Part shown: positions 1 through 64,000 of the stretch, piece after piece
Numbering within the stretch: the stretch's first letter is position 1
Layout: every line of letters starts with the position of its first letter
Source: an uncultured delta proteobacterium
GTDB lineage: Bacteria > Desulfobacterota > Binatia > UBA9968
DNA: 64,000 nucleotides
Direction of reading: 5' to 3'
Assembly (NCBI GenBank): GCA_963804165.1
Contig: CAWDPO010000016.1
Coordinates: 114,284 to 178,283, forward strand
Position numbers and translations under genes: made by a program
The notes under the pieces: generated by a model
The model's database searches: none
Told to the model about the DNA's origin: nothing
What the model saw: only the letters and a program-made list of their open reading frames with translations

Positions 1-2
1 AG

Positions 3-467
3 GATCGGATCGAGGATGTTCCTTATTTGGTCGATCATCTCTTGAAGAAGATCTGTCAACAAATGAAAAGAGACGTCAAGGGAGTTACACCCAAGGCCAT
101 GGAAAAACTGATGCAACACGACTGGCCGGGCAACGTGAGAGAGCTCGAAAATACTCTCGAATACGCCGTAACCATGACCCAGCGCGACGTCGTGACGGAC
201 GATCTCGTTCTGCAAACAAAACTTGCCGTCAGCGCCGTCGCGGCGGAAGATCCGCTTCAATCTCAGCTCTTGCCAACGGACGGATCGTTCAAGACGTTGA
301 AAGAAGCCAGGTCAGAGTTCGAGAAAGCCTATCTGGTTCGTCTCCTGCATACGTGCAACGGCAAAGCTACGCGAGCGGCGGAAATCGCCGGAAAGTATCG
401 CGCCGATTTTTACGACCTGTTAAAAAAGCACGACATTAAGTTGGCTGAGTTTAAGCGATTCAATTAA
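3..467 (+). CDS. Sigma54-dependent (NtrC/Fis family) transcriptional regulator, C-terminal part, truncated by the window edge
   Basis: [24 protein letters not shown] (AAA+ lid motif) and a C-terminal HTH (KATRAAEIAGKYRADFYDLLKKH); frame open to the window start. Confidence 0.9.
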   Translation, partial: DRIEDVPYLVDHLLKKICQQMKRDVKGVTPKAMEKLMQHDWPGNVRELENTLEYAVTMTQRDVVTDDLVLQTKLAVSAVAAEDPLQSQLLPTDGSFKTLKEARSEFEKAYLVRLLHTCNGKATRAAEIAGKYRADFYDLLKKHDIKLAEFKRFN

Positions 468-591
468 TTTGCGGACAACTTGGCAGCGCACCAGTTTGCA
501 TCAGCGGTCAAAAAATTCCCGTCTTTTGTGCTCGACCTAAATTCACTTCGCTACCGCTAGACCATTGCCGAACGCCTCCTGTTTCTGTTCC

Positions 592-1243
592 TTATGCCGT
601 TGGCTTGGTGTCGAGATGTCCCAGCCGCTTAAGAGCTTCACGTGCCGGCGCAAACGTAGGGCCTCTCAAGAGCCATATAGTAATAGTGCAACGCTTCGCG
701 TAGATATCGCAGGTCTCGGAAAGCTCCGCCAGCTGATAATAAGGTTCCGGCCGGGTGAGGTCGCGCATCATGGCGATTTTTAGATAAACTCGCGCTTCGG
801 TGAATGCTTTCCGCTCGCGCGCCAGCTCGGCCAAGTGGAGAAGGTCATCGACGGTTCCGCTCATGCCGATTTTCTGTCGCTCAAGAATCTCTTGGCAGAG
901 AAGCTGAATAGCCTTGGGATCGAATGGCTTCTCGATGAAGTCTACGGCTCCGAGCTTTATGGCCTCCACAGCTCTTTTGACGGTCCCATAGGCGGTCAGC
1001 ATGACCACCGGCATCCTGGGTTTAAGACCTCGTAGATAGCGAAGTAATTCCAAGCCATCCATCTTCGCCATCTGGATATCCGCGAAGACGATATCGTAGA
1101 GACCTTCTTTAACGCGGATAACAGCATCATCGCCGTTACTGACCGTATCTACCTTGACCTTCTGCCTCGAGCACCATACCGAGATTATTACGAATGTTGC
1201 GCTCGTCATCGACAACCAGTATGTGCACCTGCGATTGAGTCAT
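592..1243 (-). CDS. Response regulator: receiver domain plus C-terminal TPR-like helices, no DNA-binding domain; frameshifted near 1160
   Basis: ATG at 1243 after an AGAGG RBS gives MTQSQVHILVVDDERNIR, then shifts into DIVFADIQM...VVMLTAYG...DFIEKPF; tail EARVYLKIAMMRDLTRPEPYYQLAEL is TPR-like. Confidence 0.8.
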
Positions 1244-1376
1244 CGGATTGTTCCTCTCTTCGTTGCCGGACGAGATCGCGATTATTTATAAAAACCGCAT
1301 AAAAGTGCCATGCCACGCATGTCGATCTGTCGACTGCAGTTCACGAAATTGCTGCGATTGCGGCGCACTTCTGCTA

Positions 1377-1447
1377 TTGCTCTTGCAACCGGCCGCCGCT
1401 CGCCGCTTGCAACTTGCAAATGTCGACCACTTGTCTTGCAAATGCAA
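1377..1447. promoter_or_regulatory. Three TTGCA-n-TGCAA-like dyads, candidate enhancer (UAS) for a sigma54 activator
   Basis: TTGCTCTTGCAA 1377-1388, TTGCAACTTGCAA 1407-1419 and TTGCAAATGCAA 1436-1447, about 30 bp apart and upstream of a -24/-12 promoter. Confidence 0.6.
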
Positions 1448-1498
1448 CCAGCGCTTTGCCTTTCCCGTAAACGAGTGATTTCACGACTTAAGTGAGGC

Positions 1499-1514
1499 TG
1501 GCACCGTGCTTGCG
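1499..1514 (+). promoter_or_regulatory. Sigma54 (-24/-12) promoter of the kdp operon
   Basis: TGGCAC-CGTGC-TTGCG with exact GG-N10-GC spacing, about 40 bp before the first ORF and its AGGAG RBS. Confidence 0.85.
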
Positions 1515-1551
1515 CTATCAGCGAGCAAGACTCGACTTTAGGAGCGATCCA

Positions 1552-1636
1552 ATGGCCGACGTTATATTTATCCTGATCACCGTTGTTTTTTTTCATAATT
1601 GCTTGGCTCTATGTCCGGGTCTTGGATCGGCTCTAA
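1552..1636 (+). CDS. Small single-TM peptide upstream of kdpF (27 aa after removing one T from a poly-T run)
   Basis: AGGAG RBS; corrected reading MADVIFILITVVFFIIAWLYVRVLDRL*; not in the ORF track. Confidence 0.65.
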
Positions 1637-1646
1637 GGAGGGAATT

Positions 1647-1736
1647 ATGGGGCTGGAATATATTCTCGGCATTATCGTGTCGTTGGCCGTGATGTTGTAT
1701 TTGCTCTACGCGCTGCTTTGCCCGGAGAAGTTTTAA
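1647..1736 (+). CDS. kdpF: K+-transporting ATPase subunit F
   Basis: AAGGAGG RBS; MGLEYILGIIVSLAVMLYLLYALLCPEKF* matches the KdpF YLxYALLxPEKF signature; too short for the ORF track. Confidence 0.92.
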   Translation: MGLEYILGIIVSLAVMLYLLYALLCPEKF

Positions 1737-1809
1737 CCTTAGAGCATCGTAGTTCGCAGCGATGCGAGCCAACGGAAAAATATTGCATATTGAGGAAGTC
1801 GGAGATGTC

Positions 1810-3535
1810 ATGACAGTCAATGGATGGATGCAGATTTTGTTTTTCCATGGTGATTATTTTCGCCATAACGAAGCCGCTCGGCAGTTACATGTTTCGTGTC
1901 TTCGAGGGCGACCGGCAGCCGTTGCCGCGCCTGTTCGGACCCCTCGAGAGGTTGATTTACAAGCTATGCGGCGTGGATCCGAAGGAGCAGCAAGACTGGA
2001 AACAGTACGCGCTGGCGATGCTGATCTTCAGCGCCATCACGTTGTTCGTCACCTACGCCATCGAACGATTGCAACATATGTTGCCGCTGAATCCCGCAGA
2101 ACTTTGGCCCTGTCGCCGGCTGACTTGGCATTCAATACCGCTTCGAGCTTTACCACCAATACCAACTGGCAGGCCTACGGCGGCGAGTCGACGATGAGCT
2201 ATCTGACACAGATGGCGGGGCTTGCTTGGCACAATTTCATCTCGGTCGCCGTTGGCATAGGCGTCATGATGGCGCTCACGCGCGGGATCACGTACCGCTC
2301 GCAAACCGGGCGCTCCGAAGACGCTCGGCAATTTTTGGGTCGATCTGGTTCGGTCAGTTCTCCGTCTTGATTCCCTTTTCCATCTCTATGGCGCTGGTGC
2401 TGGTCTCGCAGGGAGATCATGCAAAACTTTTCATCCTATGTCGAGCTGACAACTTTGGAAGGAGTGAAGCAGACTCTGGCGATGGGGCCGATCGCTTCGC
2501 AGGACGCGATCAAACAACTCGGCACCAACGGCGGTGGGTTTTTCAACGTCAACAGCTCTCATCCATTCGAGGGCGGTACCCCGCTGGCAAATTTGATCGA
2601 GATGGTGCTCATTCTCTCGATCCCGGCGGCGCAGACCTACATGTACGGGCTCATGGCGCGGGACACCAAGCAGGGCTGGACTCTCTTCGGAGCCATGGCG
2701 ATTTTGTTTTTCATGGGCGTGACGACAGCTTATTACTTCGAGGCAAAGCCCAATCCGGTGATGCAAGGTCTGGCCGTGGATCAAACGGCCGGCAACATGG
2801 AGGGAAAGGAAGTTCGCTATCGGCGTGGCCAACTCCGTGACTTGGGCGACGGCAACCACCGACGCGTCAAACGGCTCGGTCAACTCCATGCACGATAGTT
2901 TCAATCCTATCGCTGGCCTGGTGCCCTTGTTGAACATTCAGCTCGGCGAATTAATTTTCGGCGGCGTCGGCGCCGGGCTTTACGCTATGCTGGTTTTTGT
3001 TCTTGTTTCGGTGTTTATCGCCGGCTTGATGGTTGGGCGCACGCCTGAATATCTCGGCAAAAAAATCGAATCGCGCGAGGTCAAGCTCGCCATGCTTTAC
3101 GTGCTGATCTTTCCGCTGATAATTCTTTATTTCTCCGGCTGGTCGGCAGTGGCGCCCTACGGCCTCTCTTCGCTCAACAACAATGGCCCACACGGATTGA
3201 CCGAGATCTTGTACGCCTACAGTAGCGCTGCCGGTAACAACGGCTCGGCCTTTGCCGGACTCAACGCCAACACTCCCTGGTACAACGTGACACAGGGTCT
3301 CTCGATGCTCATGGGCCGCTATTTAATGATTGTTCCAGCTCTGGCCATTGCCGGCTGTATGGTTGGTAAAAAGGCTGTGCCCGAAAGCTTGGGCACTTTC
3401 CCGACAAACGGGACGCTTTTTGTGGTGCTGTTGGTGGGTGTGGTTCTTATTGTTGGGGCGTTAACTTTCTTCCCCGCACTAGCGCTCGGGCCTATTGTCG
3501 AACACTTTGTCGCCCTGGCAGGAAAGGTTTATTAA
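1810..3535 (+). CDS. kdpA: K+-transporting ATPase subunit A, several frameshifts (probably assembly indels)
   Basis: Fragments carry [64 protein letters not shown] and [15 protein letters not shown]. Confidence 0.93.
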
Positions 3536-3536
3536 C

Positions 3537-5594
3537 ATGGCAGACAGTCGCTTAATGGAACGATCTTTGTTCGATCCTGAAATCATGCGGCCGGCGATTT
3601 GGGAGAGCTTTCGCAAGCTCGTTCCGCAGCACGTGATCAAAAATCCCGTCATGTTCGTAGTCGAGATCGGTAGCGTGATTACGACGCTGATCTGGTTGCG
3701 CGACATGATTGCGCCCGTGCCAGGGTCTCAGCCGCTGTGGTGTACTTTCAATGTCAGTTTCTGGCTCTGGTTTACCGTGGTTTTTGCGAATTTTTCCGAG
3801 GCAGTCGCGGAAGGACGTGGTAAGGCCCAGGCGGCAACCTTGCGCAAGATGCGGCAGGAAACCACCGCTCGGCGCTTGGTCAACGGCAACCGTGAAGAAA
3901 AAGTGCCCGCGTCGGCCCTCCGCAAAGGCGATACCGTTGTCGTCGAAGCAGGGGAAGTGATTCCCGGCGACGGTGACGTGATTCAAGGCATCGCTTCGGT
4001 CGATGAGTCCGCGATCACCGGCGAGTCGGCCCCCGTCATTCGTGAAAGCGGTGGCGATCGTTCGGCGGTAACCGGTGGCACGAAAGTGTTGTCTGACCGC
4101 ATCGTCGTGCGCATCACAGCGAGCCCTGGCGAGTCCTTTCTCGATCGCATGATCATTCTGGTCGAGGGAGCGGAACGGCAGAAGACGCCTAACGAGATCG
4201 CGCTGAATATTCTACTCGCTGGTCTTACTCTGGTTTTTCTCTTTGCGTGCGTCACTCTCGTGCCCATGGCGCTCTACTCCGGCATGACCAATGTTTCCGT
4301 AACCGTGATTGTCGCTTTGCTGGTGTGTTTGATTCCGACGACCATCGGCGGCTTGCTCTCCGCCATCGGCATTGCCGGTATCGATCGCTTGCTGCGCAAG
4401 AACGTGCTCGCGATGAGCGGGCGCGCGGTCGAAGCCGCCGGCGACGTCGATACTTTGCTTTTGGACAAGACCGGCACGATCACGCTCGGCAATCGCATGG
4501 CTACCGAATTCATTACGGTCGACGGTGTTAGTGCCGAGACTCTGGCGGACGCCGCGCAGCTTTCCAGCCTCGCCGACGAGACGCCGGAAGGCCGATCCAT
4601 CGTCGTTCTCGCCAAGGAAAAATATGGACTGCGCGGGCGCGAAGTGACCGAGATCGGCGCGAAATTTATTCCGTTTAGCGCTGAAACCCGCATGAGCGGC
4701 TGTGATCTCGACGGGCGCAAGATCCGCAAAGGCGCGGTCGATGCGATCGTCGCCTACGTGCAGGAACTCGGCGGGACGGTGGGCTCGCAGGTCGAGGGCA
4801 TTACCCACGGAATCTCCGATACCGGCGGCACGCCGCTGGTAGTTGCCGAGGGCAACAAGGTCCTCGGTGTGATTCATCTCAAAGATGTCGTCAAAGGCGG
4901 CATCAGCGAGCGCTTTCAGCGCTTCCGCGCCATGGGTATCCGCACGGTGATGATTACCGGCGACAATCCGCGCACCGCCGCGGCGATCGCGCGCGAAGCC
5001 GGCGTGGACGATTTCCTTGCTCAAGCAACGCCGGAAGCAAAAATGCGGCTCATCAAAGAAGAGCAGGCCAAAGGAAAACTGGTCGCGATGACCGGCGACG
5101 GCACCAACGATGCGCCGGCATTGGCGCAGGCTGATGTTGGCGTGGCGATGAACACCGGGACCCAGGCGGCCAAAGAAGCCGGCAACATGGTCGATCTCGA
5201 CTCCAATCCGACCAAGCTGTTGGAAGTCGTCGAGATCGGTAAGCAGATGCTCATGACGCGCGGCGTACTCACGACGTTTTCTATCGCCAACGACGTCGCT
5301 AAGTATTTCGCGATAATTCCGGCTATGTTCATGGGTGTTTATCCGGAGATCACGCCGCTCAACATCATGCATCTGGCATCGCCGCAGAGCGCAATTCTCT
5401 CAGCGGTTATATTTAACGCTCTTATTATCATTTTACTTATTCCCCTCGCGCTACGGGGTGTCCAGTACCGCCCCATCGGCGCTGGACCGTTGCTGGCACG
5501 CTCTTTGTTGATTTATGGCGTCGGCGGAGTCATCGCGCCTTTTATTGGTATCAAACTGATCGATTTGGTTTTGGAAGCCGTCGGCCTTGTGTAG
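3537..5594 (+). CDS. kdpB: K+-transporting P-type ATPase subunit B
   Basis: [29 protein letters not shown] and [10 protein letters not shown] motifs; intact. Confidence 0.98.
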
Positions 5595-5603
5595 GAGAAA
5601 CCT

Positions 5604-6296
5604 ATGAAAACCTTCATTATTGCTTTGCGCGCTACGATCGTCACTCTGGTTGTAACCGGCCTTCTCTATCCATTCGTGATGACCGGAGTCGCGCAAGTGC
5701 TTTTCCCCTGGCGCGCCAACGGGAGTTTGGTAACAGACGAGAAAGGCCAAGTCGTAGGCTCGGAGTTGATCGCTCAGGGATTCTCGAATCCCGCTTACTT
5801 TCAGCCCCGGCCGTCGGCGGCAGGCGAGAAAGGCTATGACGCAACTTCCTCTTCGGGCTCCAACCTGGGTCCGACATCGAAGAAATTGCAGGACCGTATC
5901 AACGACGATATCAAACGACTGAAGGAAGAAAATCCGGAAGCGTCCGGCCCCATCCCAGCTGAACTTGTTACTGCGTCTGCCAGTGGATTGGACCCACATC
6001 TCTCCCCTGAAGCAATGATATGGCAGGCGCCGCGAGTGGCGAAAACACGCGGCGTGACGGCGGAACGCGTAAAAGCCGTCGTCGATTCAAATGTCGAAGG
6101 CAGAACCTTCGGCATCCTGGGTGAACCGAGAGTTAACGTGCTGATGGTCAATCTCGCGCTTGACCGCCAGTTCGGCAAAGCGACTCCGCTCCCGCCGGCT
6201 CCCGAAAAGAAGGAAACGAAGGAAGAGGCCAAAAAGGAAGAGGCGACTCCGGCCCAACCGACCGTTCAGGCCGCGCCGCCGCCTTCAGCAAAATAG
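5604..6296 (+). CDS. kdpC: K+-transporting ATPase subunit C with a Pro/Glu/Lys-rich C-terminal tail
   Basis: ANGSL, GSELIAQ, YFQPRPSA, SGSNLGP, VTASASGLDPHLS, GEPRVNVL. Confidence 0.97.
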   Translation: MKTFIIALRATIVTLVVTGLLYPFVMTGVAQVLFPWRANGSLVTDEKGQVVGSELIAQGFSNPAYFQPRPSAAGEKGYDATSSSGSNLGPTSKKLQDRINDDIKRLKEENPEASGPIPAELVTASASGLDPHLSPEAMIWQAPRVAKTRGVTAERVKAVVDSNVEGRTFGILGEPRVNVLMVNLALDRQFGKATPLPPAPEKKETKEEAKKEEATPAQPTVQAAPPPSAK

Positions 6297-6306
6297 CAGT
6301 TGATGG

Positions 6307-6796
6307 ATGGCGATTCCCGAACACAAGGAAGGCAAGAAGGCTCGACCGGTGAAGAAAATTGAAGCGGTCATCCATCCTTTCAAGCTGGATGAAATCAAAG
6401 AAAATTCTGACGAGGTCGAAAATCCCGCGCATCACCGTCTTCGAGGTCAAAGGTGCAGGCACGCAACAGGGAAAGTCGAAAGTCTATCGCGGGGCTCCGT
6501 ACATCGAAGATTCCGCCGAAATCAAAATCGAGATGGTGGTGGATGATGATGAAGCCGAGCACATCGCTGAAATGATTTTCGATACGCTTCGCACCGGAGA
6601 CTTGTGTGACGGCGAGGTGACCATTGTACCAGTGGAACATTGTGTCCGCTTGCGGGCCGGTCAACGAGGGCATGGCCTGCCCAGCTGGGCGCGTGATCCT
6701 GTTTCGTCATGTCTAATTCGGGATGGCGCCCGTCTGAAGTCCTACTTCAGGTCTCTAAGAAGAAAATTTCACGAAGCAGCTCGAGAGCATACTTAG
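6307..6796 (+). CDS. Divergent P-II family (GlnB/GlnK-like) signalling protein with C-terminal extension; frameshift in the A-run near 6403
   Basis: KKIEAVIHPFKLDEIKE / ITVFEVKGAGTQQG..YRGAPY / IKIEMVV / TGDLCDGEV / VRLRAG align with the PII fold. Confidence 0.85.
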
Positions 6797-6859
6797 TTCC
6801 TTTCAAGTCGGTGTCGGCAGCAGCAGGAATTTTCGTTTGCTAATTGGCAAGGAGAGGTC

Positions 6860-8077
6860 ATGAAACAAGCATTCCTAACCGCAGTCCTTATTCTTGGGCT
6901 CTTTTTATTTGTCGGACGGTCGGCTCACGCCGCCGAGGAAGAGAAGCCGCTTGCGCCGGGCTGGCTGAGTCTGGATTGTTGTATTGGTCCGCTGGACAAC
7001 GCTATAGGCTCGGGAAAAGACTCGCTTCAGAAAGCCCTGGGGCTCAACTTCGGCGGTTATTTGGATACCAGCTACACCTGGAGTTCGAATCATCCCCGTA
7101 GTCCGAACGACATTAGCCAACGGTATTTTGATAAAGACCACAACGAAATCGTCTTTAACAACTTTCATTTATTTGTCGAAAAGCCGGAAAAGGACTGGGG
7201 CGTCGGCTTCCGCATCTCGGGCGACTTCGGGCGATCGGGCGAGCTACTGCGAGAGGCGACGCTTTGGGGCAAAGCTTTGCATAGAGAACCTTCGGCAGAA
7301 TTGCGCGAAGCCTATCTGACTACGACCATTCCTGTGGGCGAAGGTATCGGTTTGAAAGGCGGTCTGTTTGTCACGACGTTGGGAACCGAGATCCTGCCGA
7401 ATCCGGGCGCGTATAACGACAATATTTCACGCTCGTATCTGTTCAACTGGGGAGTCCCATTGCGCCATTTGGGCGTCTTGGCCAACTATCAAGTCGTCAA
7501 GATGCTCAATATCAATCTCGGCGTGGTGACGGGTTGGGATGATCCTCATGATAACAATCATCAGCCCTCGTTCATGGGCGGCTTCACCCTAACCCCGACC
7601 GATACTGTAACGTTGGCGACCAACATGATTTACGGCGCGGAACAACGCAATGGTGCCCCAAAGCGTTTTACGATCTCCAATGTTCTAACGCTCAAACCGA
7701 TTGATCCTCTGGCGTTGTATATCGAATACACCTACGGCCACGAAGACAGGGTTACGCCGAGCGGGCGTGATGGGGTCTGGCAGGGCCTCGCCGGTATCGC
7801 GTCTTACAACTGGACGGAGCGCTTCAATACGGCTCTGAGAGGCGAGGTCTTTAATGATCAGGACGGCGTCCGGCTTGGTGGTGAACCTTTCGGCACCCAC
7901 AAGAATGCGACACTGGGAGAAGTCACGCTGACGGGTTCATACAAATTTACCAAGATGCTGCTGGGTCGCGCTGAAGTACGCCAGGATTGGGCCGATCGGA
8001 GCATGTTCAAACGCGGCAGCTCCAATGCCGACTCCAACCAGACGACCTTGGCGATGCAGTTGATCTATACTTTCTAG
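6860..8077 (+). CDS. Outer-membrane beta-barrel porin (OmpL-like/bbp2 type)
   Basis: Signal peptide ending AHA, GYLDTSY, LREAYL, GLFVTTLGTE, NISRSYLF, C-terminal Phe (LIYTF). Confidence 0.8.
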   Translation: MKQAFLTAVLILGLFLFVGRSAHAAEEEKPLAPGWLSLDCCIGPLDNAIGSGKDSLQKALGLNFGGYLDTSYTWSSNHPRSPNDISQRYFDKDHNEIVFNNFHLFVEKPEKDWGVGFRISGDFGRSGELLREATLWGKALHREPSAELREAYLTTTIPVGEGIGLKGGLFVTTLGTEILPNPGAYNDNISRSYLFNWGVPLRHLGVLANYQVVKMLNINLGVVTGWDDPHDNNHQPSFMGGFTLTPTDTVTLATNMIYGAEQRNGAPKRFTISNVLTLKPIDPLALYIEYTYGHEDRVTPSGRDGVWQGLAGIASYNWTERFNTALRGEVFNDQDGVRLGGEPFGTHKNATLGEVTLTGSYKFTKMLLGRAEVRQDWADRSMFKRGSSNADSNQTTLAMQLIYTF

Positions 8078-8092
8078 CTAAGGGATTGATGA

Positions 8093-8218
8093 GGTGCCCT
8101 GGCCGATGGGAAGTTCTCCGGCCGACGTGGCGAAGATGTGATTCGCACTCGGACCGGCGAGAAAAATGCGGAAGCGCTCTGGGACTATGACCTGAGCGCA
8201 CCAGTTTACCATCGATAG
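8093..8218 (+). pseudogene. Remnant of the 3' end of a second P-II gene
   Basis: One frame reads GALADGKFSGRRGEDVIRTRTGEKNAEAL, collinear with the PII C-terminus GxIGDGKIFVxxVEDVIRIRTGE; no start codon or N-terminal half. Confidence 0.65.
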
Positions 8219-8429
8219 GGATGCGGACGTGTGCTCATAGCCGAAGTCATTTCACAACGTAAACCTAAGCGATGCGTTGCTAGACAAAGAGGGGCTTGGG
8301 CTCCGTAGGCACGCCTAGCGCGCCGCATCGCTGGCAAATTTCAGCGCGGCGATCTATCCTTTTCGCTAACGTCGCGGTTAGCGCTTTTTTTGGACCTGCC
8401 GCTCTATTTTTCGGGGTCTCCAAGCATCC

Positions 8430-8660
8430 ATGGATCGACTCACGGTTTTCGGCTTGTTCGCGGTGACGTCAATGCTGATATGCTATGCTTTCGAGCACCA
8501 TAGCCATTGGCTTGTCTTCGGGTTCGCCGTGTCTTGCGCCCTGGCATCCATCTATGGATTTCTCCAGGGCGCATGGCCCTTTGGCGTCGTAGAGGGGATC
8601 TGGTGTATGGTCGCGCTGCGCCGCTGGCGCAAACGACAACCCGGGGTGTCCGTGTCGTAA
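8430..8660 (+). CDS. Small integral membrane protein (about 3 TM), function unknown
   Basis: 76-aa hydrophobic ORF with YGFLQGAWPFGVVEGIW, co-oriented directly upstream of the KdpD fragment gene. Confidence 0.7.
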   Translation: MDRLTVFGLFAVTSMLICYAFEHHSHWLVFGFAVSCALASIYGFLQGAWPFGVVEGIWCMVALRRWRKRQPGVSVS

Positions 8661-8683
8661 ACAATGTAAATCCAATCAAAGTT

Positions 8684-9868
8684 ATGCCGCCAGAAGGACA
8701 AGAAACATCGACAGGTTCCGCGCGCAAGCGCCCGGAAGATTTCCTCGAGCTGGTAGAGCGTGCCAAGCGTGGCCGCCTCAAGGTCTACATCGGCGCAGCA
8801 GCCGGCGTCGGCAAGACCTTTCAGATGCTCGAGGAAGCTCACCTGCTCAAAAAGCGCGGCGTCGACGTGGTGTTGGCGTTCATCGAGCCGCACGACCGGC
8901 TCGATACCGCGGCGCTGATCGAAGGGCTCGAGGTGGTGCCGCGCCGGCGCGTCGATTATCGCGGTGTGGTTGTCGAGGAGATGGATCTCGACGCGGTTCT
9001 CAAGCGCCATCCCCAGGTTGCCATCGTCGATGAGCTGGCGCATACCAACGCGCCGTTTTGCAAAAACAAGAAGCGCTATCAGGACGTTTTGGAACTGCTC
9101 GAAGCCGGCATCAATGTGATTTGCGCTTTCAACGTGCAGCATCTCGAAAGCCTAAACGACATGGTCAAACAGGCGACCGGCGTGGTCGTTCGCGAGACCG
9201 TACCGGATTCGATCCTGAAGCGTGCCGATCAGGTTGTCGACATCGATCTGGCGGTCGAAGATCTCATCGATCGCCTTAAAGCGGGCAAGATTTATGCGCC
9301 CGATAAGGTTGGGTGGGCGCTTGAGAATTTTTTCCTCCCAGAAAAACTTGCGGTGTTGCGTGAAATTGCCCTGCGGGAGGTGGCGGAAAGCGTCGACCGC
9401 ACGGTGGCGGCCAAGGCCGGCAACGCTGACGCCGGTCGCAGGTCGGCGGCGAGCGAACGCGTAATGGTTTGTCTACCCACCCGGCCGCCGCCCCACGGTG
9501 CCATGCTACTTAGACAGGGCTCGCGCTTGGCGGGCCGTTTAAACACCGACTGGTTTGTTGTGCATGTCGAGACCAAAAGCGAAGCGGGTCACCGCATCGA
9601 CGCGACGCTGCAGCGGCACCTTCTGGACGATGAACAAAGAGCGCGAGATTTGGGGGCAGAAGTCGTCCGCCTGCGCTCGGAAAAACCAGTCGACGCGCTG
9701 CTCGAATTTGGCCGTCATCATGGCGTTCGCCATATCGTTGTTGGGCGATCGCACAAACCCTGGTGGCGTCGTATGTTAGGTCAATCGCCGGTTTTCAAAC
9801 TGGTCACCGAAGCGGCTGGATTCGATCTCCACATCGTGTCGTTGGAAGATCGGGGGGCAAGTGAATGA
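8684..9868 (+). CDS. kdpD: Stand-alone cytoplasmic KdpD sensor domain plus Usp domain (split KdpD)
   Basis: RGRLKVYIGAAAGVGKTFQML, EMDLDAVLKRHPQVAIVDELAHTN, KRYQDVLELL, NVQHLESLND, then a Usp domain; no TM or kinase domain. Confidence 0.9.
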   Translation: MPPEGQETSTGSARKRPEDFLELVERAKRGRLKVYIGAAAGVGKTFQMLEEAHLLKKRGVDVVLAFIEPHDRLDTAALIEGLEVVPRRRVDYRGVVVEEMDLDAVLKRHPQVAIVDELAHTNAPFCKNKKRYQDVLELLEAGINVICAFNVQHLESLNDMVKQATGVVVRETVPDSILKRADQVVDIDLAVEDLIDRLKAGKIYAPDKVGWALENFFLPEKLAVLREIALREVAESVDRTVAAKAGNADAGRRSAASERVMVCLPTRPPPHGAMLLRQGSRLAGRLNTDWFVVHVETKSEAGHRIDATLQRHLLDDEQRARDLGAEVVRLRSEKPVDALLEFGRHHGVRHIVVGRSHKPWWRRMLGQSPVFKLVTEAAGFDLHIVSLEDRGASE

Positions 9869-11703
9869 ATCTCTATAGAAAATTATTGCTGGCCCAAGCG
9901 CCGATCGCCATCGCCCTAGCGATCGTCGGCATCTTTTCGGCAATTGTGGTGTCCTACCTCGGCTCTCATTCGCAAACCATTTTGAAAGACAATTATCGGA
10001 GCGTGCTGGCAGCGCAGCGGATGAAAGAAACGAGCGAGCGCATGGACAGCGGTGCGCTGTTTATTGTTGCGGGCGAGCGTCAAAAAGGGCTTGAGCAGGC
10101 GGAAAAAAATCGCCCGATCTTCGAAGCCGAGCTGAAAGTGCAGGAGGGAGATGTCGCGGAGTCGGGCGAGAAGGAGTTTACCGAGGGATTGCGCGCGGCG
10201 TGGACCGATTATCAGGCTAAATTCGCCAAGCTTGAAAAAAGCACCAGCGCGGAAGAAGCGAAGCAACTCTATTTTGCCGAGCTGGAATCGGCCTTTAATA
10301 AAGTGAAATCGGCCGCCGACGAAATCCTGGCGATCAATCAAGACACCATGGTGCGTAAAAGCGACGACGTGCGGCGCACGGCAGAGCGCATGAATGCGAT
10401 CACCATGACGGTGGCACTGACGGCACTAGCGCTAGGTCTCTTCGTCTCGACGTTTCTTACCCGGCGGCTGCTCCAGCCGGTCTCGGCGCTCAGCGAGGCG
10501 ACGCGCAAAATCGGCGAGGGCAATTTCGACACGCGCGCCCACGTGCGCGGCAACGACGAGCTGGCGCAGTTGGCACGGGACTTTAATGCGATGGCCGCGC
10601 GCTTGGCGGAATACCGCAAAAGCTCGCTCGGCGACTTGCTCCAGGCGCATTTGAGCATGCAGGCGGCGATCGACAGCCTGCCCGACCCGGTCGCGATTTT
10701 TAATATTGACGGCAATCTCCAGAACGTCAACCATGCGGCGGAAACGCTCATCGGACTGAGAACCGACGGTGGCGTGAAAGAGCCGTTCAAAACTGTCGAT
10801 GCGGCGACGCGAGCCATTCTCGAGCGCATGCGTAGCCACGTGCTCTCGGGCAAAGGCGCGTTTAACCCGAGAGGGTTCGAAGACGCGGTCCAGCTCCCGA
10901 CTCTGTTGGGCGACCGGTATTTCCTGCCGCGTGCCACGCCGGTCTATGAAGCGCGCGGCGTGATCATCGGCGCCACTGTGATCTTGCAGGACGTCACCCG
11001 GTTGCGCCGCTTCGAAGAATTGAAAAACGACGTCGTGGCAACCGTCGCGCACGAGTTCCGCACTCCGCTCACGTCTTTGCGCATGGCGGTGCACCTGTGC
11101 GCCGAACAGGTCGCCGGTCCGCTCACGGAAAAGCAAGCCGAACTGATGCACGCGGCGCGCGAAGATTGCGACCGGTTGCAGGCCATGGTCGACGATCTTT
11201 TGGATTTGTCGCGAATCGAATCCGGTCGGGTGGAGATCTATCCGCTACCGACGCCAATCGGAGTGCTCGCCGACACCGTCGTCGAACAATTCAAAACTGA
11301 AGCCGAGGCCAAAGGCGTGCGCCTGAGCACGGAGATCGCAATTCCGGAAGTCAAAGTACTGGCGGATCACGAGCGCGTGGGCCATGTATTTGCCAATCTT
11401 GTCGGCAACGCGTTACGCCACACCCAGCGGGATGGCTCGGTAATCCTGGGTGCGAGCGTCAGTAACGGCGCGGTGCGTTTCACGGTGACGGACACGGGCA
11501 AAGGAATTCCAAGGGAATACCAGGAGCGAATTTTTGAAAAGTTTTTCCAAGTCCCTGAGAGTGGACCGAAGGGAACCGGTCTGGGTCTTTATATCGCCAA
11601 GGAGATCGTGCGCGGTCATGGTGGCGACATCGGTGTCGAAAGCGAAGTAGGAAAAGGGAGCATGTTTTGGTTCACGCTGCCGACCAAAGCAAAGACTGTC
11701 TAG
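9865..11703 (+). CDS. Membrane sensor histidine kinase (periplasmic helical sensor, HAMP, PAS, HisKA, HATPase), KinB-like
   Basis: Two TMs, HAMP (DELAQLARDFNAM), VAHEFRTPLTS, NLVGNALRH, DTGKGI, GTGLGL; ATGA overlap with the kdpD fragment. Confidence 0.93.
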   Translation: MNLYRKLLLAQAPIAIALAIVGIFSAIVVSYLGSHSQTILKDNYRSVLAAQRMKETSERMDSGALFIVAGERQKGLEQAEKNRPIFEAELKVQEGDVAESGEKEFTEGLRAAWTDYQAKFAKLEKSTSAEEAKQLYFAELESAFNKVKSAADEILAINQDTMVRKSDDVRRTAERMNAITMTVALTALALGLFVSTFLTRRLLQPVSALSEATRKIGEGNFDTRAHVRGNDELAQLARDFNAMAARLAEYRKSSLGDLLQAHLSMQAAIDSLPDPVAIFNIDGNLQNVNHAAETLIGLRTDGGVKEPFKTVDAATRAILERMRSHVLSGKGAFNPRGFEDAVQLPTLLGDRYFLPRATPVYEARGVIIGATVILQDVTRLRRFEELKNDVVATVAHEFRTPLTSLRMAVHLCAEQVAGPLTEKQAELMHAAREDCDRLQAMVDDLLDLSRIESGRVEIYPLPTPIGVLADTVVEQFKTEAEAKGVRLSTEIAIPEVKVLADHERVGHVFANLVGNALRHTQRDGSVILGASVSNGAVRFTVTDTGKGIPREYQERIFEKFFQVPESGPKGTGLGLYIAKEIVRGHGGDIGVESEVGKGSMFWFTLPTKAKTV

Positions 11704-11846
11704 AACTGGGCCACAAGACCGCGGCGATCACAAACAACAAATAAAAGAAATTTCGCGAGACAAAGATAGAAACTCTCGTTACCGCCAGAGTAACCGAGAG
11801 CTTAAATAGAGTTGTGTACGTAGGTGAGACAGATTGGAATGTCCCA

Positions 11847-13685
11847 TTAGTTGCAGATGATCAGATGGCAGTCCCTGGGAAGCCGCTTCATAAGCCCCTT
11901 CAGGACGTGGCCGCGGAGCATGTGATCGAAGGCCGAGCGCTTCGAGGAGCCGATGAGTACGGCATCGACATCGAGTACCTCGGCGGCGTTGGCAATAGCC
12001 TCCGCCGCGTTGTGCGAGACTGTCCAGATCGGAATCATCTCGATCGGTTTTCCACGGACCGCTTGCAGTGCTGCCTTGAGGGTCTCGACTCCTTGTTCAT
12101 TCGGCCGATGAGGGGTCGTTCCGGCGAACAGTCCGGGCCATTCCTCGACGTAAATACAGTACAGGGCCGACTCGCCTTTGCCTTTTGCCCGCATGATCCC
12201 TTCCTGGATCAGGTGCGGATTCTCATCACGGAGGGCCAGCAGAGTGGAAGAGGAATAGAACGGCTTGACCTCCACCGCTTCTGCAAGCGTCATGAGCCCC
12301 TTCAGCTCATCTTCGACAAGATCTTCCGACGCGCGATACGCCCGTGTTTGCAGCCTCTCTATGAACGGAATCTGGGTGAGCCCCTCGATGAACCATCCTC
12401 GGCGCACGCCGACCGCCACGAGCATCCCGATAAGTGTGACAGTTCCTCCGAAAAGCGTGGCGAGCTCCTTTTCCACGAGGTTGATCCCCCAGGCAACCAT
12501 CAGCATCAAAGTTGTCAGCACGCCGACCCAGAAACCAAAATCGCGACGTCCCAACCTCCAACGAATCGCATCCAAGCTCGATGATGAGAAGACAAACGCG
12601 CCCAACAGCCCAAAGGCGTACATATCGCCAAGAAGAATCATGTGGCCGCGGGTGAGCAGAATCAGCAGCACCGGAACCAAGGTTGCGATCAGAACTGCGA
12701 TATGGGGTGTGTTAAATGCGCGGTTACGCAATTCCAGAATTTTCGGTAGAAAGCCTTGGCTCGTGAGCGCCAGAAAAACATGATACGAACCGATGATTGC
12801 CGTATTCGATGCGAACAAGAGAAGGCTCGAAGCGGTTGCCACCACCGCCAGCTTGACGCCGAACCCGCCGACGATAAGGCCCAATTCGGAGATGAAGCGC
12901 TCACTTTGCGTTGCCTTGATCTGATCCGACAAAAGTCCCACCGATAATGCGGTCAGGACCGGTGACGTAATGATCATCGTGATTATGACAGCGGCCATGG
13001 CGCGGCGTGTCGTTCGGCGCAGCGGGTAGCGCATGGCCGGGCTCAGTTGGCTGATACTCTCCAGTCCTGAAAACGCGAGCCAGGCAGCGGAGAATCCAAC
13101 GAGGAGTTCGTAGGAGGAAACTTCTTCACGTACACTGAGATGATTCAGGACCGTTTGCCATTGTTCGGCATTCATGATCACGACAGCGATGCCGATCACG
13201 ACGAGATTGATGAAAAACGCTGACAATGCCATCACAAGCGACACTGTAGCGCTTTCCCTAATTCCGATGATGTTGAGCGCGGCAAGGGTTCCCACGCCTA
13301 CGCAGGCTAGAAGAACGATATGAGGGTCGAGAACGGGAAAGGCGCTGCTCAGATATTGAAATCCGGAAACCGAGGAGATCGCCGTGGTAAGGAAATAATC
13401 GACGGTAATCAGCATGCCGCCCAAACAGCCCCACATGGGGCCGAAAGCTTTGGTTGTGATAGTGACGACACCGCCGCCTTCGGGGTTGCGCCACGAGATT
13501 TCGATATACTTCAGCGCGAGAAGGATGAAACCGCCCGTGGTGAGCAGGACAAAAAACGGAGCCGCGTCTTTGACGTGGCCATACAAGATACCCGGCACAT
13601 AGTAAACGGACGTGCCGATATCGCAGAAAACGACGGCCCACGCGAGAAACCAAGTAAGTTGTCTTGTATCGCGAGTCGGACGCAT
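11847..13685 (-). CDS. APC-superfamily permease with C-terminal Usp-like domain, KUP/KimA-like candidate K+ transporter
   Basis: About 12 TMs; TM1 VVFCDIGTSVYY resembles KUP VYGDIGTSPLY; GGGV, AFSGLES and MYAFG motifs; Usp-like tail (VLIGSSKRS..LRGHV). Confidence 0.8.
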   Translation of the reverse strand: MRPTRDTRQLTWFLAWAVVFCDIGTSVYYVPGILYGHVKDAAPFFVLLTTGGFILLALKYIEISWRNPEGGGVVTITTKAFGPMWGCLGGMLITVDYFLTTAISSVSGFQYLSSAFPVLDPHIVLLACVGVGTLAALNIIGIRESATVSLVMALSAFFINLVVIGIAVVIMNAEQWQTVLNHLSVREEVSSYELLVGFSAAWLAFSGLESISQLSPAMRYPLRRTTRRAMAAVIITMIITSPVLTALSVGLLSDQIKATQSERFISELGLIVGGFGVKLAVVATASSLLLFASNTAIIGSYHVFLALTSQGFLPKILELRNRAFNTPHIAVLIATLVPVLLILLTRGHMILLGDMYAFGLLGAFVFSSSSLDAIRWRLGRRDFGFWVGVLTTLMLMVAWGINLVEKELATLFGGTVTLIGMLVAVGVRRGWFIEGLTQIPFIERLQTRAYRASEDLVEDELKGLMTLAEAVEVKPFYSSSTLLALRDENPHLIQEGIMRAKGKGESALYCIYVEEWPGLFAGTTPHRPNEQGVETLKAALQAVRGKPIEMIPIWTVSHNAAEAIANAAEVLDVDAVLIGSSKRSAFDHMLRGHVLKGLMKRLPRDCHLIICN

Positions 13686-13834
13686 AGGTTTCTTCTTACG
13701 AAAGTTCAAAGCTACCACAAATTAACTGGGTTCAATAATGAAACAACCGAGGATTCGGTTCCAGTTTTAACACTTTTATTTTTCAGGGTAATTTTTTAAT
13801 TCCGGGGCGACTACAGAACTGTTAGATTGAAGTA

Positions 13835-14290
13835 ATGCGACAAGTCCATTCCGTACCCGAACCGGTTGCCGCACATACGGTTCGGCGCATTGCGCATCCA
13901 ATCAATTTTTCTAATGTGTCTGAAAGCGGGCTTAGCTGGGCGATTCACTTGGCAGAGGAACATCAGGCCGAATTCCTACTGTTGCACGTTGTCCCACCAC
14001 CGACGCCCATTTTCGAGCTTGAATCGCCGATGAAATCCGAAGCAGAACATGCATTATCCGTTCTGCTGGCAAAACTCGAGGCAACAGGCCTCAAGGCACG
14101 AGGCTTCCTGCTAACCGGGAAAAGTTCTACGGAGAGTCAAATTGTTCGCGCCGCCAGACTGGAACGCGTTGATCTTATCATTATGGGAACCCGCGGCCGT
14201 CCCGGCATCTCCAGGCTACTCGTAGGGAGCTTGGCATCCAGAGTAATCGATCGCGCCCACTGCCCAGTACTAGTTGTCCCGAGCCGATGA
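13835..14290 (+). CDS. Universal stress protein
   Basis: RIAHPINFS, LLLHVV, DLIIMGTRGR..LLVGSLASRVIDRAHCPVLVVP. Confidence 0.92.
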   Translation: MRQVHSVPEPVAAHTVRRIAHPINFSNVSESGLSWAIHLAEEHQAEFLLLHVVPPPTPIFELESPMKSEAEHALSVLLAKLEATGLKARGFLLTGKSSTESQIVRAARLERVDLIIMGTRGRPGISRLLVGSLASRVIDRAHCPVLVVPSR

Positions 14291-14425
14291 CCGAGAGAGC
14301 AAGGGGCGACACCATGCAGGCAATGTAAAGTGAGGGCAGCACGTTTCGGGAAGCAGCGCGTCGAGGGCCAAGCGGTCGATTTTTAGTAATCACGAATCCT
14401 TCCGTTGACTTGTCGTTTCCAAGGT

Positions 14426-15817
14426 CTAGCCCTCGTATTTTTTTCGCTTGCGCCAAAGCGTCGATGCGTCGATCCCAAGCACGGCAGCGGCTTCGTCCAA
14501 AGTCGCTGTGCGCGCGAGCACGCGGGTGATATGCTCGCGCTCGATGGCGTCCAAGGAAAAATCACCGCCCATTTGCGCCGCGTCCGCGCTGCGATGGCGC
14601 GCGGAAATATGCGGCGGGAACGCTTCTGGTTCGATGATTTGAGCCGGCCAAAGTATCACTGCTCTTTCGATGGTGTTTCTGAGCTCGCGCACGTTACCGG
14701 GCCACGAGTAAGTGGTCAAAACTTCGGCGGCGGCGTTCGATAGCTCGGGCGTTTGGCGCCGCGCCGATTTTGCGAAAAAGATCAAAAACCGGCGCGCCAA
14801 GCGCAGAATATCCTCGGGCCGCTCGCGCAGGGGCGGCAACTCCAAATCGATCACATTCAAACGATAGAGCAGATCTTCGCGGAACAAGCCCTGGCGCACG
14901 TGCTCGGCTAAATCGCGATTGGTGGCCGCCACGGTTCGCACGTCGGCTCGTCGCGTTTTGTTCTCGCCGAGCCGTTCGAATTCCTTTTCCTCGATGAAGC
15001 GGAGCAGCTTGGCTTGCAACGATGGCGAGATGTCGCCGATCTCATCGAGAAAAAGCGTGCCGCCCTCGGCCGCTTCGACGCGGCCCGCTTGATCGCGCAC
15101 GGCGCCGGTAAAAGCTCCTTTGGCGTGGCCGAACAGCTCGCTGGTGAGCAATTCCTCGGATAGAGTCGGGCAATTGACGACGACGAAGGGATGACGGCTG
15201 CGCGGGCTCAATGAATGAATCCAGCGCGCCAGTACGCTCTTGCCCGTGCCGCTTTCACCGCGCAGCAGGACCGGCGCGTCCGAGCTCGCTGCTTTTCGCG
15301 CAACTTCAAAAACCGCGCGCAGCTTCGGTGAATCGGATTCCAAATCGCTGTCCGGCGCCGCTTCACGCAGCCGGCCCTCCAAATCGATGACCTGTCGTTT
15401 GAGGTCGCGTTGCTTGATGCATTGATCGACAACATGGCGAATCTGCGCCGGCGTAAACGGCTTGGCCAGATAATCGGCCGCGCCGCGTTTGATCGCGTCC
15501 ACCGCGCTGTCGATCGTGGCGTACGCCGTGATCACCACCACCAACAGATTAGGACAATCGGCGATCAGTTTGGGGATGAGATCGAGACCGCTGGTGTCGC
15601 CGAGACGGACGTCGAGAAACGCCAAATCGTAGGCCTGTTGGGTGAGAGCATCGAGCGCGCTTTCTCCAGATGACACCGCGGCCACGTGACAGCCGGCTTG
15701 CTCGAGACAAAGCGACAACGTGGCGCGAATGTTTTTTTCATCGTCGATGACAAGCACCGGAGTCTTGAATCCGCAGTCGGTTTTGGGGAGACCACGATGA
15801 CCGCCTTGTTGGAGCAC
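14426..15817 (-). CDS. Sigma54-dependent response regulator (receiver-AAA+-HTH), AlgB-like; start uncertain
   Basis: [59 protein letters not shown]. Confidence 0.95.
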
Positions 15818-16101
15818 TATGCTATCCGCGGGTTATCGTTGCAAGCACCACGGAAAATCGCGGGGCGAGTTGTGACATCGACACAGTATTTTCGATGGCC
15901 ACAGCAGTCAGGCGTAAAGGATTCCTATGCCGCGCGGCTTGCCAAATGGCGGCCGCTTGTGTTCTGCGCAACCTTTTAAATATGCCGCACGTCCTAGCCG
16001 CGCACGAAATGCGTCGCCCAGAAGTGCCGGTGATTGGATGAGTGCGAAAGCTGGCGGTAGATCAAAAATGGCAATCGGACAACCCGTCGGCGTAATGCCG
16101 G

Positions 16102-18537
16102 CTAATCGGGAACACCGGACACTTTCACGACGAGGATGAGGCCGAGATCTTCAAAGCACGTCACCCAGCGGCGCGCTGTTTCGTCACCGAGTCGTTGTGA
16201 CTCGCGTTGTTTTGGATACTCCCGTTTCAATAGTTGGTAAAAAATGTTTTGAACTTTCCAAAGATTGGCCTTGAACGGAAGATGCTGGAGCAGATTCGCC
16301 GCGTCAAGAAATTGCTGGAGCATGGCTAACGAGGGTTGCGCCGCAAGCGTCGTCGCCGCGCTTTCCAATGACCGACGATAGGCAAATTCTATAGGTGCCA
16401 TATCAAGAGACACTCCTTCTTCCTTGGCGGACTCAAAAAGGCGGGTCACGAGTTCGCGATCGATACTCGGCTGTTGCAAGGCGCCGCGCAAATTATTGCT
16501 CAGCACGAACTCCGCGGCAGCGGAAAACCCTTTGGGCAGGGGTATGGCGAGGTCGGTCAAAAATCGCATGAGCGGCGCGCTGTGCTCATAGATGCGTCGA
16601 TACAGAGATTCAGCTTCCGTTAGATTGGCAGCGAGGATGGTGTTGACGAGGCTTCTTTGCTGGTCGTGAAAAAGCGACCGCAAGGAGTAGTTCGATTCGC
16701 CAAAGCGGCGTTCCATGGCGCGTATAACGCCGGTGAGATCGGCGCGTCGAAACGGTTCCACGGTGCTCTCAACGATACTCCGATACGTTTCATCGTCCCG
16801 GTATTCCACGACGCCGCCGTTAATGTTGTGATCGCCCAGATGGAGCACGCCGAAGTTCAGTTTCTGCGACTCCAGCGTGATCTTGGAGCGAGTTGGACGC
16901 GGCCGATGCCGAGCTTCGCTCGTCCCGAGGTGAAAACCTGATGGTCTTCGAGCTGCGCGTCATAGCAGTAAATCGTCGCTGGGTTTGAATAGTCCTCGAA
17001 CAACGTGCTCACCGCGTAATGGGCGCCGACGTTTTCCCAATCGACTTTGGCCGGCCGGACCATCGCTCATAGATTTGCGAGCCGTTTCCCTGCTCCGGCA
17101 GATTGCTCTTTGCCGCGGCCAGCCGGCGCACGAACTGGTCTTCGAGTGCGTGGCCGAAGACGTTCTCCGCCAATTGAACGACGCGTCCCGCGAACTGAAG
17201 AATTTGCACGGTCTCGATGCCGGACAGATCGTCGAAAAACCAGCCGCAGCTCGTGTACATGAGCATGGCGTTGCGCTGCATTTCGAGGAGCTTGAGCACC
17301 GTCGAAGTTTCCGTCGCGTTCAACGGTCCGCACGGCGTGGCAGGCGATAAAGCTGTGAATGTTTGCCGTCGATCGGTCGTTAACGACGTCGATGTAGGCA
17401 TCGCGCGCGCACCAAGGATCCTTAAGCAGCTTGCCAGCTCTGCTCTCCCATTGGCGGACGATGGCGTCGCGCAGCCAATCCAGCGCATTGCGCAACGGTG
17501 TGCGCCACTCCTGGTTCCAGCCGGGCTGGGCGCCGGAGTTGCAGCCGCAGTTGCTCCACCAGCGATCGATCCCGTGGGCACAACTCCAGGAGCTTTTCTC
17601 GACGATCTCAACTTCATCGGCGGGCGGATTTTTTGCCAAAAACTCGCCATAGTTGGTCAAACACGCCAGCTGCCTAACCTCGATCTGATCCAACACGTAG
17701 GCGAGAGCCATGTCACCGAAGCGGTGGTGATGGCCGTAGCTTTCGCCGTCGGTGGCGACGTGCACGAGCTCCGCCCCATCGCGCTCATTGGAAAAAGCCC
17801 CTGTCAATCGGTCGATAAAGCGCTCGCCATTGCTCAGCAGCCCCTCAAAAGCCACGCCGCGGGCAATCGGGCCGTCATAGAAAAATAGCACGATGGATTT
17901 TCCCGACGGCAGAGTCTGCTGGTAGGCGCGGGTGGTGTCAATGGGATGACCGTTGAGCTCGGTCCATTCAGACTCGCCGATCCGCCGCACGCGCGCAGCT
18001 TGGTGGGGTGCGAGAATTGTAAAGCGCAGGCCAAATTGAGCGAGCAGTTCGAGGGTTTCCAGATCGACAGCAGTCTCCGGCAGCCAAAGCCCTTCCGGGG
18101 CGCGCTTGAATCTTTTTTCAAAGTCGCGGATGCCCCAGAAAATTTGCGTGGCGCGATCGCGGCTGTTCGGCCAGAGGCATGATCATGTGATTGTAGACTT
18201 GCGCGATGGCGGAGCCATGGCCAGAAAAGTTTTCTCGGCTTTCCTGATCCGCCGTCAAAATCACGGCGTAAACCTCCGGTGCCTTGACTTCCAGCCACGA
18301 CAGCAGGGTTGGGCCGAAGTTAAAGCTGATCTTCGAATAGTTGTTGACGAGTTTTACGATGCGATTTTGGTCATCCAAAATGCGCGAAACGGAATTCGGC
18401 GCGTAACACTCCGCGGTGATCCGCTCGTTCCAATCGTGATAGGGCGACGCCGAATCCTGCAGCTCTATGGCTTCCAGCCAGGGGTTTTCCCTCGGCGGCT
18501 GGTAAAAGTGGCCATGAATGCATATACAGCGTTCCAT
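16102..18537 (-). CDS. GH57-type glycoside hydrolase with DUF3536, multiple frameshifts
   Basis: CIHGHFYQPPRENPW, YHDWNERITAECY, SFNFGPTLLSWL, ATDGESYGHH, SSWSCAHG, MYTSCGWFFD across frames. Confidence 0.88.
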
Positions 18538-18609
18538 TTAAGCGATGAGTCGAGCGCAGCGGAAGATGGCTAAATTTTGCCGCTCGGCGTTGAAAATCTC
18601 ATCCGGTGG

Positions 18610-19863
18610 CTACGGGTTGGTCATCACCCAAGTGGTTTTGCGTGGTCCGCGCGGCAAGCACGACGATGCCGCTCTGCGATACCGTGTAATGCTCGCGATC
18701 GCTCGCGAGATCGTAGCCGATCTGCGGTTCCCGAGGGAATGACGTTGGCTTTATCGATGATCGCGTGGCGAATCTTGCAACCACGGCCGATTTCCACCCA
18801 GTCCATGATCACGGAGTCTTCAATCTGGCTGTAACTGTGAATCCTGACGTTTCTGCCGACCACGCAGTTGTGCACGTAACTGCCGCTGATGATGGTTCCC
18901 TCGGCGACGATCGAATTGACCGCCATGCCCTGGCGGTCTTTCCAATCGAAGACGAATTTTGCCGGCGGGTCGGCATAGCCGACCGTGCGCAGCGGCCAGC
19001 TGCGGTTATACAAATTAAAAGACGGATCGATCGAGCAGAGATCCATGCTCGCTTCGTAGTACGCGTCGATGGTGCCCAGATCGCGCCAATAGCTCGGCTC
19101 TTCTCCTTTCGACGGAATCGGCACGCGGTTCTTGCGAAAATCATAGGCGTAAGACTCTGCCGCTTTTGACCAAATCCGGTAGGATATCCCGGCCGAAATC
19201 ATGGTTGCTCGCGGGCTTCTCGGCATCGGCATTGAGCGAATCGATCAAGACTTCATTGTTGAAAAGGTAGTTGCCCATCGATACGAGCGCATAATTCGGC
19301 TCTCCCGGGAATAGACTTGGGATTTTTCGGCTTCTCGTCAAAGCCGATGATGCGCCAATCGGCGTCGACTTTGATAACGCCGAACTGCGAGGCCTCTTCG
19401 ATCTTGACCGGGAGCGCGGCGACGGTGACGTCGGCTGATTTCTTTTGATGCTCGTCGATCATCTGTCGGACATTCATGCGATAGATGTGGTCGGCGCCGA
19501 AAACCGCGACCAATTTGGGATTGTGCCGTTCGAGCAAATACAAATTCTGATACACGAGTCCGCGGTGCCCTGATACCAATCATCTCCCGAACGCATTTGC
19601 GCTGGCACCGGAATGACAAAATGTTCACCGAGAAAATCCGTCGTGCGCCAGCCGCGGTCCAAGTGTTCCAGCAGCGACTGCGCTTTGAACTGAGTCACGA
19701 CATAGATCGACAAGATGCCGGAGTTCACGAAATTCGACAACACGAAATCGATAATACGGTAGCGGGCGCCGAAAGGCACCGCGGGTTTGGCCCGGTGCTG
19801 TGTCAACGGATAAAGACGCTCGCCCCGTCCGCCTGCCATGATGACACCCAGCACGTACATCAT
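18610..19863 (-). CDS. glgC: Glucose-1-phosphate adenylyltransferase, frameshifted
   Basis: [62 protein letters not shown]. Confidence 0.93.
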
Positions 19864-21332
19864 AAGCCTCTTATTTTGTTTCCCCCTTGATTAACAAGCT
19901 GTCGGTACAAGTCTGCGTACTGTTTTGCCGGAGCGATCCCAGGAAAAATCCATCGCCATGGCGCGGCGCTGCAGCGCCGTCCAGGCTTTCTTATCGTGAA
20001 ACGCCGTTAAGCATCGATCGATGAGCGTCGAGCAAAGCTTGCGCGTTCGTAGGGTTCGAAAACAAAGCCGGTGCCGGTTTCGCGCGCTGCCATCGTAGGG
20101 CTGCACCGTGTCTTTCAAGCCGCCGACGGCGCGCACGATCGGAATCGTACCATACTTGAGACTAAACATTTGATTGAGACCGCAGGGCTCATAGAGAGAA
20201 GGCATCAGAAAAATATCGGCGCCCGCCTCGATCCGGTGGGCGAGCGGTTCGTCAAAACCGATACGCACCGCCACCCGGTCGGGGTAACGCGACTCGCGCG
20301 GCGCGAAAAAACTCTTCGTATCGCGGCTCGCCGCTGCCGAGCAAGACGATCTGAACAGTCGCGCTGCATCAGCGCGTCGAAAATGCTCTCCACCAAATCG
20401 AAACCCTTTTGCGGCGTGAGGCGCGAGATCATGCGCGATGATCGGCGTGTCGGCTTATCTGGAAGTCCAAGATGTGCTCGAAGAGCTCTTTTGCAGGCAT
20501 CCTTTTGCGACAGGCTGTTTTCGCCGTAGTGGTGGCGAGATAAGGATCCGTCCAGGGATTCCATTGCTGTAGTCGACGCCGTTCAAAATGCCGACGAGAT
20601 CGGCGGCCCGCTGGCGCACGACACCCTCGAGGCCAAAGCCTTGCTCGGCGCTCATGATTTCCTGGGCGTAGGACGGGCTCACCGTGGTGACCTTGTCGGC
20701 GAGGATGAGCGCGCCCTTGAGAAAATTGATATTGCCGTAGAATTCCAAATAAGCCGGGCGTAAAAAATGCGGCGTCGAGATTCAACAGCGGCCAGTCGGC
20801 TTGCCGAAGATTCCTTGAAAGCCGAGATTGTGAATTGTAAAGACGGTCTTGGCCGCGGCTACTTCGGCGTAGCGTGCCGGCTGCACTTTGAGAAGGATGA
20901 TCGCCAACGCAGCTTGCCAATCGTGGCAATGAACGATCTCCACGGGCCATGGCGAAGGAGCTCCAACGCGGCATGGCTAAAAAAAACTAAACCGTTCGGC
21001 ATTGTCCGGATAGTCTCCCGCCGGTGGGCCCGTAGAGAAATTCCCGATCGAAGTAGTGATCGGCTCGGATCAGATAAACCGCGGTACCTTTGCCAAGCGA
21101 AGTTTACCAGCGCCGTTGTTTCCTGGCGGCGCTCGGAACTCGGCACTGAGAGTTTAAAGGCCGTTTCGCGCAACGGCAAAATTGCCTTGCAGCACCGAGC
21201 GATAAGCCGGCGTGATCACGCAGACTTCGTGGCCGAGGCGTTCCACACCGACGGAGAGAGTGCCGAGGACGTCGGCCAAGCCGCCGGTCTTGGCGAAGGG
21301 CTGACCTCGGAGGCGATCATGGCGATCTTCAT
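19860..21332 (-). CDS. glgA: Glycogen synthase, heavily frameshifted
   Basis: [67 protein letters not shown]. Confidence 0.9.
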
Positions 21333-21386
21333 CGGGTGTCGTTCGCGTGAAGTTCAATTCTTCGAACGCCGCGTCAAGCGTTCAGC

Positions 21387-23291
21387 TTAACTGCTAAAAA
21401 AAAGCACTGCCAACGGCGGCAGCGTAAGTACGAGCGAGCAGGGCCGGCCGTGGTGCGCTTCCGCCGCGGCTTCCACGCCGCCATGATTTCCGATACCGCT
21501 GCCGCCATACTCTTTGGCGTCGCTGTTGAGCACCTCTCGCCAAAAGCCGCCGCGCGGAGCGCCGACGCGGTAACCTTGGCGCGGCACGGGCGTGAAGTTG
21601 CATACGACAAGACCAAAGTCGGACGTCGATTTCCCTTTTCTGATCAAGCTGACAACGCTGCCGTCGGCGTCGCCGCAGTCGATCCATTCAAAGCCCGCCG
21701 GATCGCAATCGAACTCGTAAAGGGCGGGCTCGCTGCGATAGAAGCGATTGAGATCCTCGAGCCATTTGTGCACGCCCGCATGGGACGAGTATTGCAACAA
21801 ATCCCACTCAAGGCTCCCGTCGTGGGACCATTCGCGCCGCTGGCCCAGCTCTCCGCCCATGAACAGCAATTTTTTGGCCGGTTGGGCATACATATAGCCG
21901 ACATGGCGCGCAGATTGGCGAACTTCTGCCAATCGTCGCCGGACATTTTATCCAAGCAGAGATCCCTTGCCGTAAACCACCTCGTCGTGGGAAAGGGGCA
22001 AAACAAAGTTTTCATGAAACGCGTAGAGCATGCGAAAAGTCAGCTTGTCCTGGTGGAAGCGCCGGTGTATCGGCTCCTTCTGCATGTAGTCGAGCGTGTC
22101 ATGCATCCAGCCCATGTCCCACTTCAGGCCGAAACCGAGGCCGCCGACGTAGCTTGGCCGCGACACCATCGGCCAAGCAGTGGACTCCTCGGCGATGGTT
22201 TGCACGTCTGGATGGTAGCGGTAAACCGCTTCATTCAGCCGGCGCAAAAATTCAATCGCTTCGATATTTTCCCGGCCGCCGTATTTGTTGGGAATCCATT
22301 CGCCGTCGTTGCGCGCGTAGTCAAGGTAGATCATCGATGCCACCGCGTCGACGCGCAAGCCGTCGACATGATAGCGATCGAGCCAATAGAGGGCGTTGCT
22401 GATCAAAAAACTTTGCACTTCCTTGCGGCCATAATTGAAAATATAGCTCGTCCATTCGGGGTGGTAGCCCTGGCGCGGATCGGCGTGCTCGTAGAGATGT
22501 GTGCCGTCGAAGAATCCCAGACCGTGCTCGTCGTTGGGAAAATGCGAGGGCACCCAATCCAGGATGACGCCGATGCCGCGTTGATGCAGGTAGTCGATCA
22601 AGTACATCAAATCCTGCGGCGTGCCGAAGTTTCCCGACGGCGCAAAGTAACCGGTGATCTGATAACCCCAGGAGCCGAAGAACGGATGGTCCATCACCGG
22701 CAATAGCTCGACGTGAGTGTAACCCAAGCATTGCAAGTAGTCGGCGAGCTGGGGCGCGAGCTCGCGGTAGGATAACGAACGGTTGCCTTCCTGCTCGACG
22801 CGACGCCACGAGCCCAGATGCATTTCGTAGATCGCCATCGGCTTGTCGAGGCGATTGACCTGATGGCGGTTGGCCATCCATTCGCCATCACCCCACACGT
22901 AGTCGAGGTCCCAGACGATGGAAGCGGTCTTCGGCGGGATTTCATTGAAGATCGAAAACGGGTCGGCCTTATCGACTCGATACGCCTGAAAGCGCGAGGC
23001 GATATGGTATTTGTATAAAGTGCCCTTGCGGATATCGGGAAAAAACCCCTCCCAGATTCCCGAATTGCCTTTCGGCTGTAAACGATAGCCGGTCTTGTCC
23101 CAACCATTGAAATCGCCCATGACAAAAACCTGTTCGGCGTCGGGCGCCCAGACGGCAAAGCAGGTGCCGGCAGCGTCGCCGGAGTTGACGAGGTGGCCGC
23201 CGAGTTTTTCGTAGAGGTGAAAATGGCTGCCCTCATTGAAGAGGTAGATATCGTCGTCGGTGAGCAAGGTGTTCGGCGCAGGATGTGGCAT
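21387..23291 (-). CDS. glgB: 1,4-alpha-glucan branching enzyme (GH13), frameshifts near the 3' end
   Basis: [61 protein letters not shown]. Confidence 0.95.
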
Positions 23292-23300
23292 CGAAATATT

Positions 23301-25412
23301 TTACCCCATCCCGCCACGGATGTCGCTAATGGTCTTCAAAATGTCCCCGATAGACTTCATCTCACGGATGTCTCGATGAGAATAGCGCGCTTTGCGCTGC
23401 CAATTGGGCCGCTCCTGCCAAGTGCCGGGAACATTTTGCGGCGCCGTCTCAAGCCAGAGATCTTCCAGGTTGATCAGTAGGAATTCTGCTTCGCCGGGGC
23501 GAGAAAGGACAACCAGCCCGTGAGCACTGCGGCCGGATCGGTGGAATTATCGCGCAGCAACCCGCGCGATCGCAGAAAGGTCACGAGCGTGTCTCGCTGT
23601 GCCGCGCGATACTGCTGCTCATGTTGAGCTTGAATTTCTTCCAGCAAACCCAGCGCGACTCGATCATGGATATCGGCGTCCGTTCCAAAAGCCCATGAAC
23701 GTCGCGGTGTCATGCGTGTTGAGGCTCGCCACAGTATTGGCCGGAGCCTGATCGAGCGCCTGCTCAGCGTTCGTATTCACGCCGAAGATGGCCGACGTGC
23801 ATGCCGAGAATCTTGTGGCGCGCCATCGCTTCATTGACATAGAACGGCACTGTGCCGAGGTTTTCGCCGACGATTTGCGCCTGATGGCGATGTGACTCCA
23901 GGCTCAATATCGCCCAGTATTCGTGGGCGCGGGATATGAACGTACAAACCCTCCGTGGCGCTGAAACCGTCCGGCACCCAGAAAGCGCGGTGCAAACCCA
24001 TGACGTGATCGATACGCAGCATGCCGGCCAAAGCCATATGATGACGCACGCAATGGATGTAGTAGCGGTATCCTTGGCTGCCGAAGCGCTTCGGGATTAA
24101 CCGGCGGAAAGCCCCAGTTCTGTCCCTTGACAAACAGTCCATCGGGCGGCGCGCCGCCGTTGGCATTCAGCGCGAATAACTCGCGCTCGCGCCAGACATC
24201 GTAACCATCGCGATTCACGCCGAGCGGAAAGTCAAGATAAAGCATTGCGTCGTTCTCTTTCGCCTCGTCGCGCAAGCAGCGCTTTTGTTCATCGCACTGC
24301 CACTGGACGTAAAGATGGTACTGATAAGCACTCTCGTCATAGTCATCGGCAATGAGTGTACCGGCGCTGGCGGTGGGCGGCCAATGGAACCAAACTTTTC
24401 GTTCGCGCTCGACTTTGGCGCGAAAGGCGGCGTAGTCCCGCGCCAGGGGATGAGTCGTTACATACTTCTTAAAGCTGGTGCGGCGTTTGAGAAGTTTTCA
24501 GCTGAAGAAATTTCAAGAGCTCTTCGATCACTCGGCGCTTGAGCGCCATGCACTTTCGATAGTCCACCAACGATTGGGCGCGTGCGTCGTCTAAGTCGCG
24601 TTGAAACTCGGCGGAATTAAATATTGCTTGCGCCGCCGGACACTCGGCGAACTCCGGGAATCTTCGTCACGTCGAGATAAAACTCATTCCAAAAAAGCCG
24701 GCTCACCGGGGCATAGGGACTCGGATTGAACGGTTCCTCCAGGAAACTTGAGAGTAGTCGGCAAGGTGGCGACGGCTTGTCCCCTTAGCTCGCCGATGAA
24801 GCCGGCAAATGTCGCGAGATCGGTAAAATCGCCAGCGCCCCAGTTGCGTGCCGAGCGGAGCGCGTAGAGCGGACAAAAAACGCCCCAGCGCTTGTCATCG
24901 GTCTGCGGCGGCGCGTACGCTTCGAGCGGCGCCGATATCAGCATAGACTGCAAATGCAGGCTACCCACTCGCAGATGAAGCCGGTGATAACCGAGCGGAA
25001 TCGGTGTTTGCCAACGAAGAAACCGAACGACATAGCCCGCGCCTTCCACTTCTTTGAAGACGGGCGCAATCGCGCGAACGTCTTCGCAGCGGCCTTCAAG
25101 GCGCTCGCCATTCTCTAAAATAATCTCCGCGGCGACAGCCTCTTGAGCCAACCGGCTTGGCAGGCGCAACTTAATTTTCAGAGGCTGATTTTGCCAAGCG
25201 ACGGTGACCGGCTCGATGCCGCGTTGCCACTGGGACTGGCGGCGTTCGCGTAGGGAGTTGGGAAGATCCTCGAGGGACCGCACCGGCGCGCCGAGTGAGT
25301 TGAGCACACTGAGAACCGAGTCGGTCGGCGCGGTGCGCAATTGGCCGAAGCCGTCGCGATATCTGGTCTGGATATTATAGAGTCGAGCGACAGTTTGGAG
25401 GGGATTGGCCAT
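23301..25412 (-). CDS. malQ: 4-alpha-glucanotransferase (amylomaltase, GH77), heavily frameshifted
   Basis: WGVFCPLYALRS..WGAGDFTDL, LYLDFPLGV, GAPPD..GQNWGFPP, LRIDHVMGLHR. Confidence 0.9.
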
Positions 25413-25563
25413 GGGGATTGTCCATCTGGGTCATAGTTTAACAAAACGCTACGCCGATTGCGCCGCTCTTGTGAAAAAATGCCGCCGCGCCGCTATAAAT
25501 GCGCGCGGCCCGTGTACGAATTTTACGTAAAAATTATTCGGCGGAGCGCGCCGGAGGGCCGCT

Positions 25564-26620
25564 TCAGACGAGGCGCACCCAGGGTTTTTGCAGCGAGGTG
25601 GCGTACCCGACTTCGGTCGCCTGCGCGACACCCGCGTTATGGAGATCCTCGATCAGTTTGGCGGCGTGCCGTTTGGCAACGGCGATGAGCAGGCCGCCGG
25701 AAGTTTGCGGATCGAGGGCGACTTCGACGAGCCCTTCGCGAATCGATTTGTCAATCGTCATCTTATCGTTCAAGTATTCTCTGTTTCGCTTGCAGCCGCC
25801 GGTGATGTAGCCCTTTTCCGCCAAGCTTGCGGCGCGGTGTAAAAGCGGCATCTTCGCCGATTCGATCACCAAAGTGACGCCGCTGCCGCTGGCCATCCCG
25901 AGGGCGTGGCCGAGAATGCCAAAGCCGGTGACATCGGAGCAGGCGTGAACCGGGTGTTTGCGCGCGACGAGCGACGCCGCGGCATTCAGCGTGGTCATCG
26001 ACTCCACCGCCTCGGTTACGCTCTCTTCCGAAGCTTTGCCTTTTTTTAGCGCGGTGGTGATGATGCCGGTGCCGAGGGGTTTGGTGAGGATCAGCGCGTC
26101 GCCTTCCTGGACGCCGACGTTGCGAAAGATCTTGTCGGGATGGATGACGCCAGTGACCGCCATGCCGTATTTGATTTCTTCATCGATGATGCTGTGACCG
26201 CCGATGATCACCGCGCCGCTTTCCTTTACCTTGTCGGCGCCGCCCTTGAGGATCTCGCCGAGGATCTCGATATCCATCTTGCCTTTGGGGAAGCAGACGA
26301 TATTCATGCAGGTCTTGGGATCGCCGCCCATGGCGTAGACGTCGCTCAGCGAGTTCGCCGCCGAGATCTGGCCAAAGATGTAGGGGTCATCGACGATCGG
26401 CGTAAAAAAATCCACCGTGTTGACGATCGCGAGGTCGGGGCGCAGTCGATACACCCCGGCGTCGTCGCCGGTTTCGGTGCCGACGAGCATGTCGGAATTC
26501 TTGAACTTGGGCAGCTCGTGCAAAACTTGCGCGAGGTCGGCGGGGCCGAGCTTTGCTGCTCAGCCCGCGGCTTTGACCTCTTGCGTCAGCCGCACAGCTT
26601 TTCTCTTTTCTAAGGATCAT
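25564..26620 (-). CDS. selD: Selenide, water dikinase containing selenocysteine (in-frame UGA at 26560-26562)
   Basis: RLTQEVKAAG-U-AAKLGPADL is in frame with DDAGVY, VDFFTPIVDDP, ANSLSDVYAMGG, GGHS, DVTGFG and DPQTSGGLL; ATG 26620 is one base out of frame, alternative in-frame GTG at 26595. Confidence 0.95.
26506..26559 (-). promoter_or_regulatory. Candidate bacterial SECIS hairpin just 3' of the selD UGA
   Basis: CUCGCGCAA-GUU-UUGCACGAG stem with a G-initiated loop about 34 nt after the UGA; GCAGC..GCUGC may extend it; folded by eye. Confidence 0.45.
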
Positions 26621-26655
26621 GATGCGATTACTTTAGTGCGAATCAATGGTTAAAT

Positions 26656-28593
26656 TCAACGCGGCGAGAGCGGCTTTTCACTCGTCGGCGCAGATTTCAA
26701 TCGGCGGATGTCGCCGATGCGAATCGTCAGTCCGTCACGATCGAAGTATTCCAGGAGCGGGATCGTGTACTTGCGGCTGGAGCCGATCAGATCGCGGAAG
26801 GATGCCGCGGTCATTTCGCCTTTCTCAGTTAAATATTCTTTTAATCTTTGCCGCAAGCGTTTCGATGCTGCTCGCCAGAAAATACATGTCGGTGGTGACG
26901 CGGACGATCGAGCCGTCTCGTTCCAGCAGGCGGATCACTTCATTCAAACGCGGGCGCGGCACGCCGGCCTGTTTTTCGATCTCTTTCAGATCCGGAGGCG
27001 CCAGCGGCTGTTCGCCGAGGAGTTTTTTGATTTTGTCCATCAGCGTCTTTTCTTGGCCGCCGAGCTGGACGCGGTGACTGGCAAGGCGCAGCAGGTTGTC
27101 TTCCTTGGCGATCAGCTTTTCTTCGATCATGGTGTCGACGACGAGGCGGAAAATCTTCGGGGACAATTCATAAACCAGCTTGCCGCGCAATTCTTCCATG
27201 TCCATCCCGGGCAGGAGCGGATGACCGGCGTGAAAGTCCTTTAACGATTGGACGATTTGTTCATTGATGCGCCGCCATTTTTGTTCGGTGGTGTAAACTT
27301 TTTCGCCTTCGGCGCTCAAGACGCGCAGCGGTTTCATCGTGTCGATGGCATCGCGCATCGGTTTCTTCCCTGATGTTGAGAAATTGATGAATCGCGTCGA
27401 TCGGCGCCGCGAACGATTCGCTGCCGTCGATAAAGGCTTGCAGTGAGCGTCGCGATGTCGCCGCGGTGCAGCGCTTCCAACCGGTTACTCAGCTCGCGAT
27501 CGCCCCGTTTGTGGCGTTTCGCCCAGGGATTGATCACCCGCCCGCCCGCCAAAGTTCGCCGCGCAGTCTCGTCGCGCACGATGAAATGGTCGCCGCGCAA
27601 GACCAGCAGCGGCTCGTTGAGCATGACTTGGCAATAGGCCGATTGTTTGGGCTCGATTTTTTCCGCATTGCCGAGGACGACAATTTTGCCGAGCCGTTCG
27701 GCGGTGCCGAGATGAATGCGCACTCGCTGATGATTTTTGATGCCCTTGGCCGCCGCCGGCCGGACTTCCAGAAATGCATCGAAGCGGTCCGAAGTCAGCG
27801 CCAGCTTCTCGTGGCAGATCACCTGACCGCGCTCGATCGAGGCGCGCTCGGGACCGGTGAGATTGATCGCCACCCGCTGTCCCCATACCGCCGCGTCGAC
27901 GGATTTGCCGTGAACCTGCAGGCTGCGCACGCGAAAAAGATGATCGCCCGGCAGGCAGCGCACTTGCTCGCCGACTTTGACTTCGCCGCTGAGCGCCGTG
28001 CCGGTAACGACGACGCCATGTCCTTGCAGGACGAAGGCGCGGTCGACGGGCAGGCGGAAGTAACCGTTCGGCGCGGTTTTGGCGTGGCTTTTTAGAATTT
28101 CGGCGATGCGTTCTTTGAGCTCTGGAATTCCTTGGCCGGTCACCGAAGAAACGGCTATCTTCGGGGAATTTTCCAGCGTCGTGCCGAGAGTTAAAATATC
28201 GATCTCTTCCTCGATGTCGGCGATCCGCGCAGCGGAAACAAGATCCGCTTTGGTGATCACAAAAAGCGCAAGCTTGATGCCGAGCAGATGAACGATGTCC
28301 AAATGCTCTTCGGTCTGCGGCATAACGCCATCATCGGCGGCGACGGTAAACAGCACGAGATCGATGCCGTGAGCGCCGGCGAGCATGTTCTTGATAAAAC
28401 GCTCGTGGCCCGGCACATCGACGATGCCCGCCGAAGTGCCGTCGGGCAAATCGAGATGGGCAAAGCCGAGATCGATGGAGATGCCGCGCTCTTTTTCTTC
28501 TTTGAGCCGGTCGGTGTCCGTGCCGGTGAGCGCCTTGATCAGGCTGGTTTTACCGTGATCGATATGGCCGGCGGTGCCGATGATGTAGGGCAT
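26656..28593 (-). CDS. selB: Selenocysteine-specific elongation factor, with two frameshifted regions
   Basis: [48 protein letters not shown]-terminal winged helix [13 protein letters not shown]. Confidence 0.95.
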
Positions 28594-28703
28594 TTGTCGG
28601 TTCAAAGTTTAGTCAATTTTCAGGTTTCAGAATCCTTTAGAACCTTGAACGTGAACCATACGTCTCATGCTGCGAAATTTGTCCTGCGAGATCTCGGCCC
28701 GAT

Positions 28704-30080
28704 TTAAATTCGGGACCAGCTCGTCGGGTCGAAGATTGTTCTCAGGTCGAGAAGAAAGCGGTCGTCTTTGATTCTACCGATGATCGGCGGATCGGCAGCG
28801 CGGAATTTTTGCGCGATGGCGTTGGCGCTGAGTTTTGGATGCGCGACGCTGACGACGACCGTCGGTAGCTCTTCGGTCGGCAGAGCGCCGCTGCCGATCT
28901 GCGCCGTTGAGTCTTCGAGTTGGATCTGGAATTCGGCGCCGAGCGCCGCCTGGAGCTTCGGCAGCAACTGTTCGCCGGTCGCGCGAATTTCTTCGACAGA
29001 TCGGGTAAAGGCTCGCAGCGTGGGAATTTCTTCGACGATGTTCGGCGACTGGCGGTAGCGGCGCAAGGTTGCTTCCAGCGCGGCCAATGTCAGCTTGCCG
29101 CAGCGCAGCGCGCGCTGCAGATGATTCTTGTTCATCCTGCCGATCAAATCTTTTTTGCCGACGATCAGGCCCGCTTGCGGGCCGCCGAGGATCTTATCGC
29201 CGCTAAACGTCACGATGCTCGCGCCGGCTTGAATTCTTTCCGCGACGATCGGTTCCTTCGGCAGGCCGTACCGGCTTAAATCGATAAAAGCGCCGCTGCC
29301 GAGATCTTCCATCACCGGCAGGTTGTGCTTTTTGCCGATGGCGACGAGCTCTTCCAACGTCACTTCGGCGGTGAAGCCGACCACTTTATAATTGCTCGTG
29401 TGGACCTTAAGCAGCAACGCGGTTTTTTCATTGATGGCATTCTCATAATCCACCGGGTGGGTGCGATTGGTTGCCCCGACTTCACGCAGCACGGCGCCGC
29501 TTTTTGCCATGATCTCAGGAATGCGAAAAGCGCCGCCGATCTCGATCAGCTCGCCGCGAGAAACGATCACTTCTTTGCCTTCGGCCAACGTGTTCAAACC
29601 GAGCAATACCGCGGCGGCATTATTATTGACCACCGTCGCGCCTTGGGCGCCGGTAAGATCCGTCAATAGCTTTTCGAGCGTCTCCTCGCGCTTGCCGCGT
29701 TTGCCGGCGGCGAGATCGTATTCCAGATTGATCGGATGATCGGCGACCTCGAGCATGGCGTCGATTGCCGCGCGCGGTAGCAGGGCGCGTCCTAAATTTG
29801 TGTGCAGTAGGGTGCCGGTGGCGTTGACGACTCGAATATGTCCCGGTTGGCCGTCGATCAAAATCGCGCTTTCGATCCGTTCGATGATCGCATCGTCATT
29901 CAGGTCGACTACGCCGCCGCCGCGCCTGATCTCAGTGCGCAGACGTTCGAGGGCGGCGCGGCTTTGCTCCGTGACATATTCCCGATTGTAACGCGCCAGC
30001 AATGCTTCGCAGCGCGGATGCTTGAGCAGACGATCGATGGATGGAAGTTCGCGCAAAAGAGTGGCGGTCTGATCGGCCAT
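28704..30080 (-). CDS. selA: L-seryl-tRNA(Sec) selenium transferase
   Basis: VNATGTLLHTNLGRA, NLEYDL, VNNNAAAV, SRGELIEIGGAFRIP, KVHTSNY, EDLGSG, FSGDKILGGPQAG. Confidence 0.97.
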   Translation of the reverse strand: MADQTATLLRELPSIDRLLKHPRCEALLARYNREYVTEQSRAALERLRTEIRRGGGVVDLNDDAIIERIESAILIDGQPGHIRVVNATGTLLHTNLGRALLPRAAIDAMLEVADHPINLEYDLAAGKRGKREETLEKLLTDLTGAQGATVVNNNAAAVLLGLNTLAEGKEVIVSRGELIEIGGAFRIPEIMAKSGAVLREVGATNRTHPVDYENAINEKTALLLKVHTSNYKVVGFTAEVTLEELVAIGKKHNLPVMEDLGSGAFIDLSRYGLPKEPIVAERIQAGASIVTFSGDKILGGPQAGLIVGKKDLIGRMNKNHLQRALRCGKLTLAALEATLRRYRQSPNIVEEIPTLRAFTRSVEEIRATGEQLLPKLQAALGAEFQIQLEDSTAQIGSGALPTEELPTVVVSVAHPKLSANAIAQKFRAADPPIIGRIKDDRFLLDLRTIFDPTSWSRI

Positions 30081-30168
30081 GGGAAAAATCAGATTTACAC
30101 AGGGAGGAAACAAATTCAACATGACTTTTGCGTGGAGAATCGGTGCGCCGTTTGTCGTTTGCGCATGT

Positions 30169-30197
30169 TTGACAAGCGCCATCGGCTTCCATAGAGT
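30169..30197 (+). promoter_or_regulatory. Sigma70-like promoter for the ORF divergent from selA
   Basis: TTGACA-N17-TAGAGT. Confidence 0.55.
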
Positions 30198-30233
30198 TCT
30201 GCGCGAGACAGGCGCTCGCGCAACCGAACCGAG

Positions 30234-30599
30234 ATGGATCATCCCGCCGAAACAAAAACTGTTTCTCAACGCAAAGATCCTCGCACAACGGTCATCGAAT
30301 TATTGCGCAGCCGCAACAAACAAGCGCGCTTCATGACCGAATTGCGGGCTTCGCTGGCGCGTTACGGGATCGGCACGGAAGAAGGCGATCGCGCTTTAGC
30401 GGCGCTGGAGTCCGAACGAGTCGTGATGATCCGCGAGCATTTTTGCGCCGATCCGCATCTGACCGGCGTCGATCTGCGCGTCGTCGCGCTGGTGGAGAGC
30501 GTCGATGGAGCCGATCCGCAGATGAGCGCGATTCGCCTGATCGACGAAGCCTGGAACAAGTGGCTGAGCGAGTATCTCGCCAACCACCGGTGCGGCTAG
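30234..30599 (+). CDS. Hypothetical protein with possible His/Cys metal ligands
   Basis: 121-aa ORF with its own promoter; HFCADPH and terminal NHRCG; winged-helix-like N-terminal pattern. Confidence 0.7.
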   Translation: MDHPAETKTVSQRKDPRTTVIELLRSRNKQARFMTELRASLARYGIGTEEGDRALAALESERVVMIREHFCADPHLTGVDLRVVALVESVDGADPQMSAIRLIDEAWNKWLSEYLANHRCG

Positions 30600-30617
30600 C
30601 GCGGCGTGTGCGCCGCG

Positions 30618-30748
30618 CGTTCAAATAGTTCAAAGCGTTCAAGACGTTCAAATCGTCTGTAGAATTCAAGTCGTTTACTGCGCCATTCAAGAACAGGTTT
30701 TGTGATCTAACGGCTTGAACGTTTTGAACGACTGGAACGGTTTGAACT
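30618..30748. repeat. Inverted arrays of 9-bp GTTCAAnnn repeats (hairpin-forming)
   Basis: GTTCAAATA GTTCAAAGC GTTCAAGAC GTTCAAATC ... TTGAACGTT TTGAACGAC TGGAACGGT TTGAAC. Confidence 0.85.
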
Positions 30749-30788
30749 CAGAGGCGGTGGAGGGTGGATAACAAAGGGGGGTAAAGAA

Positions 30789-32846
30789 TTGCGCGTAGCA
30801 GTTGACATCGGCGGCACATTTACCGACGTGGTCGTGTTTGACGAAGCGATGAGTTCGCTGGCGTTGGCGAAGGCGCTATCGACGCCGGCGGAGTTGGCGC
30901 GTGGAGTGTTGGAAGGTTTGACCAAGGCTGCCGTTCGCTTCGCCGACGTGTCGACCTTGATTCACGGTTCCACGGTGGTGGTCAATGCGATCATCGAGCG
31001 CAATGGCGCCAAGACCGCGCTGGTGACGACCAAAGGTTTCCGCGACGTCTACGAGATCGGCCGAATCAATCGCCCCGAGTCGTTCAACCCGCGTTTTCGC
31101 AAGCATCGCCCGCTGGTGCCGCGCGAGGATATTTTTGAAGTTACCGAGCGCCGGCTCGCCGACGGCTCGGTGCGCACGCCGTTCGACGAACAGGAAGCAC
31201 GCGAGGTCGCGCGCATGATCAAGGAAGAAGGATTCGAAGCCGTGGCGGTGCTGTTTCTTCATTCTTACCGCGCGCCCGAGCATGAGATCCGCATGTGCGA
31301 GATCCTGCGCGAAACCGATGCAAATTTATTTTTAAGCGCGTCCCATGAGCTGTCGCGCGAGTATCGTGAATACGAGCGCACGTCGACCGTTGCGGCCAAC
31401 GCCTACGTCGGGCCCAAAGTAAGCCAATACTTGGGTGATCTCGAACGACGGCTGCGCGATAACAAATTCCGCGGCAATCTTATGATCATGCAGTCCAACG
31501 GCGGCCTGTCCGATGTCGACATGGCGCGGCGCCAGTGTATTCAAATGATGGAGTCGGGACCGGCCGGCGGCGTGGTCGGCACCATGGCGCTTTGTGAATT
31601 GCTCGACCTCGACGCCGCGATCGCTTTCGACATGGGCGGGACTACGGCAAAAGCGTGCGTGATCCGGCGCGGTGAACCGAGCCTTTCGCCGGATTATTTC
31701 ATCGGTGGCTACAACGAAGGGCTCGCGGTGCGTATTCCTGTTCTCGACATCGTCGAAGTCGGCACCGGCGGCGGCAGCATCGCGTGGCTCGACGAAGGCG
31801 GTGGGTTGCACGTCGGTCCGCGCAGCGCCGGCGCGGAACCCGGGCCCGCGAGTTACGGTCGCGGCGGCAGCGAACCGACGGTCACAGACGCGAACGTCAT
31901 CCTCGGCCGACTCTCGCCCGAGCGCTTTCTCGGCGGCGAAATGCGCTTGGATCGAAGCGCCGCGGAAAAAGCGCTACGCGAACGGGTTGCGCAAACGCTC
32001 AACGTAAATCTCGAACGCGCCGCCGCGGGCATGCTGCAAGTCGCCACCTCGGCGATGGCTAACGCGGTGCGTCACGTGACCCTCGAGCGCGGCCTCGACC
32101 CGCGCGATTTTACGCTGGTCGCTTACGGCGGCGGCGGGCCGCTGCATGCCGCATCGGTGGCGAAGGAATTGTCGATCGGGAAAATCATTATCCCGAGCGC
32201 GCCGGGACATTTTTCCGCGGTCGGCATGCTGATGGCCGATCTGCGCCGCGACTACGTGCAGACGCTCTTCGAACGCATGGACGATCTGGAGATGGTCCAA
32301 CTGGAAGATCAGTTCAAGAAACTCGAAGACGAAGGGCGGGCGGCGCTCGAGGCGTCGGGCATTTCGACGGACCGGATCGTCTTCGAGCGCGCCGCCGACA
32401 TGCGCTATGTCGGTCAGGAACACGCGGTGGCGGTGCGCATGCCGGCCGAGGTCGGCGATGAAACCGCGCGCGCCGAGATCAAGCGGCTTTTTGACGAGGC
32501 GCATGAGCTGCGCTACAGCCACAGCGCGCCGGAAGAATCCGCCGACATCGTGAGCTTGCGCGTCTCCGCGATCGGGCGGCTCGGCAAACCGCAGTTTGGC
32601 CAAGTCGCTGCCGGTGAAGAAACGCCGCCGGCAAATGCCCGGCGCGGAACCCGCATGGTTATCTTCGAAGGTACTGGGGCTGTCGAGGCGCCGGTCTACG
32701 ATCGAACCCAGCTGCTGCATAGCAATGTGATCTCCGGTCCGGCGATCATCGAAGAGGCGGCGTCAACGACAGTGGTCGAGCCCGGCGACACGGTGACGGT
32801 GAATGCGTACGGGCATCTGATTATGCAGCTCGGAAGCGCGCAGTAA
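30789..32846 (+). CDS. Hydantoinase/oxoprolinase family subunit A (ATP-binding)
   Basis: DIGGTFTD, TTKGFRD, REYERTST, ESGPAGG, DMGGTT, GTGGGS, VGPRSAGAEPGP, YGGGGPLH, DMRYVGQEH. Confidence 0.95.
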   Translation: MRVAVDIGGTFTDVVVFDEAMSSLALAKALSTPAELARGVLEGLTKAAVRFADVSTLIHGSTVVVNAIIERNGAKTALVTTKGFRDVYEIGRINRPESFNPRFRKHRPLVPREDIFEVTERRLADGSVRTPFDEQEAREVARMIKEEGFEAVAVLFLHSYRAPEHEIRMCEILRETDANLFLSASHELSREYREYERTSTVAANAYVGPKVSQYLGDLERRLRDNKFRGNLMIMQSNGGLSDVDMARRQCIQMMESGPAGGVVGTMALCELLDLDAAIAFDMGGTTAKACVIRRGEPSLSPDYFIGGYNEGLAVRIPVLDIVEVGTGGGSIAWLDEGGGLHVGPRSAGAEPGPASYGRGGSEPTVTDANVILGRLSPERFLGGEMRLDRSAAEKALRERVAQTLNVNLERAAAGMLQVATSAMANAVRHVTLERGLDPRDFTLVAYGGGGPLHAASVAKELSIGKIIIPSAPGHFSAVGMLMADLRRDYVQTLFERMDDLEMVQLEDQFKKLEDEGRAALEASGISTDRIVFERAADMRYVGQEHAVAVRMPAEVGDETARAEIKRLFDEAHELRYSHSAPEESADIVSLRVSAIGRLGKPQFGQVAAGEETPPANARRGTRMVIFEGTGAVEAPVYDRTQLLHSNVISGPAIIEEAASTTVVEPGDTVTVNAYGHLIMQLGSAQ

Positions 32847-32854
32847 GCGCGCGC

Positions 32855-32893
32855 CGTTCAAGCCGTTCAAAAGGTTCAAATCGTTCAAGCCGT
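32855..32893. repeat. Tandem 9-bp GTTCAAnnn repeats
   Basis: CCGTTCAAG CCGTTCAAA AGGTTCAAA TCGTTCAAG between the hydantoinase A and B genes. Confidence 0.8.
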
Positions 32894-32907
32894 GTAAAAC
32901 CGAAGAT

Positions 32908-34704
32908 ATGAATACTGCACAATCGGCGAATAAACCCCGCGTTGACGCTTTTACTGCCGAGGTGATTCGGAGCGCGTTGGTGGCAATCACGGGGGAGATG
33001 AAGACCAACCTGATGCGCACGGCGTATCACACGATCATCTACGAAGCCGAAGATTTTACCGTCGGACTGTTCGACGCGGACGGTAACACGATCTCCATCG
33101 GCCTCGGCCTGCCGATGTTTATCCGCGGCTTGTCCGATGCGATCAAGGCGAAGATCGCGCACTGGGGCAAAGAAAACATCGAGCCGGGCGACATTCTCTT
33201 GACCAATGACAGTTACACCATGGGCAGCCACTTGAATCATCTGATTTTTACGCTGCCGATTTTTAACGATGGTGAGCTGGTGGCATTTTCTTCGGCGATG
33301 GCGCATTGGCAGGACGTCGGCGGGCAGCTCGGCGGCGTGACCCGCGATATCTTTTCCGAAGGATTGCAGTTGCCGTTCGTGAAAAGCTTCCGTGCCGGAA
33401 TAGAAAATCCCGAGATCACAGCGATCATCAAAGCTAACGTGCGCGTGCCGGAGCGGGCGATGGGCGATATGCGCGCGCAGCTGGCCTCCATCCGCACCGG
33501 CGAGCGGCGGGTGATGCATTTATTAAAGCGCTACGGCAATGCGGCATTCAGAGAGAGCATCCGGCTGGTTTACGAGCAGAGTGAAAAAGTCGCGCGGGCG
33601 GCGGTGGAGAAGATTCCCGACGGTGTTTACGAGGCCGAGTCGTTCATGGACGACGACGGCGTGAATCTGCTCAAACATATTCCAATTAAGGTCCGGGTCG
33701 AAGTCAGCGGCGATAAAATGACGATCGATCTGAGTGACGTCAGCCCGCAGGTGGCGGGATTTTACAACTCCGGCATTACTGCTGGGCGCTCAGCCGCCGA
33801 AGTTGTTTTCAAGTGTGTCACCGCGCCGCTACTATTGCCGATCAACGACGGCTCGTTTCGGCCGCTCAAGATCATTCTGCCGCCGGGGCGCGTGGTGAGC
33901 GCAGTGAAGCCGGCGCCGGTGCGTGTCTGGATGACCGTGCCGATGACCGTGTGCGACACGATTTTTCGCGCGCTGGCGCCGGCCTGTCCGGAGCGTACCA
34001 TCGCCGGACATTATGCCGACCTCTGCACGGTCAACCCGCACGGCTTCGATGCGTCGACCGGCCGGTTTTTCTGGTCGCATATCGGTCACCCCGGCGGCGG
34101 TTGGGGAGCCAAGCACGACGAAGACGGCATGAGCGCGACGGTTTGTTTGAATGACGGCGACACGCACAACTCGCCTGTCGAAGCGACCGAGGCCAAGAGT
34201 CCGATCATCGTCGAGCGCCGCACTTTGCGCCAAGACTCCGGAGGTCCGGGCAAGTTCCGCGGCGGCCTCGGCGTGGCAAACGAGGTGCGCATGCGAAGGA
34301 CGGCGACAATTCACGCTCATGTGGAGCGAACCATCTGCGCGCCGTGGGGGCTGCACGGCGGCAAAGACGCGCTGGCGAATCGGATTTCGATTCAGCGCGC
34401 GAATGGCGAAGTGGAAAAATTTCCGACGGGTAAAATCAAACCGACAGAGATCGATGCGGGGGATTCCTTCTTGATCGAGACGGCAGGGGGCGGTGGCTTC
34501 TGGAACTCTTTCGAGCGCGACCCAGAACGCGTGCTCTCCGACGTGCGCGCAGGGTACGTATCGTTGGAGGCCGCGCGGCGGGATTACGGCGTCGTGATTC
34601 AGCAGCGCGGACGACGGTTTGATGTCGACACGGCAGCGACGGCGGAATTGCGGAGGCAAATGACTAGCAGCGCTGGCGACGGCGAATATCTCACGAAGAA
34701 CTAG
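32908..34704 (+). CDS. Hydantoinase B/oxoprolinase family subunit, copy 1
   Basis: EMKTNLMRTAY, GDILLTND, HWQDVGG, EGLQLP, NVRVP, DSGGPGKFRGG, GGGGF. Confidence 0.95.
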   Translation: MNTAQSANKPRVDAFTAEVIRSALVAITGEMKTNLMRTAYHTIIYEAEDFTVGLFDADGNTISIGLGLPMFIRGLSDAIKAKIAHWGKENIEPGDILLTNDSYTMGSHLNHLIFTLPIFNDGELVAFSSAMAHWQDVGGQLGGVTRDIFSEGLQLPFVKSFRAGIENPEITAIIKANVRVPERAMGDMRAQLASIRTGERRVMHLLKRYGNAAFRESIRLVYEQSEKVARAAVEKIPDGVYEAESFMDDDGVNLLKHIPIKVRVEVSGDKMTIDLSDVSPQVAGFYNSGITAGRSAAEVVFKCVTAPLLLPINDGSFRPLKIILPPGRVVSAVKPAPVRVWMTVPMTVCDTIFRALAPACPERTIAGHYADLCTVNPHGFDASTGRFFWSHIGHPGGGWGAKHDEDGMSATVCLNDGDTHNSPVEATEAKSPIIVERRTLRQDSGGPGKFRGGLGVANEVRMRRTATIHAHVERTICAPWGLHGGKDALANRISIQRANGEVEKFPTGKIKPTEIDAGDSFLIETAGGGGFWNSFERDPERVLSDVRAGYVSLEAARRDYGVVIQQRGRRFDVDTAATAELRRQMTSSAGDGEYLTKN

Positions 34705-34725
34705 CCGTTTCGCCGCGGTGTTTTT

Positions 34726-34781
34726 GTAGGGGCGACCCTATGTGGTCGCCCGAGCGGGTAGGCACGTAGGTCTGCCCCTAT
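34726..34781. repeat. GTAG-type REP doublet
   Basis: GTAG-GGGCGACC-N-GGTCGCCC followed by an inverted unit ending GGTCTGCCCCTA; related copy at 61349-61405. Confidence 0.75.
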
Positions 34782-34820
34782 ATGATTCGTGAAATTCGGA
34801 TTTATGTCTGCGGTTAATTC

Positions 34821-36607
34821 ATGACAGCAATCAGTACCAACGAAATTGGATCCCGCGTTGATGCCTTCACCGCCGAAGTGATTCGCAGCACGGTGGTGGC
34901 GATCACCGATGAGATGAAGACCAATCTCATGCGCACCGCGTACAACATGATCATTTACGAGGCGGAGGATTTCACCGTCGGCCTGTTCGACGCCGACGGC
35001 AACACGATTTCCATCGGCCTCGGCTTGCCGATGTTTATCCGTGGGCTGTCGGACTCGATCAAGGCGAAGCTCGATCACTGGGGTAAAGAAAATATTTACC
35101 CCGGCGACATTCTTCTCACCAACGATCCGCAGGTGATGGGCAGTCACTGAATCACATGATTTTTACTTTGCCGGTTTTTCACGACGGCGAACTGGTAGCG
35201 TTCTCATCTTCCATGGGTCACTGGCAGGACGTGGGCGGCGTGCTCGGCGCGGTGACGCGGGACATTTTCTCGGAAGGCTTGCAGATGCCGTTCGTGAAGA
35301 TATTCAAAGCCGGTAAGCAGGACGCGGAGCTGACGGCGATCATTCGCAGTAACTGCCGGCTGCCGGAATTCGCCATGGGCGATTTCCGCGCGCAGATCGC
35401 CGCGATCCGCACCGGCGAGCGCCGCTTAACGCAATTGCTCCGGCGCTACGGCGCCGAGACGTTCAAAGAGTCCGTGCGGCTGATATTCGATCAGAGCGAG
35501 AAGTTGGCGCGCGCCGCGGTAGAAAAAATTCCCGACGGCGTTTACGAAGCCGAATCGTTCATGGACGACGACGGCGTCAACCTGGGCAAGCATGTGCCGA
35601 TCAAAGTTCGCGTCGAAGTGCGGGGCGACGAGATGACCGTCGACTTGAGCGGCGTGAGTCCGCAAGTGGCGGGGCCGTATAATTCGGGCTCGACGGCTGG
35701 CCGTTCGGCTTCTGAAGTTGCTTTCAAGTTTCTCACAACGCCGTTACTGCTGCCGATCAACCACGGATCTTTCCGGCCGCTCAAAGTCGTATTGCCGCCG
35801 GGGCGGATTGTAAGCGCCACCAAACCGGCGCCGGTGCGCACCTGGATGACTGTGCCGATGACGGTTGCGGATACGATCTTCAAAGCGCTCGCGCCGGCTT
35901 GTCCCGACAACGTGATGGCGGGGCAACACGCAGACCTTGCCGCGCCGCGCACTTTCGGTCTCGATCCCAAAACGGGTCGCGCCTTTCATTTCCCGGCGAC
36001 ACTTTCGGGCGGCGGTTGGGGAGCGCTGCACGATAGCGACGGACAGAACGCGACGTTTTGCATCAATGACGGCGACACGCATAACACGCCCGTGGAAGCG
36101 GGCGAAGGGAAAGGGCCGATATTCATCTCATATCGAAAACTGCGCCAGGACTCCGGCGGCCCGGGTAAGTTTCGCGGCGGTCTCGGCGTGGCGCAGGAGG
36201 TGCGGATGCTTTCGCCCGGCAGCGTTTTGTCCGCGATGGAGCGAACGCTTTGCCCGCCCTGGGGGTTGCACGGCGGTAAAGACGCGCTGGCCAATCGTTT
36301 CAGCATTGTCCGCAAGGACGGTTCCGTGCAAAAACTACCGACGGGAAAAACCGCGGGTCACGTTTCGCTGGAAGCTGGTGATGGATTCTTAGTGGAAGTG
36401 GGCGGCGGCGGCGGATTTTGGAATCCCTTGGAGCGCGATCCCGAGCGCGTACTCGCCGACGTGCGCTCCGGCTATGTTTCGCTCGAAGCGGCGCGGCGCG
36501 ATTATGGCGTGGTGATTCGGCAAAATGGACGCAAGTTCGAAATCGACGTTGAAGCGACTCGGGAGTTGAGGCGAGCATGTAACCAAGCAGCGCGTCATTC
36601 CTCCTGA
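34821..36607 (+). CDS. Hydantoinase B/oxoprolinase family subunit, copy 2, with a 1-bp deletion near 35148
   Basis: Close paralog of copy 1; CAC TTG AAT in copy 1 appears here as CACTGAAT. Confidence 0.92.
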
Positions 36608-36638
36608 AGGTTGTGGCGCGGTGAGAAAATTCCTCTAG

Positions 36639-36723
36639 ATGTCATGCTGAGCATGAGCGAAGCATCTCGCCTTTTAGTCAAGCACGAAGACGAGATCCTT
36701 CGCCTATCGGCTCAGGATGACAT
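36639..36723. repeat. Palindromic intergenic repeat (GTCATnCTGA...TCAGGATGAC class)
   Basis: ATGTCATGCTGAGC..GCGAAGCATCTCG...CGAGATCCTTCGC..GCTCAGGATGACAT; second copy at 61203-61286. Confidence 0.8.
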
Positions 36724-36830
36724 CAGGATGCAATCGCTGTCGGGGCGAGGAAATCTTTTGATCAGCGTCGGTAGTATCACCGCGGCCGCCAACGGGCGAT
36801 TGTCGAATTCAATAAGCGGGAGGCGGATCG

Positions 36831-37829
36831 ATGTTGAAGAAAAATAAACGGCTGACGTTCTGCTCGGTTGCAATTTTTGGGGCAGCATTTCTTCTGTATG
36901 TTTCTACATCTCCCGGATTCGGCCAAGAAGCTAAAACCAAGATCCGTATATCTTACCCCAACATCTCCATCTGTTGCCTGGCCTTGTTCGCCGCGCAGCA
37001 GTGGAAGATCTTCGAGCAGAACGGCCTCGATGTTGAAAGCATTCAAATGCGCTCGCAAGCGGCAAATTCGGCTTTGGCCAGCGGCGATATACACTATGTC
37101 GCGGGAGTCGGTCCGAACTCAGTTGCGGCAACGCTCCGGGGATTGCCTTCCAAAGCCGTCTGGTTCGCCTCAGAGTCGCTGATCTACACGGTTCTCGCTC
37201 GGCCCGAGTTCAAGTCGCTAAAAGAATTGCGCGGCAAGCGGCTCGGTCTTACCGGGCTCGGTGGCACGTCGGATGTGGCGCTGCGCATTGCGCTGGAGGC
37301 GGTCGGAGAAAATCCGAAAGACTTCATCATTATCGCTCTGGGCGCGCCGCAGCTGATGAGCGGTTTGGAGAACGGCACCATCGAAGCCGCGCAGCTCAAT
37401 TCGCCGTTGAATTATCATGCCAAGAAAAAAGGGTTTCGTCCGCTACTCGAAATCGGCGATTACGTTCAGATGCCGCTCGGCGGACTCACGGCTTCGACCG
37501 CTTCGATCCAGAACCGTACGAGCGAGCTCAAGCGCGTGATCCGTTCTTTGCAAAGCGCCAAGCGAACGCTGCTTCAGTCGAAAGAGAAGGCGATCGATTT
37601 GATCATGCGCACGATTAAAGTCGACCGCGAAGTGGCGGAAGAAATGTTCGCGGATAATCGCCGCAGCGCCGCCGGCAACGGCGTGCCGAGCCGCGAGGGC
37701 ATGGAGCAGATCGTCAAGTCGTTGCAGATGCTCGGCCAGTTCGCGGGCAAAAAAATCGCCTTCGAGGAAATCACCGATACGCGTATGGCGAGAGAAGTCG
37801 CAAAGGAACTGGGTTACAAAGTGGATTAG
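36831..37829 (+). CDS. ABC substrate-binding protein, NMT1/SsuA/TauA-like
   Basis: Signal peptide, KIRISYP, FEQNGLDVE, LASGDIHY, LRGKRLGLTGLGG. Confidence 0.88.
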   Translation: MLKKNKRLTFCSVAIFGAAFLLYVSTSPGFGQEAKTKIRISYPNISICCLALFAAQQWKIFEQNGLDVESIQMRSQAANSALASGDIHYVAGVGPNSVAATLRGLPSKAVWFASESLIYTVLARPEFKSLKELRGKRLGLTGLGGTSDVALRIALEAVGENPKDFIIIALGAPQLMSGLENGTIEAAQLNSPLNYHAKKKGFRPLLEIGDYVQMPLGGLTASTASIQNRTSELKRVIRSLQSAKRTLLQSKEKAIDLIMRTIKVDREVAEEMFADNRRSAAGNGVPSREGMEQIVKSLQMLGQFAGKKIAFEEITDTRMAREVAKELGYKVD

Positions 37830-37869
37830 AATCCAGAGGTTTCAGGTGTCGGGTGTCGGGTTTTGGTCT

Positions 37870-38848
37870 GTGAGCACGACTGTACGAACTAGACTTATTC
37901 TACTGTGCGGATTGATCTGTGCGCTATGCGACAGCGGCACTTCATTTGCTCAAGACAAAGTCAGAATCTCTTATCGTGGGTCCCTCCCTCAGTAATTTAC
38001 CCCTGCTCGCCGCCAAAGAACTAGGAATATTTTCTCGCAACAGATTGGATGTCGAAATCCTGCTGCTGACGTCACAGCTCTCGGCCGTGGCGTTGGGCGC
38101 CGGCGAGCTTGAATACGTCGCCGGCGTCGGCCCCGGATCAGTCGGCGGGACTCTCGCGGGCATCCCTTCCCGCGCCGTATGGGTCGTCTCCAATCGCATT
38201 CTGCACTCGGTCGTGGCGCAACCGGAATTGAAGACTCTGCAAGACCTGCGCGGAAAGAAGATCGGCGTCACCGGATTGGGCGGGACGACGCATACCTCGT
38301 TGACGATGGCGATCGAAAAGTTCGGTGGCAATCCACGGGAATATATCGTCGTGTCGCTCGGGCCGCAGCAATATTTGCGGGCTCTGGAGTCGAAAGCCGT
38401 CGACGCTGCAACAGTCGATCCGCCGTTGCTGTTTCTTGTGCTGAAAAAAGGCTTCAGCCGTATCCTCGATCTGGGCTCGGTCGTCGAGATGCCGGTGGGC
38501 GGATTGACCACATTGGTCAAGACATTGAACGCGAAGCCCGAACAAGTGGTTAGAATCATCAAGTCACTGCAAGAGGCGAAAGACTTGCTGCTGAGCTCCA
38601 AAGAACGCGCCGTCGACTTCACAATGAAAGTCATGAAGATGGACCGGGAAATCGCGCTCAGGAGCTTTGAGCTCATGGCCGGTGCGTGGGTCGGAACCGG
38701 CGTGCCGACGCGCGCGGGCATGGAAAATATTATTCGCGGGGTTCAGTCGCAGGGTCGCTTCGCTGACAAAAAAGCGGCGTTCGAAGACGTCGCCGATAGC
38801 AGATTTGCAATTCAGGCAGCGCGGGAATTGGGTCACAAAGCTGGATAG
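37870..38848 (+). CDS. ABC substrate-binding protein, NMT1/SsuA-like; frameshift near 37976
   Basis: GTG start gives signal peptide ..LILLCGLICALCDSGTSFAQDKVRISY, then shifts into VGPSLSNLPLLAAKELGIF, LRGKKIGVTGLGG. Confidence 0.82.
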
Positions 38849-38882
38849 CGTAGTGTTACGAAGAAGCGCTAAATGATGCAAA

Positions 38883-38983
38883 CGTCATTCCGGCCAACCC
38901 GGGATCACAGTCCGGGGTAGCGCGAGCCGAAATCCAGAAATTTCAAACAAGTCTAGATACCCGATTTCGCGGGCATAACGACG
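38883..38983. repeat. CGTC-type palindromic repeat (GTCATTCC...ATCCAG...GATACCCG..TTTCGCGG class)
   Basis: Similar copy at 59967-60063. Confidence 0.75.
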
Positions 38984-39065
38984 AAGAACCGAAAGAATTC
39001 TGAACCAACTCATTTATGAAATCGTGATTTGGATGTTTATTCGGCATGTCGATAAAAGGTGCGCC

Positions 39066-39905
39066 ATGAAGCAGCTGACAACTAACATCCTCATTGAAAC
39101 CGGGTTGAAGGGCGCCAATCACGGGGTCGTTACGACTTCGGATGGGCTGGTAGTGATCGATACGCCGCACAAGCCGAGCGACGCTATACGGTTAAGGGGA
39201 GAAATCGAGCGGCTCGGTCGGCTCCGCTATATCATCAACACCGAGCCGCACGGCGATCATTGGACCGGCAATGCTTTCTTCGACGTACCGGTGGTCGCTC
39301 ACGAAGGCGTGCGCTCGCGCATCCTTGGCACGGACTTGGCCGCGCATGTTGCTCGGGTGGCGTCGTTCGGACCGGAAGAACCAAAACTATTGGAAAACTA
39401 TAAAGCCAACGCGCCGGTGATCACGTTTCAAAGCGAGATGACCTTGCACGTGGGTAATCACACGTTCCGCATGGTGCACATGCCCGGTCACACGCCTTAC
39501 CAAGCAGCGGTGATCGTCGAAGAGGAGGGCGTCGTCTTCACCAGCGACAATATTTTCTGCAAGGTGCAGACCTGGCTCCAAGAAGCCAATCCGGATCATT
39601 GGCTGCAAAGCGCTAGAATCGCTGCGCGCGCTGCGCGAGGAAACGTTCGTCCCCGGCCACGGGCCGGTATGCGATAAGCGCTACTGGACGAGCAAGGCTC
39701 GTTCATCAGCGAGTGGGTGGAGTACGTGCGCGGCGGGATTGGGCGCGGCATGAACAAAGAGGAGTGCGTGGCCAAGCTCACGGCATTCACGGATCGATAT
39801 CCCATGGACGTCGGCCAGGACGGCATGTCCCCTCGCGTGATGCAGATGAACATCGCCAATCTCTTCGATTACCTGACCGGCGCCGGCATCCACAAACAAC
39901 CTTAG
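39066..39905 (+). CDS. Metallo-beta-lactamase-fold hydrolase, frameshift near 39616
   Basis: VVIDTP, INTEPHGDHWTGN, MPGHT, FTSD, and VPGHG in the shifted frame. Confidence 0.88.
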
Positions 39906-39916
39906 ACTAGGCTAGA

Positions 39917-40111
39917 CTAGTGTCTTGTCACAGAAGTTTCCCGCATCAATATGTCCGAAAATCTCCCCTTCCCCTCTTTGGCAAAGAGGGGTGATAGCTA
40001 GCGAGAAATCCCCCTTTGAACCAGGAGGTACAAAGGGGGATTTTGAGTTCGACTTCAGGCTGATGCCAATCGTATTGGACTTATTTAAACGAACTTTAGA
40101 CGCCACACTAG
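39917..40111. mobile_element. MITE-like element with CTAG ends and internal CCCCTCTTT/AAAGAGGGG palindromes
   Basis: CTAGTGTCTTGTC ... GACGCCACACTAG imperfect terminal inverted repeats; inverted partial copy at 59830-59945; no transposase. Confidence 0.55.
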
Positions 40112-40319
40112 GGATCTTCGCCTCCCGGACTGTTCTGAGTTCCAATATTCGGTCTATTGTGAGAAGGTAGCTCAGACGTTTTCACACGCTCGCCGAAATC
40201 CCCCTCGATCCTCATTTTCCCAAGGGGCACAGCAAGACCATTCAGCGATTTTGGTAGCATGGTATCACCCGTCTTCGAAAGAAGAGGGGCAGGCGAGAAT
40301 GCGGCGCGGTGAATCAATC

Positions 40320-40338
40320 TTGATACACCCCGTATCAA
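40320..40338. promoter_or_regulatory. Perfect dyad, candidate enhancer for the array promoter
   Basis: TTGATAC-ACCCC-GTATCAA about 105-125 bp upstream of the -24 element; degenerate similar site near 40251-40268. Confidence 0.6.
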
Positions 40339-40442
40339 AACGGCTACACATGCCTCATGCTTTGGTTCCGGCGCTCGACCGGTGACGGCGAAAATTGCTC
40401 GTGAATTCCAATCTCTAGGTTGAGCTGCGGAGAAAAGGACTG

Positions 40443-40458
40443 TGGCACTGTTCCTGCT
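40443..40458 (+). promoter_or_regulatory. Sigma54 promoter at the head of the binding-protein array
   Basis: TGGCAC-TGTTC-CTGCT with exact GG-N10-GC spacing; GGAGG RBS and ATG follow within 45 bp. Confidence 0.75.
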
Positions 40459-40502
40459 CCTCAATCGACGCGGCTCAGTGCAGGTTTTCAATCGGAGGAA
40501 AC

Positions 40503-41489
40503 ATGTTTAAAGAATTCGCCGCAGTCGTCGTTATCACGGGGATTTTGACTGCGGTGAATCTCGCTCAGGCGCAGCAGCCAACGAAAATCCCCCGGATAGG
40601 ATACCTAGATGGCTGTCTCCCTTTCCGTTAACTCGGCCCGCATCGAGGCATTCCGGCAGGGTCTGCGCGAGCTTGGGTACGTGGAGGGGAAAAACATTGT
40701 CATTGAGTGGCGATCTGCAGAGGGAAAACTCGATCGCCTCCCCGCGCTCGCGGCCGAGCTAGTGCGTCTCAAGGTAGACGTCATCGTCACGGGTGGTCCG
40801 ACAGCAACCCGTGCCGCCAAGGAAGCAACTGTCTACGATTCCCATTGTCATGGCGCAGGATACCGATCCTGTTGGCAACGGGTTCGTCGCCAGCCTTGCG
40901 CGACCTGGCGGGAACATCACTGGATTGTCCACCCTTGCCCCGGAGCTAAGCGGAAAACAACTGGAGCTTCTGAAGGAGATCGTTCCTAAGCTCTCCCGCG
41001 TGGCCGTCTTCGGGACTTCGACCATCCCGGGCAACGCGCAATCGTTAAGAGAGATGGAACTCGCCGCAGGGGCGTTCAAGGTGCAGCTTCAATACCTAGA
41101 CGTACTAGATCCCAAGGATATTGAGACCGCATTCCGAGCCGCAAGCAAGGGGCGTGCTGACGCAGTCCTCGTGCTGGCGGGCCCCGTCTTCGATTCTCAG
41201 TCGAACACAGATTGTCGAACTCGCGGTAAAGAGCCGGCTCCCGGCGATATACAGCAGGTCAGAATATGTGGAAGACGGGGGCTTATGACCTACGGCGTGA
41301 GCTTGACCGACTTGTACCGGCGCGCCGCTACGTATGTGGACAAGATTCTGAAAGGCGCTAAGCCCGCCGATCTTCCGGTGGAGCAGCCGACAGAAGTTCG
41401 AGTTCATCATCAATCTGAAAGCGGCGAAGCAGATCGGCCTGACGATTCCGCCGAATGTGCTGGCGCGGGCGGACAAAGTGATCAAGTGA
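40503..41489 (+). CDS. ABC_sub_bind-type substrate-binding protein, array copy a (frameshifted)
   Basis: [35 protein letters not shown]; [63 protein letters not shown]. Confidence 0.88.
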
Positions 41490-41564
41490 CATGAGGATGC
41501 AGAGATGTCAGAGTATCGGAGTGATGGAAACGGATCAACGCATGAATGCAAAGCATTGCATCGA

Positions 41565-42580
41565 ATGAAAAAATCCTTTGCTTTCCGCGTCGATACTCAG
41601 CATCCAATGCAAACTGGCTGGCCATTGCTCTGTTGCGCTTTGCGTGTTCCTGCCGAGGCGCAGCAGCCAGGGAAAATCTTCCGCATAGGTTTCCTGGATC
41701 CAAGCACTGCTTCCGGTAGCGCGGTCCTCGTGGAGGCGTTCCGGCAAGAGCTGAGCAAGCTTGGCTGGATCGAGGGAAAGAATATCACCATCGAGTACCG
41801 GTTTGCCGAGCAAAAGCATGAGCGCCTGCCTGAGCTTGCGGCGGAGTTGGTTCGTCTAAAGGTTGATCTGATTGTGGTCGCAGGGACGCCACGGCGTTGG
41901 CGGCCAAGAAAGCAACTACTACCATCCCCATCGTGATGGCGAACGTTGGGGACCCAGTAGGCTGCAGGTTTGGTTGCCAGTCTGGCGCGGCCGGGAGGCA
42001 ATGTCACCGGGCTCTCGAGTTTAGGACCGAGCTAAATACCAAAAGGCTAGAGATACTCAAGGACGCGGTCCCCAAGCTCGCCCGAGTTGGACTTCTGCGG
42101 CCGCCGGGAGCCAGCATAGGACAAGACCTCCAACTGAAAGAGCTCAGGCCTGCGGCTCTGGCATTGAAGCTAAAATTGGAGGAGATCGAGACTCAACTCG
42201 ACGCCAAAGGTTTAGAGAGCGCCTTTCAAACCGCAAAGCAGAAGCAGGTCGACGCGATTATGACGACCGCCACTCGCCCCTTTTTCGCCGAAAGAAAGCG
42301 GATCGTCGAGCTTGCCGGCAAATACCGGTTGCCGGCTATTTACTCCCAGAAGGAGTATGTCGATGAGGGCGGTCTCATGTCCTATGGGGCGGACTACGAT
42401 GACCTCTATCGGCGCGCGGCTGTTTACGTGGACAAGATCTTGAAAGGTGCCAAACCGGCTGATTTGCCGGTGCAGCAGGCAACGAAGTTTGAATTCATCA
42501 TCAACCTCAAGGCGGCAAAACAGATCGGTCTGACAATTCCAGTCCGCGTGCTCGAGCGGGCGAATCAAGTGATCAAGTGA
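41565..42580 (+). CDS. ABC_sub_bind-type substrate-binding protein, copy b (frameshifted; start uncertain)
   Basis: AEAQQPGKIFRIGFLD ... GGLMSYGADY ... [20 protein letters not shown]. Confidence 0.88.
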
Positions 42581-42628
42581 TTCGTTAGAGTTTCGATTGC
42601 CGATTTTCGATTAGGGATCAAGCTGAGA

Positions 42629-43655
42629 TTGCCAAGGACACGATCGGTACTGAAATCGAAATCGAAAATCCAAAATCGAAAATGGTTGGCTCTTGCGCTA
42701 TCGTTCTATGTCGTCTTGCGCGCTGTCGCCGAGGCGCAGCAGCCAACGAAAGTCCCGCGGATAGGATACCTAACTGCTGTCTCACCTTCCACTGGCTCGG
42801 ACCGCATCGAGGCATTTCGGCAAGGTCTGCGTGAGCTTGGATACGTCGAGGGGAAAAACATTGTCATTGAGTATCGATATGCGGAGGGAAAACTCGATCG
42901 CCTCCCCGCGCTTGCGGCCGAGCTAGTCCGTCTCAAGGTAGATGTGATCGTCACCTCCGGTCCACTACCGACTCGTGCCACCAAGGAAGCAACCACGACG
43001 ATTCCCATCGTCATGGCGCAGGATGCCGATCCTGTTGGCAACGGGTTCGTCGCCAGCCTTGCGCGACCTGGGGGAAACATTACAGGATTGTCAGCTCATG
43101 CGCCCGGAGCTGAGCGGAAAACGACTGGAGCTTTTGAAAGAGACCATTCCTAAGCTCTCCCGCGTGGCCGTCTTCGGGACTTCGACCCAGCCGGGCAACG
43201 CACAATAGTTAAAAGAAACGGAACTCGCGGCAGGGGCGTTCAGAGTGAAGCTTCAATACCTAGACATACTGGTTCCAAAGGATATTGAGAGCGCATTCCG
43301 AGCCGCAGGCAAGGGGCGTGCTGACGCAGTCCTTATGATGGTCCAAGCAGCGTCGCCGGTTCTCACCGAAAACGAGATTGTAGAACTTGCGGTAAAGAGT
43401 CGACTCCGGCGACATATCACGCAGAGCCAGTATGTGGAAGCCGGCGGGCTTATGAGTTACGGCGTGAGCATCACCGACTTGAACCGCCGCGCCGCTACAT
43501 ATGTGGACAAGATTCTCAAAGGCGCCAAAGCCCGCCGACTTCCCGTCGAGCAGCCGACGAAGTTCGAGTTCATCATCAATCTCAAGGCGGCGAAGCAGAT
43601 CGGACTAACGATTCCGCCGAATGTGCTGGCGAGAGCGGATAGAGTGATCAGATGA
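42629..43655 (+). CDS. ABC_sub_bind-type substrate-binding protein, copy c (frameshift plus in-frame TAG at 43206; possible pseudogene)
   Basis: [15 protein letters not shown] ... [13 protein letters not shown]. Confidence 0.82.
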
Positions 43656-43786
43656 ACGACCAATAACAGTGCAGCGGCGAGTCAAAATTAAAATTGTGGG
43701 CATTTTCGATCAGATGTTCGTACGGCGCGAGATGATCGAGTTGATCCGAGCATGCGTGAGTCAGCTTCGTTTCCTAAGGACAGACG

Positions 43787-44821
43787 ATGCTGAAGAAAAT
43801 GGTCCGACGTTCAATGCTCAAAAGATCGAAAAATAGATTCGCCATTGTTACTCTTTTCGTCATGCTCTCGTGCACTCTTGCTGGGTTCCGGCCGAGGCGC
43901 AGCAGCCGAAGAAAGTCCCTCGGATAGGGTATCTATCGCCGTTCTGACCCAGCTACGTGAGTCCACCGTAGCCGAGGCAATTCGGCTGGCTCTGCGCGAG
44001 CTTGGCTACATAGAAGGACAGAACATCGCCATCGAGTACCGATATGCGGAGGGAAAGTCGATCGGTTCCCTGAGCTTGCGGCCGAGTTGGTGCGTCTCAA
44101 GGTTGATATCATCGTGGTACAGGAGGGGAACGATCCGGGCGGCCAAGAATGCGACCAAGACGATTCCCATCGTTATGACGGGCACTGGACTCGATCCTGT
44201 CGAGGCAGGCCTAATTGAAAGCCTTGCCCGTCCCGGCGGCAACGTCACCGGCATTACAAACCTTAGCAGGGAACTAGGCGGTAAGCGGCTGGAGCTGCTC
44301 AAAGAAGCCGTTCCCAAAATTGCCCGTGTCGCGGTTCTCTACGATCCGGCCAATCCGCCCAGTGTAATCGAGGTGAAAGAGGTTCTCCCAGTCGCGGCGC
44401 GTGCGCTGGGGTTGACTGTTCGGTCTTGGGAGGTACGAGCTGCGGACGATTTCGATAGGGTATTCGCTGCGATGAATAAGGAGCGCCCGGATGGACTCTA
44501 CGTGCTCGGGGGCGCGCTAATGAATGCTAACCGAAAACGGATCGCGGGCTTTGCGTTAAAGAGCCGGTTACCGTCGATGTATCACCGACAGAGAAGCTGT
44601 AGAGGCCGGCGGGCTCATGTACTACGGGGCGGACCTCGCGGACAGCTACCGGCGCGTCGCATATTACGTGGACAAGAATCCTGAAGGGAGCCAAGCCTGC
44701 CGATCTTCCCGTGGAGCAGCCGACGAAGTTCGAACTCGTCATCAATTTGAAGACAGCGAAGCAGATCGGCCTGACGATTCCGCCGAACGTGCTGGCGCGG
44801 GCGGACAAGGTCATCAAATGA
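43787..44821 (+). CDS. ABC_sub_bind-type substrate-binding protein, copy d (frameshifted)
   Basis: [49 protein letters not shown]. Confidence 0.85.
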
Positions 44822-44868
44822 CATTTTGGATTTGTCGATTTTAGATTTTGGATTGAGGCAGAAAAGCA

Positions 44869-45930
44869 ATGACAAAGAATTTCGGATGCGATCTCCGAAT
44901 TCTTGTTCCGACAATCGAAATCTAAAACCTGTGCTGAGCAACGTCGAAGTATCCAAAATCGAAAATGGCTGGGGCTTTCGCTCTCGTTGTCACGTTCGTT
45001 TTGGGGCTGCGGCTCAGGCGCAGCAGCCAGGAAAAATCTTCCGCATAGGTTTCCTGGATACAAGCACTGCTTCTGGTAGCGCGGTCCTCTTGGAGGCGTT
45101 CCGGCAAGAGCTGGCAAGCTTGGATGGATTGAGGGAAAGAATATCACCATCGAGTACCGGTTTGCCGAGCAAAAGCTGAGCGCCTGCCCGAGCTTGCGGC
45201 GGACTTGGTTCGTCTTAAGGTTGATCTGATTGTGGTCACAGGACGCCACGCGTTAGCGGCGAAGAAAGCAACCACTACCATCCCCATCGTGATGGCGAAC
45301 GCTGGGGACCCCGTGGGTGCAGGTCTGGTTGCCAGTCTGGCGCGGCCGGGAGGCAATGTCACCGGGCTTCTCGAGTTTAGCGCCCGAAGTAAACACGAAA
45401 AGGCTAGAGATACTCAAGGACGCGGTCCCCAAACTCGCCCGAGTTGGACTTCTGCGGCCGGCGGGAGGATCAGGAGACGTCCAACTGAAAGAGCTCAGGC
45501 CTGCGGCTCTGGCGCTAAAGCTAAAATTGGAGGAGATCGAGACTCAACCCGACCCCAAAGGTTTAGAGAGCGCCTTTCAAACCGCAAAGCAGAAGCAGGT
45601 CGGCGCGATTATGACGACCGCCGGTCCCGCTTTTTCGCCGAAAGAAAGCGGATCGTCGAGCTTGCCGGCAAATACCGATTGCCTGCTATTTACTTACAGA
45701 AGGAGTTTGTCGATGAGGGCGGTCTCATGTCCTACGGGGCGGACTACGATGACCTCTATCGGCGCGCGGCTGTTTACGTGGACAAGATCTTGAAAGGCGC
45801 CAAACCGGCTGATTTGCCGGTGCAGCAGGCGACGAAGTTTGAATTCATCATCAACCTTAAGGCGGCAAAACAAATCGGTCTGACAATTCCGGTCCGCGTG
45901 CTCGAGCGGGCGAATCAGGTGATCAAGTAG
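44869..45930 (+). CDS. ABC_sub_bind-type substrate-binding protein, copy e (frameshifted; close duplicate of b)
   Basis: AQAQQPGKIFRIGFLD ... PVRVLERANQVIK. Confidence 0.85.
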
Positions 45931-45980
45931 GCAGTGATCAGCGGTCAGAAGTCAGCGGTCAGCAGAACAGAAAAAAATTC

Positions 45981-46967
45981 ATGAATAGAAAAATTTTTGC
46001 CTTGCGCTATGCGCTTTGCTCTTTGCGCTTTGCCTTTCGTGCCGAGGCGCAGCAGCCAAAGAAACTCCCGCGGATCGGGCTTTCTAATCGGCAGTTCCGC
46101 TTCCTCCAATGCGGCTCGCATCGAGGCTTTCGCAAGGTCTACGCGAGCTTGGCTACGTGGAAGGTCAGAACATCTTCATGGAATACCGATATGCGGGAGG
46201 CAAGGCCGATGAGTATCCCAAGCTAGCTGCTGAGTTGGTCAGTCTCAAGGTAGACGTTATCGTCGTCAGGGGGTGGTAGTGGTTTGGCTCGTGCGGCGAA
46301 GGAAACCACCAAGACGATCCCCATCGTTATGACAGGCGGTAGCGATCCGGTTGGCGCCGGGCTTGTTGCCAGCCTAGCGCGGCCAGGTGGAAACATCACA
46401 GGGCTGACCGCTATAGCCGCAGAGTTAGCGGGCAAACGGCTGGAACTGCTAAAGGAGACCTTGCCCAGGCTCACCCGCGTCGGCGTGCTCTGGAATCCAA
46501 CGGACCAAGGTTCGGCCCAGGGCTTAAAAGAGATAGAAATCGCCGCTCCGACATTGGGGTTGGAGGTTCAATCGCTTCAGGTGCGGAGCCCCAGCAATTT
46601 CGAGAGTGCATTCAAAGCAGCCATTGCGGGCCAAGCTCGCGCTCTCCAAGTTCTGGGGAGTGGCCTCATCAATAGTCACCGGAACCGCATCATAGAGTTT
46701 GCGACCAAGAGCCGATTGCCAACGATGTTCGCGGACGCTGCGCTTGTCGAAGCCGGTGGGCTTATGTCGTACGGGCCGAACGCTCCTGACTTATATCGCC
46801 GCGCGGCCACTTATGTTGACAAGATCCTTAAAGGCGCCAAGCCCGCCGACCTGCCGGTGGAGCAGCCGAAAAAGTTCGACTTCGTCATCAATCTGAAAGC
46901 AGCGAAGCAGATCGGCCTGACGATTCCGCCGAATGTGCTGGCGCGGGCGGATCGGGTAATCAAGTGA
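45981..46967 (+). CDS. ABC_sub_bind-type substrate-binding protein, copy f (5' frameshifts)
   Basis: [13 protein letters not shown] ... [20 protein letters not shown] ... [13 protein letters not shown]. Confidence 0.87.
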
Positions 46968-47019
46968 AACAATTTTGGATTGCCGATTTTGGATTTTGGA
47001 TTGAAGGAGAGAAAAGCGC

Positions 47020-48077
47020 ATGAATGAAAAGTCTTGGCTCCCAGTTGTAAATTCTTGTCTCATAATCCAAAGTCTAAAATCCAAAATCGAAAATGGTGGG
47101 GATTATCGCTGTCTTTTCGCATTCGTAATGTGTGGGCGTTGCGGTCGAGGCGCAGCAGCCGAAGAAAGTCCCGCGCATAGGGTACCTTTCGTCGGTCGAT
47201 GCAGCTCTGAGTCCGCTCGCGCTGAGGGAATTCGGCGGGCTCTGCGCGAGCTTGGCTACATAGAAGGACAGAATATCGACTATCGAGTACCGATATGCCG
47301 AGGGAAAGACCGATCGGGCTTCCGAGCTTGCGGCCGAGTTGGTGCGTCTCAAGGTCGATATCATCGTCGTAGCAGGGGGGATCCATTGGATCCAGAGCGG
47401 CAAAGAATGCGACCAAGACGATTCCTATAATCATGGTGGGTGCCGGGAACGACCCTGTCGAGGCAGGCCTAGTTGAGAGCCTTGCCCGGCCGGGCGGCAA
47501 CGTTACCGGTATGACAAATCTCGGCGCAAAAATAGGCGGAAAGAGGCTGGAGCTCTAAAAGAAGCCGTTCCCAAAATTGCCCGTGTCGCGGTTATTTACG
47601 AGCCGGCCACTCCAGCCAATGTAGTCGAGGTCAAAGAGGACCTTCCAAACGCGGCGCTCGCGCTGAAGTTGGCTGTCCAAGCTTGGGAGGTACGAACTGC
47701 GGACGATTTCGAGAAGGTATTTGCTGCGCTAAACAAGGAGCGCCCGGATGGACTCTACGTGGCGGGGAGCCCGCTCCTAAATGCTAACCGAAAAACGCAT
47801 TGTGGCCTTTGCGTTAAAGAGCCGGTTACCGTCGATGTACGACAGCAGAGAAGCTGTAGATGGCGGTGGGCTCATGTCCTACGGGGCGGACCTCGCGGAC
47901 AGCTACCGTCGCGTCGCTACCTACGTGGACAAAATCCTGAAGGGAGCCAAGCCTGCCGATCTCCCGGTGGAGCAGCCGACGAAGTTTGAATTGGTCATCA
48001 ATCTCAAAGCCGCCAAGCAGATCGGCCTGACGATTCCGCCAAATGTGCTGGCGAGGGCGGATAAGGTGATCAAATAG
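47020..48077 (+). CDS. ABC_sub_bind-type substrate-binding protein, copy g (frameshifted)
   Basis: [62 protein letters not shown]. Confidence 0.85.
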
Positions 48078-48135
48078 CAGTGACCATGGAGCGAACAGTA
48101 AGGAGCAAAGAGCGGCAAGAACACAGGAGTAGATC

Positions 48136-49115
48136 ATGAGAAAAAATTCTTTGGTCTTACGCTTTGCGCCTTGCTCTTAGCGCTTTGCTTTCCCGCCGAG
48201 GCGCAGCAGCCAACGAAAGTCCCGCGGATAGGATATCTCGGTGGCGCCACTTGGCTACCGATCAGGCTCGCATCGAGGCATTCCGGCAGGGCCTGCGCGA
48301 GCTTGGGTACGTGGAGGGGAAGAACATCGTCATTGAGTGGCGATATGCAGAAGGAAAACTCGATCGCGAGCCCGCGCTCGCGGCGGAGCTAGTGCGTCTC
48401 AAGGTAGACGTGATCGTCACCGTGGGGTCGAATGCCACCCGTGCCGCCAAGGAAGCAACTGCTACGATTCCAATTGTGATGACGCAGGATCCCGATCCTA
48501 TTGGAAACGGGTTCGTCGCCAGCCTTGCGCGACCAGGCGGAAACATTACTGGATTATCAAACGTTAACCGGGAGCTAAGCGGAAAACGACTGGAGCTATT
48601 GAAGGAAGTCTTCCCAGGCTCTCCCGCGTGGCCGTCTTCGGGACTTCGACCAACCCGGGCACAGGCGCAAAATTTAAAAGAGACGGAACTCGCCGCAGGG
48701 GCGCTCAGAATCCAGCTTCAGTACCTCGACGTACTAGATCCAAAGGATATTGAGACTGCGTTCCGAGCGGCGAGCAAGGGGCGCGCTGAGGCAGTCCTCG
48801 TGCTAGGGGGCTCCGTACTCAATTCTCAGCGAGCACGGGTCGTCGAACTTGCGGCAAAGAGCCGGCTTCCGGCGATATACGGCATCCGAGAATCTGTGGA
48901 AGCCGGGGGCTTATGAGCTACGGCCCGAGCGGTAACGACTTGACCGGCGCGCCGCAACGTATGTCGACAAGATTTTGAAAGGCGCCAAGCCCGCTGAGCT
49001 GCCAGTCGAGCAGCCGACGAAGTTCGAGTTCATCATCAATCTGAAAGCGGCGAAGCAGATCGGCCTGACGATCCCGCCGAATGTGCTGGCGCGGGCGGAT
49101 AGGGTGATCAAATGA
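48136..49115 (+). CDS. ABC_sub_bind-type substrate-binding protein, copy h (frameshifted)
   Basis: AGGAG RBS; [15 protein letters not shown]; same clade as a and c. Confidence 0.86.
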
Positions 49116-49157
49116 CAGTTGACCAGTTGCCAGTGATCAGTTACCAGTGAGAAACAG

Positions 49158-50167
49158 GTGAGAAAAGACTCATAGAATTCAAAATCTCTTTGTCTGGTTA
49201 GCTGATAACTGTCTTGCTGATAACTTGCTTTGTTTCCGCCGAAGCGCAGCAGCCGAAGAAAGTCACGCGGATAGGGTATCTAACGCCGTTGAACCCAGCT
49301 ACCGAATCCACCCGTTCCGAGGCAATTCGGCTGGCTCTGCGCGAGCTTGGCTACATAGAAGGACAGAACATCGCCATCGAGTACCGATATGCGGAGGGGA
49401 AGCGCGATCGGCTCCCTGAGCTTGCGGCCGAGCTGGTGCGTCTCAAGGTTGATATCATCGTGGTAGCAGGAGGGGACGGTCCGATCCGGGCGGCCAAGAA
49501 TGCGACCAAGACGATTCCCATCGTTATGACGGGCACCGGGCCCGATCCTGTCGAGGCAGGCTTCGTTGAAAGCCTTGCCCGTCCCGGCGGCAACGTCACC
49601 GGCCTAACAAACCTTACCAGAGAACTAGGCGGGAAGCGGCTGGAGCTATTCAAAGAAGCCGTTCCCAAAATTGCCCGTGTCGCGGTTCTCTACGAACCGG
49701 CCAATCGGCCCAGTGTAATCGAGGTGAAAGAGGTTCTTCCAGTGGCGGCGCGTGCGCTTGGGTTAACTGTTCGGTCTTGGGAGGTACGAGCTGCGGACGG
49801 TTTCGATACGGTATTCGCTGCGTTGAATAAAGACCGCCCAGATGGACTCTACGTGACCGGGGGCTCGCTAATGGCTGCTAACGGAAAACGGATCGCGGGC
49901 TTTGCGTTAAAGAGCCGGTTGCCGTCGATGTACAGCGACAGAGAAGCTGTAGATGCTGGTGGGCTCATGTCCTATGGGGCGGACCTTGCGGACAGCTACC
50001 GGCGCGTCGCCACCTACGTGGACAAAATCCTGAAGGGCGCCAAGCCGGCCGACTGCCGGTGGAGCAGCCGACGAAGTTCGAGCTGGTGATCAATCTCAAA
50101 ACGGCGAAGCAGATCGGCGTGACGATCCCGCACAGTGCTGGGACGGGCGGATAAGGTGATTCAGTAA
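49158..50167 (+). CDS. ABC_sub_bind-type substrate-binding protein, copy i (frameshifts at both ends)
   Basis: [15 protein letters not shown] ... [13 protein letters not shown]; 291-aa core ORF 49214-50089. Confidence 0.88.
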
Positions 50168-50212
50168 GGCCCAAGGGGCAAGGAATATAAAAACTAACCA
50201 AGCCTAGATATC

Positions 50213-50557
50213 TCACAAGTTCAGAATGATGCGGATGCGGTTTTCCACTTCTTCCATCATAGGATTTGGCAAGGAGCCAATCTCTTGGCGGAAGGACTCG
50301 TTGGCCACAGCGATCACTTGGCCTAGAAGTAGATCGCTGTCGCGAGAAACTCCGCCTTGGCCCTTCTTGAGGCGAATCCGCAGAATTCCCGGATTTTCCA
50401 CCAGCCGGGTCGTCGTTGGAATGACGATAGTCGATGGGTACTCGGCCTCATTGACGAGATCGGATTGGAGCACCAGGCCAGGCCGAAGCTTTCCGGGTTT
50501 GGTTTTGATGCGCGGATTGAAGTCTATGATGTATAAGTGTCCCCTTTTGACGGGCAT
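50213..50557 (-). CDS. Type II toxin, PemK/MazF family endoribonuclease
   Basis: KRGHLYIIDFNP...KLRPGLVLQSD..N...TIVIPTTT...DSDLLLGQV. Confidence 0.9.
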   Translation of the reverse strand: MPVKRGHLYIIDFNPRIKTKPGKLRPGLVLQSDLVNEAEYPSTIVIPTTTRLVENPGILRIRLKKGQGGVSRDSDLLLGQVIAVANESFRQEIGSLPNPMMEEVENRIRIILNL

Positions 50558-50800
50558 TTACTCTTTCCCGTCCGCACGCGCGACACCGGCGTTGAAAAGC
50601 TCTCGGTTCTCCTCACGATCGGCCGCGCCGCAGCGATTCACAGAGTCCTGGATATCGCGCCGTAATTTTTCTTCCTGGCTTTTCTTTTCCAGAGTTCTTA
50701 GCGCGGTGCGGATCAGTGCCGATTTGCTTGCGATCCCCAGGTCTTTACGCAACCTTTCGATTTGCTCTTCTTCCTTTTTGGAAACGGCTATTGCTCCCAT
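50558..50800 (-). CDS. Putative antitoxin (ribbon-helix-helix/CopG-like)
   Basis: 80 aa with SKSALIRTAL helix, abutting the toxin; AGGAG RBS. Confidence 0.8.
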   Translation of the reverse strand: MGAIAVSKKEEEQIERLRKDLGIASKSALIRTALRTLEKKSQEEKLRRDIQDSVNRCGAADREENRELFNAGVARADGKE

Positions 50801-50831
50801 AATGCTCCTTGTTAGAAGACTTATTATGTTA

Positions 50832-50860
50832 TTTATAATTCAGCCCATGATTCAAGTCAA
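50832..50860 (-). promoter_or_regulatory. Sigma70 promoter of the TA operon, antisense to the array
   Basis: Minus strand TTGACT-N17-TATAAA. Confidence 0.7.
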
Positions 50861-50924
50861 ACTCATTAGCATCAGGCCGCGCGTTCTCGTCGTCGAGGCG
50901 GAATGGATTCCTCGTAGGCCACTC

Positions 50925-50986
50925 AAGCAGGTCGGTCTTACAATTCCAGTCCGCGTGCTGGAGCGGGCGAATCGTGTGATCAAGTG
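50925..50986 (+). pseudogene. Orphan 3'-end remnant of an array paralog
   Basis: Encodes KQVGLTIPVRVLERANRVIK, matching the b/e tails. Confidence 0.85.
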
Positions 50987-51034
50987 CAACGAGGGATGAG
51001 TGACGAGTGTCGAGTGGAAAGAGTAGAGAAAAAC

Positions 51035-51415
51035 ATGAAGAGAAAATTCACTGTCCTTACGCTTTGCGCCATGCTCTTTGCGCTTTGCGTGTCCGCGCAG
51101 GCGCAGCAGCCGAAGAAAGTTCCTCTGATAGGTTTTCTCGTTCCTGGTTCCTCTGCTAGTTACTCGGTCCGCATTGAGGCTTTTCGGCAAGGGCTGCGGG
51201 ATCTGGGGTATGTTGATGGCGAGAACATCATCATTGAGGGTCGATGGGCAGAAGGGTCGGCCGAACGCTTGTCCCATCTTATAGACGATCTGATCCTGCT
51301 CAAGTTAGACGTCCTGGTGGTCGGCTCGACGGGCGGTGCTCGGGCGGCGAAAAATGCCGGGGTTGCGACCCCTGTCGTCTTTGTCGCAGTGACTGATCCC
51401 ATAGGGTATGGATGA
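51035..51415 (+). pseudogene. ABC_sub_bind-type paralog k, truncated after about 125 aa
   Basis: [35 protein letters not shown]...VAVTDPIGYG*, cut where a heptamer leader begins. Confidence 0.85.
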
Positions 51416-51560
51416 TTGCGGATTTCGAATTTCGAATTTTGGATTGATGGGTACAACAATGGATCAAGTTTCGATTGACTCTTTCGCGATTGACTTTAAA
51501 TCCGCACTCCGCAATGTCAAATCCGCAATTCAATTGGGCGCCATGCCCTTTGCACTTTGC
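51415..51560 (+). repeat. Array-type leader module (ATTGCGG/ATTTCGA vs AATCCGC heptamer hairpin plus signal-peptide remnant)
   Basis: Direct repeat of 55030-55170. Confidence 0.8.
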
Positions 51561-51580
51561 TTTTCTGGCGAGGCTTCATC

Positions 51581-53890
51581 ATGACAACAGAGCACACCAC
51601 GACCGGACTTATTGGCGCGTCTATACTTCGCGTCGAGGACGCGCCCCTGATTACCGGCAAAGGATACTATACGGAGGACATCCGGCTACCTGGAATGCTC
51701 CACATGGCTTTTCTGCGTAGCCTCTACCCACATGCGAAAATAATTTCCATCGATACAAGCGCAGCGAAGGCAATGGCCGGAGTGATCGCCGTGGTGACCG
51801 GCGATGACCTCAGTGAGCGGTTGCATATCCCGGCTATTCCGATGGTGCCCGGCATGAAGATACCGCCCCATCCGCTGCTGGCGCGTGGCGCAGTCCACGC
51901 GGCCGGCACTCCCGTGGCGGCGGTGGTTGCTGAAAGCCGCGCCCTCGCCCAGGATGCGGCGAGCGCTATCATTGTGGAATACGAAGCGCTGCCGGCAGTG
52001 GTGAGTGCCGAAAAAGCGCTGGAGCCCGGCGCGCCACTCGCCCGCGAGGAGCTGGATAGCAACCTGTGCTACATCGCGACAAAAAAAGGCGGCGACGTCG
52101 ACAAAGCATTCGCCGAGGCCGAGCATATCATTCGCCTGCGTATCGCTAGCCCGAGGTTGGTAGCGATGGCAATGGAGCCGAGAGGCATCGTGGCCAAGCC
52201 GGAACCGACGGGAGATCTGACTGTTTGGCTCTCAACTCAGAGCCCGCACCGAGTGCGCGCGGATCTGGCCACCGCGATCGGTTTTCCTGAGCACAGGATC
52301 CGCGTCATCGCGCCTGATGTCGGTGGCGGGTTCGGCAGCAAAGGACTCCTCTACCAAGAAGACGCGCTGGCCAGCCACCTGGCGCTGAAGCTCGGCCGGC
52401 CCGTCCAGTGGATCTCCACGCGTAGCGAGGATTTCGTCACGACGAATCAAGGGCGCGACCAGGTGATGACGTCGGAGCTGGCCCTCAAGCGGGATGGCAC
52501 CATGCTCGGCTTGAAAGTGCGCGTGATCGGGAATCTGGGCGCTTACCTGAACTCCCTTTCCGCGATACCACCGCTGCGCATGATGGCGATGGCCCCGGGC
52601 TGCTACCAGATCCAAAACTGCTCCGTCGAGGTAGTCGCGGTTTTTACTAATACCATTCCCACCGGTCCGTATCGCGGCGCGGGGAGGCCGGAGTCGGTGC
52701 TCAACATCGAACGGTTGATCGACAAAGCGGCGCGCGAATTGGCCATGGACCGTCTGGAAATCAGGCGCAAAAATTTTATTCGCCCCGAGCAGTTCCCGTA
52801 CCGTACGGGGGTAAACGTCGAATACGATTCGGGAGACTATGAAAAGTCGCTCGCCGAAGCGCTGCGGTTATCCGACTACGAAAAACTTATTCGCGATCGG
52901 GACGAAGCGCGCGAACGCGGCGAGTTTGTCGGCGTCGGTCTCTCGACTTTCGCTGAGCCGAGTGGCGGCGCCGGCTTTGAGAGCGCAACGGTTCGGGTGG
53001 AGCGCAGCGGAGAAATTACGGTGCTCACCGGGTCCAGCTCCCACGGTCAGGGTCATGAGACCGTGTTTGCTCAGGTGGCGGCCGAGAGAATGCGCGTTTC
53101 CATGGATCACGTGGCGATTCGACACGGTGATACCCTGACGATTCAGGAGGGCGGCGGCACCTTTGGCAGTCGCAGCGCCATCATGGGCGGCGGAGCATTG
53201 GTGATGGCCATTGATCGGGTCATTGAAAAGGCTCGCCGTATTGCTGCGCATTTGATGGAGGCGGCAGCCGAGGACATCGTTCAAACGGATGGCGGCTTCG
53301 CGGTGGCTGGAGTGCCCGACAAAAAAGTTTCCTGGCGCCAAATTGCCGCCGCCGCGTACGGAATGAACCTTCCGCGCGGTATGGAGCCCGGTCTTCACGA
53401 GACCGCCTTCTTTGATCCAAGGCGCGAAGCCTGGGGCTTCGGTGCGCATGTGGCGGTGGTGAGAATCGATCGGGAAACCGGCACGCCGACGCTTGAAAAG
53501 CTCGTGCTGGTCGATGACTGCGGCGTCGTCATCAACCCGATGATTCTCAACGGGCAGATTCACGGCGGCGTAGCTCAGGGCCTCGGTGAAGCGCTTCGCG
53601 AACAGATGCTCTTTGGCGACGACGGCGCGGTTCTCACCGGCTCGTTGATGAATTACGCGGTGCCGCGCGCCGGAGACATGCCGCAGCTCACACTGGGCGA
53701 GACGGTGACGCCGAATCCGTTTAACCCATTGGGCGTCAAGGGCGTGGGCGAGGCGGGATGCAACGGGGCGCCGCCGGCGGTGGCCAACGCGGTCATGGAC
53801 GCGCTCGCTCCCCTCGGTATCGACCACATCGACATGCCCTACACCGCGCCCAAACTCTGGGCGGCGATACGGAAAGCCGAAGGACGCTGA
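51581..53890 (+). CDS. Xanthine dehydrogenase family molybdopterin-binding subunit (CoxL/CutL-like, not form I CODH)
   Basis: RVED..LITGKG.Y, DVGGGFGSK, PYRGAGRPE, HGQGHET, GTFGSRS, GQIHGGVAQGLG, KGVGEAG. Confidence 0.95.
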   Translation: MTTEHTTTGLIGASILRVEDAPLITGKGYYTEDIRLPGMLHMAFLRSLYPHAKIISIDTSAAKAMAGVIAVVTGDDLSERLHIPAIPMVPGMKIPPHPLLARGAVHAAGTPVAAVVAESRALAQDAASAIIVEYEALPAVVSAEKALEPGAPLAREELDSNLCYIATKKGGDVDKAFAEAEHIIRLRIASPRLVAMAMEPRGIVAKPEPTGDLTVWLSTQSPHRVRADLATAIGFPEHRIRVIAPDVGGGFGSKGLLYQEDALASHLALKLGRPVQWISTRSEDFVTTNQGRDQVMTSELALKRDGTMLGLKVRVIGNLGAYLNSLSAIPPLRMMAMAPGCYQIQNCSVEVVAVFTNTIPTGPYRGAGRPESVLNIERLIDKAARELAMDRLEIRRKNFIRPEQFPYRTGVNVEYDSGDYEKSLAEALRLSDYEKLIRDRDEARERGEFVGVGLSTFAEPSGGAGFESATVRVERSGEITVLTGSSSHGQGHETVFAQVAAERMRVSMDHVAIRHGDTLTIQEGGGTFGSRSAIMGGGALVMAIDRVIEKARRIAAHLMEAAAEDIVQTDGGFAVAGVPDKKVSWRQIAAAAYGMNLPRGMEPGLHETAFFDPRREAWGFGAHVAVVRIDRETGTPTLEKLVLVDDCGVVINPMILNGQIHGGVAQGLGEALREQMLFGDDGAVLTGSLMNYAVPRAGDMPQLTLGETVTPNPFNPLGVKGVGEAGCNGAPPAVANAVMDALAPLGIDHIDMPYTAPKLWAAIRKAEGR

Positions 53891-53975
53891 CGCATTGTTT
53901 CAATTTGCCTGTTTTGAGTCGCGCGTTGACCCAAAACTCGAAACTGCGAATTAGGAGAGGAGGAGTTAGGGAGCT

Positions 53976-54959
53976 ATGGCCAAGAACTTTACGATCTGTG
54001 TCGGCACGTTGGGCATGGGCCTGTGGCGTAGCGCCGACGGCGGCAAGAGCTGGGCGAGAGGCAAATTATGGAAAGGATACCAGGGTGGGAGATCTGTCTT
54101 TGGTCTCGCGGTGCATCCACAGGATCCCCGGATCATCTACGCGGGCGCAGACGATGGCATCTATCGAAGCGAAGACCGGGGCGCGACCTTCGAGCACATT
54201 GCATCGCCGCTGGACGCGTATAACGTCTGGCGCATTGCCATCGACCCGGTGGACCCCGATACAATGTTCGCCGGCACCGCTCTGCCGGCGCTCTTTCGCT
54301 CGCGCGACGGCGGTCTTCACTGGGAAAAACTCCCAGCGGAATTTGCCACCGATTGCATGAACGTAACGAAGCCGCGCGTTACCGCGCTTGTGGTCGACCC
54401 GTTGGACCACAATTTCGTCTGGGCGGGGGTCGAGGTCGATGGCGTGCGCGTGAGCCGGGATGGCGGCGACACATGGACGCGTCCTTCCGGCGGTCTCATG
54501 GACGAGCCTGACATCCACGATATCAAGATACTTCCGGGCAAACCGGGCGCAGCGGTAGTCACTATCCCCGACGAGATCTGCGTCAGCACCGATGGCGGCG
54601 CCAATTGGCAGGCATTCGGGGTGCGCGGACGCTTTCCCTTACCGTATTGCCGCAACGTGGTCTTCAAACTAGACGAGCCGAAAGTGATCCTGGCGGCCAT
54701 CGGCGATGACGCGCTGGGCGGCCTCGGCGCCCTACAGCGCTCCACTGACGGCGGCCATAGCTGGGAAACGCCGCTCCTTCCGATCACGCCAAATACACAT
54801 ATGGAGTGCTTCGCGACCCATCCCGCAGATCCCAATCTGATCCTCGCGTGCAGCCACTACGGCCAACTGTTCGCCAGCTCGGACGGCGGCGAATGGTGGG
54901 TCAAACTCCCCCGGGAGTTCACTGAGATCCGAGGCGCTTTGGCGTGGGTGCCCAACTAA
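53976..54959 (+). CDS. BNR/Asp-box beta-propeller protein (sialidase/YCF48-like fold), no signal peptide
   Basis: Repeated S-x-D-G-G-x-x-W boxes (SADGGKSW, SRDGGLHW, SRDGGDTW, STDGGANW, STDGGHSW, SSDGGEWW). Confidence 0.88.
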   Translation: MAKNFTICVGTLGMGLWRSADGGKSWARGKLWKGYQGGRSVFGLAVHPQDPRIIYAGADDGIYRSEDRGATFEHIASPLDAYNVWRIAIDPVDPDTMFAGTALPALFRSRDGGLHWEKLPAEFATDCMNVTKPRVTALVVDPLDHNFVWAGVEVDGVRVSRDGGDTWTRPSGGLMDEPDIHDIKILPGKPGAAVVTIPDEICVSTDGGANWQAFGVRGRFPLPYCRNVVFKLDEPKVILAAIGDDALGGLGALQRSTDGGHSWETPLLPITPNTHMECFATHPADPNLILACSHYGQLFASSDGGEWWVKLPREFTEIRGALAWVPN

Positions 54960-54961
54960 GG

Positions 54962-55016
54962 GTGGAGCGATAGGCGTGACGGTCCCGCCTAACGTGCTGG
55001 CGAGAGCGGGCGACAG
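54962..55016 (+). pseudogene. Orphan 3'-end remnant of an array paralog
   Basis: GTGGAGC joined to sequence encoding [13 protein letters not shown]. Confidence 0.8.
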
Positions 55017-55067
55017 AATGAAATTTTAGATTGCGGATTTCGAATTTCGGATTTAAGGCAAAAAACA

Positions 55068-56109
55068 ATGGATTCGAGTTTGGATCGACTCTTTCGAAAT
55101 TAATTTTAAATCCGCAATCCGCAATCTCAAATCCGCAATTCTACTGGGCGCTATGCTCTTTGCACTTTGCGTGTCCGCCTCTGCGCAGCAGTCGAAGAAA
55201 GTTTACCGGATAGGGTATCTAGCACCGACGGACCCAGCTACGGAGTCTAACCGTTCCGACGCAATTCGGCTGTCGTTGCGCGAGCGCGGCTACATTGAAG
55301 GACAGAACATCGCATTCGAGTTCCGCTATGCGGATGGGAAGCTCGATCGGTTTCCTGAGCTTGCGGCCGAACTTGTGCGTCTCAAGGTCGATATCATCGT
55401 GGCTGCCGGTGGGGAAGTGCTGACCCGGGCGGCCAAGAGCGCGACCCAAGCGCTTCCCATCGTCATGGCGGGCAGCGGCGTCGATCCTGTCGAGGCTGGC
55501 CTAATTGAAAGTTTGGCTCGTCCCGGCGGCAACGTCACCGGCATGACAAACCTTCAGGGAGATCTGGGCGGTAAGCGGCTGGAGCTACTAAAAGAAGCGG
55601 TTCCCAAACTCGCGCGCGTCGCGGTTCTCCACGATCCAGCCAGTCCGGGCACAACCCGCGAGATGTACGAGTTTCTACCGCCCGCGGCGCGTAAGCTGCG
55701 GTTGACACTTCAACCTTGGGAGGTACGAACTGCGGACGGTTTTGAGAAGGTTTTTGCGGCTCTAACTAAGGAACACCCGGACGGACTATACGTACCCAAT
55801 AGCCCTCTAATAAGCGCTAACCAAAAAACGATCGCGCGTTTTGCGTTAAAGAGCCGATTGCCGTCGGTGTTCCAAATTAAAGAACATGTCGATGCCGGCG
55901 GGCTCATGTCCTACGGCGCGGACCTCGCCGACAGCTACCGGCGCGTCGCCTATTACGTGGACAGAATCCTGAAGGGCGCCAAACCTGCCGAACTGCCGGT
56001 GGAGCAGCCGACGAAGTTCGAGTTCGTGATCAATCTCAAGACGGCGAAGCAGATCGGCCTGACGATTCCGCAAAGGGTGCTGGGGCGGGCGGACAGAGTT
56101 ATAAAATGA
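55068..56109 (+). CDS. ABC_sub_bind-type substrate-binding protein, copy m (intact from 55153; upstream ATG out of frame)
   Basis: MLFALCVSASAQQSKKVYRIGYL ... PQRVLGRADRVIK. Confidence 0.92.
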
Positions 56110-56162
56110 CAGTGAGCCAGTAAGCAGTGAGCAGCTAATGAAAAACCGGTGTGCAACAATGC

Positions 56163-57143
56163 ATGATCAAACAAATTCTTTTGCTGCTTACTGTTAATTG
56201 TCTTTCTGTTTACTGTTTGTTTCCCGCCGAGGCGCAGCAGCCGACGAAAATTCCTCGCATAGGATACGTTGGTCCCGCCACGACCGATCCCCGCACCGCG
56301 TCATTCCGGCAAGGTTTGCGCGATCTCGGCTATACGGAGGAGAAAAATATCCTGGTCGAGTATCGTTACGTTGGCGGGAGACTGGACCAGTTCCCTGTTG
56401 TTGTGGCCGAGCTCGTGCAGCAAAAGGTGGATGTGCTCGTCGCCGTGCCCTTTCAAGCGATCCTCGCAGCCAAGCAGGCGACCCAGACGATCCCCATTGT
56501 CATGGTGACAACGTTGGATCCGGTCGCGACCGGGATCGTCGATAGCTTGGCGCGACCGGGCGGAAACATCACGGGGCTCGCCAGACTCACCCGGGTATTG
56601 GGTGCAAAACGGTTGGAGTTGATTAAGGAGACCGCTCCGAAGGTATCGCGAGTCGGAGTGCTGTGGGCGGCGGATGACGAGGGCTCGGCGATTGGTTTTA
56701 AAGATTATGAGGCAGCAGCGGGCGCACTAAATTTACCCCTTCAGAGCCTTGCTGTGCGCGGCCCGACTCCTGATTTGGAAAGTGCGATCGGAGACGCGGC
56801 CAAGGGACCATCGACCGCGCTTATTGCAATCAGGGGCGGTCTGCTCAATCGGTATCAAAAGCGGATTGCGGATCTCGCCATCGAGAACCGTCTGCCTTCT
56901 ATGTTTGAAGGAAACGACTTTGTAAATGCAGGCGGGCTGATGTCCTATACAACCGATGATGACGAGAGTTTCAAGCGTGCCGCTGTTTATATGGACAAGA
57001 TTCTGAAGGGCGCCAAGCCCAGTGAATTGCCTGTGGAGCAGCCGAAGAAGTTTGAGTTGGTGATCAATCTGAATACAGCGAAGCAGATCGGCCTGACGAT
57101 TCCGCCGGATGTGCTGGTGCGAGCGGACAAGGTGATTCGGTGA
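56163..57143 (+). CDS. ABC_sub_bind-type substrate-binding protein, copy n (intact, divergent)
   Basis: [15 protein letters not shown] ... [11 protein letters not shown] ... PPDVLVRADKVIR. Confidence 0.93.
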   Translation: MIKQILLLLTVNCLSVYCLFPAEAQQPTKIPRIGYVGPATTDPRTASFRQGLRDLGYTEEKNILVEYRYVGGRLDQFPVVVAELVQQKVDVLVAVPFQAILAAKQATQTIPIVMVTTLDPVATGIVDSLARPGGNITGLARLTRVLGAKRLELIKETAPKVSRVGVLWAADDEGSAIGFKDYEAAAGALNLPLQSLAVRGPTPDLESAIGDAAKGPSTALIAIRGGLLNRYQKRIADLAIENRLPSMFEGNDFVNAGGLMSYTTDDDESFKRAAVYMDKILKGAKPSELPVEQPKKFELVINLNTAKQIGLTIPPDVLVRADKVIR

Positions 57144-57193
57144 CAAGAAGGCAACAGGCAACAGGGCTTCGGAGTCGGCGTGCCGATCCTCAG

Positions 57194-57544
57194 CTACCCG
57201 ACAAACCCGTCTACCGGGATCAAACGCTTGGCGACGGGATCGACTGCAAGGAAAAGACTTTCAAGAGCCACGGCGCCGAGCAGCGCAGGACCGTCGGGCG
57301 CAATGAAGCATGGAGTCGTAATTTCATCGCCGTTCAGAGCCAACCGCGCTTCGGCTACGGGCCATACGTCTCGCTGTCCGCCAGCGATCACGACGCGTTG
57401 AGACCGTGCGGGCTTGAGCTCAAGCCTTTCCGCCAGCGATCGGGGCACCACGCTCAGAGTAGCGCCGGTGTCCACAAGAAGCTCAACTTCTTCGACACGT
57501 CCCGTCGGACCGCTCAGGCGTCCCTTTACGTGAAAAAGTCCCAT
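57194..57544 (-). CDS. Retropepsin-like (clan AA) aspartyl protease
   Basis: ELLVDTGATLSVVP and ALLGAVALESL; possible own promoter TTGCGT-N16-TACAAT at 57572-57599. Confidence 0.85.
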   Translation of the reverse strand: MGLFHVKGRLSGPTGRVEEVELLVDTGATLSVVPRSLAERLELKPARSQRVVIAGGQRDVWPVAEARLALNGDEITTPCFIAPDGPALLGAVALESLFLAVDPVAKRLIPVDGFVG

Positions 57545-57684
57545 CGCAAATGCCTTCTCAAAAGCACGGCCATTGTAGCTCAGCCGACAAACAACGCAAC
57601 AACAACGATCAGTCAAAAGAAGGATAGATGGAACTCGGAGCAAAATGTCTTCGATGTCGGTTTCTAGTTGCCGATGAGCGAATT

Positions 57685-57711
57685 GCGCGGGCGGATAAAG
57701 TCATTAAATGA
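57685..57711 (+). pseudogene. Orphan 3'-end remnant of an array paralog
   Basis: GCGCGGGCGGATAAAGTCATTAAATGA = ARADKVIK*, followed directly by a CAGTGAG heptamer leader. Confidence 0.8.
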
Positions 57712-57764
57712 CAGTGAGCGGTGAGCAGTAAGCAGTGAGCAGCAAAAAACCGGGAGCAAAACGG

Positions 57765-58757
57765 ATGATCAAACAAATTCTTTTCTGCCTACTGCTAACT
57801 GTCTTTCTGTTTACTGTTTTTTCTGCAGAGGCGCAGCAGCCAACGAAAGTAGCACGGATAGGCTATCTAGTGGCGGGCGATCCAGCTGGTGAGTCCGCCC
57901 GCGCTGAGGCCATTCGGCTGAATCTGCGCGAGCTTGGCCACGTGGAAGGACAGAACATCGCCAGCGAGTACCGATATTCGCATGGGAAAAACGATCGAGC
58001 TTCTGAGCTTGCTGCCGAGCTAGTACGTCTCAGGGTTGATGTCATTGTGGTAGCAGGAGGAGACCCGTGGATTCGGGCGGCCAAGAACGCGACCAAAACA
58101 ATTCCCATCGTTATGGTGGGCGTTGGGGGCGATCCCGTCGAGGCAGGCCTGGTGGAGAGCCTTGCCCGTCCCGGCGGCAACGTCACCGGCATTACAAACC
58201 TTGGCCCAGAACTAGGTGGGAAGCGGCTGGAACTGCTAAAAGAAGCGGTTACCAAACTTGCCCGTGTCGCGGTTCTCTACGATCCGGCTAGTCCGGGCAC
58301 GGCACGTGAGATGAAAGAGCTTCTCCCAGTCGCGGCCCGTGGGCTGGGGTTGACCCTTCAGACTTGGGATGTACGAGCTGCGGACGGTTTCGAGAAGGTA
58401 TTCGCTGCGCTGAGTAAGGAGCGCCCGGATGGACTCTATGTGCTCTCCGGCCCGCTAGTGCGTGCTAACGGAAAACGGATCGCGGATCTTGCGTTAAAGA
58501 GTCGGCTACCGTCGATGTACGCCATAAGAGAGTCTGTAGATACCGGCGGGCTCATGTACTACGGGGCGGACGTCGCGGACAGCTACCGGCGCGTCGCCTA
58601 TTTCGTTGACAAGATCCTGAAAGGCGCAAAACCGGCTGACCTGCCCGTCGAGCAGCCGACAAAGTTTGAGTTCATCATCAATCTCAAGACAGCCAAGCAG
58701 ATCGGTCTGACGATTCCGCAAAGGGTGTTGGGGCGGGCAGACAAGGTCATCAAGTAA
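57765..58757 (+). CDS. ABC_sub_bind-type substrate-binding protein, copy p (intact)
   Basis: [35 protein letters not shown] ... PQRVLGRADKVIK. Confidence 0.94.
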   Translation: MIKQILFCLLLTVFLFTVFSAEAQQPTKVARIGYLVAGDPAGESARAEAIRLNLRELGHVEGQNIASEYRYSHGKNDRASELAAELVRLRVDVIVVAGGDPWIRAAKNATKTIPIVMVGVGGDPVEAGLVESLARPGGNVTGITNLGPELGGKRLELLKEAVTKLARVAVLYDPASPGTAREMKELLPVAARGLGLTLQTWDVRAADGFEKVFAALSKERPDGLYVLSGPLVRANGKRIADLALKSRLPSMYAIRESVDTGGLMYYGADVADSYRRVAYFVDKILKGAKPADLPVEQPTKFEFIINLKTAKQIGLTIPQRVLGRADKVIK

Positions 58758-58860
58758 TTTTGGATTTTCGATTTTAGATTTTGGATTGAAGCGCAGGAGA
58801 ATAATTCTATGATTCGATTTCCTTCCGAGAATCCAAAATCGGCAATCCAAAATCCAAAAT
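58757..58860. repeat. ATTTTGG/CCAAAAT heptamer inverted repeat enclosing RBS and ATG (same type at 42588-42683, 44822-44966, 46970-47095)
   Basis: ATTTTGG ATTTTCG ATTTTAG ATTTTGG ATT ... AGGAG ... ATG ... AATCCAA AATCGGC AATCCAA AATCCAA AAT. Confidence 0.9.
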
Positions 58861-59825
58861 GGCTGGGGCCGTCGGTAATTGCTTTCGCGCTCGTGGTGGT
58901 TGGGGCTGTGGCGTATGCCCAGGACGGAAAACCCAAGATCAGAATCGCGATTCCTAGTGCGTCGATATGTTGTCTTCATTTGTTCGCCGCGCAGCAATGG
59001 AAAGTATTCGAAGACAACGGGCTCGACGTCGAGATTATTCAAATGCGGCCTCAGGTGGCTAATGCCGCCATGATCGCCGGAGAAATTCATTATTTCGCCG
59101 GCGTCGGTCCCAATTCGGTCGCAGCGACTTTGCGCGGGATGTCTTCCAGGGCGGTTTGGTTTGCTTCCGATCAGCTCATTTACTCGCTTTTAGCGCGGCC
59201 CGAGTTCAAAACTCTAAGAGAACTGCGCTCGAAGCGCCTCGCTGTCGGTGGCTTGGGCGATACGACTGAGGTGTCGTTGCGGATCGGCCTGGAAGCGGCC
59301 GGGGAAAACCCGAAAGACTTCGTCATTCTCGGCGTCGGAAATCCAAATATAATGAGCGCGCTGGATAGTGGAAACGTCGAGGCTGCGCTGCTCAATCCGC
59401 CGCTGTTGTACTATGCCAAACGAAAAGGTTTTCGGGAGGTTTTGGATGTCGGAGCGCACGTCAAGATGCCGCTCGGCGGCCTGACAACGATGGCTTCGAC
59501 GATTCAAAATCGGCCCGCCGAAATGCGCCGCCTCATCCGCGCCATGCAGATCGCCAAGAGAAGCATGCTTCAATCCAAGGAGAAAAGTGTCGACGTGATG
59601 ATCCGGTTTTTCAAAGTCAATCGAGAAACCGCGCAAGATACATTTACGGATTATCAAAAAACCGTCAGTGGAAACGGTGTTCCGAGCCGCGAGGGCATCG
59701 AGCAAATCGTTAAATCGCTTCAAATGCTTGGGCAGTTCAGCGGCAGGAAAATCCCCTTTGAAGAGGTCGCCGATGCGCGGATCGCGAGAGAAGTGGCGAA
59801 GGAGCTGGGGTATAAGGTTGAATAA
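58809..59825 (+). CDS. ABC substrate-binding protein, NMT1/SsuA-like (paralog of 36831-37829) carrying an array-type leader
   Basis: SICCLHLFAAQQWKVFEDNGLDVE ... REVAKELGYKVE. Confidence 0.9.
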   Translation: MIRFPSENPKSAIQNPKWLGPSVIAFALVVVGAVAYAQDGKPKIRIAIPSASICCLHLFAAQQWKVFEDNGLDVEIIQMRPQVANAAMIAGEIHYFAGVGPNSVAATLRGMSSRAVWFASDQLIYSLLARPEFKTLRELRSKRLAVGGLGDTTEVSLRIGLEAAGENPKDFVILGVGNPNIMSALDSGNVEAALLNPPLLYYAKRKGFREVLDVGAHVKMPLGGLTTMASTIQNRPAEMRRLIRAMQIAKRSMLQSKEKSVDVMIRFFKVNRETAQDTFTDYQKTVSGNGVPSREGIEQIVKSLQMLGQFSGRKIPFEEVADARIAREVAKELGYKVE

Positions 59826-59829
59826 GGAG

Positions 59830-59945
59830 AAAGGGGGAATTTACTCCGTGGGATTCTCACCCCTCTTTGGCAAAGAGGGGAAGGGGAGATTTTTGAACCG
59901 AATGACGCGGGAATAATGCAGTGAAATTCTGAGTCAGGACACTAG
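59830..59945. mobile_element. Inverted partial copy of the CTAG-ended MITE-like element
   Basis: Reverse complement CTAGTGTCCTGACTCAGAA...AAAATCTCCCCTTCCCCTCTTTGCCAAAGAGGGGTGA matches 39917-39995. Confidence 0.55.
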
Positions 59946-59966
59946 AAATCTGGTAAATAATTTATG

Positions 59967-60063
59967 CATCATTCCGGACAACCCACGATCACAGTCCGGT
60001 GTAGCGCGAGGCGGAATCCAGAATTCCAGAAAAGCCTGGATACCCGCTTTCGCGGACATGACG
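59967..60063. repeat. CGTC-type palindromic repeat
   Basis: Copy of 38883-38983, with CTGGATACCCGCTTTCGCGGACATGACG. Confidence 0.75.
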
Positions 60064-60143
60064 GGTAGAGGCGAATAATTTTAGTCAACGAGATTAATGC
60101 CACAATGTTAAACCGCGAGTTCATTACCGACGAGGAACATCTC

Positions 60144-61121
60144 ATGCAGACCAAGACCTTCGCGATCGTATTCGCTTTAGTCGGACTGCTAATTCTGGCG
60201 AGTGAGTCACACGCGCAGGAGCGGCTAAAAAAGATCCGCATCACGTATCCGACCGAGTCGATCGCCGTGCTGCCGTTATTCGCTGCTGTGAAATGGAAAT
60301 TGTTCGAAGAGAATGATCTGCAGGCCGAAATCATTCAAGCCCGCTCGCCCGTGGCCAATGCGGCGCTGGCGAGCGGCGAAATCGGTTACTTCGCTGGCGT
60401 TGGTCCGGCATCAGTCAGCGCGACGCTGCGCGGACTGCAATCGCGCGCCGTTTGGTTCGCCAGCGACGAAATTATTTATCTGCTGCTCACGCGGCCGGAC
60501 ATTGCGAGCGTTCGAGAGCTTCGAAATAAAAAGATCGCCCTTACCGGATTGGGCGGCACGTCGCACGTGGCTCTCCAGATTGCGCTGGAGGCGGTCGGCG
60601 AAAATCCCAAAAACTTTCTTTACATCTCGATCACCGCGGCGCAAACCATGGCCGCACTGGAAAGCGGTGTGGTCGATGCGGCACTTTTGAGCCCGCCTTA
60701 CGATTTTTACGCTAAGAAAAAAGGATTTCGTGAAGTGCTCAACGCGGGGACCTATGCTCGGATGCCTTTTGGCGGCCTTACGGTGATGATCGCAACGCTG
60801 CGTAATCGAGCCGACGAGTTAAAGAAGGTGATTCGTGCCATGCAAGTGGCCAAGCAGGAGATGCTCAAATCCAAGGAAAAAACCGTGGCGCTAATCTCCA
60901 ATTTTTTGAAAGTCGACCGGGACGCGGCGGAAAACACCTACGCGGTTTATGGCAAGACCGTCAGCGGCAGCGGCGTGCCGAGTCGCGACGGCATCGATCA
61001 GATTATGAAATCACTCCAGTTGGCTGGGCAATTCACCGACCGCAAAGTGGCATTCGAAGAAGTCGCCGACGACCGCATCGCCAAGGAAGTCGCCAAAGAG
61101 TTAGGCTACAAGATCAACTGA
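60144..61121 (+). CDS. ABC substrate-binding protein, NMT1/SsuA-like
   Basis: MQTKTFAIVFALVGLLILASESHAQE signal peptide; FEENDLQAE, LASGEIGY, LRNKKIALTGLGG. Confidence 0.9.
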   Translation: MQTKTFAIVFALVGLLILASESHAQERLKKIRITYPTESIAVLPLFAAVKWKLFEENDLQAEIIQARSPVANAALASGEIGYFAGVGPASVSATLRGLQSRAVWFASDEIIYLLLTRPDIASVRELRNKKIALTGLGGTSHVALQIALEAVGENPKNFLYISITAAQTMAALESGVVDAALLSPPYDFYAKKKGFREVLNAGTYARMPFGGLTVMIATLRNRADELKKVIRAMQVAKQEMLKSKEKTVALISNFLKVDRDAAENTYAVYGKTVSGSGVPSRDGIDQIMKSLQLAGQFTDRKVAFEEVADDRIAKEVAKELGYKIN

Positions 61122-61202
61122 TTACCGGCGGATATCCATCCGCAAGAGGTTAATTCCTCTTCCCTACTACAAGACTGTGCTAGAACCAAAAAGTCACATC
61201 AG

Positions 61203-61286
61203 CGTCATTCTGAACGAAGTGAAGAATCTCGACCGATTGACGAGTTACAAAAGACGAGATCCTTCGGCTATCGCCTCAGGATGACA
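61203..61286. repeat. Palindromic intergenic repeat (GTCATTCTGA...TCAGGATGAC class)
   Basis: Copy of 36639-36723. Confidence 0.8.
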
Positions 61287-61348
61287 TTGCCACGCGGTCT
61301 CGCTGCCAGTGGGCGACTTGATGGTTATTCGGTTTCACTAGAATTTGC

Positions 61349-61405
61349 GTGGACGACGCTCTGTGGTCGCCCGTTCGAAGGGCAGACACATAGGTCTGCC
61401 CCTAC
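61349..61405. repeat. GTAG-type REP doublet (left unit degenerate)
   Basis: GGGCAGAC-ACATAG-GTCTGCCC-CTAC; related to 34726-34781. Confidence 0.72.
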
Positions 61406-61555
61406 GTCATTCGGTGAAAATTAGCGGATTCGCTGGTGGCAGCGCTTTGCTTGACACATCGAGACGATGTCGGATATTTCTGACCGCGAACGAACGTGGC
61501 ACTGGCGAACTCTGCGCCGGTCCGATAGCCTTTTGATTCAGAGAGGAAAATAGTC

Positions 61556-62704
61556 ATGGCGTTGAGTAAAGAAGAGAACGAGATGCTCACTCGGGTGGGA
61601 CCCGGCACGCCCGCGGGCGAGATGCTGCGACGCTATTGGCAGCCGATCGGTCTCGACGCGGAACTTAAAGACAAGCCGAAGCGGAGACGAATCCTCGGCG
61701 AAGACGTAGTCATGTTCCGCGACGATCAGGGCCGAGTTGGAGTGTTGGCTCTGCGCTGCATGCATCGCGGCACCTCGTTGGAATTCGGCCATATCGAGAA
61801 CGGTGGGCTGCGCTGCTGTTACCACGGCTGGCTTTACGACGTCGAAGGCAAGGTTTTGGAGACGCCGGGGGAGCCGCCGACGAGCACGTTCAAGGAGCGC
61901 GTTCGCCAGCCGGCGTACAAAGCCCAAGTGTTGGGTGGGGTGATCTTCGTTTACATGGGACCGGAGCCGGCGCCGCTCTTGCCGAGGTACGATGTGCTGG
62001 TCAAAGAGGACGGGGTGCGCGCGCGCCGGGCGCGGACGGTGAACTGCAATTTTTTTCAAATGATCGAGAATTCCGTCGACCAGAATCATTTGAAATGGCT
62101 GCACCGCACGGCGAAAACGCCGGACTGGGACGACGGCGAGATCAATCCTCAACAATTCGAATACGGAATTCTCAACACCTACACCCGGCGTGTCGCCGGT
62201 AAAAAATGGGCGCACTGTAACTTTTTTGTCATGCCGACGATGAATAAGACCGGCAACGTCGAAGAAGGCCATCCGACCGAACACCGGGCCAGCAGCGCCG
62301 GCGAGGTCATGCGCTGGCGGGTGCCGATCGATGACACGCACTCGATGCACTTCACCGTGGAGTTCGGCGCTGTCGTCGATGGCAAGCCGGTTGCCGACAT
62401 CATGAAGGACGATTCGGCGGCAGGGCTGCGCGAGAGTCAATTCGGCGTTTACAAATGGGACGAGTCGATCGGCTGGTTCGCCAGAGGCGATCAGGATCGA
62501 GTGGCGCAGGAAAGCCAGGGACCGATCTTCGACCGGACCACGGAACATCTGGCCTACACGGATCGGGGCGTGATCCTCTTGCGCCGCTTGTATAAGGAAT
62601 CCATCGAGGCGGTGACACAGGGACGCGATCCGATCGGAGTTGTGCGCGATCCGGAAAAGAATCGGATTATCCGGCTGGAGCCGCATGAGGATTTGCTGGA
62701 TTGA
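61556..62704 (+). CDS. Rieske non-heme iron oxygenase alpha subunit (phthalate dioxygenase-like group)
   Basis: LTRVGPGTPAGEMLRRYWQP, CMHRG..CCYHGW, ENSVDQNHLKWLH, QDRVAQESQG, EHLAYTDRG. Confidence 0.93.
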   Translation: MALSKEENEMLTRVGPGTPAGEMLRRYWQPIGLDAELKDKPKRRRILGEDVVMFRDDQGRVGVLALRCMHRGTSLEFGHIENGGLRCCYHGWLYDVEGKVLETPGEPPTSTFKERVRQPAYKAQVLGGVIFVYMGPEPAPLLPRYDVLVKEDGVRARRARTVNCNFFQMIENSVDQNHLKWLHRTAKTPDWDDGEINPQQFEYGILNTYTRRVAGKKWAHCNFFVMPTMNKTGNVEEGHPTEHRASSAGEVMRWRVPIDDTHSMHFTVEFGAVVDGKPVADIMKDDSAAGLRESQFGVYKWDESIGWFARGDQDRVAQESQGPIFDRTTEHLAYTDRGVILLRRLYKESIEAVTQGRDPIGVVRDPEKNRIIRLEPHEDLLD

Positions 62705-62751
62705 ACGATTGTTCAAGCCGTTCAAAAGTTCAAAGGTTCAAATGTTCAAAG
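62701..62751. repeat. Tandem GTTCAA repeats (also 63853-63923 and 28600-28660)
   Basis: GTTCAAGCC GTTCAAAA GTTCAAAG GTTCAAAT GTTCAAAG. Confidence 0.75.
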
Positions 62752-62773
62752 TCGAGACGGAGCGGAGGGCTGA

Positions 62774-63847
62774 ATGAAGGGCTGTAAGCGAATCTTGGTC
62801 TGGTCCATTTTTTTCGCTTTGGTCTCAATTCGGCACGGAACCGCTGCGGAGACGGTGGACTCGTTGATCGCCGGGGCGAAGAAAGAATCGGAATTTACTT
62901 TTATCGCCGGCGCGCAGACCTTCGGCGGGCAAAGGAATTTGTCGCTATTGGAGTCCGCGTTCAACAAGAAGTTTGGTCTCAATGCCAAAATTCGTTTCAG
63001 CGCCGGCCCGGAAATGAACGCCATGGCTGCGCGGGTGATCACCGAGCTCAAGAGCGGCGCCAAAGCGTCGAGTGATATCTACCACGGCTCGCAGTCGCAT
63101 TTTTCTTTGCTACACAAGGAAAAGGCATTGGAGACCGTGAACTACGCCGGCATTTTTCCATGGATCAAAAAAGACATGGAAATTTTTCCCAGCGAAGGCT
63201 TGCTGATTTTTACCTCCCTGCGCGGGATAATTTACAATTCCAAAATCATTCCAAAAGATAAGGCGCCGAAGACCTACGAAGACCTGGTCGATCCAAAGTT
63301 GAGTTCCACTTGGGCCGGCAAGATGGCGATCCCGCCGTATGTTTCGTGGCTGGTCGAGCTGTCGATGATCTGGAGCGAGGAAAAGGTCAAGAACTTTACG
63401 CGCAAGCTGGTCGCCCTGAGCGGCGGTCGGTTGCGTTACAGCGAAGAGGAGCGCGTCGTCAGCGGCGAATTTCCCATCGCGGCCAATATGGGCGGCGCGA
63501 CGGAGCAGATGTGGCAATGGCAGGCGAAAGGCGCGCCGCTCGTGGCGGTGATGGGCTCGACGCCGGTGCTGCCGTCGTATTTTCAACTCGGTGTGCCGAA
63601 GAATACCGTGCATCCAAACCTGTCGAAGCTATTCGTCGGCTTCATGGCGTCGAAAGAGGCCCAAGCGATACTGGAAAAAAATGATTTTCGCACTTCGCAC
63701 CTTGTCGAAGGCACGATTATGGCGAACTATCTCAAGCAAAGTAAAGTGCAGCTGCAGGAAGCGAAAGATTCGATCGCGTTTTATCTACGAGGCGAGGACA
63801 GCGGCTTGGAGTTCAAAGAAGAGCTGACGAAAATGCTTAAACAATGA
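62774..63847 (+). CDS. Extracellular solute-binding protein (Fe3+/thiamine-like family)
   Basis: Signal peptide, LIAGAKKE, IIYNSKII..APKTYEDLVDPK..WAGK, VSGEFP, KGAP, HPNLSKLFVGFMASKEAQ. Confidence 0.85.
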   Translation: MKGCKRILVWSIFFALVSIRHGTAAETVDSLIAGAKKESEFTFIAGAQTFGGQRNLSLLESAFNKKFGLNAKIRFSAGPEMNAMAARVITELKSGAKASSDIYHGSQSHFSLLHKEKALETVNYAGIFPWIKKDMEIFPSEGLLIFTSLRGIIYNSKIIPKDKAPKTYEDLVDPKLSSTWAGKMAIPPYVSWLVELSMIWSEEKVKNFTRKLVALSGGRLRYSEEERVVSGEFPIAANMGGATEQMWQWQAKGAPLVAVMGSTPVLPSYFQLGVPKNTVHPNLSKLFVGFMASKEAQAILEKNDFRTSHLVEGTIMANYLKQSKVQLQEAKDSIAFYLRGEDSGLEFKEELTKMLKQ

Positions 63848-63940
63848 GAGCAACCGTTCAACCGTTCAACGTTCAAAGGTTCAAGGTGGGGCCGCGTTAG
63901 ACGGTAGACCTTGAACATTGAACAGATTCTCGAGGAAATC

Positions 63941-64000
63941 ATGCTTTCAAAAGAGGAAAACGAACTTCTAACCCGTGTCGGTCCGAGCACGCCGGCGGGC
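63941..64000 (+). CDS. Second Rieske oxygenase alpha subunit, N-terminus (runs off the window)
   Basis: GAGG RBS; MLSKEENELLTRVGPSTPAG matches the N-terminus of 61556-62704. Confidence 0.8.
   Translation, partial: MLSKEENELLTRVGPSTPAG

Follow-up and report, generated by a model that had tools for sequence, protein, structure and literature searches.

The stop codons of an array of substrate-binding-protein (SBP) genes in the stretch of soil-bacterial DNA studied here, a window of 64,000 nt, are followed by hairpins with arms made of tandem repeats, and these hairpins are the local form of a post-stop hairpin family that is found throughout the genome. The reading that we tentatively favour, as a possibility that falls a little short of probable, is that they are REP-like RNA hairpins of cistron boundaries that have been built into exchangeable leader/signal-peptide cassettes, with a function that we infer from their placement and pairing.

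At 11 of the 14 junctions of the array (41490-58860), a repeat-built left arm that starts 0-10 nt 3' of the upstream stop codon pairs with a right arm located in the signal-peptide codons of the downstream gene (Table 1). This bears out the original prediction, made from the letters of the sequence, that a tandem repeat follows most stops and that its complement recurs in the next signal-peptide codons; the peptides NPKSAIQNPKW, LLLTVFLFTV and LCAMLFALC, which it had singled out, are present in the ORF translations. Likewise, Tandem Repeats Finder detects period-7 arrays flanking the gaps on both sides. On folding of each stop-to-AQQP segment, long-range helices of 22-35 pairs form at the 11 junctions, three junctions (d, f and k) lack a hairpin, and the z-scores for the whole segments against shuffled sequence are modest, being diluted by the large amount of non-stem sequence that the segments contain. 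Leader b is indeed an inverted repeat, as had been noted, but it is not the array of heptamers that had been described. Of the 13 copies of PF04392 that the window contains, only 4 retain a long mature frame (281 aa in i, 308 in m, 303 in n and 308 in p), and many of the window leaders thus belong to broken or mis-assembled genes; with many copies being frameshifted, part of the array may be decaying or mis-assembled.

Table 1. Leaders, junctions and repeat arrays. Positions are those of the window, with 1 as its first letter, and all features are on the (+) strand. z, folding z-score of the stop-to-AQQP segment against 200 dinucleotide shuffles of the whole segment.
Feature	Span	Repeat class or kind	Left arm	Right arm	Long-range helix	z	Other features
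Leader b	41494..41615	ordinary inverted repeat	41494-41535	41573-41615	yes	-2.46	in-frame ATG 41565 in loop
Leader c	42591..42681	ATTTTGG	42591-42618	42653-42681	yes	-0.94	right arm encodes KSKSKIQNRK; in-frame starts TTG only
Junction d	43656..43908	without tandem-repeat hairpin			no	-0.89	
Leader e	44823..44980	ATTTTGG	44823-44871	44907-44959, on to ~44980	yes	-1.15	hydrophobic region and AQQP in different frames
Leader f	45931..46058	CAGYGRT-type (left), TTGCGCT (right) repeats	45938-45963	46002-46037	no	+2.16	12 scattered pairs
Leader g	46972..47094	ATTTTGG	46972-47013	47055-47094	yes	-2.27	GGAG and ATG 47020 in loop; in-frame TAA immediately 5' of cleavage site
Leader h	48080..48204	GCAAAG/CTTTGC	48080-48127	48162-48204	yes	-1.47	right arm spans 12-residue hydrophobic region; ATG 48136 in loop, 1 base out of frame, within A run
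Leader i	49117..49225	CAGT	49117-49152	49187-49225 (LITVLLIT)	yes	-1.93	start codon of loop lost
Leader k	50987..51112	GAGTG-type (left), CGCTTTG (right) repeats	50989-51016	51060-51089	no	-0.29	12 scattered pairs; ATG 51035 yields MKRKFTVLTLCAMLFALCVSAQA
Orphan leader remnant	51416..51528	ATTGCGG/AATCCGC	51416-51457	51492-51528	yes	-0.44	next gene molybdopterin oxidoreductase from 51557, not binding protein
Leader m	55027..55143	ATTGCGG/AATCCGC	55027-55058	55104-55143	yes	-2.22	~50 nt of SBP 3' tail in front, yet upstream gene of BNR/sortilin type
Leader n	56110..56208	CAGTGAG	56110-56141	56177-56208	yes	-3.59	left arm adjoins stop 56107-56109; ATG 56163 in loop; right arm spans hydrophobic region ILLLLTVNCLSV; z reached by 0/200 shuffles
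Leader cassette p	57685..57842		57712-57746	57782-57816 (LFCLLLTVFLFTV)	yes	-2.35	27-nt SBP 3' tail with TGA 57709-57711 at front; GGGAG and ATG 57765 in loop; AEAQQP codons at end
Leader q (NMT1-type gene 58809-59825)	58758..58859	ATTTTGG	58758-58791	58826-58859	yes	-2.26	left arm overlaps stop TAA 58755-58757; AGGAG and ATG 58809 in loop; right arm encodes ENPKSAIQNPKW
Generic hairpin of the genome-wide kind, outside array	30618..30747	9-mer tandem repeats, CGTTCAAAT / TTGAACGAT, C16:144901-145031					
Period-7 array (Tandem Repeats Finder)		ATTTTGG	44823-44854				
Period-7 arrays (Tandem Repeats Finder)		ATTTTGG with AATCCAA	46972-47002	47064-47094			
Period-7 arrays (Tandem Repeats Finder)		CAGTGAG with TTTACTG	56110-56134	56180-56218			
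Period-7 arrays (Tandem Repeats Finder)			57712-57742	57790-57819			
Period-7 arrays (Tandem Repeats Finder)			58757-58787	58830-58860			

The hairpin had been proposed to enclose the ribosome-binding site and start codon, and this is widely seen: the start codon lies in the loop of 41 of the 63 leaders whose inverted repeat is clear, and 35 of these 41 also have a Shine-Dalgarno (SD)-like motif. A silencing switch operating by sequestration of this site, which had been suggested alongside, is not supported, as the start region is predicted to be more open than that of control genes (unpaired probability of 0.56 in the leaders versus 0.46 in 150 controls, p 4e-5). By these predictions the ribosome-binding site is open rather than sequestered.

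The expected correlation of left and right arm families was recovered over 181 leaders, drawn from this genome and from 79 loci of related MAGs. A left B arm is present in 21 of the 29 leaders with a right B arm, and a left T arm in 18 of the 21 with a right T arm. Neither arm class is found in 66 of the 181 leaders and the left class is missing in 94; thus, with about half of the leaders lacking an arm class, the hairpin is dispensable. Covariation of the arms, which had been claimed in general, holds for class T (CAGTGAG/CTTACTG) and fails for the ATTTTGG class. Paired cells make up 92.3% in class T versus 85.5% in shuffles, and 22 cells show double changes versus 7.4, with both values matched by 0/500 shuffles, although such tests overstate significance because paralogs are not independent. 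Slid controls of this class are 20-56% paired, and its mismatches are biased on the sense strand towards the G-U type (80 versus 32 of the A-C type); the corresponding counts in class G are 34 and 18. In the ATTTTGG class, cognate arms have no pairing advantage over non-cognate arms taken from that class (p 0.34-0.69), and the mismatches have no G-U bias (28 versus 20). Hence, the match between these arms is explicable by co-inheritance within one repeat family, with no need for selection on the pairs.

Leader type is uncoupled from the tree of the mature proteins. On a tree of 42 of these, leader class changes 20 times versus 21.8 with shuffled labels, and the nearest neighbour belongs to the same leader class in 13 of 42 cases versus 11.3 expected. 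Leaders are 0.86-0.94 identical where the following 600 nt share only 0.60-0.64, and the block of high identity stops sharply at anchors conserved across the family, namely the codons of a 12-residue stretch and the AEAQQP codons, which bound the cassette. Both arms and the h-region of the NMT1 leader are near-identical to those of one PF04392 leader. The cassettes have therefore been exchanged, by recombination or gene conversion, among paralogs and even among unrelated SBP families. Leaders f and k had been suspected of being chimeric junctions on account of their mismatched arms; the left and right repeats of f do not pair, making it a mismatched cassette, k likewise has no helix, and the swapping of leaders as blocks proved to be more widespread.

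The 7.5-Mb genome contains 1183 tandem arrays with a period of 6-10, of which 265 have a partner in inverted orientation no more than 300 nt away versus 21 in a mirror control. These paired arrays make up about 162 hairpins with tandem-repeat arms of 7, 8 or 9 nt, an extent of the family that did not figure in the original prediction. They are distributed over co-directional gaps (131), convergent gaps (18), divergent gaps (3) and the interior of genes (10), against a background of 3280 co-directional, 833 convergent and 905 divergent gaps. They lie a median of 9 nt from the upstream stop, and 108 of 149 are within 15 nt of it. This distribution, close to stops and almost absent from divergent gaps, is REP-like. 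Outside the SBP genes the stop is followed by the hairpin and then by SD and ATG, with the generic hairpins ending 10-30 nt upstream of a free SD; overlap with the signal peptide is limited to the SBP genes (PF04392, NMT1 and TctC).

REPs were first studied as mRNA stabilisers 3' of binding-protein genes, and their evolution by gene conversion has been proposed. Like the REP/BIME/REPIN elements of Enterobacteria and Pseudomonas, the hairpins described here are extragenic palindromes of high copy number that occur 3' of genes, in transcribed gaps, and avoid divergent promoter gaps. E. coli REPs located no more than 15 nt from a stop codon are reported to stall ribosomes and reduce upstream translation (PMC12306157), and many of the present hairpins lie equally close to a stop. 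They differ in having several families of arms composed of imperfect 7-9 nt tandem repeats, in that a search of the genome revealed no cognate RAYT-type transposase with these repeats at its flanks, and in being translated in SBP genes, where they carry the start codon, a feature with no REP counterpart in the portions of the literature examined. STRR, the heptanucleotide tandem repeats of cyanobacteria, offer another comparison. The Beggiatoaceae TAACTGA repeats lie mostly just 5' of start codons in the Beggiatoa genome, comprise 169 direct sets and one indirect set, and have been proposed to act post-transcriptionally (PMC4679880). With both, the present family shares abundant intergenic heptamer arrays near gene ends, and some class T right arms hold CTGATAACTG, which contains TAACTG. 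However, unlike these direct repeats, the arrays are inverted pairs with long stems, located after stops and coding in SBP genes, and they occur in another lineage (Syntrophobacteraceae/Binatia-labelled MAGs).

In a TctC array the hairpins are translated in their entirety. The seven TctC hairpins fold at -28 to -46 kcal/mol (z -3.1 to -7.2), and exactly one open frame runs through each of them; among generic GTTCAA hairpins 21 of 39 have none. The hairpin-bearing TctC genes, while confined to one array, do not form one clade.

Translational coupling is a rival reading, in which a ribosome finishing the upstream gene would melt the left arm over its first 12-15 nt, and initiation or early elongation on the SBP gene downstream would depend on that ribosome. 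In its favour, the start codon in the TctC array overlaps or neighbours the upstream stop (TGATGA), and the hairpins begin ~15 nt 3' of the ATG, within the footprint of the initiating ribosome. Paralogs in the same array that lack the hairpin have a canonical AGGAG in its place. The closeness of left arms to stops, both in the 11 window junctions and genome-wide, also fits coupling, as does the SBP 3' tail with its stop that is retained before leaders p and m, even behind an unrelated upstream gene. We nevertheless consider coupling unlikely, since the PF04392 SD and ATG lie in the loop with a predicted accessibility at least equal to that of controls, leaving nothing obvious to unlock, the 18 hairpins in convergent gaps have no downstream gene to couple, and generic hairpins stop short of the SD.

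Improbable too is that the repeats are selfish or neutral DNA without host function, propagating themselves or driven by slippage and gene conversion, with arms that match through common origin and persist where constraint is lax, as in 3' intergenic DNA and cleaved signal peptides. Such an origin would accord with the wide variation in copy number among 24 congeneric genomes (0-101 copies of GTTCAAN x3 and 0-87 of GATTTTN), with neither found in the 11 genomes of the sister family that were searched. The interchangeable ATTTTGG arms, the spread of leaders independently of genes, the breaks of metagenome contigs at arm boundaries (58757, 58790, 58829 and 58861) and the presence of 18 Y1-transposase genes in the genome point the same way. 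It does not account for the compensatory changes and sense-strand G-U bias of class T, the extreme placement at stops with avoidance of divergent gaps, or the open frame through all seven TctC hairpins; moreover, the repeats do not flank the Y1 genes, with 14 arrays lying no more than 1.5 kb from these 18 genes versus ~11 by chance, as roughly estimated from array density.

Phase variation, by which gain or loss of a 7-nt unit through slipped-strand mispairing would shift the 5' coding frame and toggle individual SBP paralogs, appears very unlikely. Its model would be Neisseria opa, with phase-variable CTCTT repeats in the leader peptide, which the present arrays resemble in having a unit that is not a multiple of three inside leader-peptide codons; leaders e, g, h, i and m are out of frame with the mature part, and one 7-nt unit distinguishes leader p from other copies, in the non-coding left arm. 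Unlike in opa, the units are imperfect and have a complementary partner upstream; the sequence differences between adjacent units disfavour slippage, 17 aligned class T leaders show no indel of unit length in the coding arm, the inspected lesions are indels of one base or a nonsense change rather than unit changes, and the listed indels of metagenome contigs are all of 1 base.

The attC analogy of the original prediction, a folded single-stranded DNA site at which a site-specific recombinase moves gene cassettes, can be almost wholly discounted, for although there are imperfect hairpins at the junctions of co-directional arrays, demonstrable exchange of leaders and several tyrosine recombinase genes present in multiple copies, a search of the genome for an integron integrase yielded none (the best match scored 104.9 bits, short of the cut-off of 265), RYYYAAC/GTTRRRY-type ends are missing from the arms, the start and signal peptide of the next gene lie within the hairpin, the exchanged unit is the leader rather than a gene with its site, the blocks end at conserved coding anchors as homologous exchange predicts, and the G-U bias fits only RNA or a single DNA strand.

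Under the REP-like reading, a lineage-specific family of hairpins with arms of imperfect 7-9 nt tandem repeats, which sit directly 3' of stops, would mark cistron boundaries in the sense transcript. The stem would probably shield the 3' end of the upstream cistron from exonucleases and, where it lies within ~15 nt of the stop, probably hamper termination, as reported for E. coli REPs. The right arm would be unwound by each ribosome on the next gene, which is odd for a 3' protector. In the SBP arrays the hairpin would have been incorporated into a compact leader cassette, with the left arm adjoining the upstream stop, the Shine-Dalgarno motif and ATG of the next cistron displayed in an open loop rather than hidden, and the right arm supplying, once translated, the n-region or h-region of the signal peptide. 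This overlap would be tolerated because the signal peptide is cleaved off, and by exchange of the cassettes the leader evolves apart from the mature protein.

Between 40.5 and 58.8 kb of the window lie 13 co-directional copies of a substrate-binding protein (SBP) gene of the PF04392 (ABC_sub_bind) family, each with a signal peptide that ends in ...AEAQQP. Pfam matches are above cut-off both for these copies (E 1.7e-36 to 3.5e-45) and for NMT1 (E 4.1e-9), the SBP family that follows the array. Several other genes break up the run of copies: a PemK/RHH pair, one gene each for a molybdopterin oxidoreductase and a BNR/sortilin-type protein, and an aspartyl-protease-like gene. A long mature frame is kept in only four of the 13 copies (i, 281 aa; m, 308 aa; n, 303 aa; p, 308 aa, with letters denoting gene junctions and the leaders that they contain), and in the other nine it stops after 16-139 aa through frameshifts or stops. 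Since single-base indels occur in soil metagenome contigs at some of these breaks or close to them (43541, 44056/44058, 44674, 45367 and 50052), the interrupted copies (41490-51415) may represent either real decay or assembly indel errors.

According to Tandem Repeats Finder (TRF), most gaps of the window are flanked on each side by period-7 arrays. When the segments from stop codon to AQQP were folded as RNA, a long-range helix of 22-35 pairs formed in 11 of the 14 junctions, namely b, c, e, g, h, i, m, n, p, the orphan leader at 51416 and q, the leader of the NMT1 gene, bearing out the original observation that repeats following the stop codons pair with the signal-peptide codons of the next gene. 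The left arm starts 0-10 nt past the stop codon, and the right arm lies inside the codons of NPKSAIQNPKW-type, LLLTVFLFTV-type or LCAMLFALC-type segments. Folding gave no hairpin for junction d; in f and k, arms are present and pairing is absent, in line with the mismatch first noted for these two. Junction b, first listed among the heptamer arrays, is instead a plain inverted repeat. Relative to shuffled controls the whole-segment z-scores are modest, from -3.59 (n, the lowest) to +2.16 (f, the highest), because the segments contain much non-stem sequence.

Coordinates of features associated with the hairpin leaders (window positions, or contig:position elsewhere in the genome)
Feature	Position	Strand
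PemK/MazF-type toxin gene and RHH (CopG) antitoxin gene, within the SBP array	50213-50800	-
SBP 3' tail of ~60 nt, between the toxin-antitoxin genes and leader k	50930-50986	
Orphan leader: ATTGCGG/AATCCGC hairpin and partial signal peptide, without a binding-protein gene	51416-51560	
BNR/sortilin-type gene, upstream neighbour of m	53976-54959	
Retained SBP C-terminal coding tail and stop codon, before leader m	54975-55021	
Aspartyl-protease-like gene, upstream neighbour of p	57194-57643	-
Retained SBP C-terminal coding tail and stop codon, before leader p	57685-57711	
NMT1-type binding-protein genes after the PF04392 array	58809-59825; 60105-61121	
Further 8-/9-nt GTTCAA-type tandem arrays outside the SBP array	30618-30747; 32853-32893; 62720-62751; 63851-63887	
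Y1 transposase genes (examples)	C34:158490; C34:162788; C1:180575; C39:55862	
Tyrosine recombinase genes, some on contigs rich in SBP arrays	C18:37335; C37:2075; C5:4384; C10:35735	

We compared 181 PF04392 leaders, some belonging to this genome and the others to 79 loci in related metagenome-assembled genomes (MAGs) labelled Syntrophobacter, Syntrophobacteraceae, Deltaproteobacteria, Binatia and others. An inverted repeat score of at least 24 is reached by 63 leaders as against seven in the mirror control. Across the set the families of the left and right arms are correlated as anticipated, with a matching left arm accompanying the right arm in 21 of 29 leaders of ATTTTGG type and 18 of 21 of CAGT type. 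Right arms of the CTTTGC type (n=42) are mixed, their left arms being matching in 6, of the G-U-compatible GGCGTGAGG type in 4, ATTTTGG in 5, CAGT in 6 and absent in 21; mismatches like those of f and k are therefore common in that class. Ahead of some SBP leaders of the related MAGs (loci L004, L028, L055, L059 and L079) stands another kind of palindromic repeat, which is GC-rich and translates as ...SPLPxGERxRVRG-like strings (ccctcgccc...gggagagggctagggtgagggc); a look-alike may lie just ahead of the window array, at about 39912-40170.

The predicted covariation of the arms holds in the CAGT leaders (class T, with CAGTGAG/CTTACTG arms), where cognate arms pair better than non-cognate ones (p below 0.0002), and fails in the ATTTTGG leaders (class B), where they pair no better (p 0.34-0.69). 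In an alignment of 17 CAGT leaders the consensus stem has 17 long-range pairs, six of them with changes on both sides. Paired cells amount to 92.3% against 85.5% in shuffles and double-change cells to 22 against 7.4, values reached by none of 500 shuffles, although related sequences can outdo such shuffles even when no structure exists; pairing in slid controls is 20-56%. In classes whose right arm codes for the hydrophobic core, sense-strand mismatches, for which G-U versus A-C counts were kept per class only, are biased towards G-U (class T, 80 vs 32; class G, 34 vs 18), a bias to which composition may contribute; the ATTTTGG class has none (28 vs 20). A transition-tolerant alignment for the same count over all leaders was discarded, as chimeric controls scored nearly as high. 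Similarly, RNAduplex energies of sampled left and right halves did not discriminate cognate (-51.4 kcal/mol) from non-cognate pairs (-49.5 kcal/mol), because any pair forms long duplexes with big interior loops, and local pairing scores were used in their place.

The suggestion, made from f and k, that junctions are chimeric extends to the leaders at large, which are exchanged as blocks. A tree built from 42 intact mature PF04392 proteins requires 20 changes of leader class, compared with 21.8 for shuffled labels, and the nearest neighbor shares the class in 13 of 42 cases against 11.3 expected. Leader identity can reach 86-94% while the following 600 nt are at 60-64%. Alignment of p, n, a copy from contig C6 and a locus of another MAG (L072) delimits a conserved block from the last ~25 nt of the upstream gene to GAGGCGCAGCAGCC, beyond which identity collapses. 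Leaders p, m and k retain an SBP 3' tail of 27-60 nt (27-50 nt before p and m) despite their unrelated upstream genes, and the orphan leader runs straight into the molybdopterin-dependent oxidoreductase gene (51557-53890). Exchange also crosses families: the leader of the NMT1 gene in the window matches that of a PF04392 gene on contig C37, with one mismatch in 33 in the left arm, 36 of 36 positions identical in the right arm and ~85% identity in the hydrophobic region, the mature parts being unrelated. As a separate observation, one soil contig (run X1) has the left arm of leader q fused to its right arm (58787-58830), with the 42-nt loop bearing the Shine-Dalgarno motif (SD) and ATG absent; it probably derives from elsewhere, a different locus or organism in which this hairpin has a short loop.

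These hairpins belong to a much larger population. The genome (7.5 Mb, 46 contigs, 81% complete) contains 3332 tandem arrays (TRF), with peaks at periods 7 (524), 8 (454) and 9 (795); the commonest units are CAAGGTT/GTTCAAG, GGATTTT, CGATTTT, 8-mers of the TGGAGTGA type and 9-mers of the GTTCCAATC type. At a score that is attained by only 21 in the mirror control, 265 of 1183 merged arrays are accompanied by a reverse-complement partner no more than 300 nt away. From these come 162 non-redundant hairpins, whose loops have a median length of 23.5 nt. They are placed between co-directional (131), convergent (18) or divergent genes (3) or within genes (10), the background gaps numbering 3280, 833 and 905, respectively. 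The arm nearest the upstream gene begins a median of 9 nt past its stop codon (within 15 nt in 108 of 149). In ordinary genes the order is stop codon, hairpin, SD and ATG, and an overlap with coding sequence was only apparent, arising from the use of longest-ORF starts. The pair at 30618-30747 in the window is a hairpin of this generic post-stop kind. The GTTCAA, GTTCCA and TGGAGT families adjoin PF04392 genes in none of 119 instances and the ATTTTGG family in 17 of 22. Among genomes of the same genus, GATTTTNGATTTTNGATT is present in 23 of 24; all five from a second family have it, and it is absent from the 11 searched genomes of a third family of the order; GTTCAAN x3 is present in 21 of the 24 (0 to 101 copies) and in none of the other 16 genomes searched. 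The genus tallies include the unpublished genome G005, without which they are 22 of 23 and 20 of 23.

In SBP genes, unlike ordinary genes, hairpin and signal peptide overlap. Outside the window this is clearest in an array of TctC genes (PF03401; Pfam matches above cut-off, E 6e-11 to 7e-20) on contig C17, where the GTTCAAR left arm is read as FKSSKVQAFKV in the n-region, the loop as the hydrophobic core and the right arm as ELLNPLNVE. The seven TctC stems have energies of -28 to -46 kcal/mol (z -3.1 to -7.2; none of 200 shuffles equally stable), and exactly one open frame runs across each of the seven; among 39 generic GTTCAA hairpins, 21 have no open frame, 15 have one and three have two. 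Hairpin-less TctC paralogs of the same array possess a canonical short signal peptide and AGGAG. The seven hairpin-bearing genes, all from the single array, require five label changes on a tree of 43 proteins, of which well-supported branches force at least two. An NMT1-like gene on contig C43 displays the same overlap with a TGGAGT hairpin. Overlap of the hairpin with signal-peptide codons, first noted in the window, is seen in PF04392, NMT1 and TctC.

Three features are constant: a stable stem with tandem-repeat arms, a position directly after a stop codon, and a location at a cistron boundary. On these grounds we read the window leaders as boundary hairpins of a REP-like kind that densely arranged SBP genes have taken up into their signal-peptide region, which is disposable, and that now travel as leader cassettes. 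The data show the structure, where it lies, part of the covariation and the exchange, and the role of the hairpins is deduced from analogy. As with REP/REPIN elements, there are many copies of a short imperfect extragenic palindrome, lying 3' of genes in transcribed gaps and rarely between divergent genes; unlike them, the arms are tandem repeats. In PMC12306157, E. coli REPs no more than 15 nt from a stop codon are described as stalling ribosomes and lowering translation. In the same way, the hairpins may protect the 3' end of the upstream cistron, affect termination or display the next start site.

One main rival is a coupling device, by which the hairpin would link translation of adjoining cistrons. 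Such coupling is possible at the TctC genes, as the stem begins ~15 nt past an ATG that itself adjoins the upstream stop codon. The RBS and start codon were predicted to be enclosed by the PF04392 hairpin, and 41 of 63 leaders do have an in-frame start inside the loop, which in 35 is accompanied by an SD-like purine motif. The related proposal of a silencing switch that sequesters the RBS is not favored by modeled accessibility. For the start region, the probability of being unpaired is predicted as 0.56 in 40 hairpin leaders with the start in the loop; it is lower in 150 control genes (0.46, p 4e-5) and in 56 hairpin-less SBP leaders (0.49). For the SD it is 0.42 in the same 40 leaders against 0.41 in the controls. 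As both are predicted to be at least as accessible as in controls, silencing by sequestration is not supported for the PF04392 leaders.

The other main rival is that these are selfish repeats without function. The genome has 18 PF01797 (Y1 transposase) matches, many in ~320-aa ORFs, and several multi-copy tyrosine recombinase genes of 284-310 aa. However, consistent repeat flanking of the 18 Y1 (RAYT-type) genes was not seen, the arrays within 1.5 kb of them total 14 against ~11 expected by chance from a rough estimate of array density, and neither class of gene has an established link to the hairpins. Phase variation through changes in repeat number is unlikely, as 17 class T leaders show no unit-length indel in the right (coding) arm and a single one in the non-coding arm; metagenome contigs list 1-nt indels only, and the population data are poor. 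At most 0.27 of sampled words are present in 20 public soil or rhizosphere runs, and four runs examined gave short contigs with cross-mapping among paralogs of many organisms. Assemblies break at the leader repeats. The proposed analogy to attC is also unlikely, as the best match to the integron integrase model TIGR02249 in this 81% complete genome scores 104.9 bits against a cut-off of 265, and the arms, by inspection, lack RYYYAAC/GTTRRRY ends, terminating in AAAATGG, TTTACTG or CTTTGC, with GTTCAAG having C at position 4. Rfam gave no match at gathering score in the 64-kb window, and between 41000 and 60500 there is no excess of sigma-70 promoter-like (7 vs 8.1 +/- 2.8) or intrinsic terminator-like sites (17 vs 21.9 +/- 4.4).

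Further points of comparison are the cyanobacterial STRR repeats, the opa CTCTT repeats and the REP-malE/hisJ work, in which REPs reportedly act as stabilizers. A search of freely available papers found no description of SBP arrays in which tandem-repeat hairpins code for signal peptides or surround start codons. The nearest printed descriptions in that search are the direct TAACTGA heptamers that precede start codons in Beggiatoaceae (PMC4679880) and the REP literature (PMC12306157, PMC2817692).

A more far-reaching version of the REP-like boundary hairpin reading, which we offer only tentatively and regard as rather doubtful, is that a portable cassette for expression and export, ~130-170 nt long and made up of the post-stop stem, SD motif, start codon and an entire signal peptide, moves among SBP genes, including those of unrelated families, and is maintained because selection acts on its RNA stem. 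If so, signal peptides here would evolve as exchangeable nucleic-acid modules, with their amino acids largely dictated by a repeat obliged to pair with non-coding RNA. REP-like elements would have been taken into coding sequence, and leaders with their signal peptides would have spread horizontally among paralogs and across protein families. For practical purposes, gene callers will misplace the starts of genes led by such hairpins, and the leader should be left out of phylogenies of these binding proteins. The system also offers a natural test bed for the effects of cistron-boundary stems on mRNA stability and translation in long paralog arrays. If the boundary hairpin reading holds, RNA/DNA repeat architecture, rather than the needs of the peptide itself, would set part of a protein sequence, here the signal peptide, in dozens of transporter binding proteins; heptamer phase, not codon phase, would fix the variable positions, hence the P/R/L swaps in the NPKSKIQNPKW-type segments.

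Follow-up and report, generated by a model that had tools for sequence, protein, structure and literature searches.

Orphan 3' ends of PF04392 paralogs beside cargo genes in a large bacterial tandem array: probable stubs of lost gene copies

The window analysed here, a stretch of 64,000 nucleotides, belongs to a genome (G000) in which substrate-binding-protein paralogs of the PF04392 (ABC_sub_bind) family form a tandem array of more than 120 members, with full copies numbering about 121 and unbroken runs of 33 paralogs, a scale unusual for a bacterium. The genome is an incomplete bin from a long-read metagenome (46 contigs, 81% complete, 5% contamination); broken reading frames are numerous in its array (tblastn) and its contigs are partly redundant. 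The paralog p57, for example, matches the Pfam model of the family with an E of 4e-42 and 144.9 bits (cut-off 25.9) over model positions 19-293 of 293. The intergenic heptamer arms of the leaders differ in sequence (ATTTTGG, CAGTGAG, ACGAGTG, AATCCGC, and others), and as they have no common core, their candidacy as integron attC sites was rejected. The leader hairpin starts within the stop codon in three of the six leaders that were folded (z -3.0 to -4.8). The features of the locus are listed in Table 1.

Table 1. Paralogs, leaders, cargos, and scars at the locus (window coordinates; columns are those of the paralog DNA model)
Feature	Position	Strand	Basis or remark
Paralog upstream of cargo 1, PF04392 family	49157..50167	+	full length in DNA, frame broken toward 3' end
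Putative leader stub, GGSSCAA-like heptamers, past the stop of the upstream paralog	50168..50189	+	homology to TA cassette of G018/L086 begins at ~50190
Cargo 1, MazF/PemK toxin (50213-50557) and RHH antitoxin (50558-50800), sharp homology limits	50190..50866	-	Pfam
Spacer, cargo 1 to scar 1	50867..50924	+	first ~30-40 nt common to locus L086
Scar 1, orphan paralog tail, columns 936-998	50925..50987	+	nhmmer
Leader and 5' paralog fragment (columns 5-393), abutting bare TGA at 51413-51415	50988..51412	+	
Complete heptamer-hairpin leader and apparent start of paralog signal peptide, before Mo-hydroxylase gene	51413..51556	+	by eye
Cargo 2, molybdopterin hydroxylase large subunit (51557-53890) and BNR/Sortilin-type propeller (53976-54959)	51557..54959	+	Pfam
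Scar 2, decayed orphan tail, columns 942-982 and shortened end reaching a TGA	54969..55022	+	
Leader, p55 (55153-56109), leader, p56 (56151-57143)	55023..57143	+	
Putative leader stub, AGGCAAC x2.4, after p56 stop	57144..57170	+	
Cargo 3, retropepsin-like aspartyl protease ORF (Asp_protease_2)	57194..57643	-	Pfam
Scar 3, orphan tail end, columns 972-999 including TGA	57684..57711	+	
CAGTGAG leader, then p57 (57735-58757)	57712..58757	+	hairpin begins at scar 3 stop codon, z = -3.5

As was originally predicted, the three scars are genuine orphan 3' ends of PF04392 paralogs, each leading into a heptamer leader and then the next paralog. In a DNA model of the paralog built from 117 copies, their matches cover the final 28-63 columns (nhmmer). 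Scar 1 has an E of 6.3e-09 in the genome-wide search; its translation (50925-50984) reads KQVGLTIPVRVLERANRVIK, its stop codon has changed from TGA to TGC, and the repeat ACGAGTG x4.0 follows at 50989. The paralog before its cargo is covered by tblastn over aa 7-340 and by nhmmer over columns 6-999 (C16:163448-164450), and the paralog 3' of the scar is a 5' fragment only (aa 9-138, 51026-51412; tblastn). The adjacent genes of cargo 1 carry PF02452 (E 1.7e-20) and PF01402 (E 7.3e-05) domains (Pfam) and constitute a predicted type II toxin-antitoxin (TA) module, which is 94% identical across 677-684 nt, with identical end points, to those of G018 and L086. The tail that follows this cassette starts at column 936 in the window and at column 963 in L086, and is absent in G018. 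The G018 paralog after the cassette has the tail type of scar 1, yet with 82% identity over 62 nt, and tails nearer to scar 1 exist in the window's own array. In G003, the leader downstream of the scar 1 position is likewise present, but a 42-nt tail end precedes it.

Scar 2 was found over 54969-55009 with an E of 0.0024 genome-wide and 6.5e-06 among slots, and its 13-residue peptide, at about 54970-55008, lies within the originally predicted 54962-55016 in another frame than that of base 54962. The repeat AATCCGC x4.4 stands at 55109, before the next paralog. All three domains of the molybdopterin-hydroxylase large subunit are matched in cargo 2 (Pfam), the homology of which ends near the gene ends in both relatives compared (92% identity to G012, 94-95% to G003); the leader region before it is conserved in G003 at about 95%. 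The tail after this cargo starts at column 926 in G012; the window has that junction in decayed form, and in G003 only ~13 nt are left. The junction is the same in G012, with a better preserved tail (columns 926-999), to which scar 2 shows about 70% identity with small deletions (hand count on the alignment). Set against the 92% of the cargo, this indicates that scar 2 has decayed faster than the cargo beside it.

Scar 3 (57685-57711; ARADKVIK plus stop) has an E of 0.0064 genome-wide and 0.0034 among slots, and CAGTGAG x4.4 at 57712 precedes the paralog. Its protease cargo has counterparts of 74-84% identity in five other genomes and has different, non-orthologous paralogs on its two sides in each of the four genomes compared (G000, G012, G015, and G018), which requires either mobility of the cargo or fast turnover of its neighbours. 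The tails at the protease measure 28 nt in G000 and 127 nt in G015; G012 has 55 nt in addition to a decayed piece resembling the 28-nt one, and G018 has none.

The original expectation that every cargo is followed by a scar describes the window (3/3) and not the genome, in which 8 of 30 non-paralog slots are scarred just before the next paralog and 18 have no tail whatever. Likewise, the TA and protease cargos of the window are both present in G018 without a scar. What does extend beyond the window is the unequal origin of the remnants, since, at similar sensitivity for all segments, the last 60 columns of the gene account for 20 short orphans in G000 as against 0-3 in 13 of the 15 other segments; the two 60-column segments adjoining the tail hold 3 and 8. 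The bias is repeated in other genomes (40 versus 0-5; 528 kb, 84 loci). The orphan tails of G000 are right-anchored, as 23 of 25 reach model columns 991-999 and two end at 982-984, and their starts vary. A paralog start lies 26-127 nt downstream of 13 of them (hand count), and several others have an inverted-repeat element of ~80 nt or a co-oriented gene within 16-20 nt. Among remnants of at least 143 nt, nine are left-anchored 5' pieces and 12 right-anchored 3' pieces (hand count, G000), a roughly symmetrical pattern once the leader offset is allowed for. By tblastn, neither the three scars nor the remaining orphan tails of G000 have a paralog body upstream. Judged by sequence, the tails would class as pseudogene remnants, with homology to part of a gene, no body upstream, decay, and lineage-specific erosion.

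The last 30-60 bp of the gene had been proposed as a preferred crossover or attachment site. Rather, the 67 orphan tails represent 60 distinct junctions, and their breakpoints run from column 725 to column 972, so that there is no discrete site. With each junction cluster counted once, and with two bins of 50 columns followed by bins of 25, the breakpoints number 2, 3, 3, 6, 4, 8, 7, 15, and 12. They are spread over the last ~275 columns, with a greater density toward the stop; the distribution has the shape expected of erosion and not that of a single site. The left breakpoints are genuine: identity to the full copies stays below 0.6 in all 67 left flanks, the 95th percentile of the null being 0.47. 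The retained tails are 28 to 275 nt long. They are no closer to the tail of the upstream gene than random tails are (mean percentile 0.50, n = 33), and the similarity percentile is at least 0.9 in 6 of the 33.

The succession of a complete gene, a cargo, and an orphan copy of the gene's 3' end is similar to the layout of site-specific integration, in which a gene 3' end would be the att site of an integrase-borne element. It is shared with the genomic islands of tRNA and protein genes, in which the incoming element supplies a new gene end and the old one is left as an orphan repeat. In addition, TA modules in co-oriented arrays recall chromosomal integrons, which likewise comprise long co-oriented arrays with structured inverted repeats between genes and TA modules interspersed. 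Here, however, the crossover is not fixed, many cargos lack an orphan copy, both tail copies are related at family level only, and a cargo may be as small as 0.54 kb. No integrase or transposase was found by Pfam in the window cargos or in the ORFs of seven scarred-slot loci (L030-L036), and no integron integrase in the scarred slots scanned; unlike integron cassettes, the units belong to one paralog family and carry unit-specific heptamer arms in place of an attC with a conserved core. We hold site-specific integration to be highly improbable. A site-specific integrative element was rejected as a candidate, with no recombinase in the cargos and slots scanned, no fixed crossover, and flanking repeats that are not derived from one another. 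Tyrosine-recombinase-like ORFs were noticed by eye in slots of C5, C41, and C23, next to transposase-like ORFs.

On balance, we favour as probable the explanation that the scars are the last 3' stubs of dead paralogs, lost by deletion or by cargo overwriting, and not a special docking site. A paralog would be lost through an internal or 5' deletion, or through unrelated cargo DNA that replaces its leader-proximal part and body, and later deletions would trim the dead DNA. Trimming would be limited on the left by the end of an intact gene or cargo and on the right by the next unit, the edge of which would be the structured leader that starts at the dead gene's stop codon. As the leader begins at this stop, the right-hand survivor would always be the extreme 3' end of the dead paralog. 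On the left, non-coding leader would survive first, and such DNA goes unnoticed as the remnant of a gene. The apparent rule of cargo, tail scar, leader, and gene would result from this arrangement of the edges and from the tail, which is better conserved and easier to detect than any other part. Bodies, tails, and tail-flanked cargo may further be reshuffled among the paralogs when homologous recombination takes place within their conserved 3' block (roughly columns 820-999). Deletion with constrained edges would hence explain the pattern, and a docking site is not needed. We infer the order of these events and the survival at the edges.

The left-hand side of the cargos is consistent with such losses. 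The leader stubs after the upstream stop in cases 1 and 3 are of a heptamer type unlike that of the right-hand leader, and these stubs, along with the leader and signal-peptide start before cargo 2, suggest that the cargo sits where a unit has been lost. The cargo-less stubs described below, at seven loci, likewise agree with paralog loss. No intact paralog was found exactly at a relative's scar position among the compared genomes, and the loss is hence inferred, not seen. If paralog loss is the right reading, the working unit is a leader plus a gene, beginning at the preceding stop codon, and the formation of scars is more probably than otherwise an ordinary process within an unusual array. 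Birth-and-death tandem arrays with a deletional bias show the same paralog fragments among intact copies, variable breakpoints, decay, presence/absence between relatives, and mosaic genes formed by unequal or ectopic recombination. The array differs from them in its bacterial scale, unusual at about 121 copies, and in a very uniform retained end, which we attribute to the structured leader starting at the stop codon. The independent junctions are very strongly skewed to the last ~120 nt, an observation that may speak against the deletion reading.

Alternatively, cassettes may be shuttled by homology, the conserved last 30-180 nt of the paralogs being the homology arms; we think this unlikely. 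A tail-flanked cargo would loop out or be copied and enter another tail by homologous or homology-facilitated illegitimate recombination, and the orphan tail would be a displaced or carried copy. The latter type of recombination combines one homologous anchor with one illegitimate joint and would give a homologous tail joint plus an abrupt joint with unrelated DNA, the layout present at each scar; short stubs are poor anchors. Several observations suit a shuttle. For example, C38 and C5 are 91% identical over a shared tail-TENA-tail block that begins at column ~840 in the upstream gene, includes TENA, and ends at column ~981 in the orphan tail, whereas the gene bodies are at 64% and the downstream DNA is different. 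The block shows movement or conversion by recombination; it is not given by a model of pure deletion. Of the mosaic paralogs, which form 33 pairs, 17 pairs have the stretch of high identity common to both members within columns 775-998; several pairs with shared bodies break off at columns ~746-925, and tandem double or triple tails occur in C5 and G012. The TA, Mo-hydroxylase, protease, and TENA cargos have sharp limits and different paralog neighbours in different genomes.

Against a shuttle count the orphan tails that are no nearer to the upstream tail than random ones, the tail-less slots of G000 and tail-less cargos of G018, and breakpoints that differ between genomes for the same cargo. 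Likewise, the upstream tails at the protease, taken from four genomes, reach no more than the 71st-91st percentile when ranked among random tail pairs, and a stub of 28-47 nt would be too short to allow RecA-type recombination to proceed efficiently. The travelling unit of tail, leader, and gene that was first proposed is a fair description of what stays together, because the 3' end is retained in every stub, with a leader and gene directly after it; given the differing breakpoints for one cargo, the tail is no fixed part of a cassette. A broader version, to which we give still less credence than to the shuttle, is that the arrays are an integrase-free cassette platform in which each genome offers more than 100 paralogs whose last ~30-180 nt are interchangeable homology docks. 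Small tail-flanked cargo (TA pairs and single enzymes) would loop out, be copied, and be re-inserted at docks, also in other strains; such moves would leave the orphan tails as their footprints, and arrays prone to recombination would be stabilised by the TA cargo.

Selection might instead have kept the stub because the next unit uses it as part of its promoter, processing site, or translation signal, which we consider improbable. The stubs are right-anchored immediately 5' of intact co-oriented genes, and the stop lies in the leader stem in half of the leaders folded. A cargo-less stub family at seven loci in several genomes has a second leader arm, a few nucleotides, and a tail from about column 942-953, with a start codon before the tail in some members; in addition, a 27-nt tail end stands before the non-paralog gene TENA in every context found, where three different upstream flanks join at nearly the same column. 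Both the seven-locus family and the TENA tail end, which fit a functional stub, may be signs either of function or of a hot spot, and in this they run against deletion. Against a functional stub stand the drift of scar 2 relative to its cargo, the lost stop of scar 1, the G018 paralogs that follow the same cargos without a stub, and the wide range of retained lengths. Sigma-70-like sites number 4 in 18.6 kb where 7.2 are expected, and none lies within the tails. An assembly artefact, for which the incomplete and contaminated bin, its many broken frames, and its partly redundant contigs could be cited, is hardly credible, as G012, an independent assembly, has the junctions of scars 2 and 3 as well, L086 contains the TA cassette together with its spacer and a tail, and the 3' bias is found in the 84 loci elsewhere.

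If the scars are stubs of dead paralogs, each orphan tail would put one gene loss on record, and the about 25 orphan tails against 121 full copies in G000 would provide a simple count of turnover. If cassettes are shuttled instead, genes would be captured and moved without a dedicated recombinase. The array is among the largest bacterial tandem gene arrays seen here, and the finding matters for the annotation of such arrays because stubs and broken frames are otherwise called as odd small ORFs. It also bears on the diversification of uptake proteins in uncultured soil Syntrophobacteraceae-like bacteria.

The source genome (G000, whose contigs carry C-numbers) is a 7.5-Mb bin of 46 contigs, 81% complete and with 5% contamination; the window is C16:114284-178283. 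In a tblastn-type scan, about 40500-58757 of the window is a co-oriented array of paralogs of about 330 aa each, which Pfam assigns to PF04392 (ABC_sub_bind), a family of ABC substrate-binding proteins. A DNA model of 999 columns was made from 117 near-full copies of this genome, and its search of the genome returned 176 matches, of which 121 were full length, with some array members possibly double-counted as the contig pairs C37/C38 and C5/C41 are partly redundant. The full-length copies lie in co-oriented tandem arrays with spacers of 19-200 nt (C6, C38, C37, C16, C5, C7, C19), the longest run having 33 genes, on C6. Comparable arrays are present in relatives of the same genus; the relatives matched with one paralog as query were uncultured "Syntrophobacter sp. 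SbD2", "delta proteobacterium" and mis-labelled "Binatia" bins. Among the papers listed by full-text searches on binding-protein tandem arrays and PF04392/ABC_sub_bind, no title or opening line of an abstract pointed to such arrays.

Near-identical paralog runs with the same model E-values occur at contig ends (C37:146564-151773 and C38:1335-5498; C5 and C41), one copy having a 58-column internal duplication, and reflect either assembly redundancy or strain variation. Most paralogs at 40503-50164 of the window can be read through only by switching among two to four frames; these are either pseudogenes or long-read assembly indel errors concentrated in repeats. Binding-protein genes of the NMT1 family share the heptamer-hairpin leaders, i.e., the intergenic repeats before each paralog, and take regular places in the PF04392 arrays, either internally or as the final units.

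Three of the gaps between paralogs in the window hold cargo, whose identities by Pfam (a TA pair, a Mo-hydroxylase plus propeller, and an aspartyl protease) are those originally named. Each cargo is followed by a scar that matches the paralog 3' end in the model, then by a heptamer repeat and a paralog (see table). The peptide quoted for scar 2 lies at about 54970-55008 by hand count, within the range proposed for it. The paralog 3' of scar 1 is a 5' fragment only (aa 9-138). The leader and signal peptide of the window paralog p57 resemble by eye those of another, p56, and the body of p57 is closest to the paralog at 49157-50164.

Coordinates of the scars and associated features in the window and the source genome
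Feature	Location	Model columns	Remarks
Scar 1	window 50925-50984	936-998	E 6.3e-09 genome-wide; translates to KQVGLTIPVRVLERANRVIK, then TGC where stop expected
Scar 2	window 54969-55009	942-982	E 0.0024 genome-wide, 6.5e-06 among slots
Scar 3	window 57685-57711	972-999	E 0.0064 genome-wide; translates to ARADKVIK*
TA-type modules	window 50190-50866 (cargo 1, approximate limits); C37:139094-139890, C38:6959-7661, C10:8196-10224		
NMT1-family units	window 58809-59825, 60105-61121; C6:12588-13645, C37:145430-146563		
Leader hairpins	window 57709-57830, 56107-56225, 58755-58870, also 55005-55150		
Non-array short repeats	window 30618-30747 (inverted pair), 32853-32893, 62720-62751, 63851-63887		
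About 80-nt inverted-repeat element	C5:17028-17134; further copies e.g. C12:63096, C23:250512, C7:15090, C18:50054		
IS-like insertions	C5:1008-5391, C41:762-5191, C23:251528-254233; C10:6079-7727, C37:135292-136477, C5:6811-7905		by eye

The original observation that every cargo is followed by a scar holds in the window (three of three) but not across the genome. Of 35 examined gaps that separate paralog bodies by 250-8000 nt, five were set aside as internal rearrangements or as insertions within a gene. When the remaining 30 were classified by hand, a tail lay within 137 nt of the next paralog in only eight, including the three of the window; four others had a tail elsewhere in the gap, and 18 lacked one at E <= 0.05. 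NMT1 binding-protein genes with heptamer leaders of their own occupy some of the unscarred gaps, which are therefore ordinary units.

The excess of 3' remnants is seen across this genome and in other genomes. The model was split into 16 segments of 60 columns, each searched against the genome, and a segment match outside every paralog fragment of at least 200 nt was taken as an orphan. The last segment gave 20 orphans, all three scars among them, the two preceding segments gave 8 and 3, and every other segment 0-3. The remnants thus do not come equally from all parts of the gene. Full copies were detected as well by several other segments (120/121 and 117/121) as by the tail segment (120/121). 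The pattern was repeated in other genomes (84 loci, 528 kb, 163 full copies), where the final three segments gave 40, 13, and 5 orphans and the others 0-5. The possibility that orphans are tails of very divergent full-length paralogs was rejected, as tblastn found no hidden gene body upstream of the orphans in the source genome and one possible body (at locus L054) among the 40 orphans of the relatives.

The left breakpoints of 67 orphan tails from the source genome and its relatives bear on the question of a preferred site. None of the 30-nt left flanks resembled the paralog (best identity to any full copy always below 0.6; null 95th percentile 0.47), and the breakpoints are therefore genuine; clustering of left edges as an artefact of local alignment was ruled out, with 0/67 flanks extending. 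By junction sequence, the tails fell into 60 distinct clusters. Counted once per cluster, the breakpoints numbered 2 and 3 in columns 700-750 and 750-800, and 3, 6, 4, 8, 7, 15, and 12 in successive 25-column bins to column 975; the final bin, after column 975, is empty by construction because a stub of less than about 27 nt would escape detection. The distribution is a skew toward the stop codon and not one site.

Duplication of the upstream tail at a target site, or of the Campbell type, was ruled out as the general origin, since an orphan tail resembles the tail of the upstream gene no more than it does random tails (mean percentile 0.50; 6/33 at or above 0.9). Pfam domains in the window cargos and the ORFs of the fetched slots are diverse (DUF2204 nucleotidyltransferase, TENA/THI-4, alpha/beta hydrolase, PAP2, TIR-methyltransferase, GNAT, ParE), and no recombinase was found among them in scarred slots. 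Hence, a preferred attachment site for capturing foreign DNA is required by none of the results and contradicted by several, namely the 60 distinct junctions, the upstream-tail percentile, and the lack of a recombinase in scarred slots. A promoter within the tail was also rejected, a simple sigma-70 scan of 40400-59000 giving four sites against 7.2 expected and none in tails. Insertion-sequence-like ORFs are found in or between paralogs, with a transposase-like ORF beside a tyrosine-recombinase-like ORF by eye; three of these insertions split a paralog cleanly.

Among the relatives, genome G012 keeps the cargo 2 junction with its tail, and G018 has the TA and protease cargos without one; none of the findings depends on the unpublished genome G005. 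The TA cassette (cargo 1) has 94% identity and identical limits in G018 and at locus L086. In G018, it runs directly into a leader and full paralog without a tail; this paralog has a tail of the scar 1 type at 82% identity over 62 nt, and tails closer to the scar are present in the window's own array. At L086, the first ~30-40 nt of the window spacer are kept and followed by a shorter tail of a different type (columns 963-998) and a different leader. For cargo 2, G012 has the window's junction with a better preserved tail (columns 926-999); the scars are ~70% identical with small deletions (counted by hand on the alignment), against 92% for the cargo. By eye, genome G003 has only ~13 nt of tail end and then a different leader. 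Upstream of this cargo, the window and G003 have in common a complete leader and an apparent signal-peptide start, and the flank in G012 diverges from 13 nt before the ATG. The 5' fragment of the window (columns 5-393) adjoins a bare TGA at the point occupied in G003 by a tail end of 42 nt, and is therefore a separately deleted gene rather than half of a split one.

The aspartyl protease (cargo 3) has matches in five other genomes, and four loci were compared. The tail after it has 28 nt in the source genome and 127 nt (columns 872-999) in G015, and is absent in G018; G012 has a decayed homologue of the 28 nt, then a second tail (columns 940-998). In every pair of the four genomes, the cargo (78-87% identical) is flanked on either side by non-orthologous paralogs that align only over short stretches. 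The tails preceding the protease, candidates for a conserved block, rank at only the 71st-91st percentile of random tail pairs. Between the window array and that of G018, the matches were only patchy, non-collinear, and 84-92% identical, too little to show an ancestral state. TA-type modules inside arrays include MazF/RHH, ParE, and DUF2204/DUF6036 nucleotidyltransferase, and might stabilise recombination-prone arrays.

Tails also persist where there is no cargo. A family of stubs at seven loci (C5, C7, C12, C38, L060, L125, L126) has a second leader arm, a start codon in some members, a few nt, and a tail from about column 942-953; here nearly the whole interior of the gene has been deleted, and the deletion has been passed on among loci and genomes. 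Outside arrays, most orphan tails have a co-oriented gene close behind (e.g., DUF1206, a secreted protein) and others an inverted-repeat element of ~80 nt. Of its 37 copies in the genome, 17 come 3-21 nt behind a same-strand paralog tail end, in many cases that of an orphan tail or of the gene that closes an array; the element could be terminator-like or a small mobile element. The TENA gene lies 10 nt after a full paralog in the source genome. In G018, G045, and G012, it is preceded by the last 27 nt of the tail with three different upstream flanks, and in G018 and G045 a tail end from about column 966 stands behind it.

Recombination has left some traces around the 3' end. C38 and C5 have a common block of 1015 nt at 91% identity, which takes in the upstream gene from column ~840, TENA, and the orphan tail as far as column ~981; the gene bodies are 64% identical, and the downstream DNA is different. 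The 117 non-redundant copies include 33 pairs in which a local segment reaches at least 93% identity in genes otherwise at most 80% identical. The segment falls within columns 775-998 in 17 of these, which is only suggestive because the threshold is uncorrected for the higher conservation of the 3' block, and in several pairs with a common body the similarity stops at columns ~746-925. Mosaic pairs include C12:69744-70754 with C14:160639-161648 and C6:22079-21071 with C6:24158-23170; one pair has the body in common (columns 156-880, 95%) but neither the signal peptide nor the tail, and another the tail block only (columns 814-988, 98%). This is suggestive of the conserved 3' block taking part in recombination. 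A shuttle of cassettes driven by such homology appears unlikely as the source of the scars.

Of six leaders folded, three form a long hairpin that has its start inside the stop codon and its pairing partner in the signal-peptide coding region of the following gene (z -3.0 to -4.8); the next unit therefore begins where the previous gene ends. The heptamer tandem repeat stands directly after the stop codon with its complement in that coding region, the hairpin encloses the ribosome-binding site and start codon, and heptamer types vary by unit. Intergenic DNA beyond the array has other short tandem repeats, with units of 8-9 nt (e.g., CGTTCAAAT / TTGAACGAT), and the repeat-hairpin style of spacer may be a genome-wide habit.

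Dead DNA between two constrained edges would lose only those intervals lying wholly inside it, so that its edges would persist longest. On the right, this edge would be the very last 3' portion of the dead paralog, and on the left, first of all, non-coding leader. In cases 1 and 3, the stop of the upstream gene is indeed followed by a leader stub of a foreign heptamer type, 21-23 nt long, as expected of a left edge, and unrelated spacers of 41-59 nt remain beside cargos 1 and 3. A hand count in the source genome gave nine 5' remnants anchored on the left against 12 3' remnants anchored on the right and no shorter than 143 nt, a floor chosen to leave room for a leader and a head long enough to detect; the counts are compatible with a symmetric process, as a plausibility check rather than a fitted model.

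The original observation is confirmed, and the original interpretation is supported in part, in that the tail persists and stays joined to the next leader and gene, but not as a preferred attachment site. Rather, the scars probably reflect the ordinary death and erosion of genes, in an array that is itself extraordinary, and the tail is special as what remains and stays attached to the next leader and gene.
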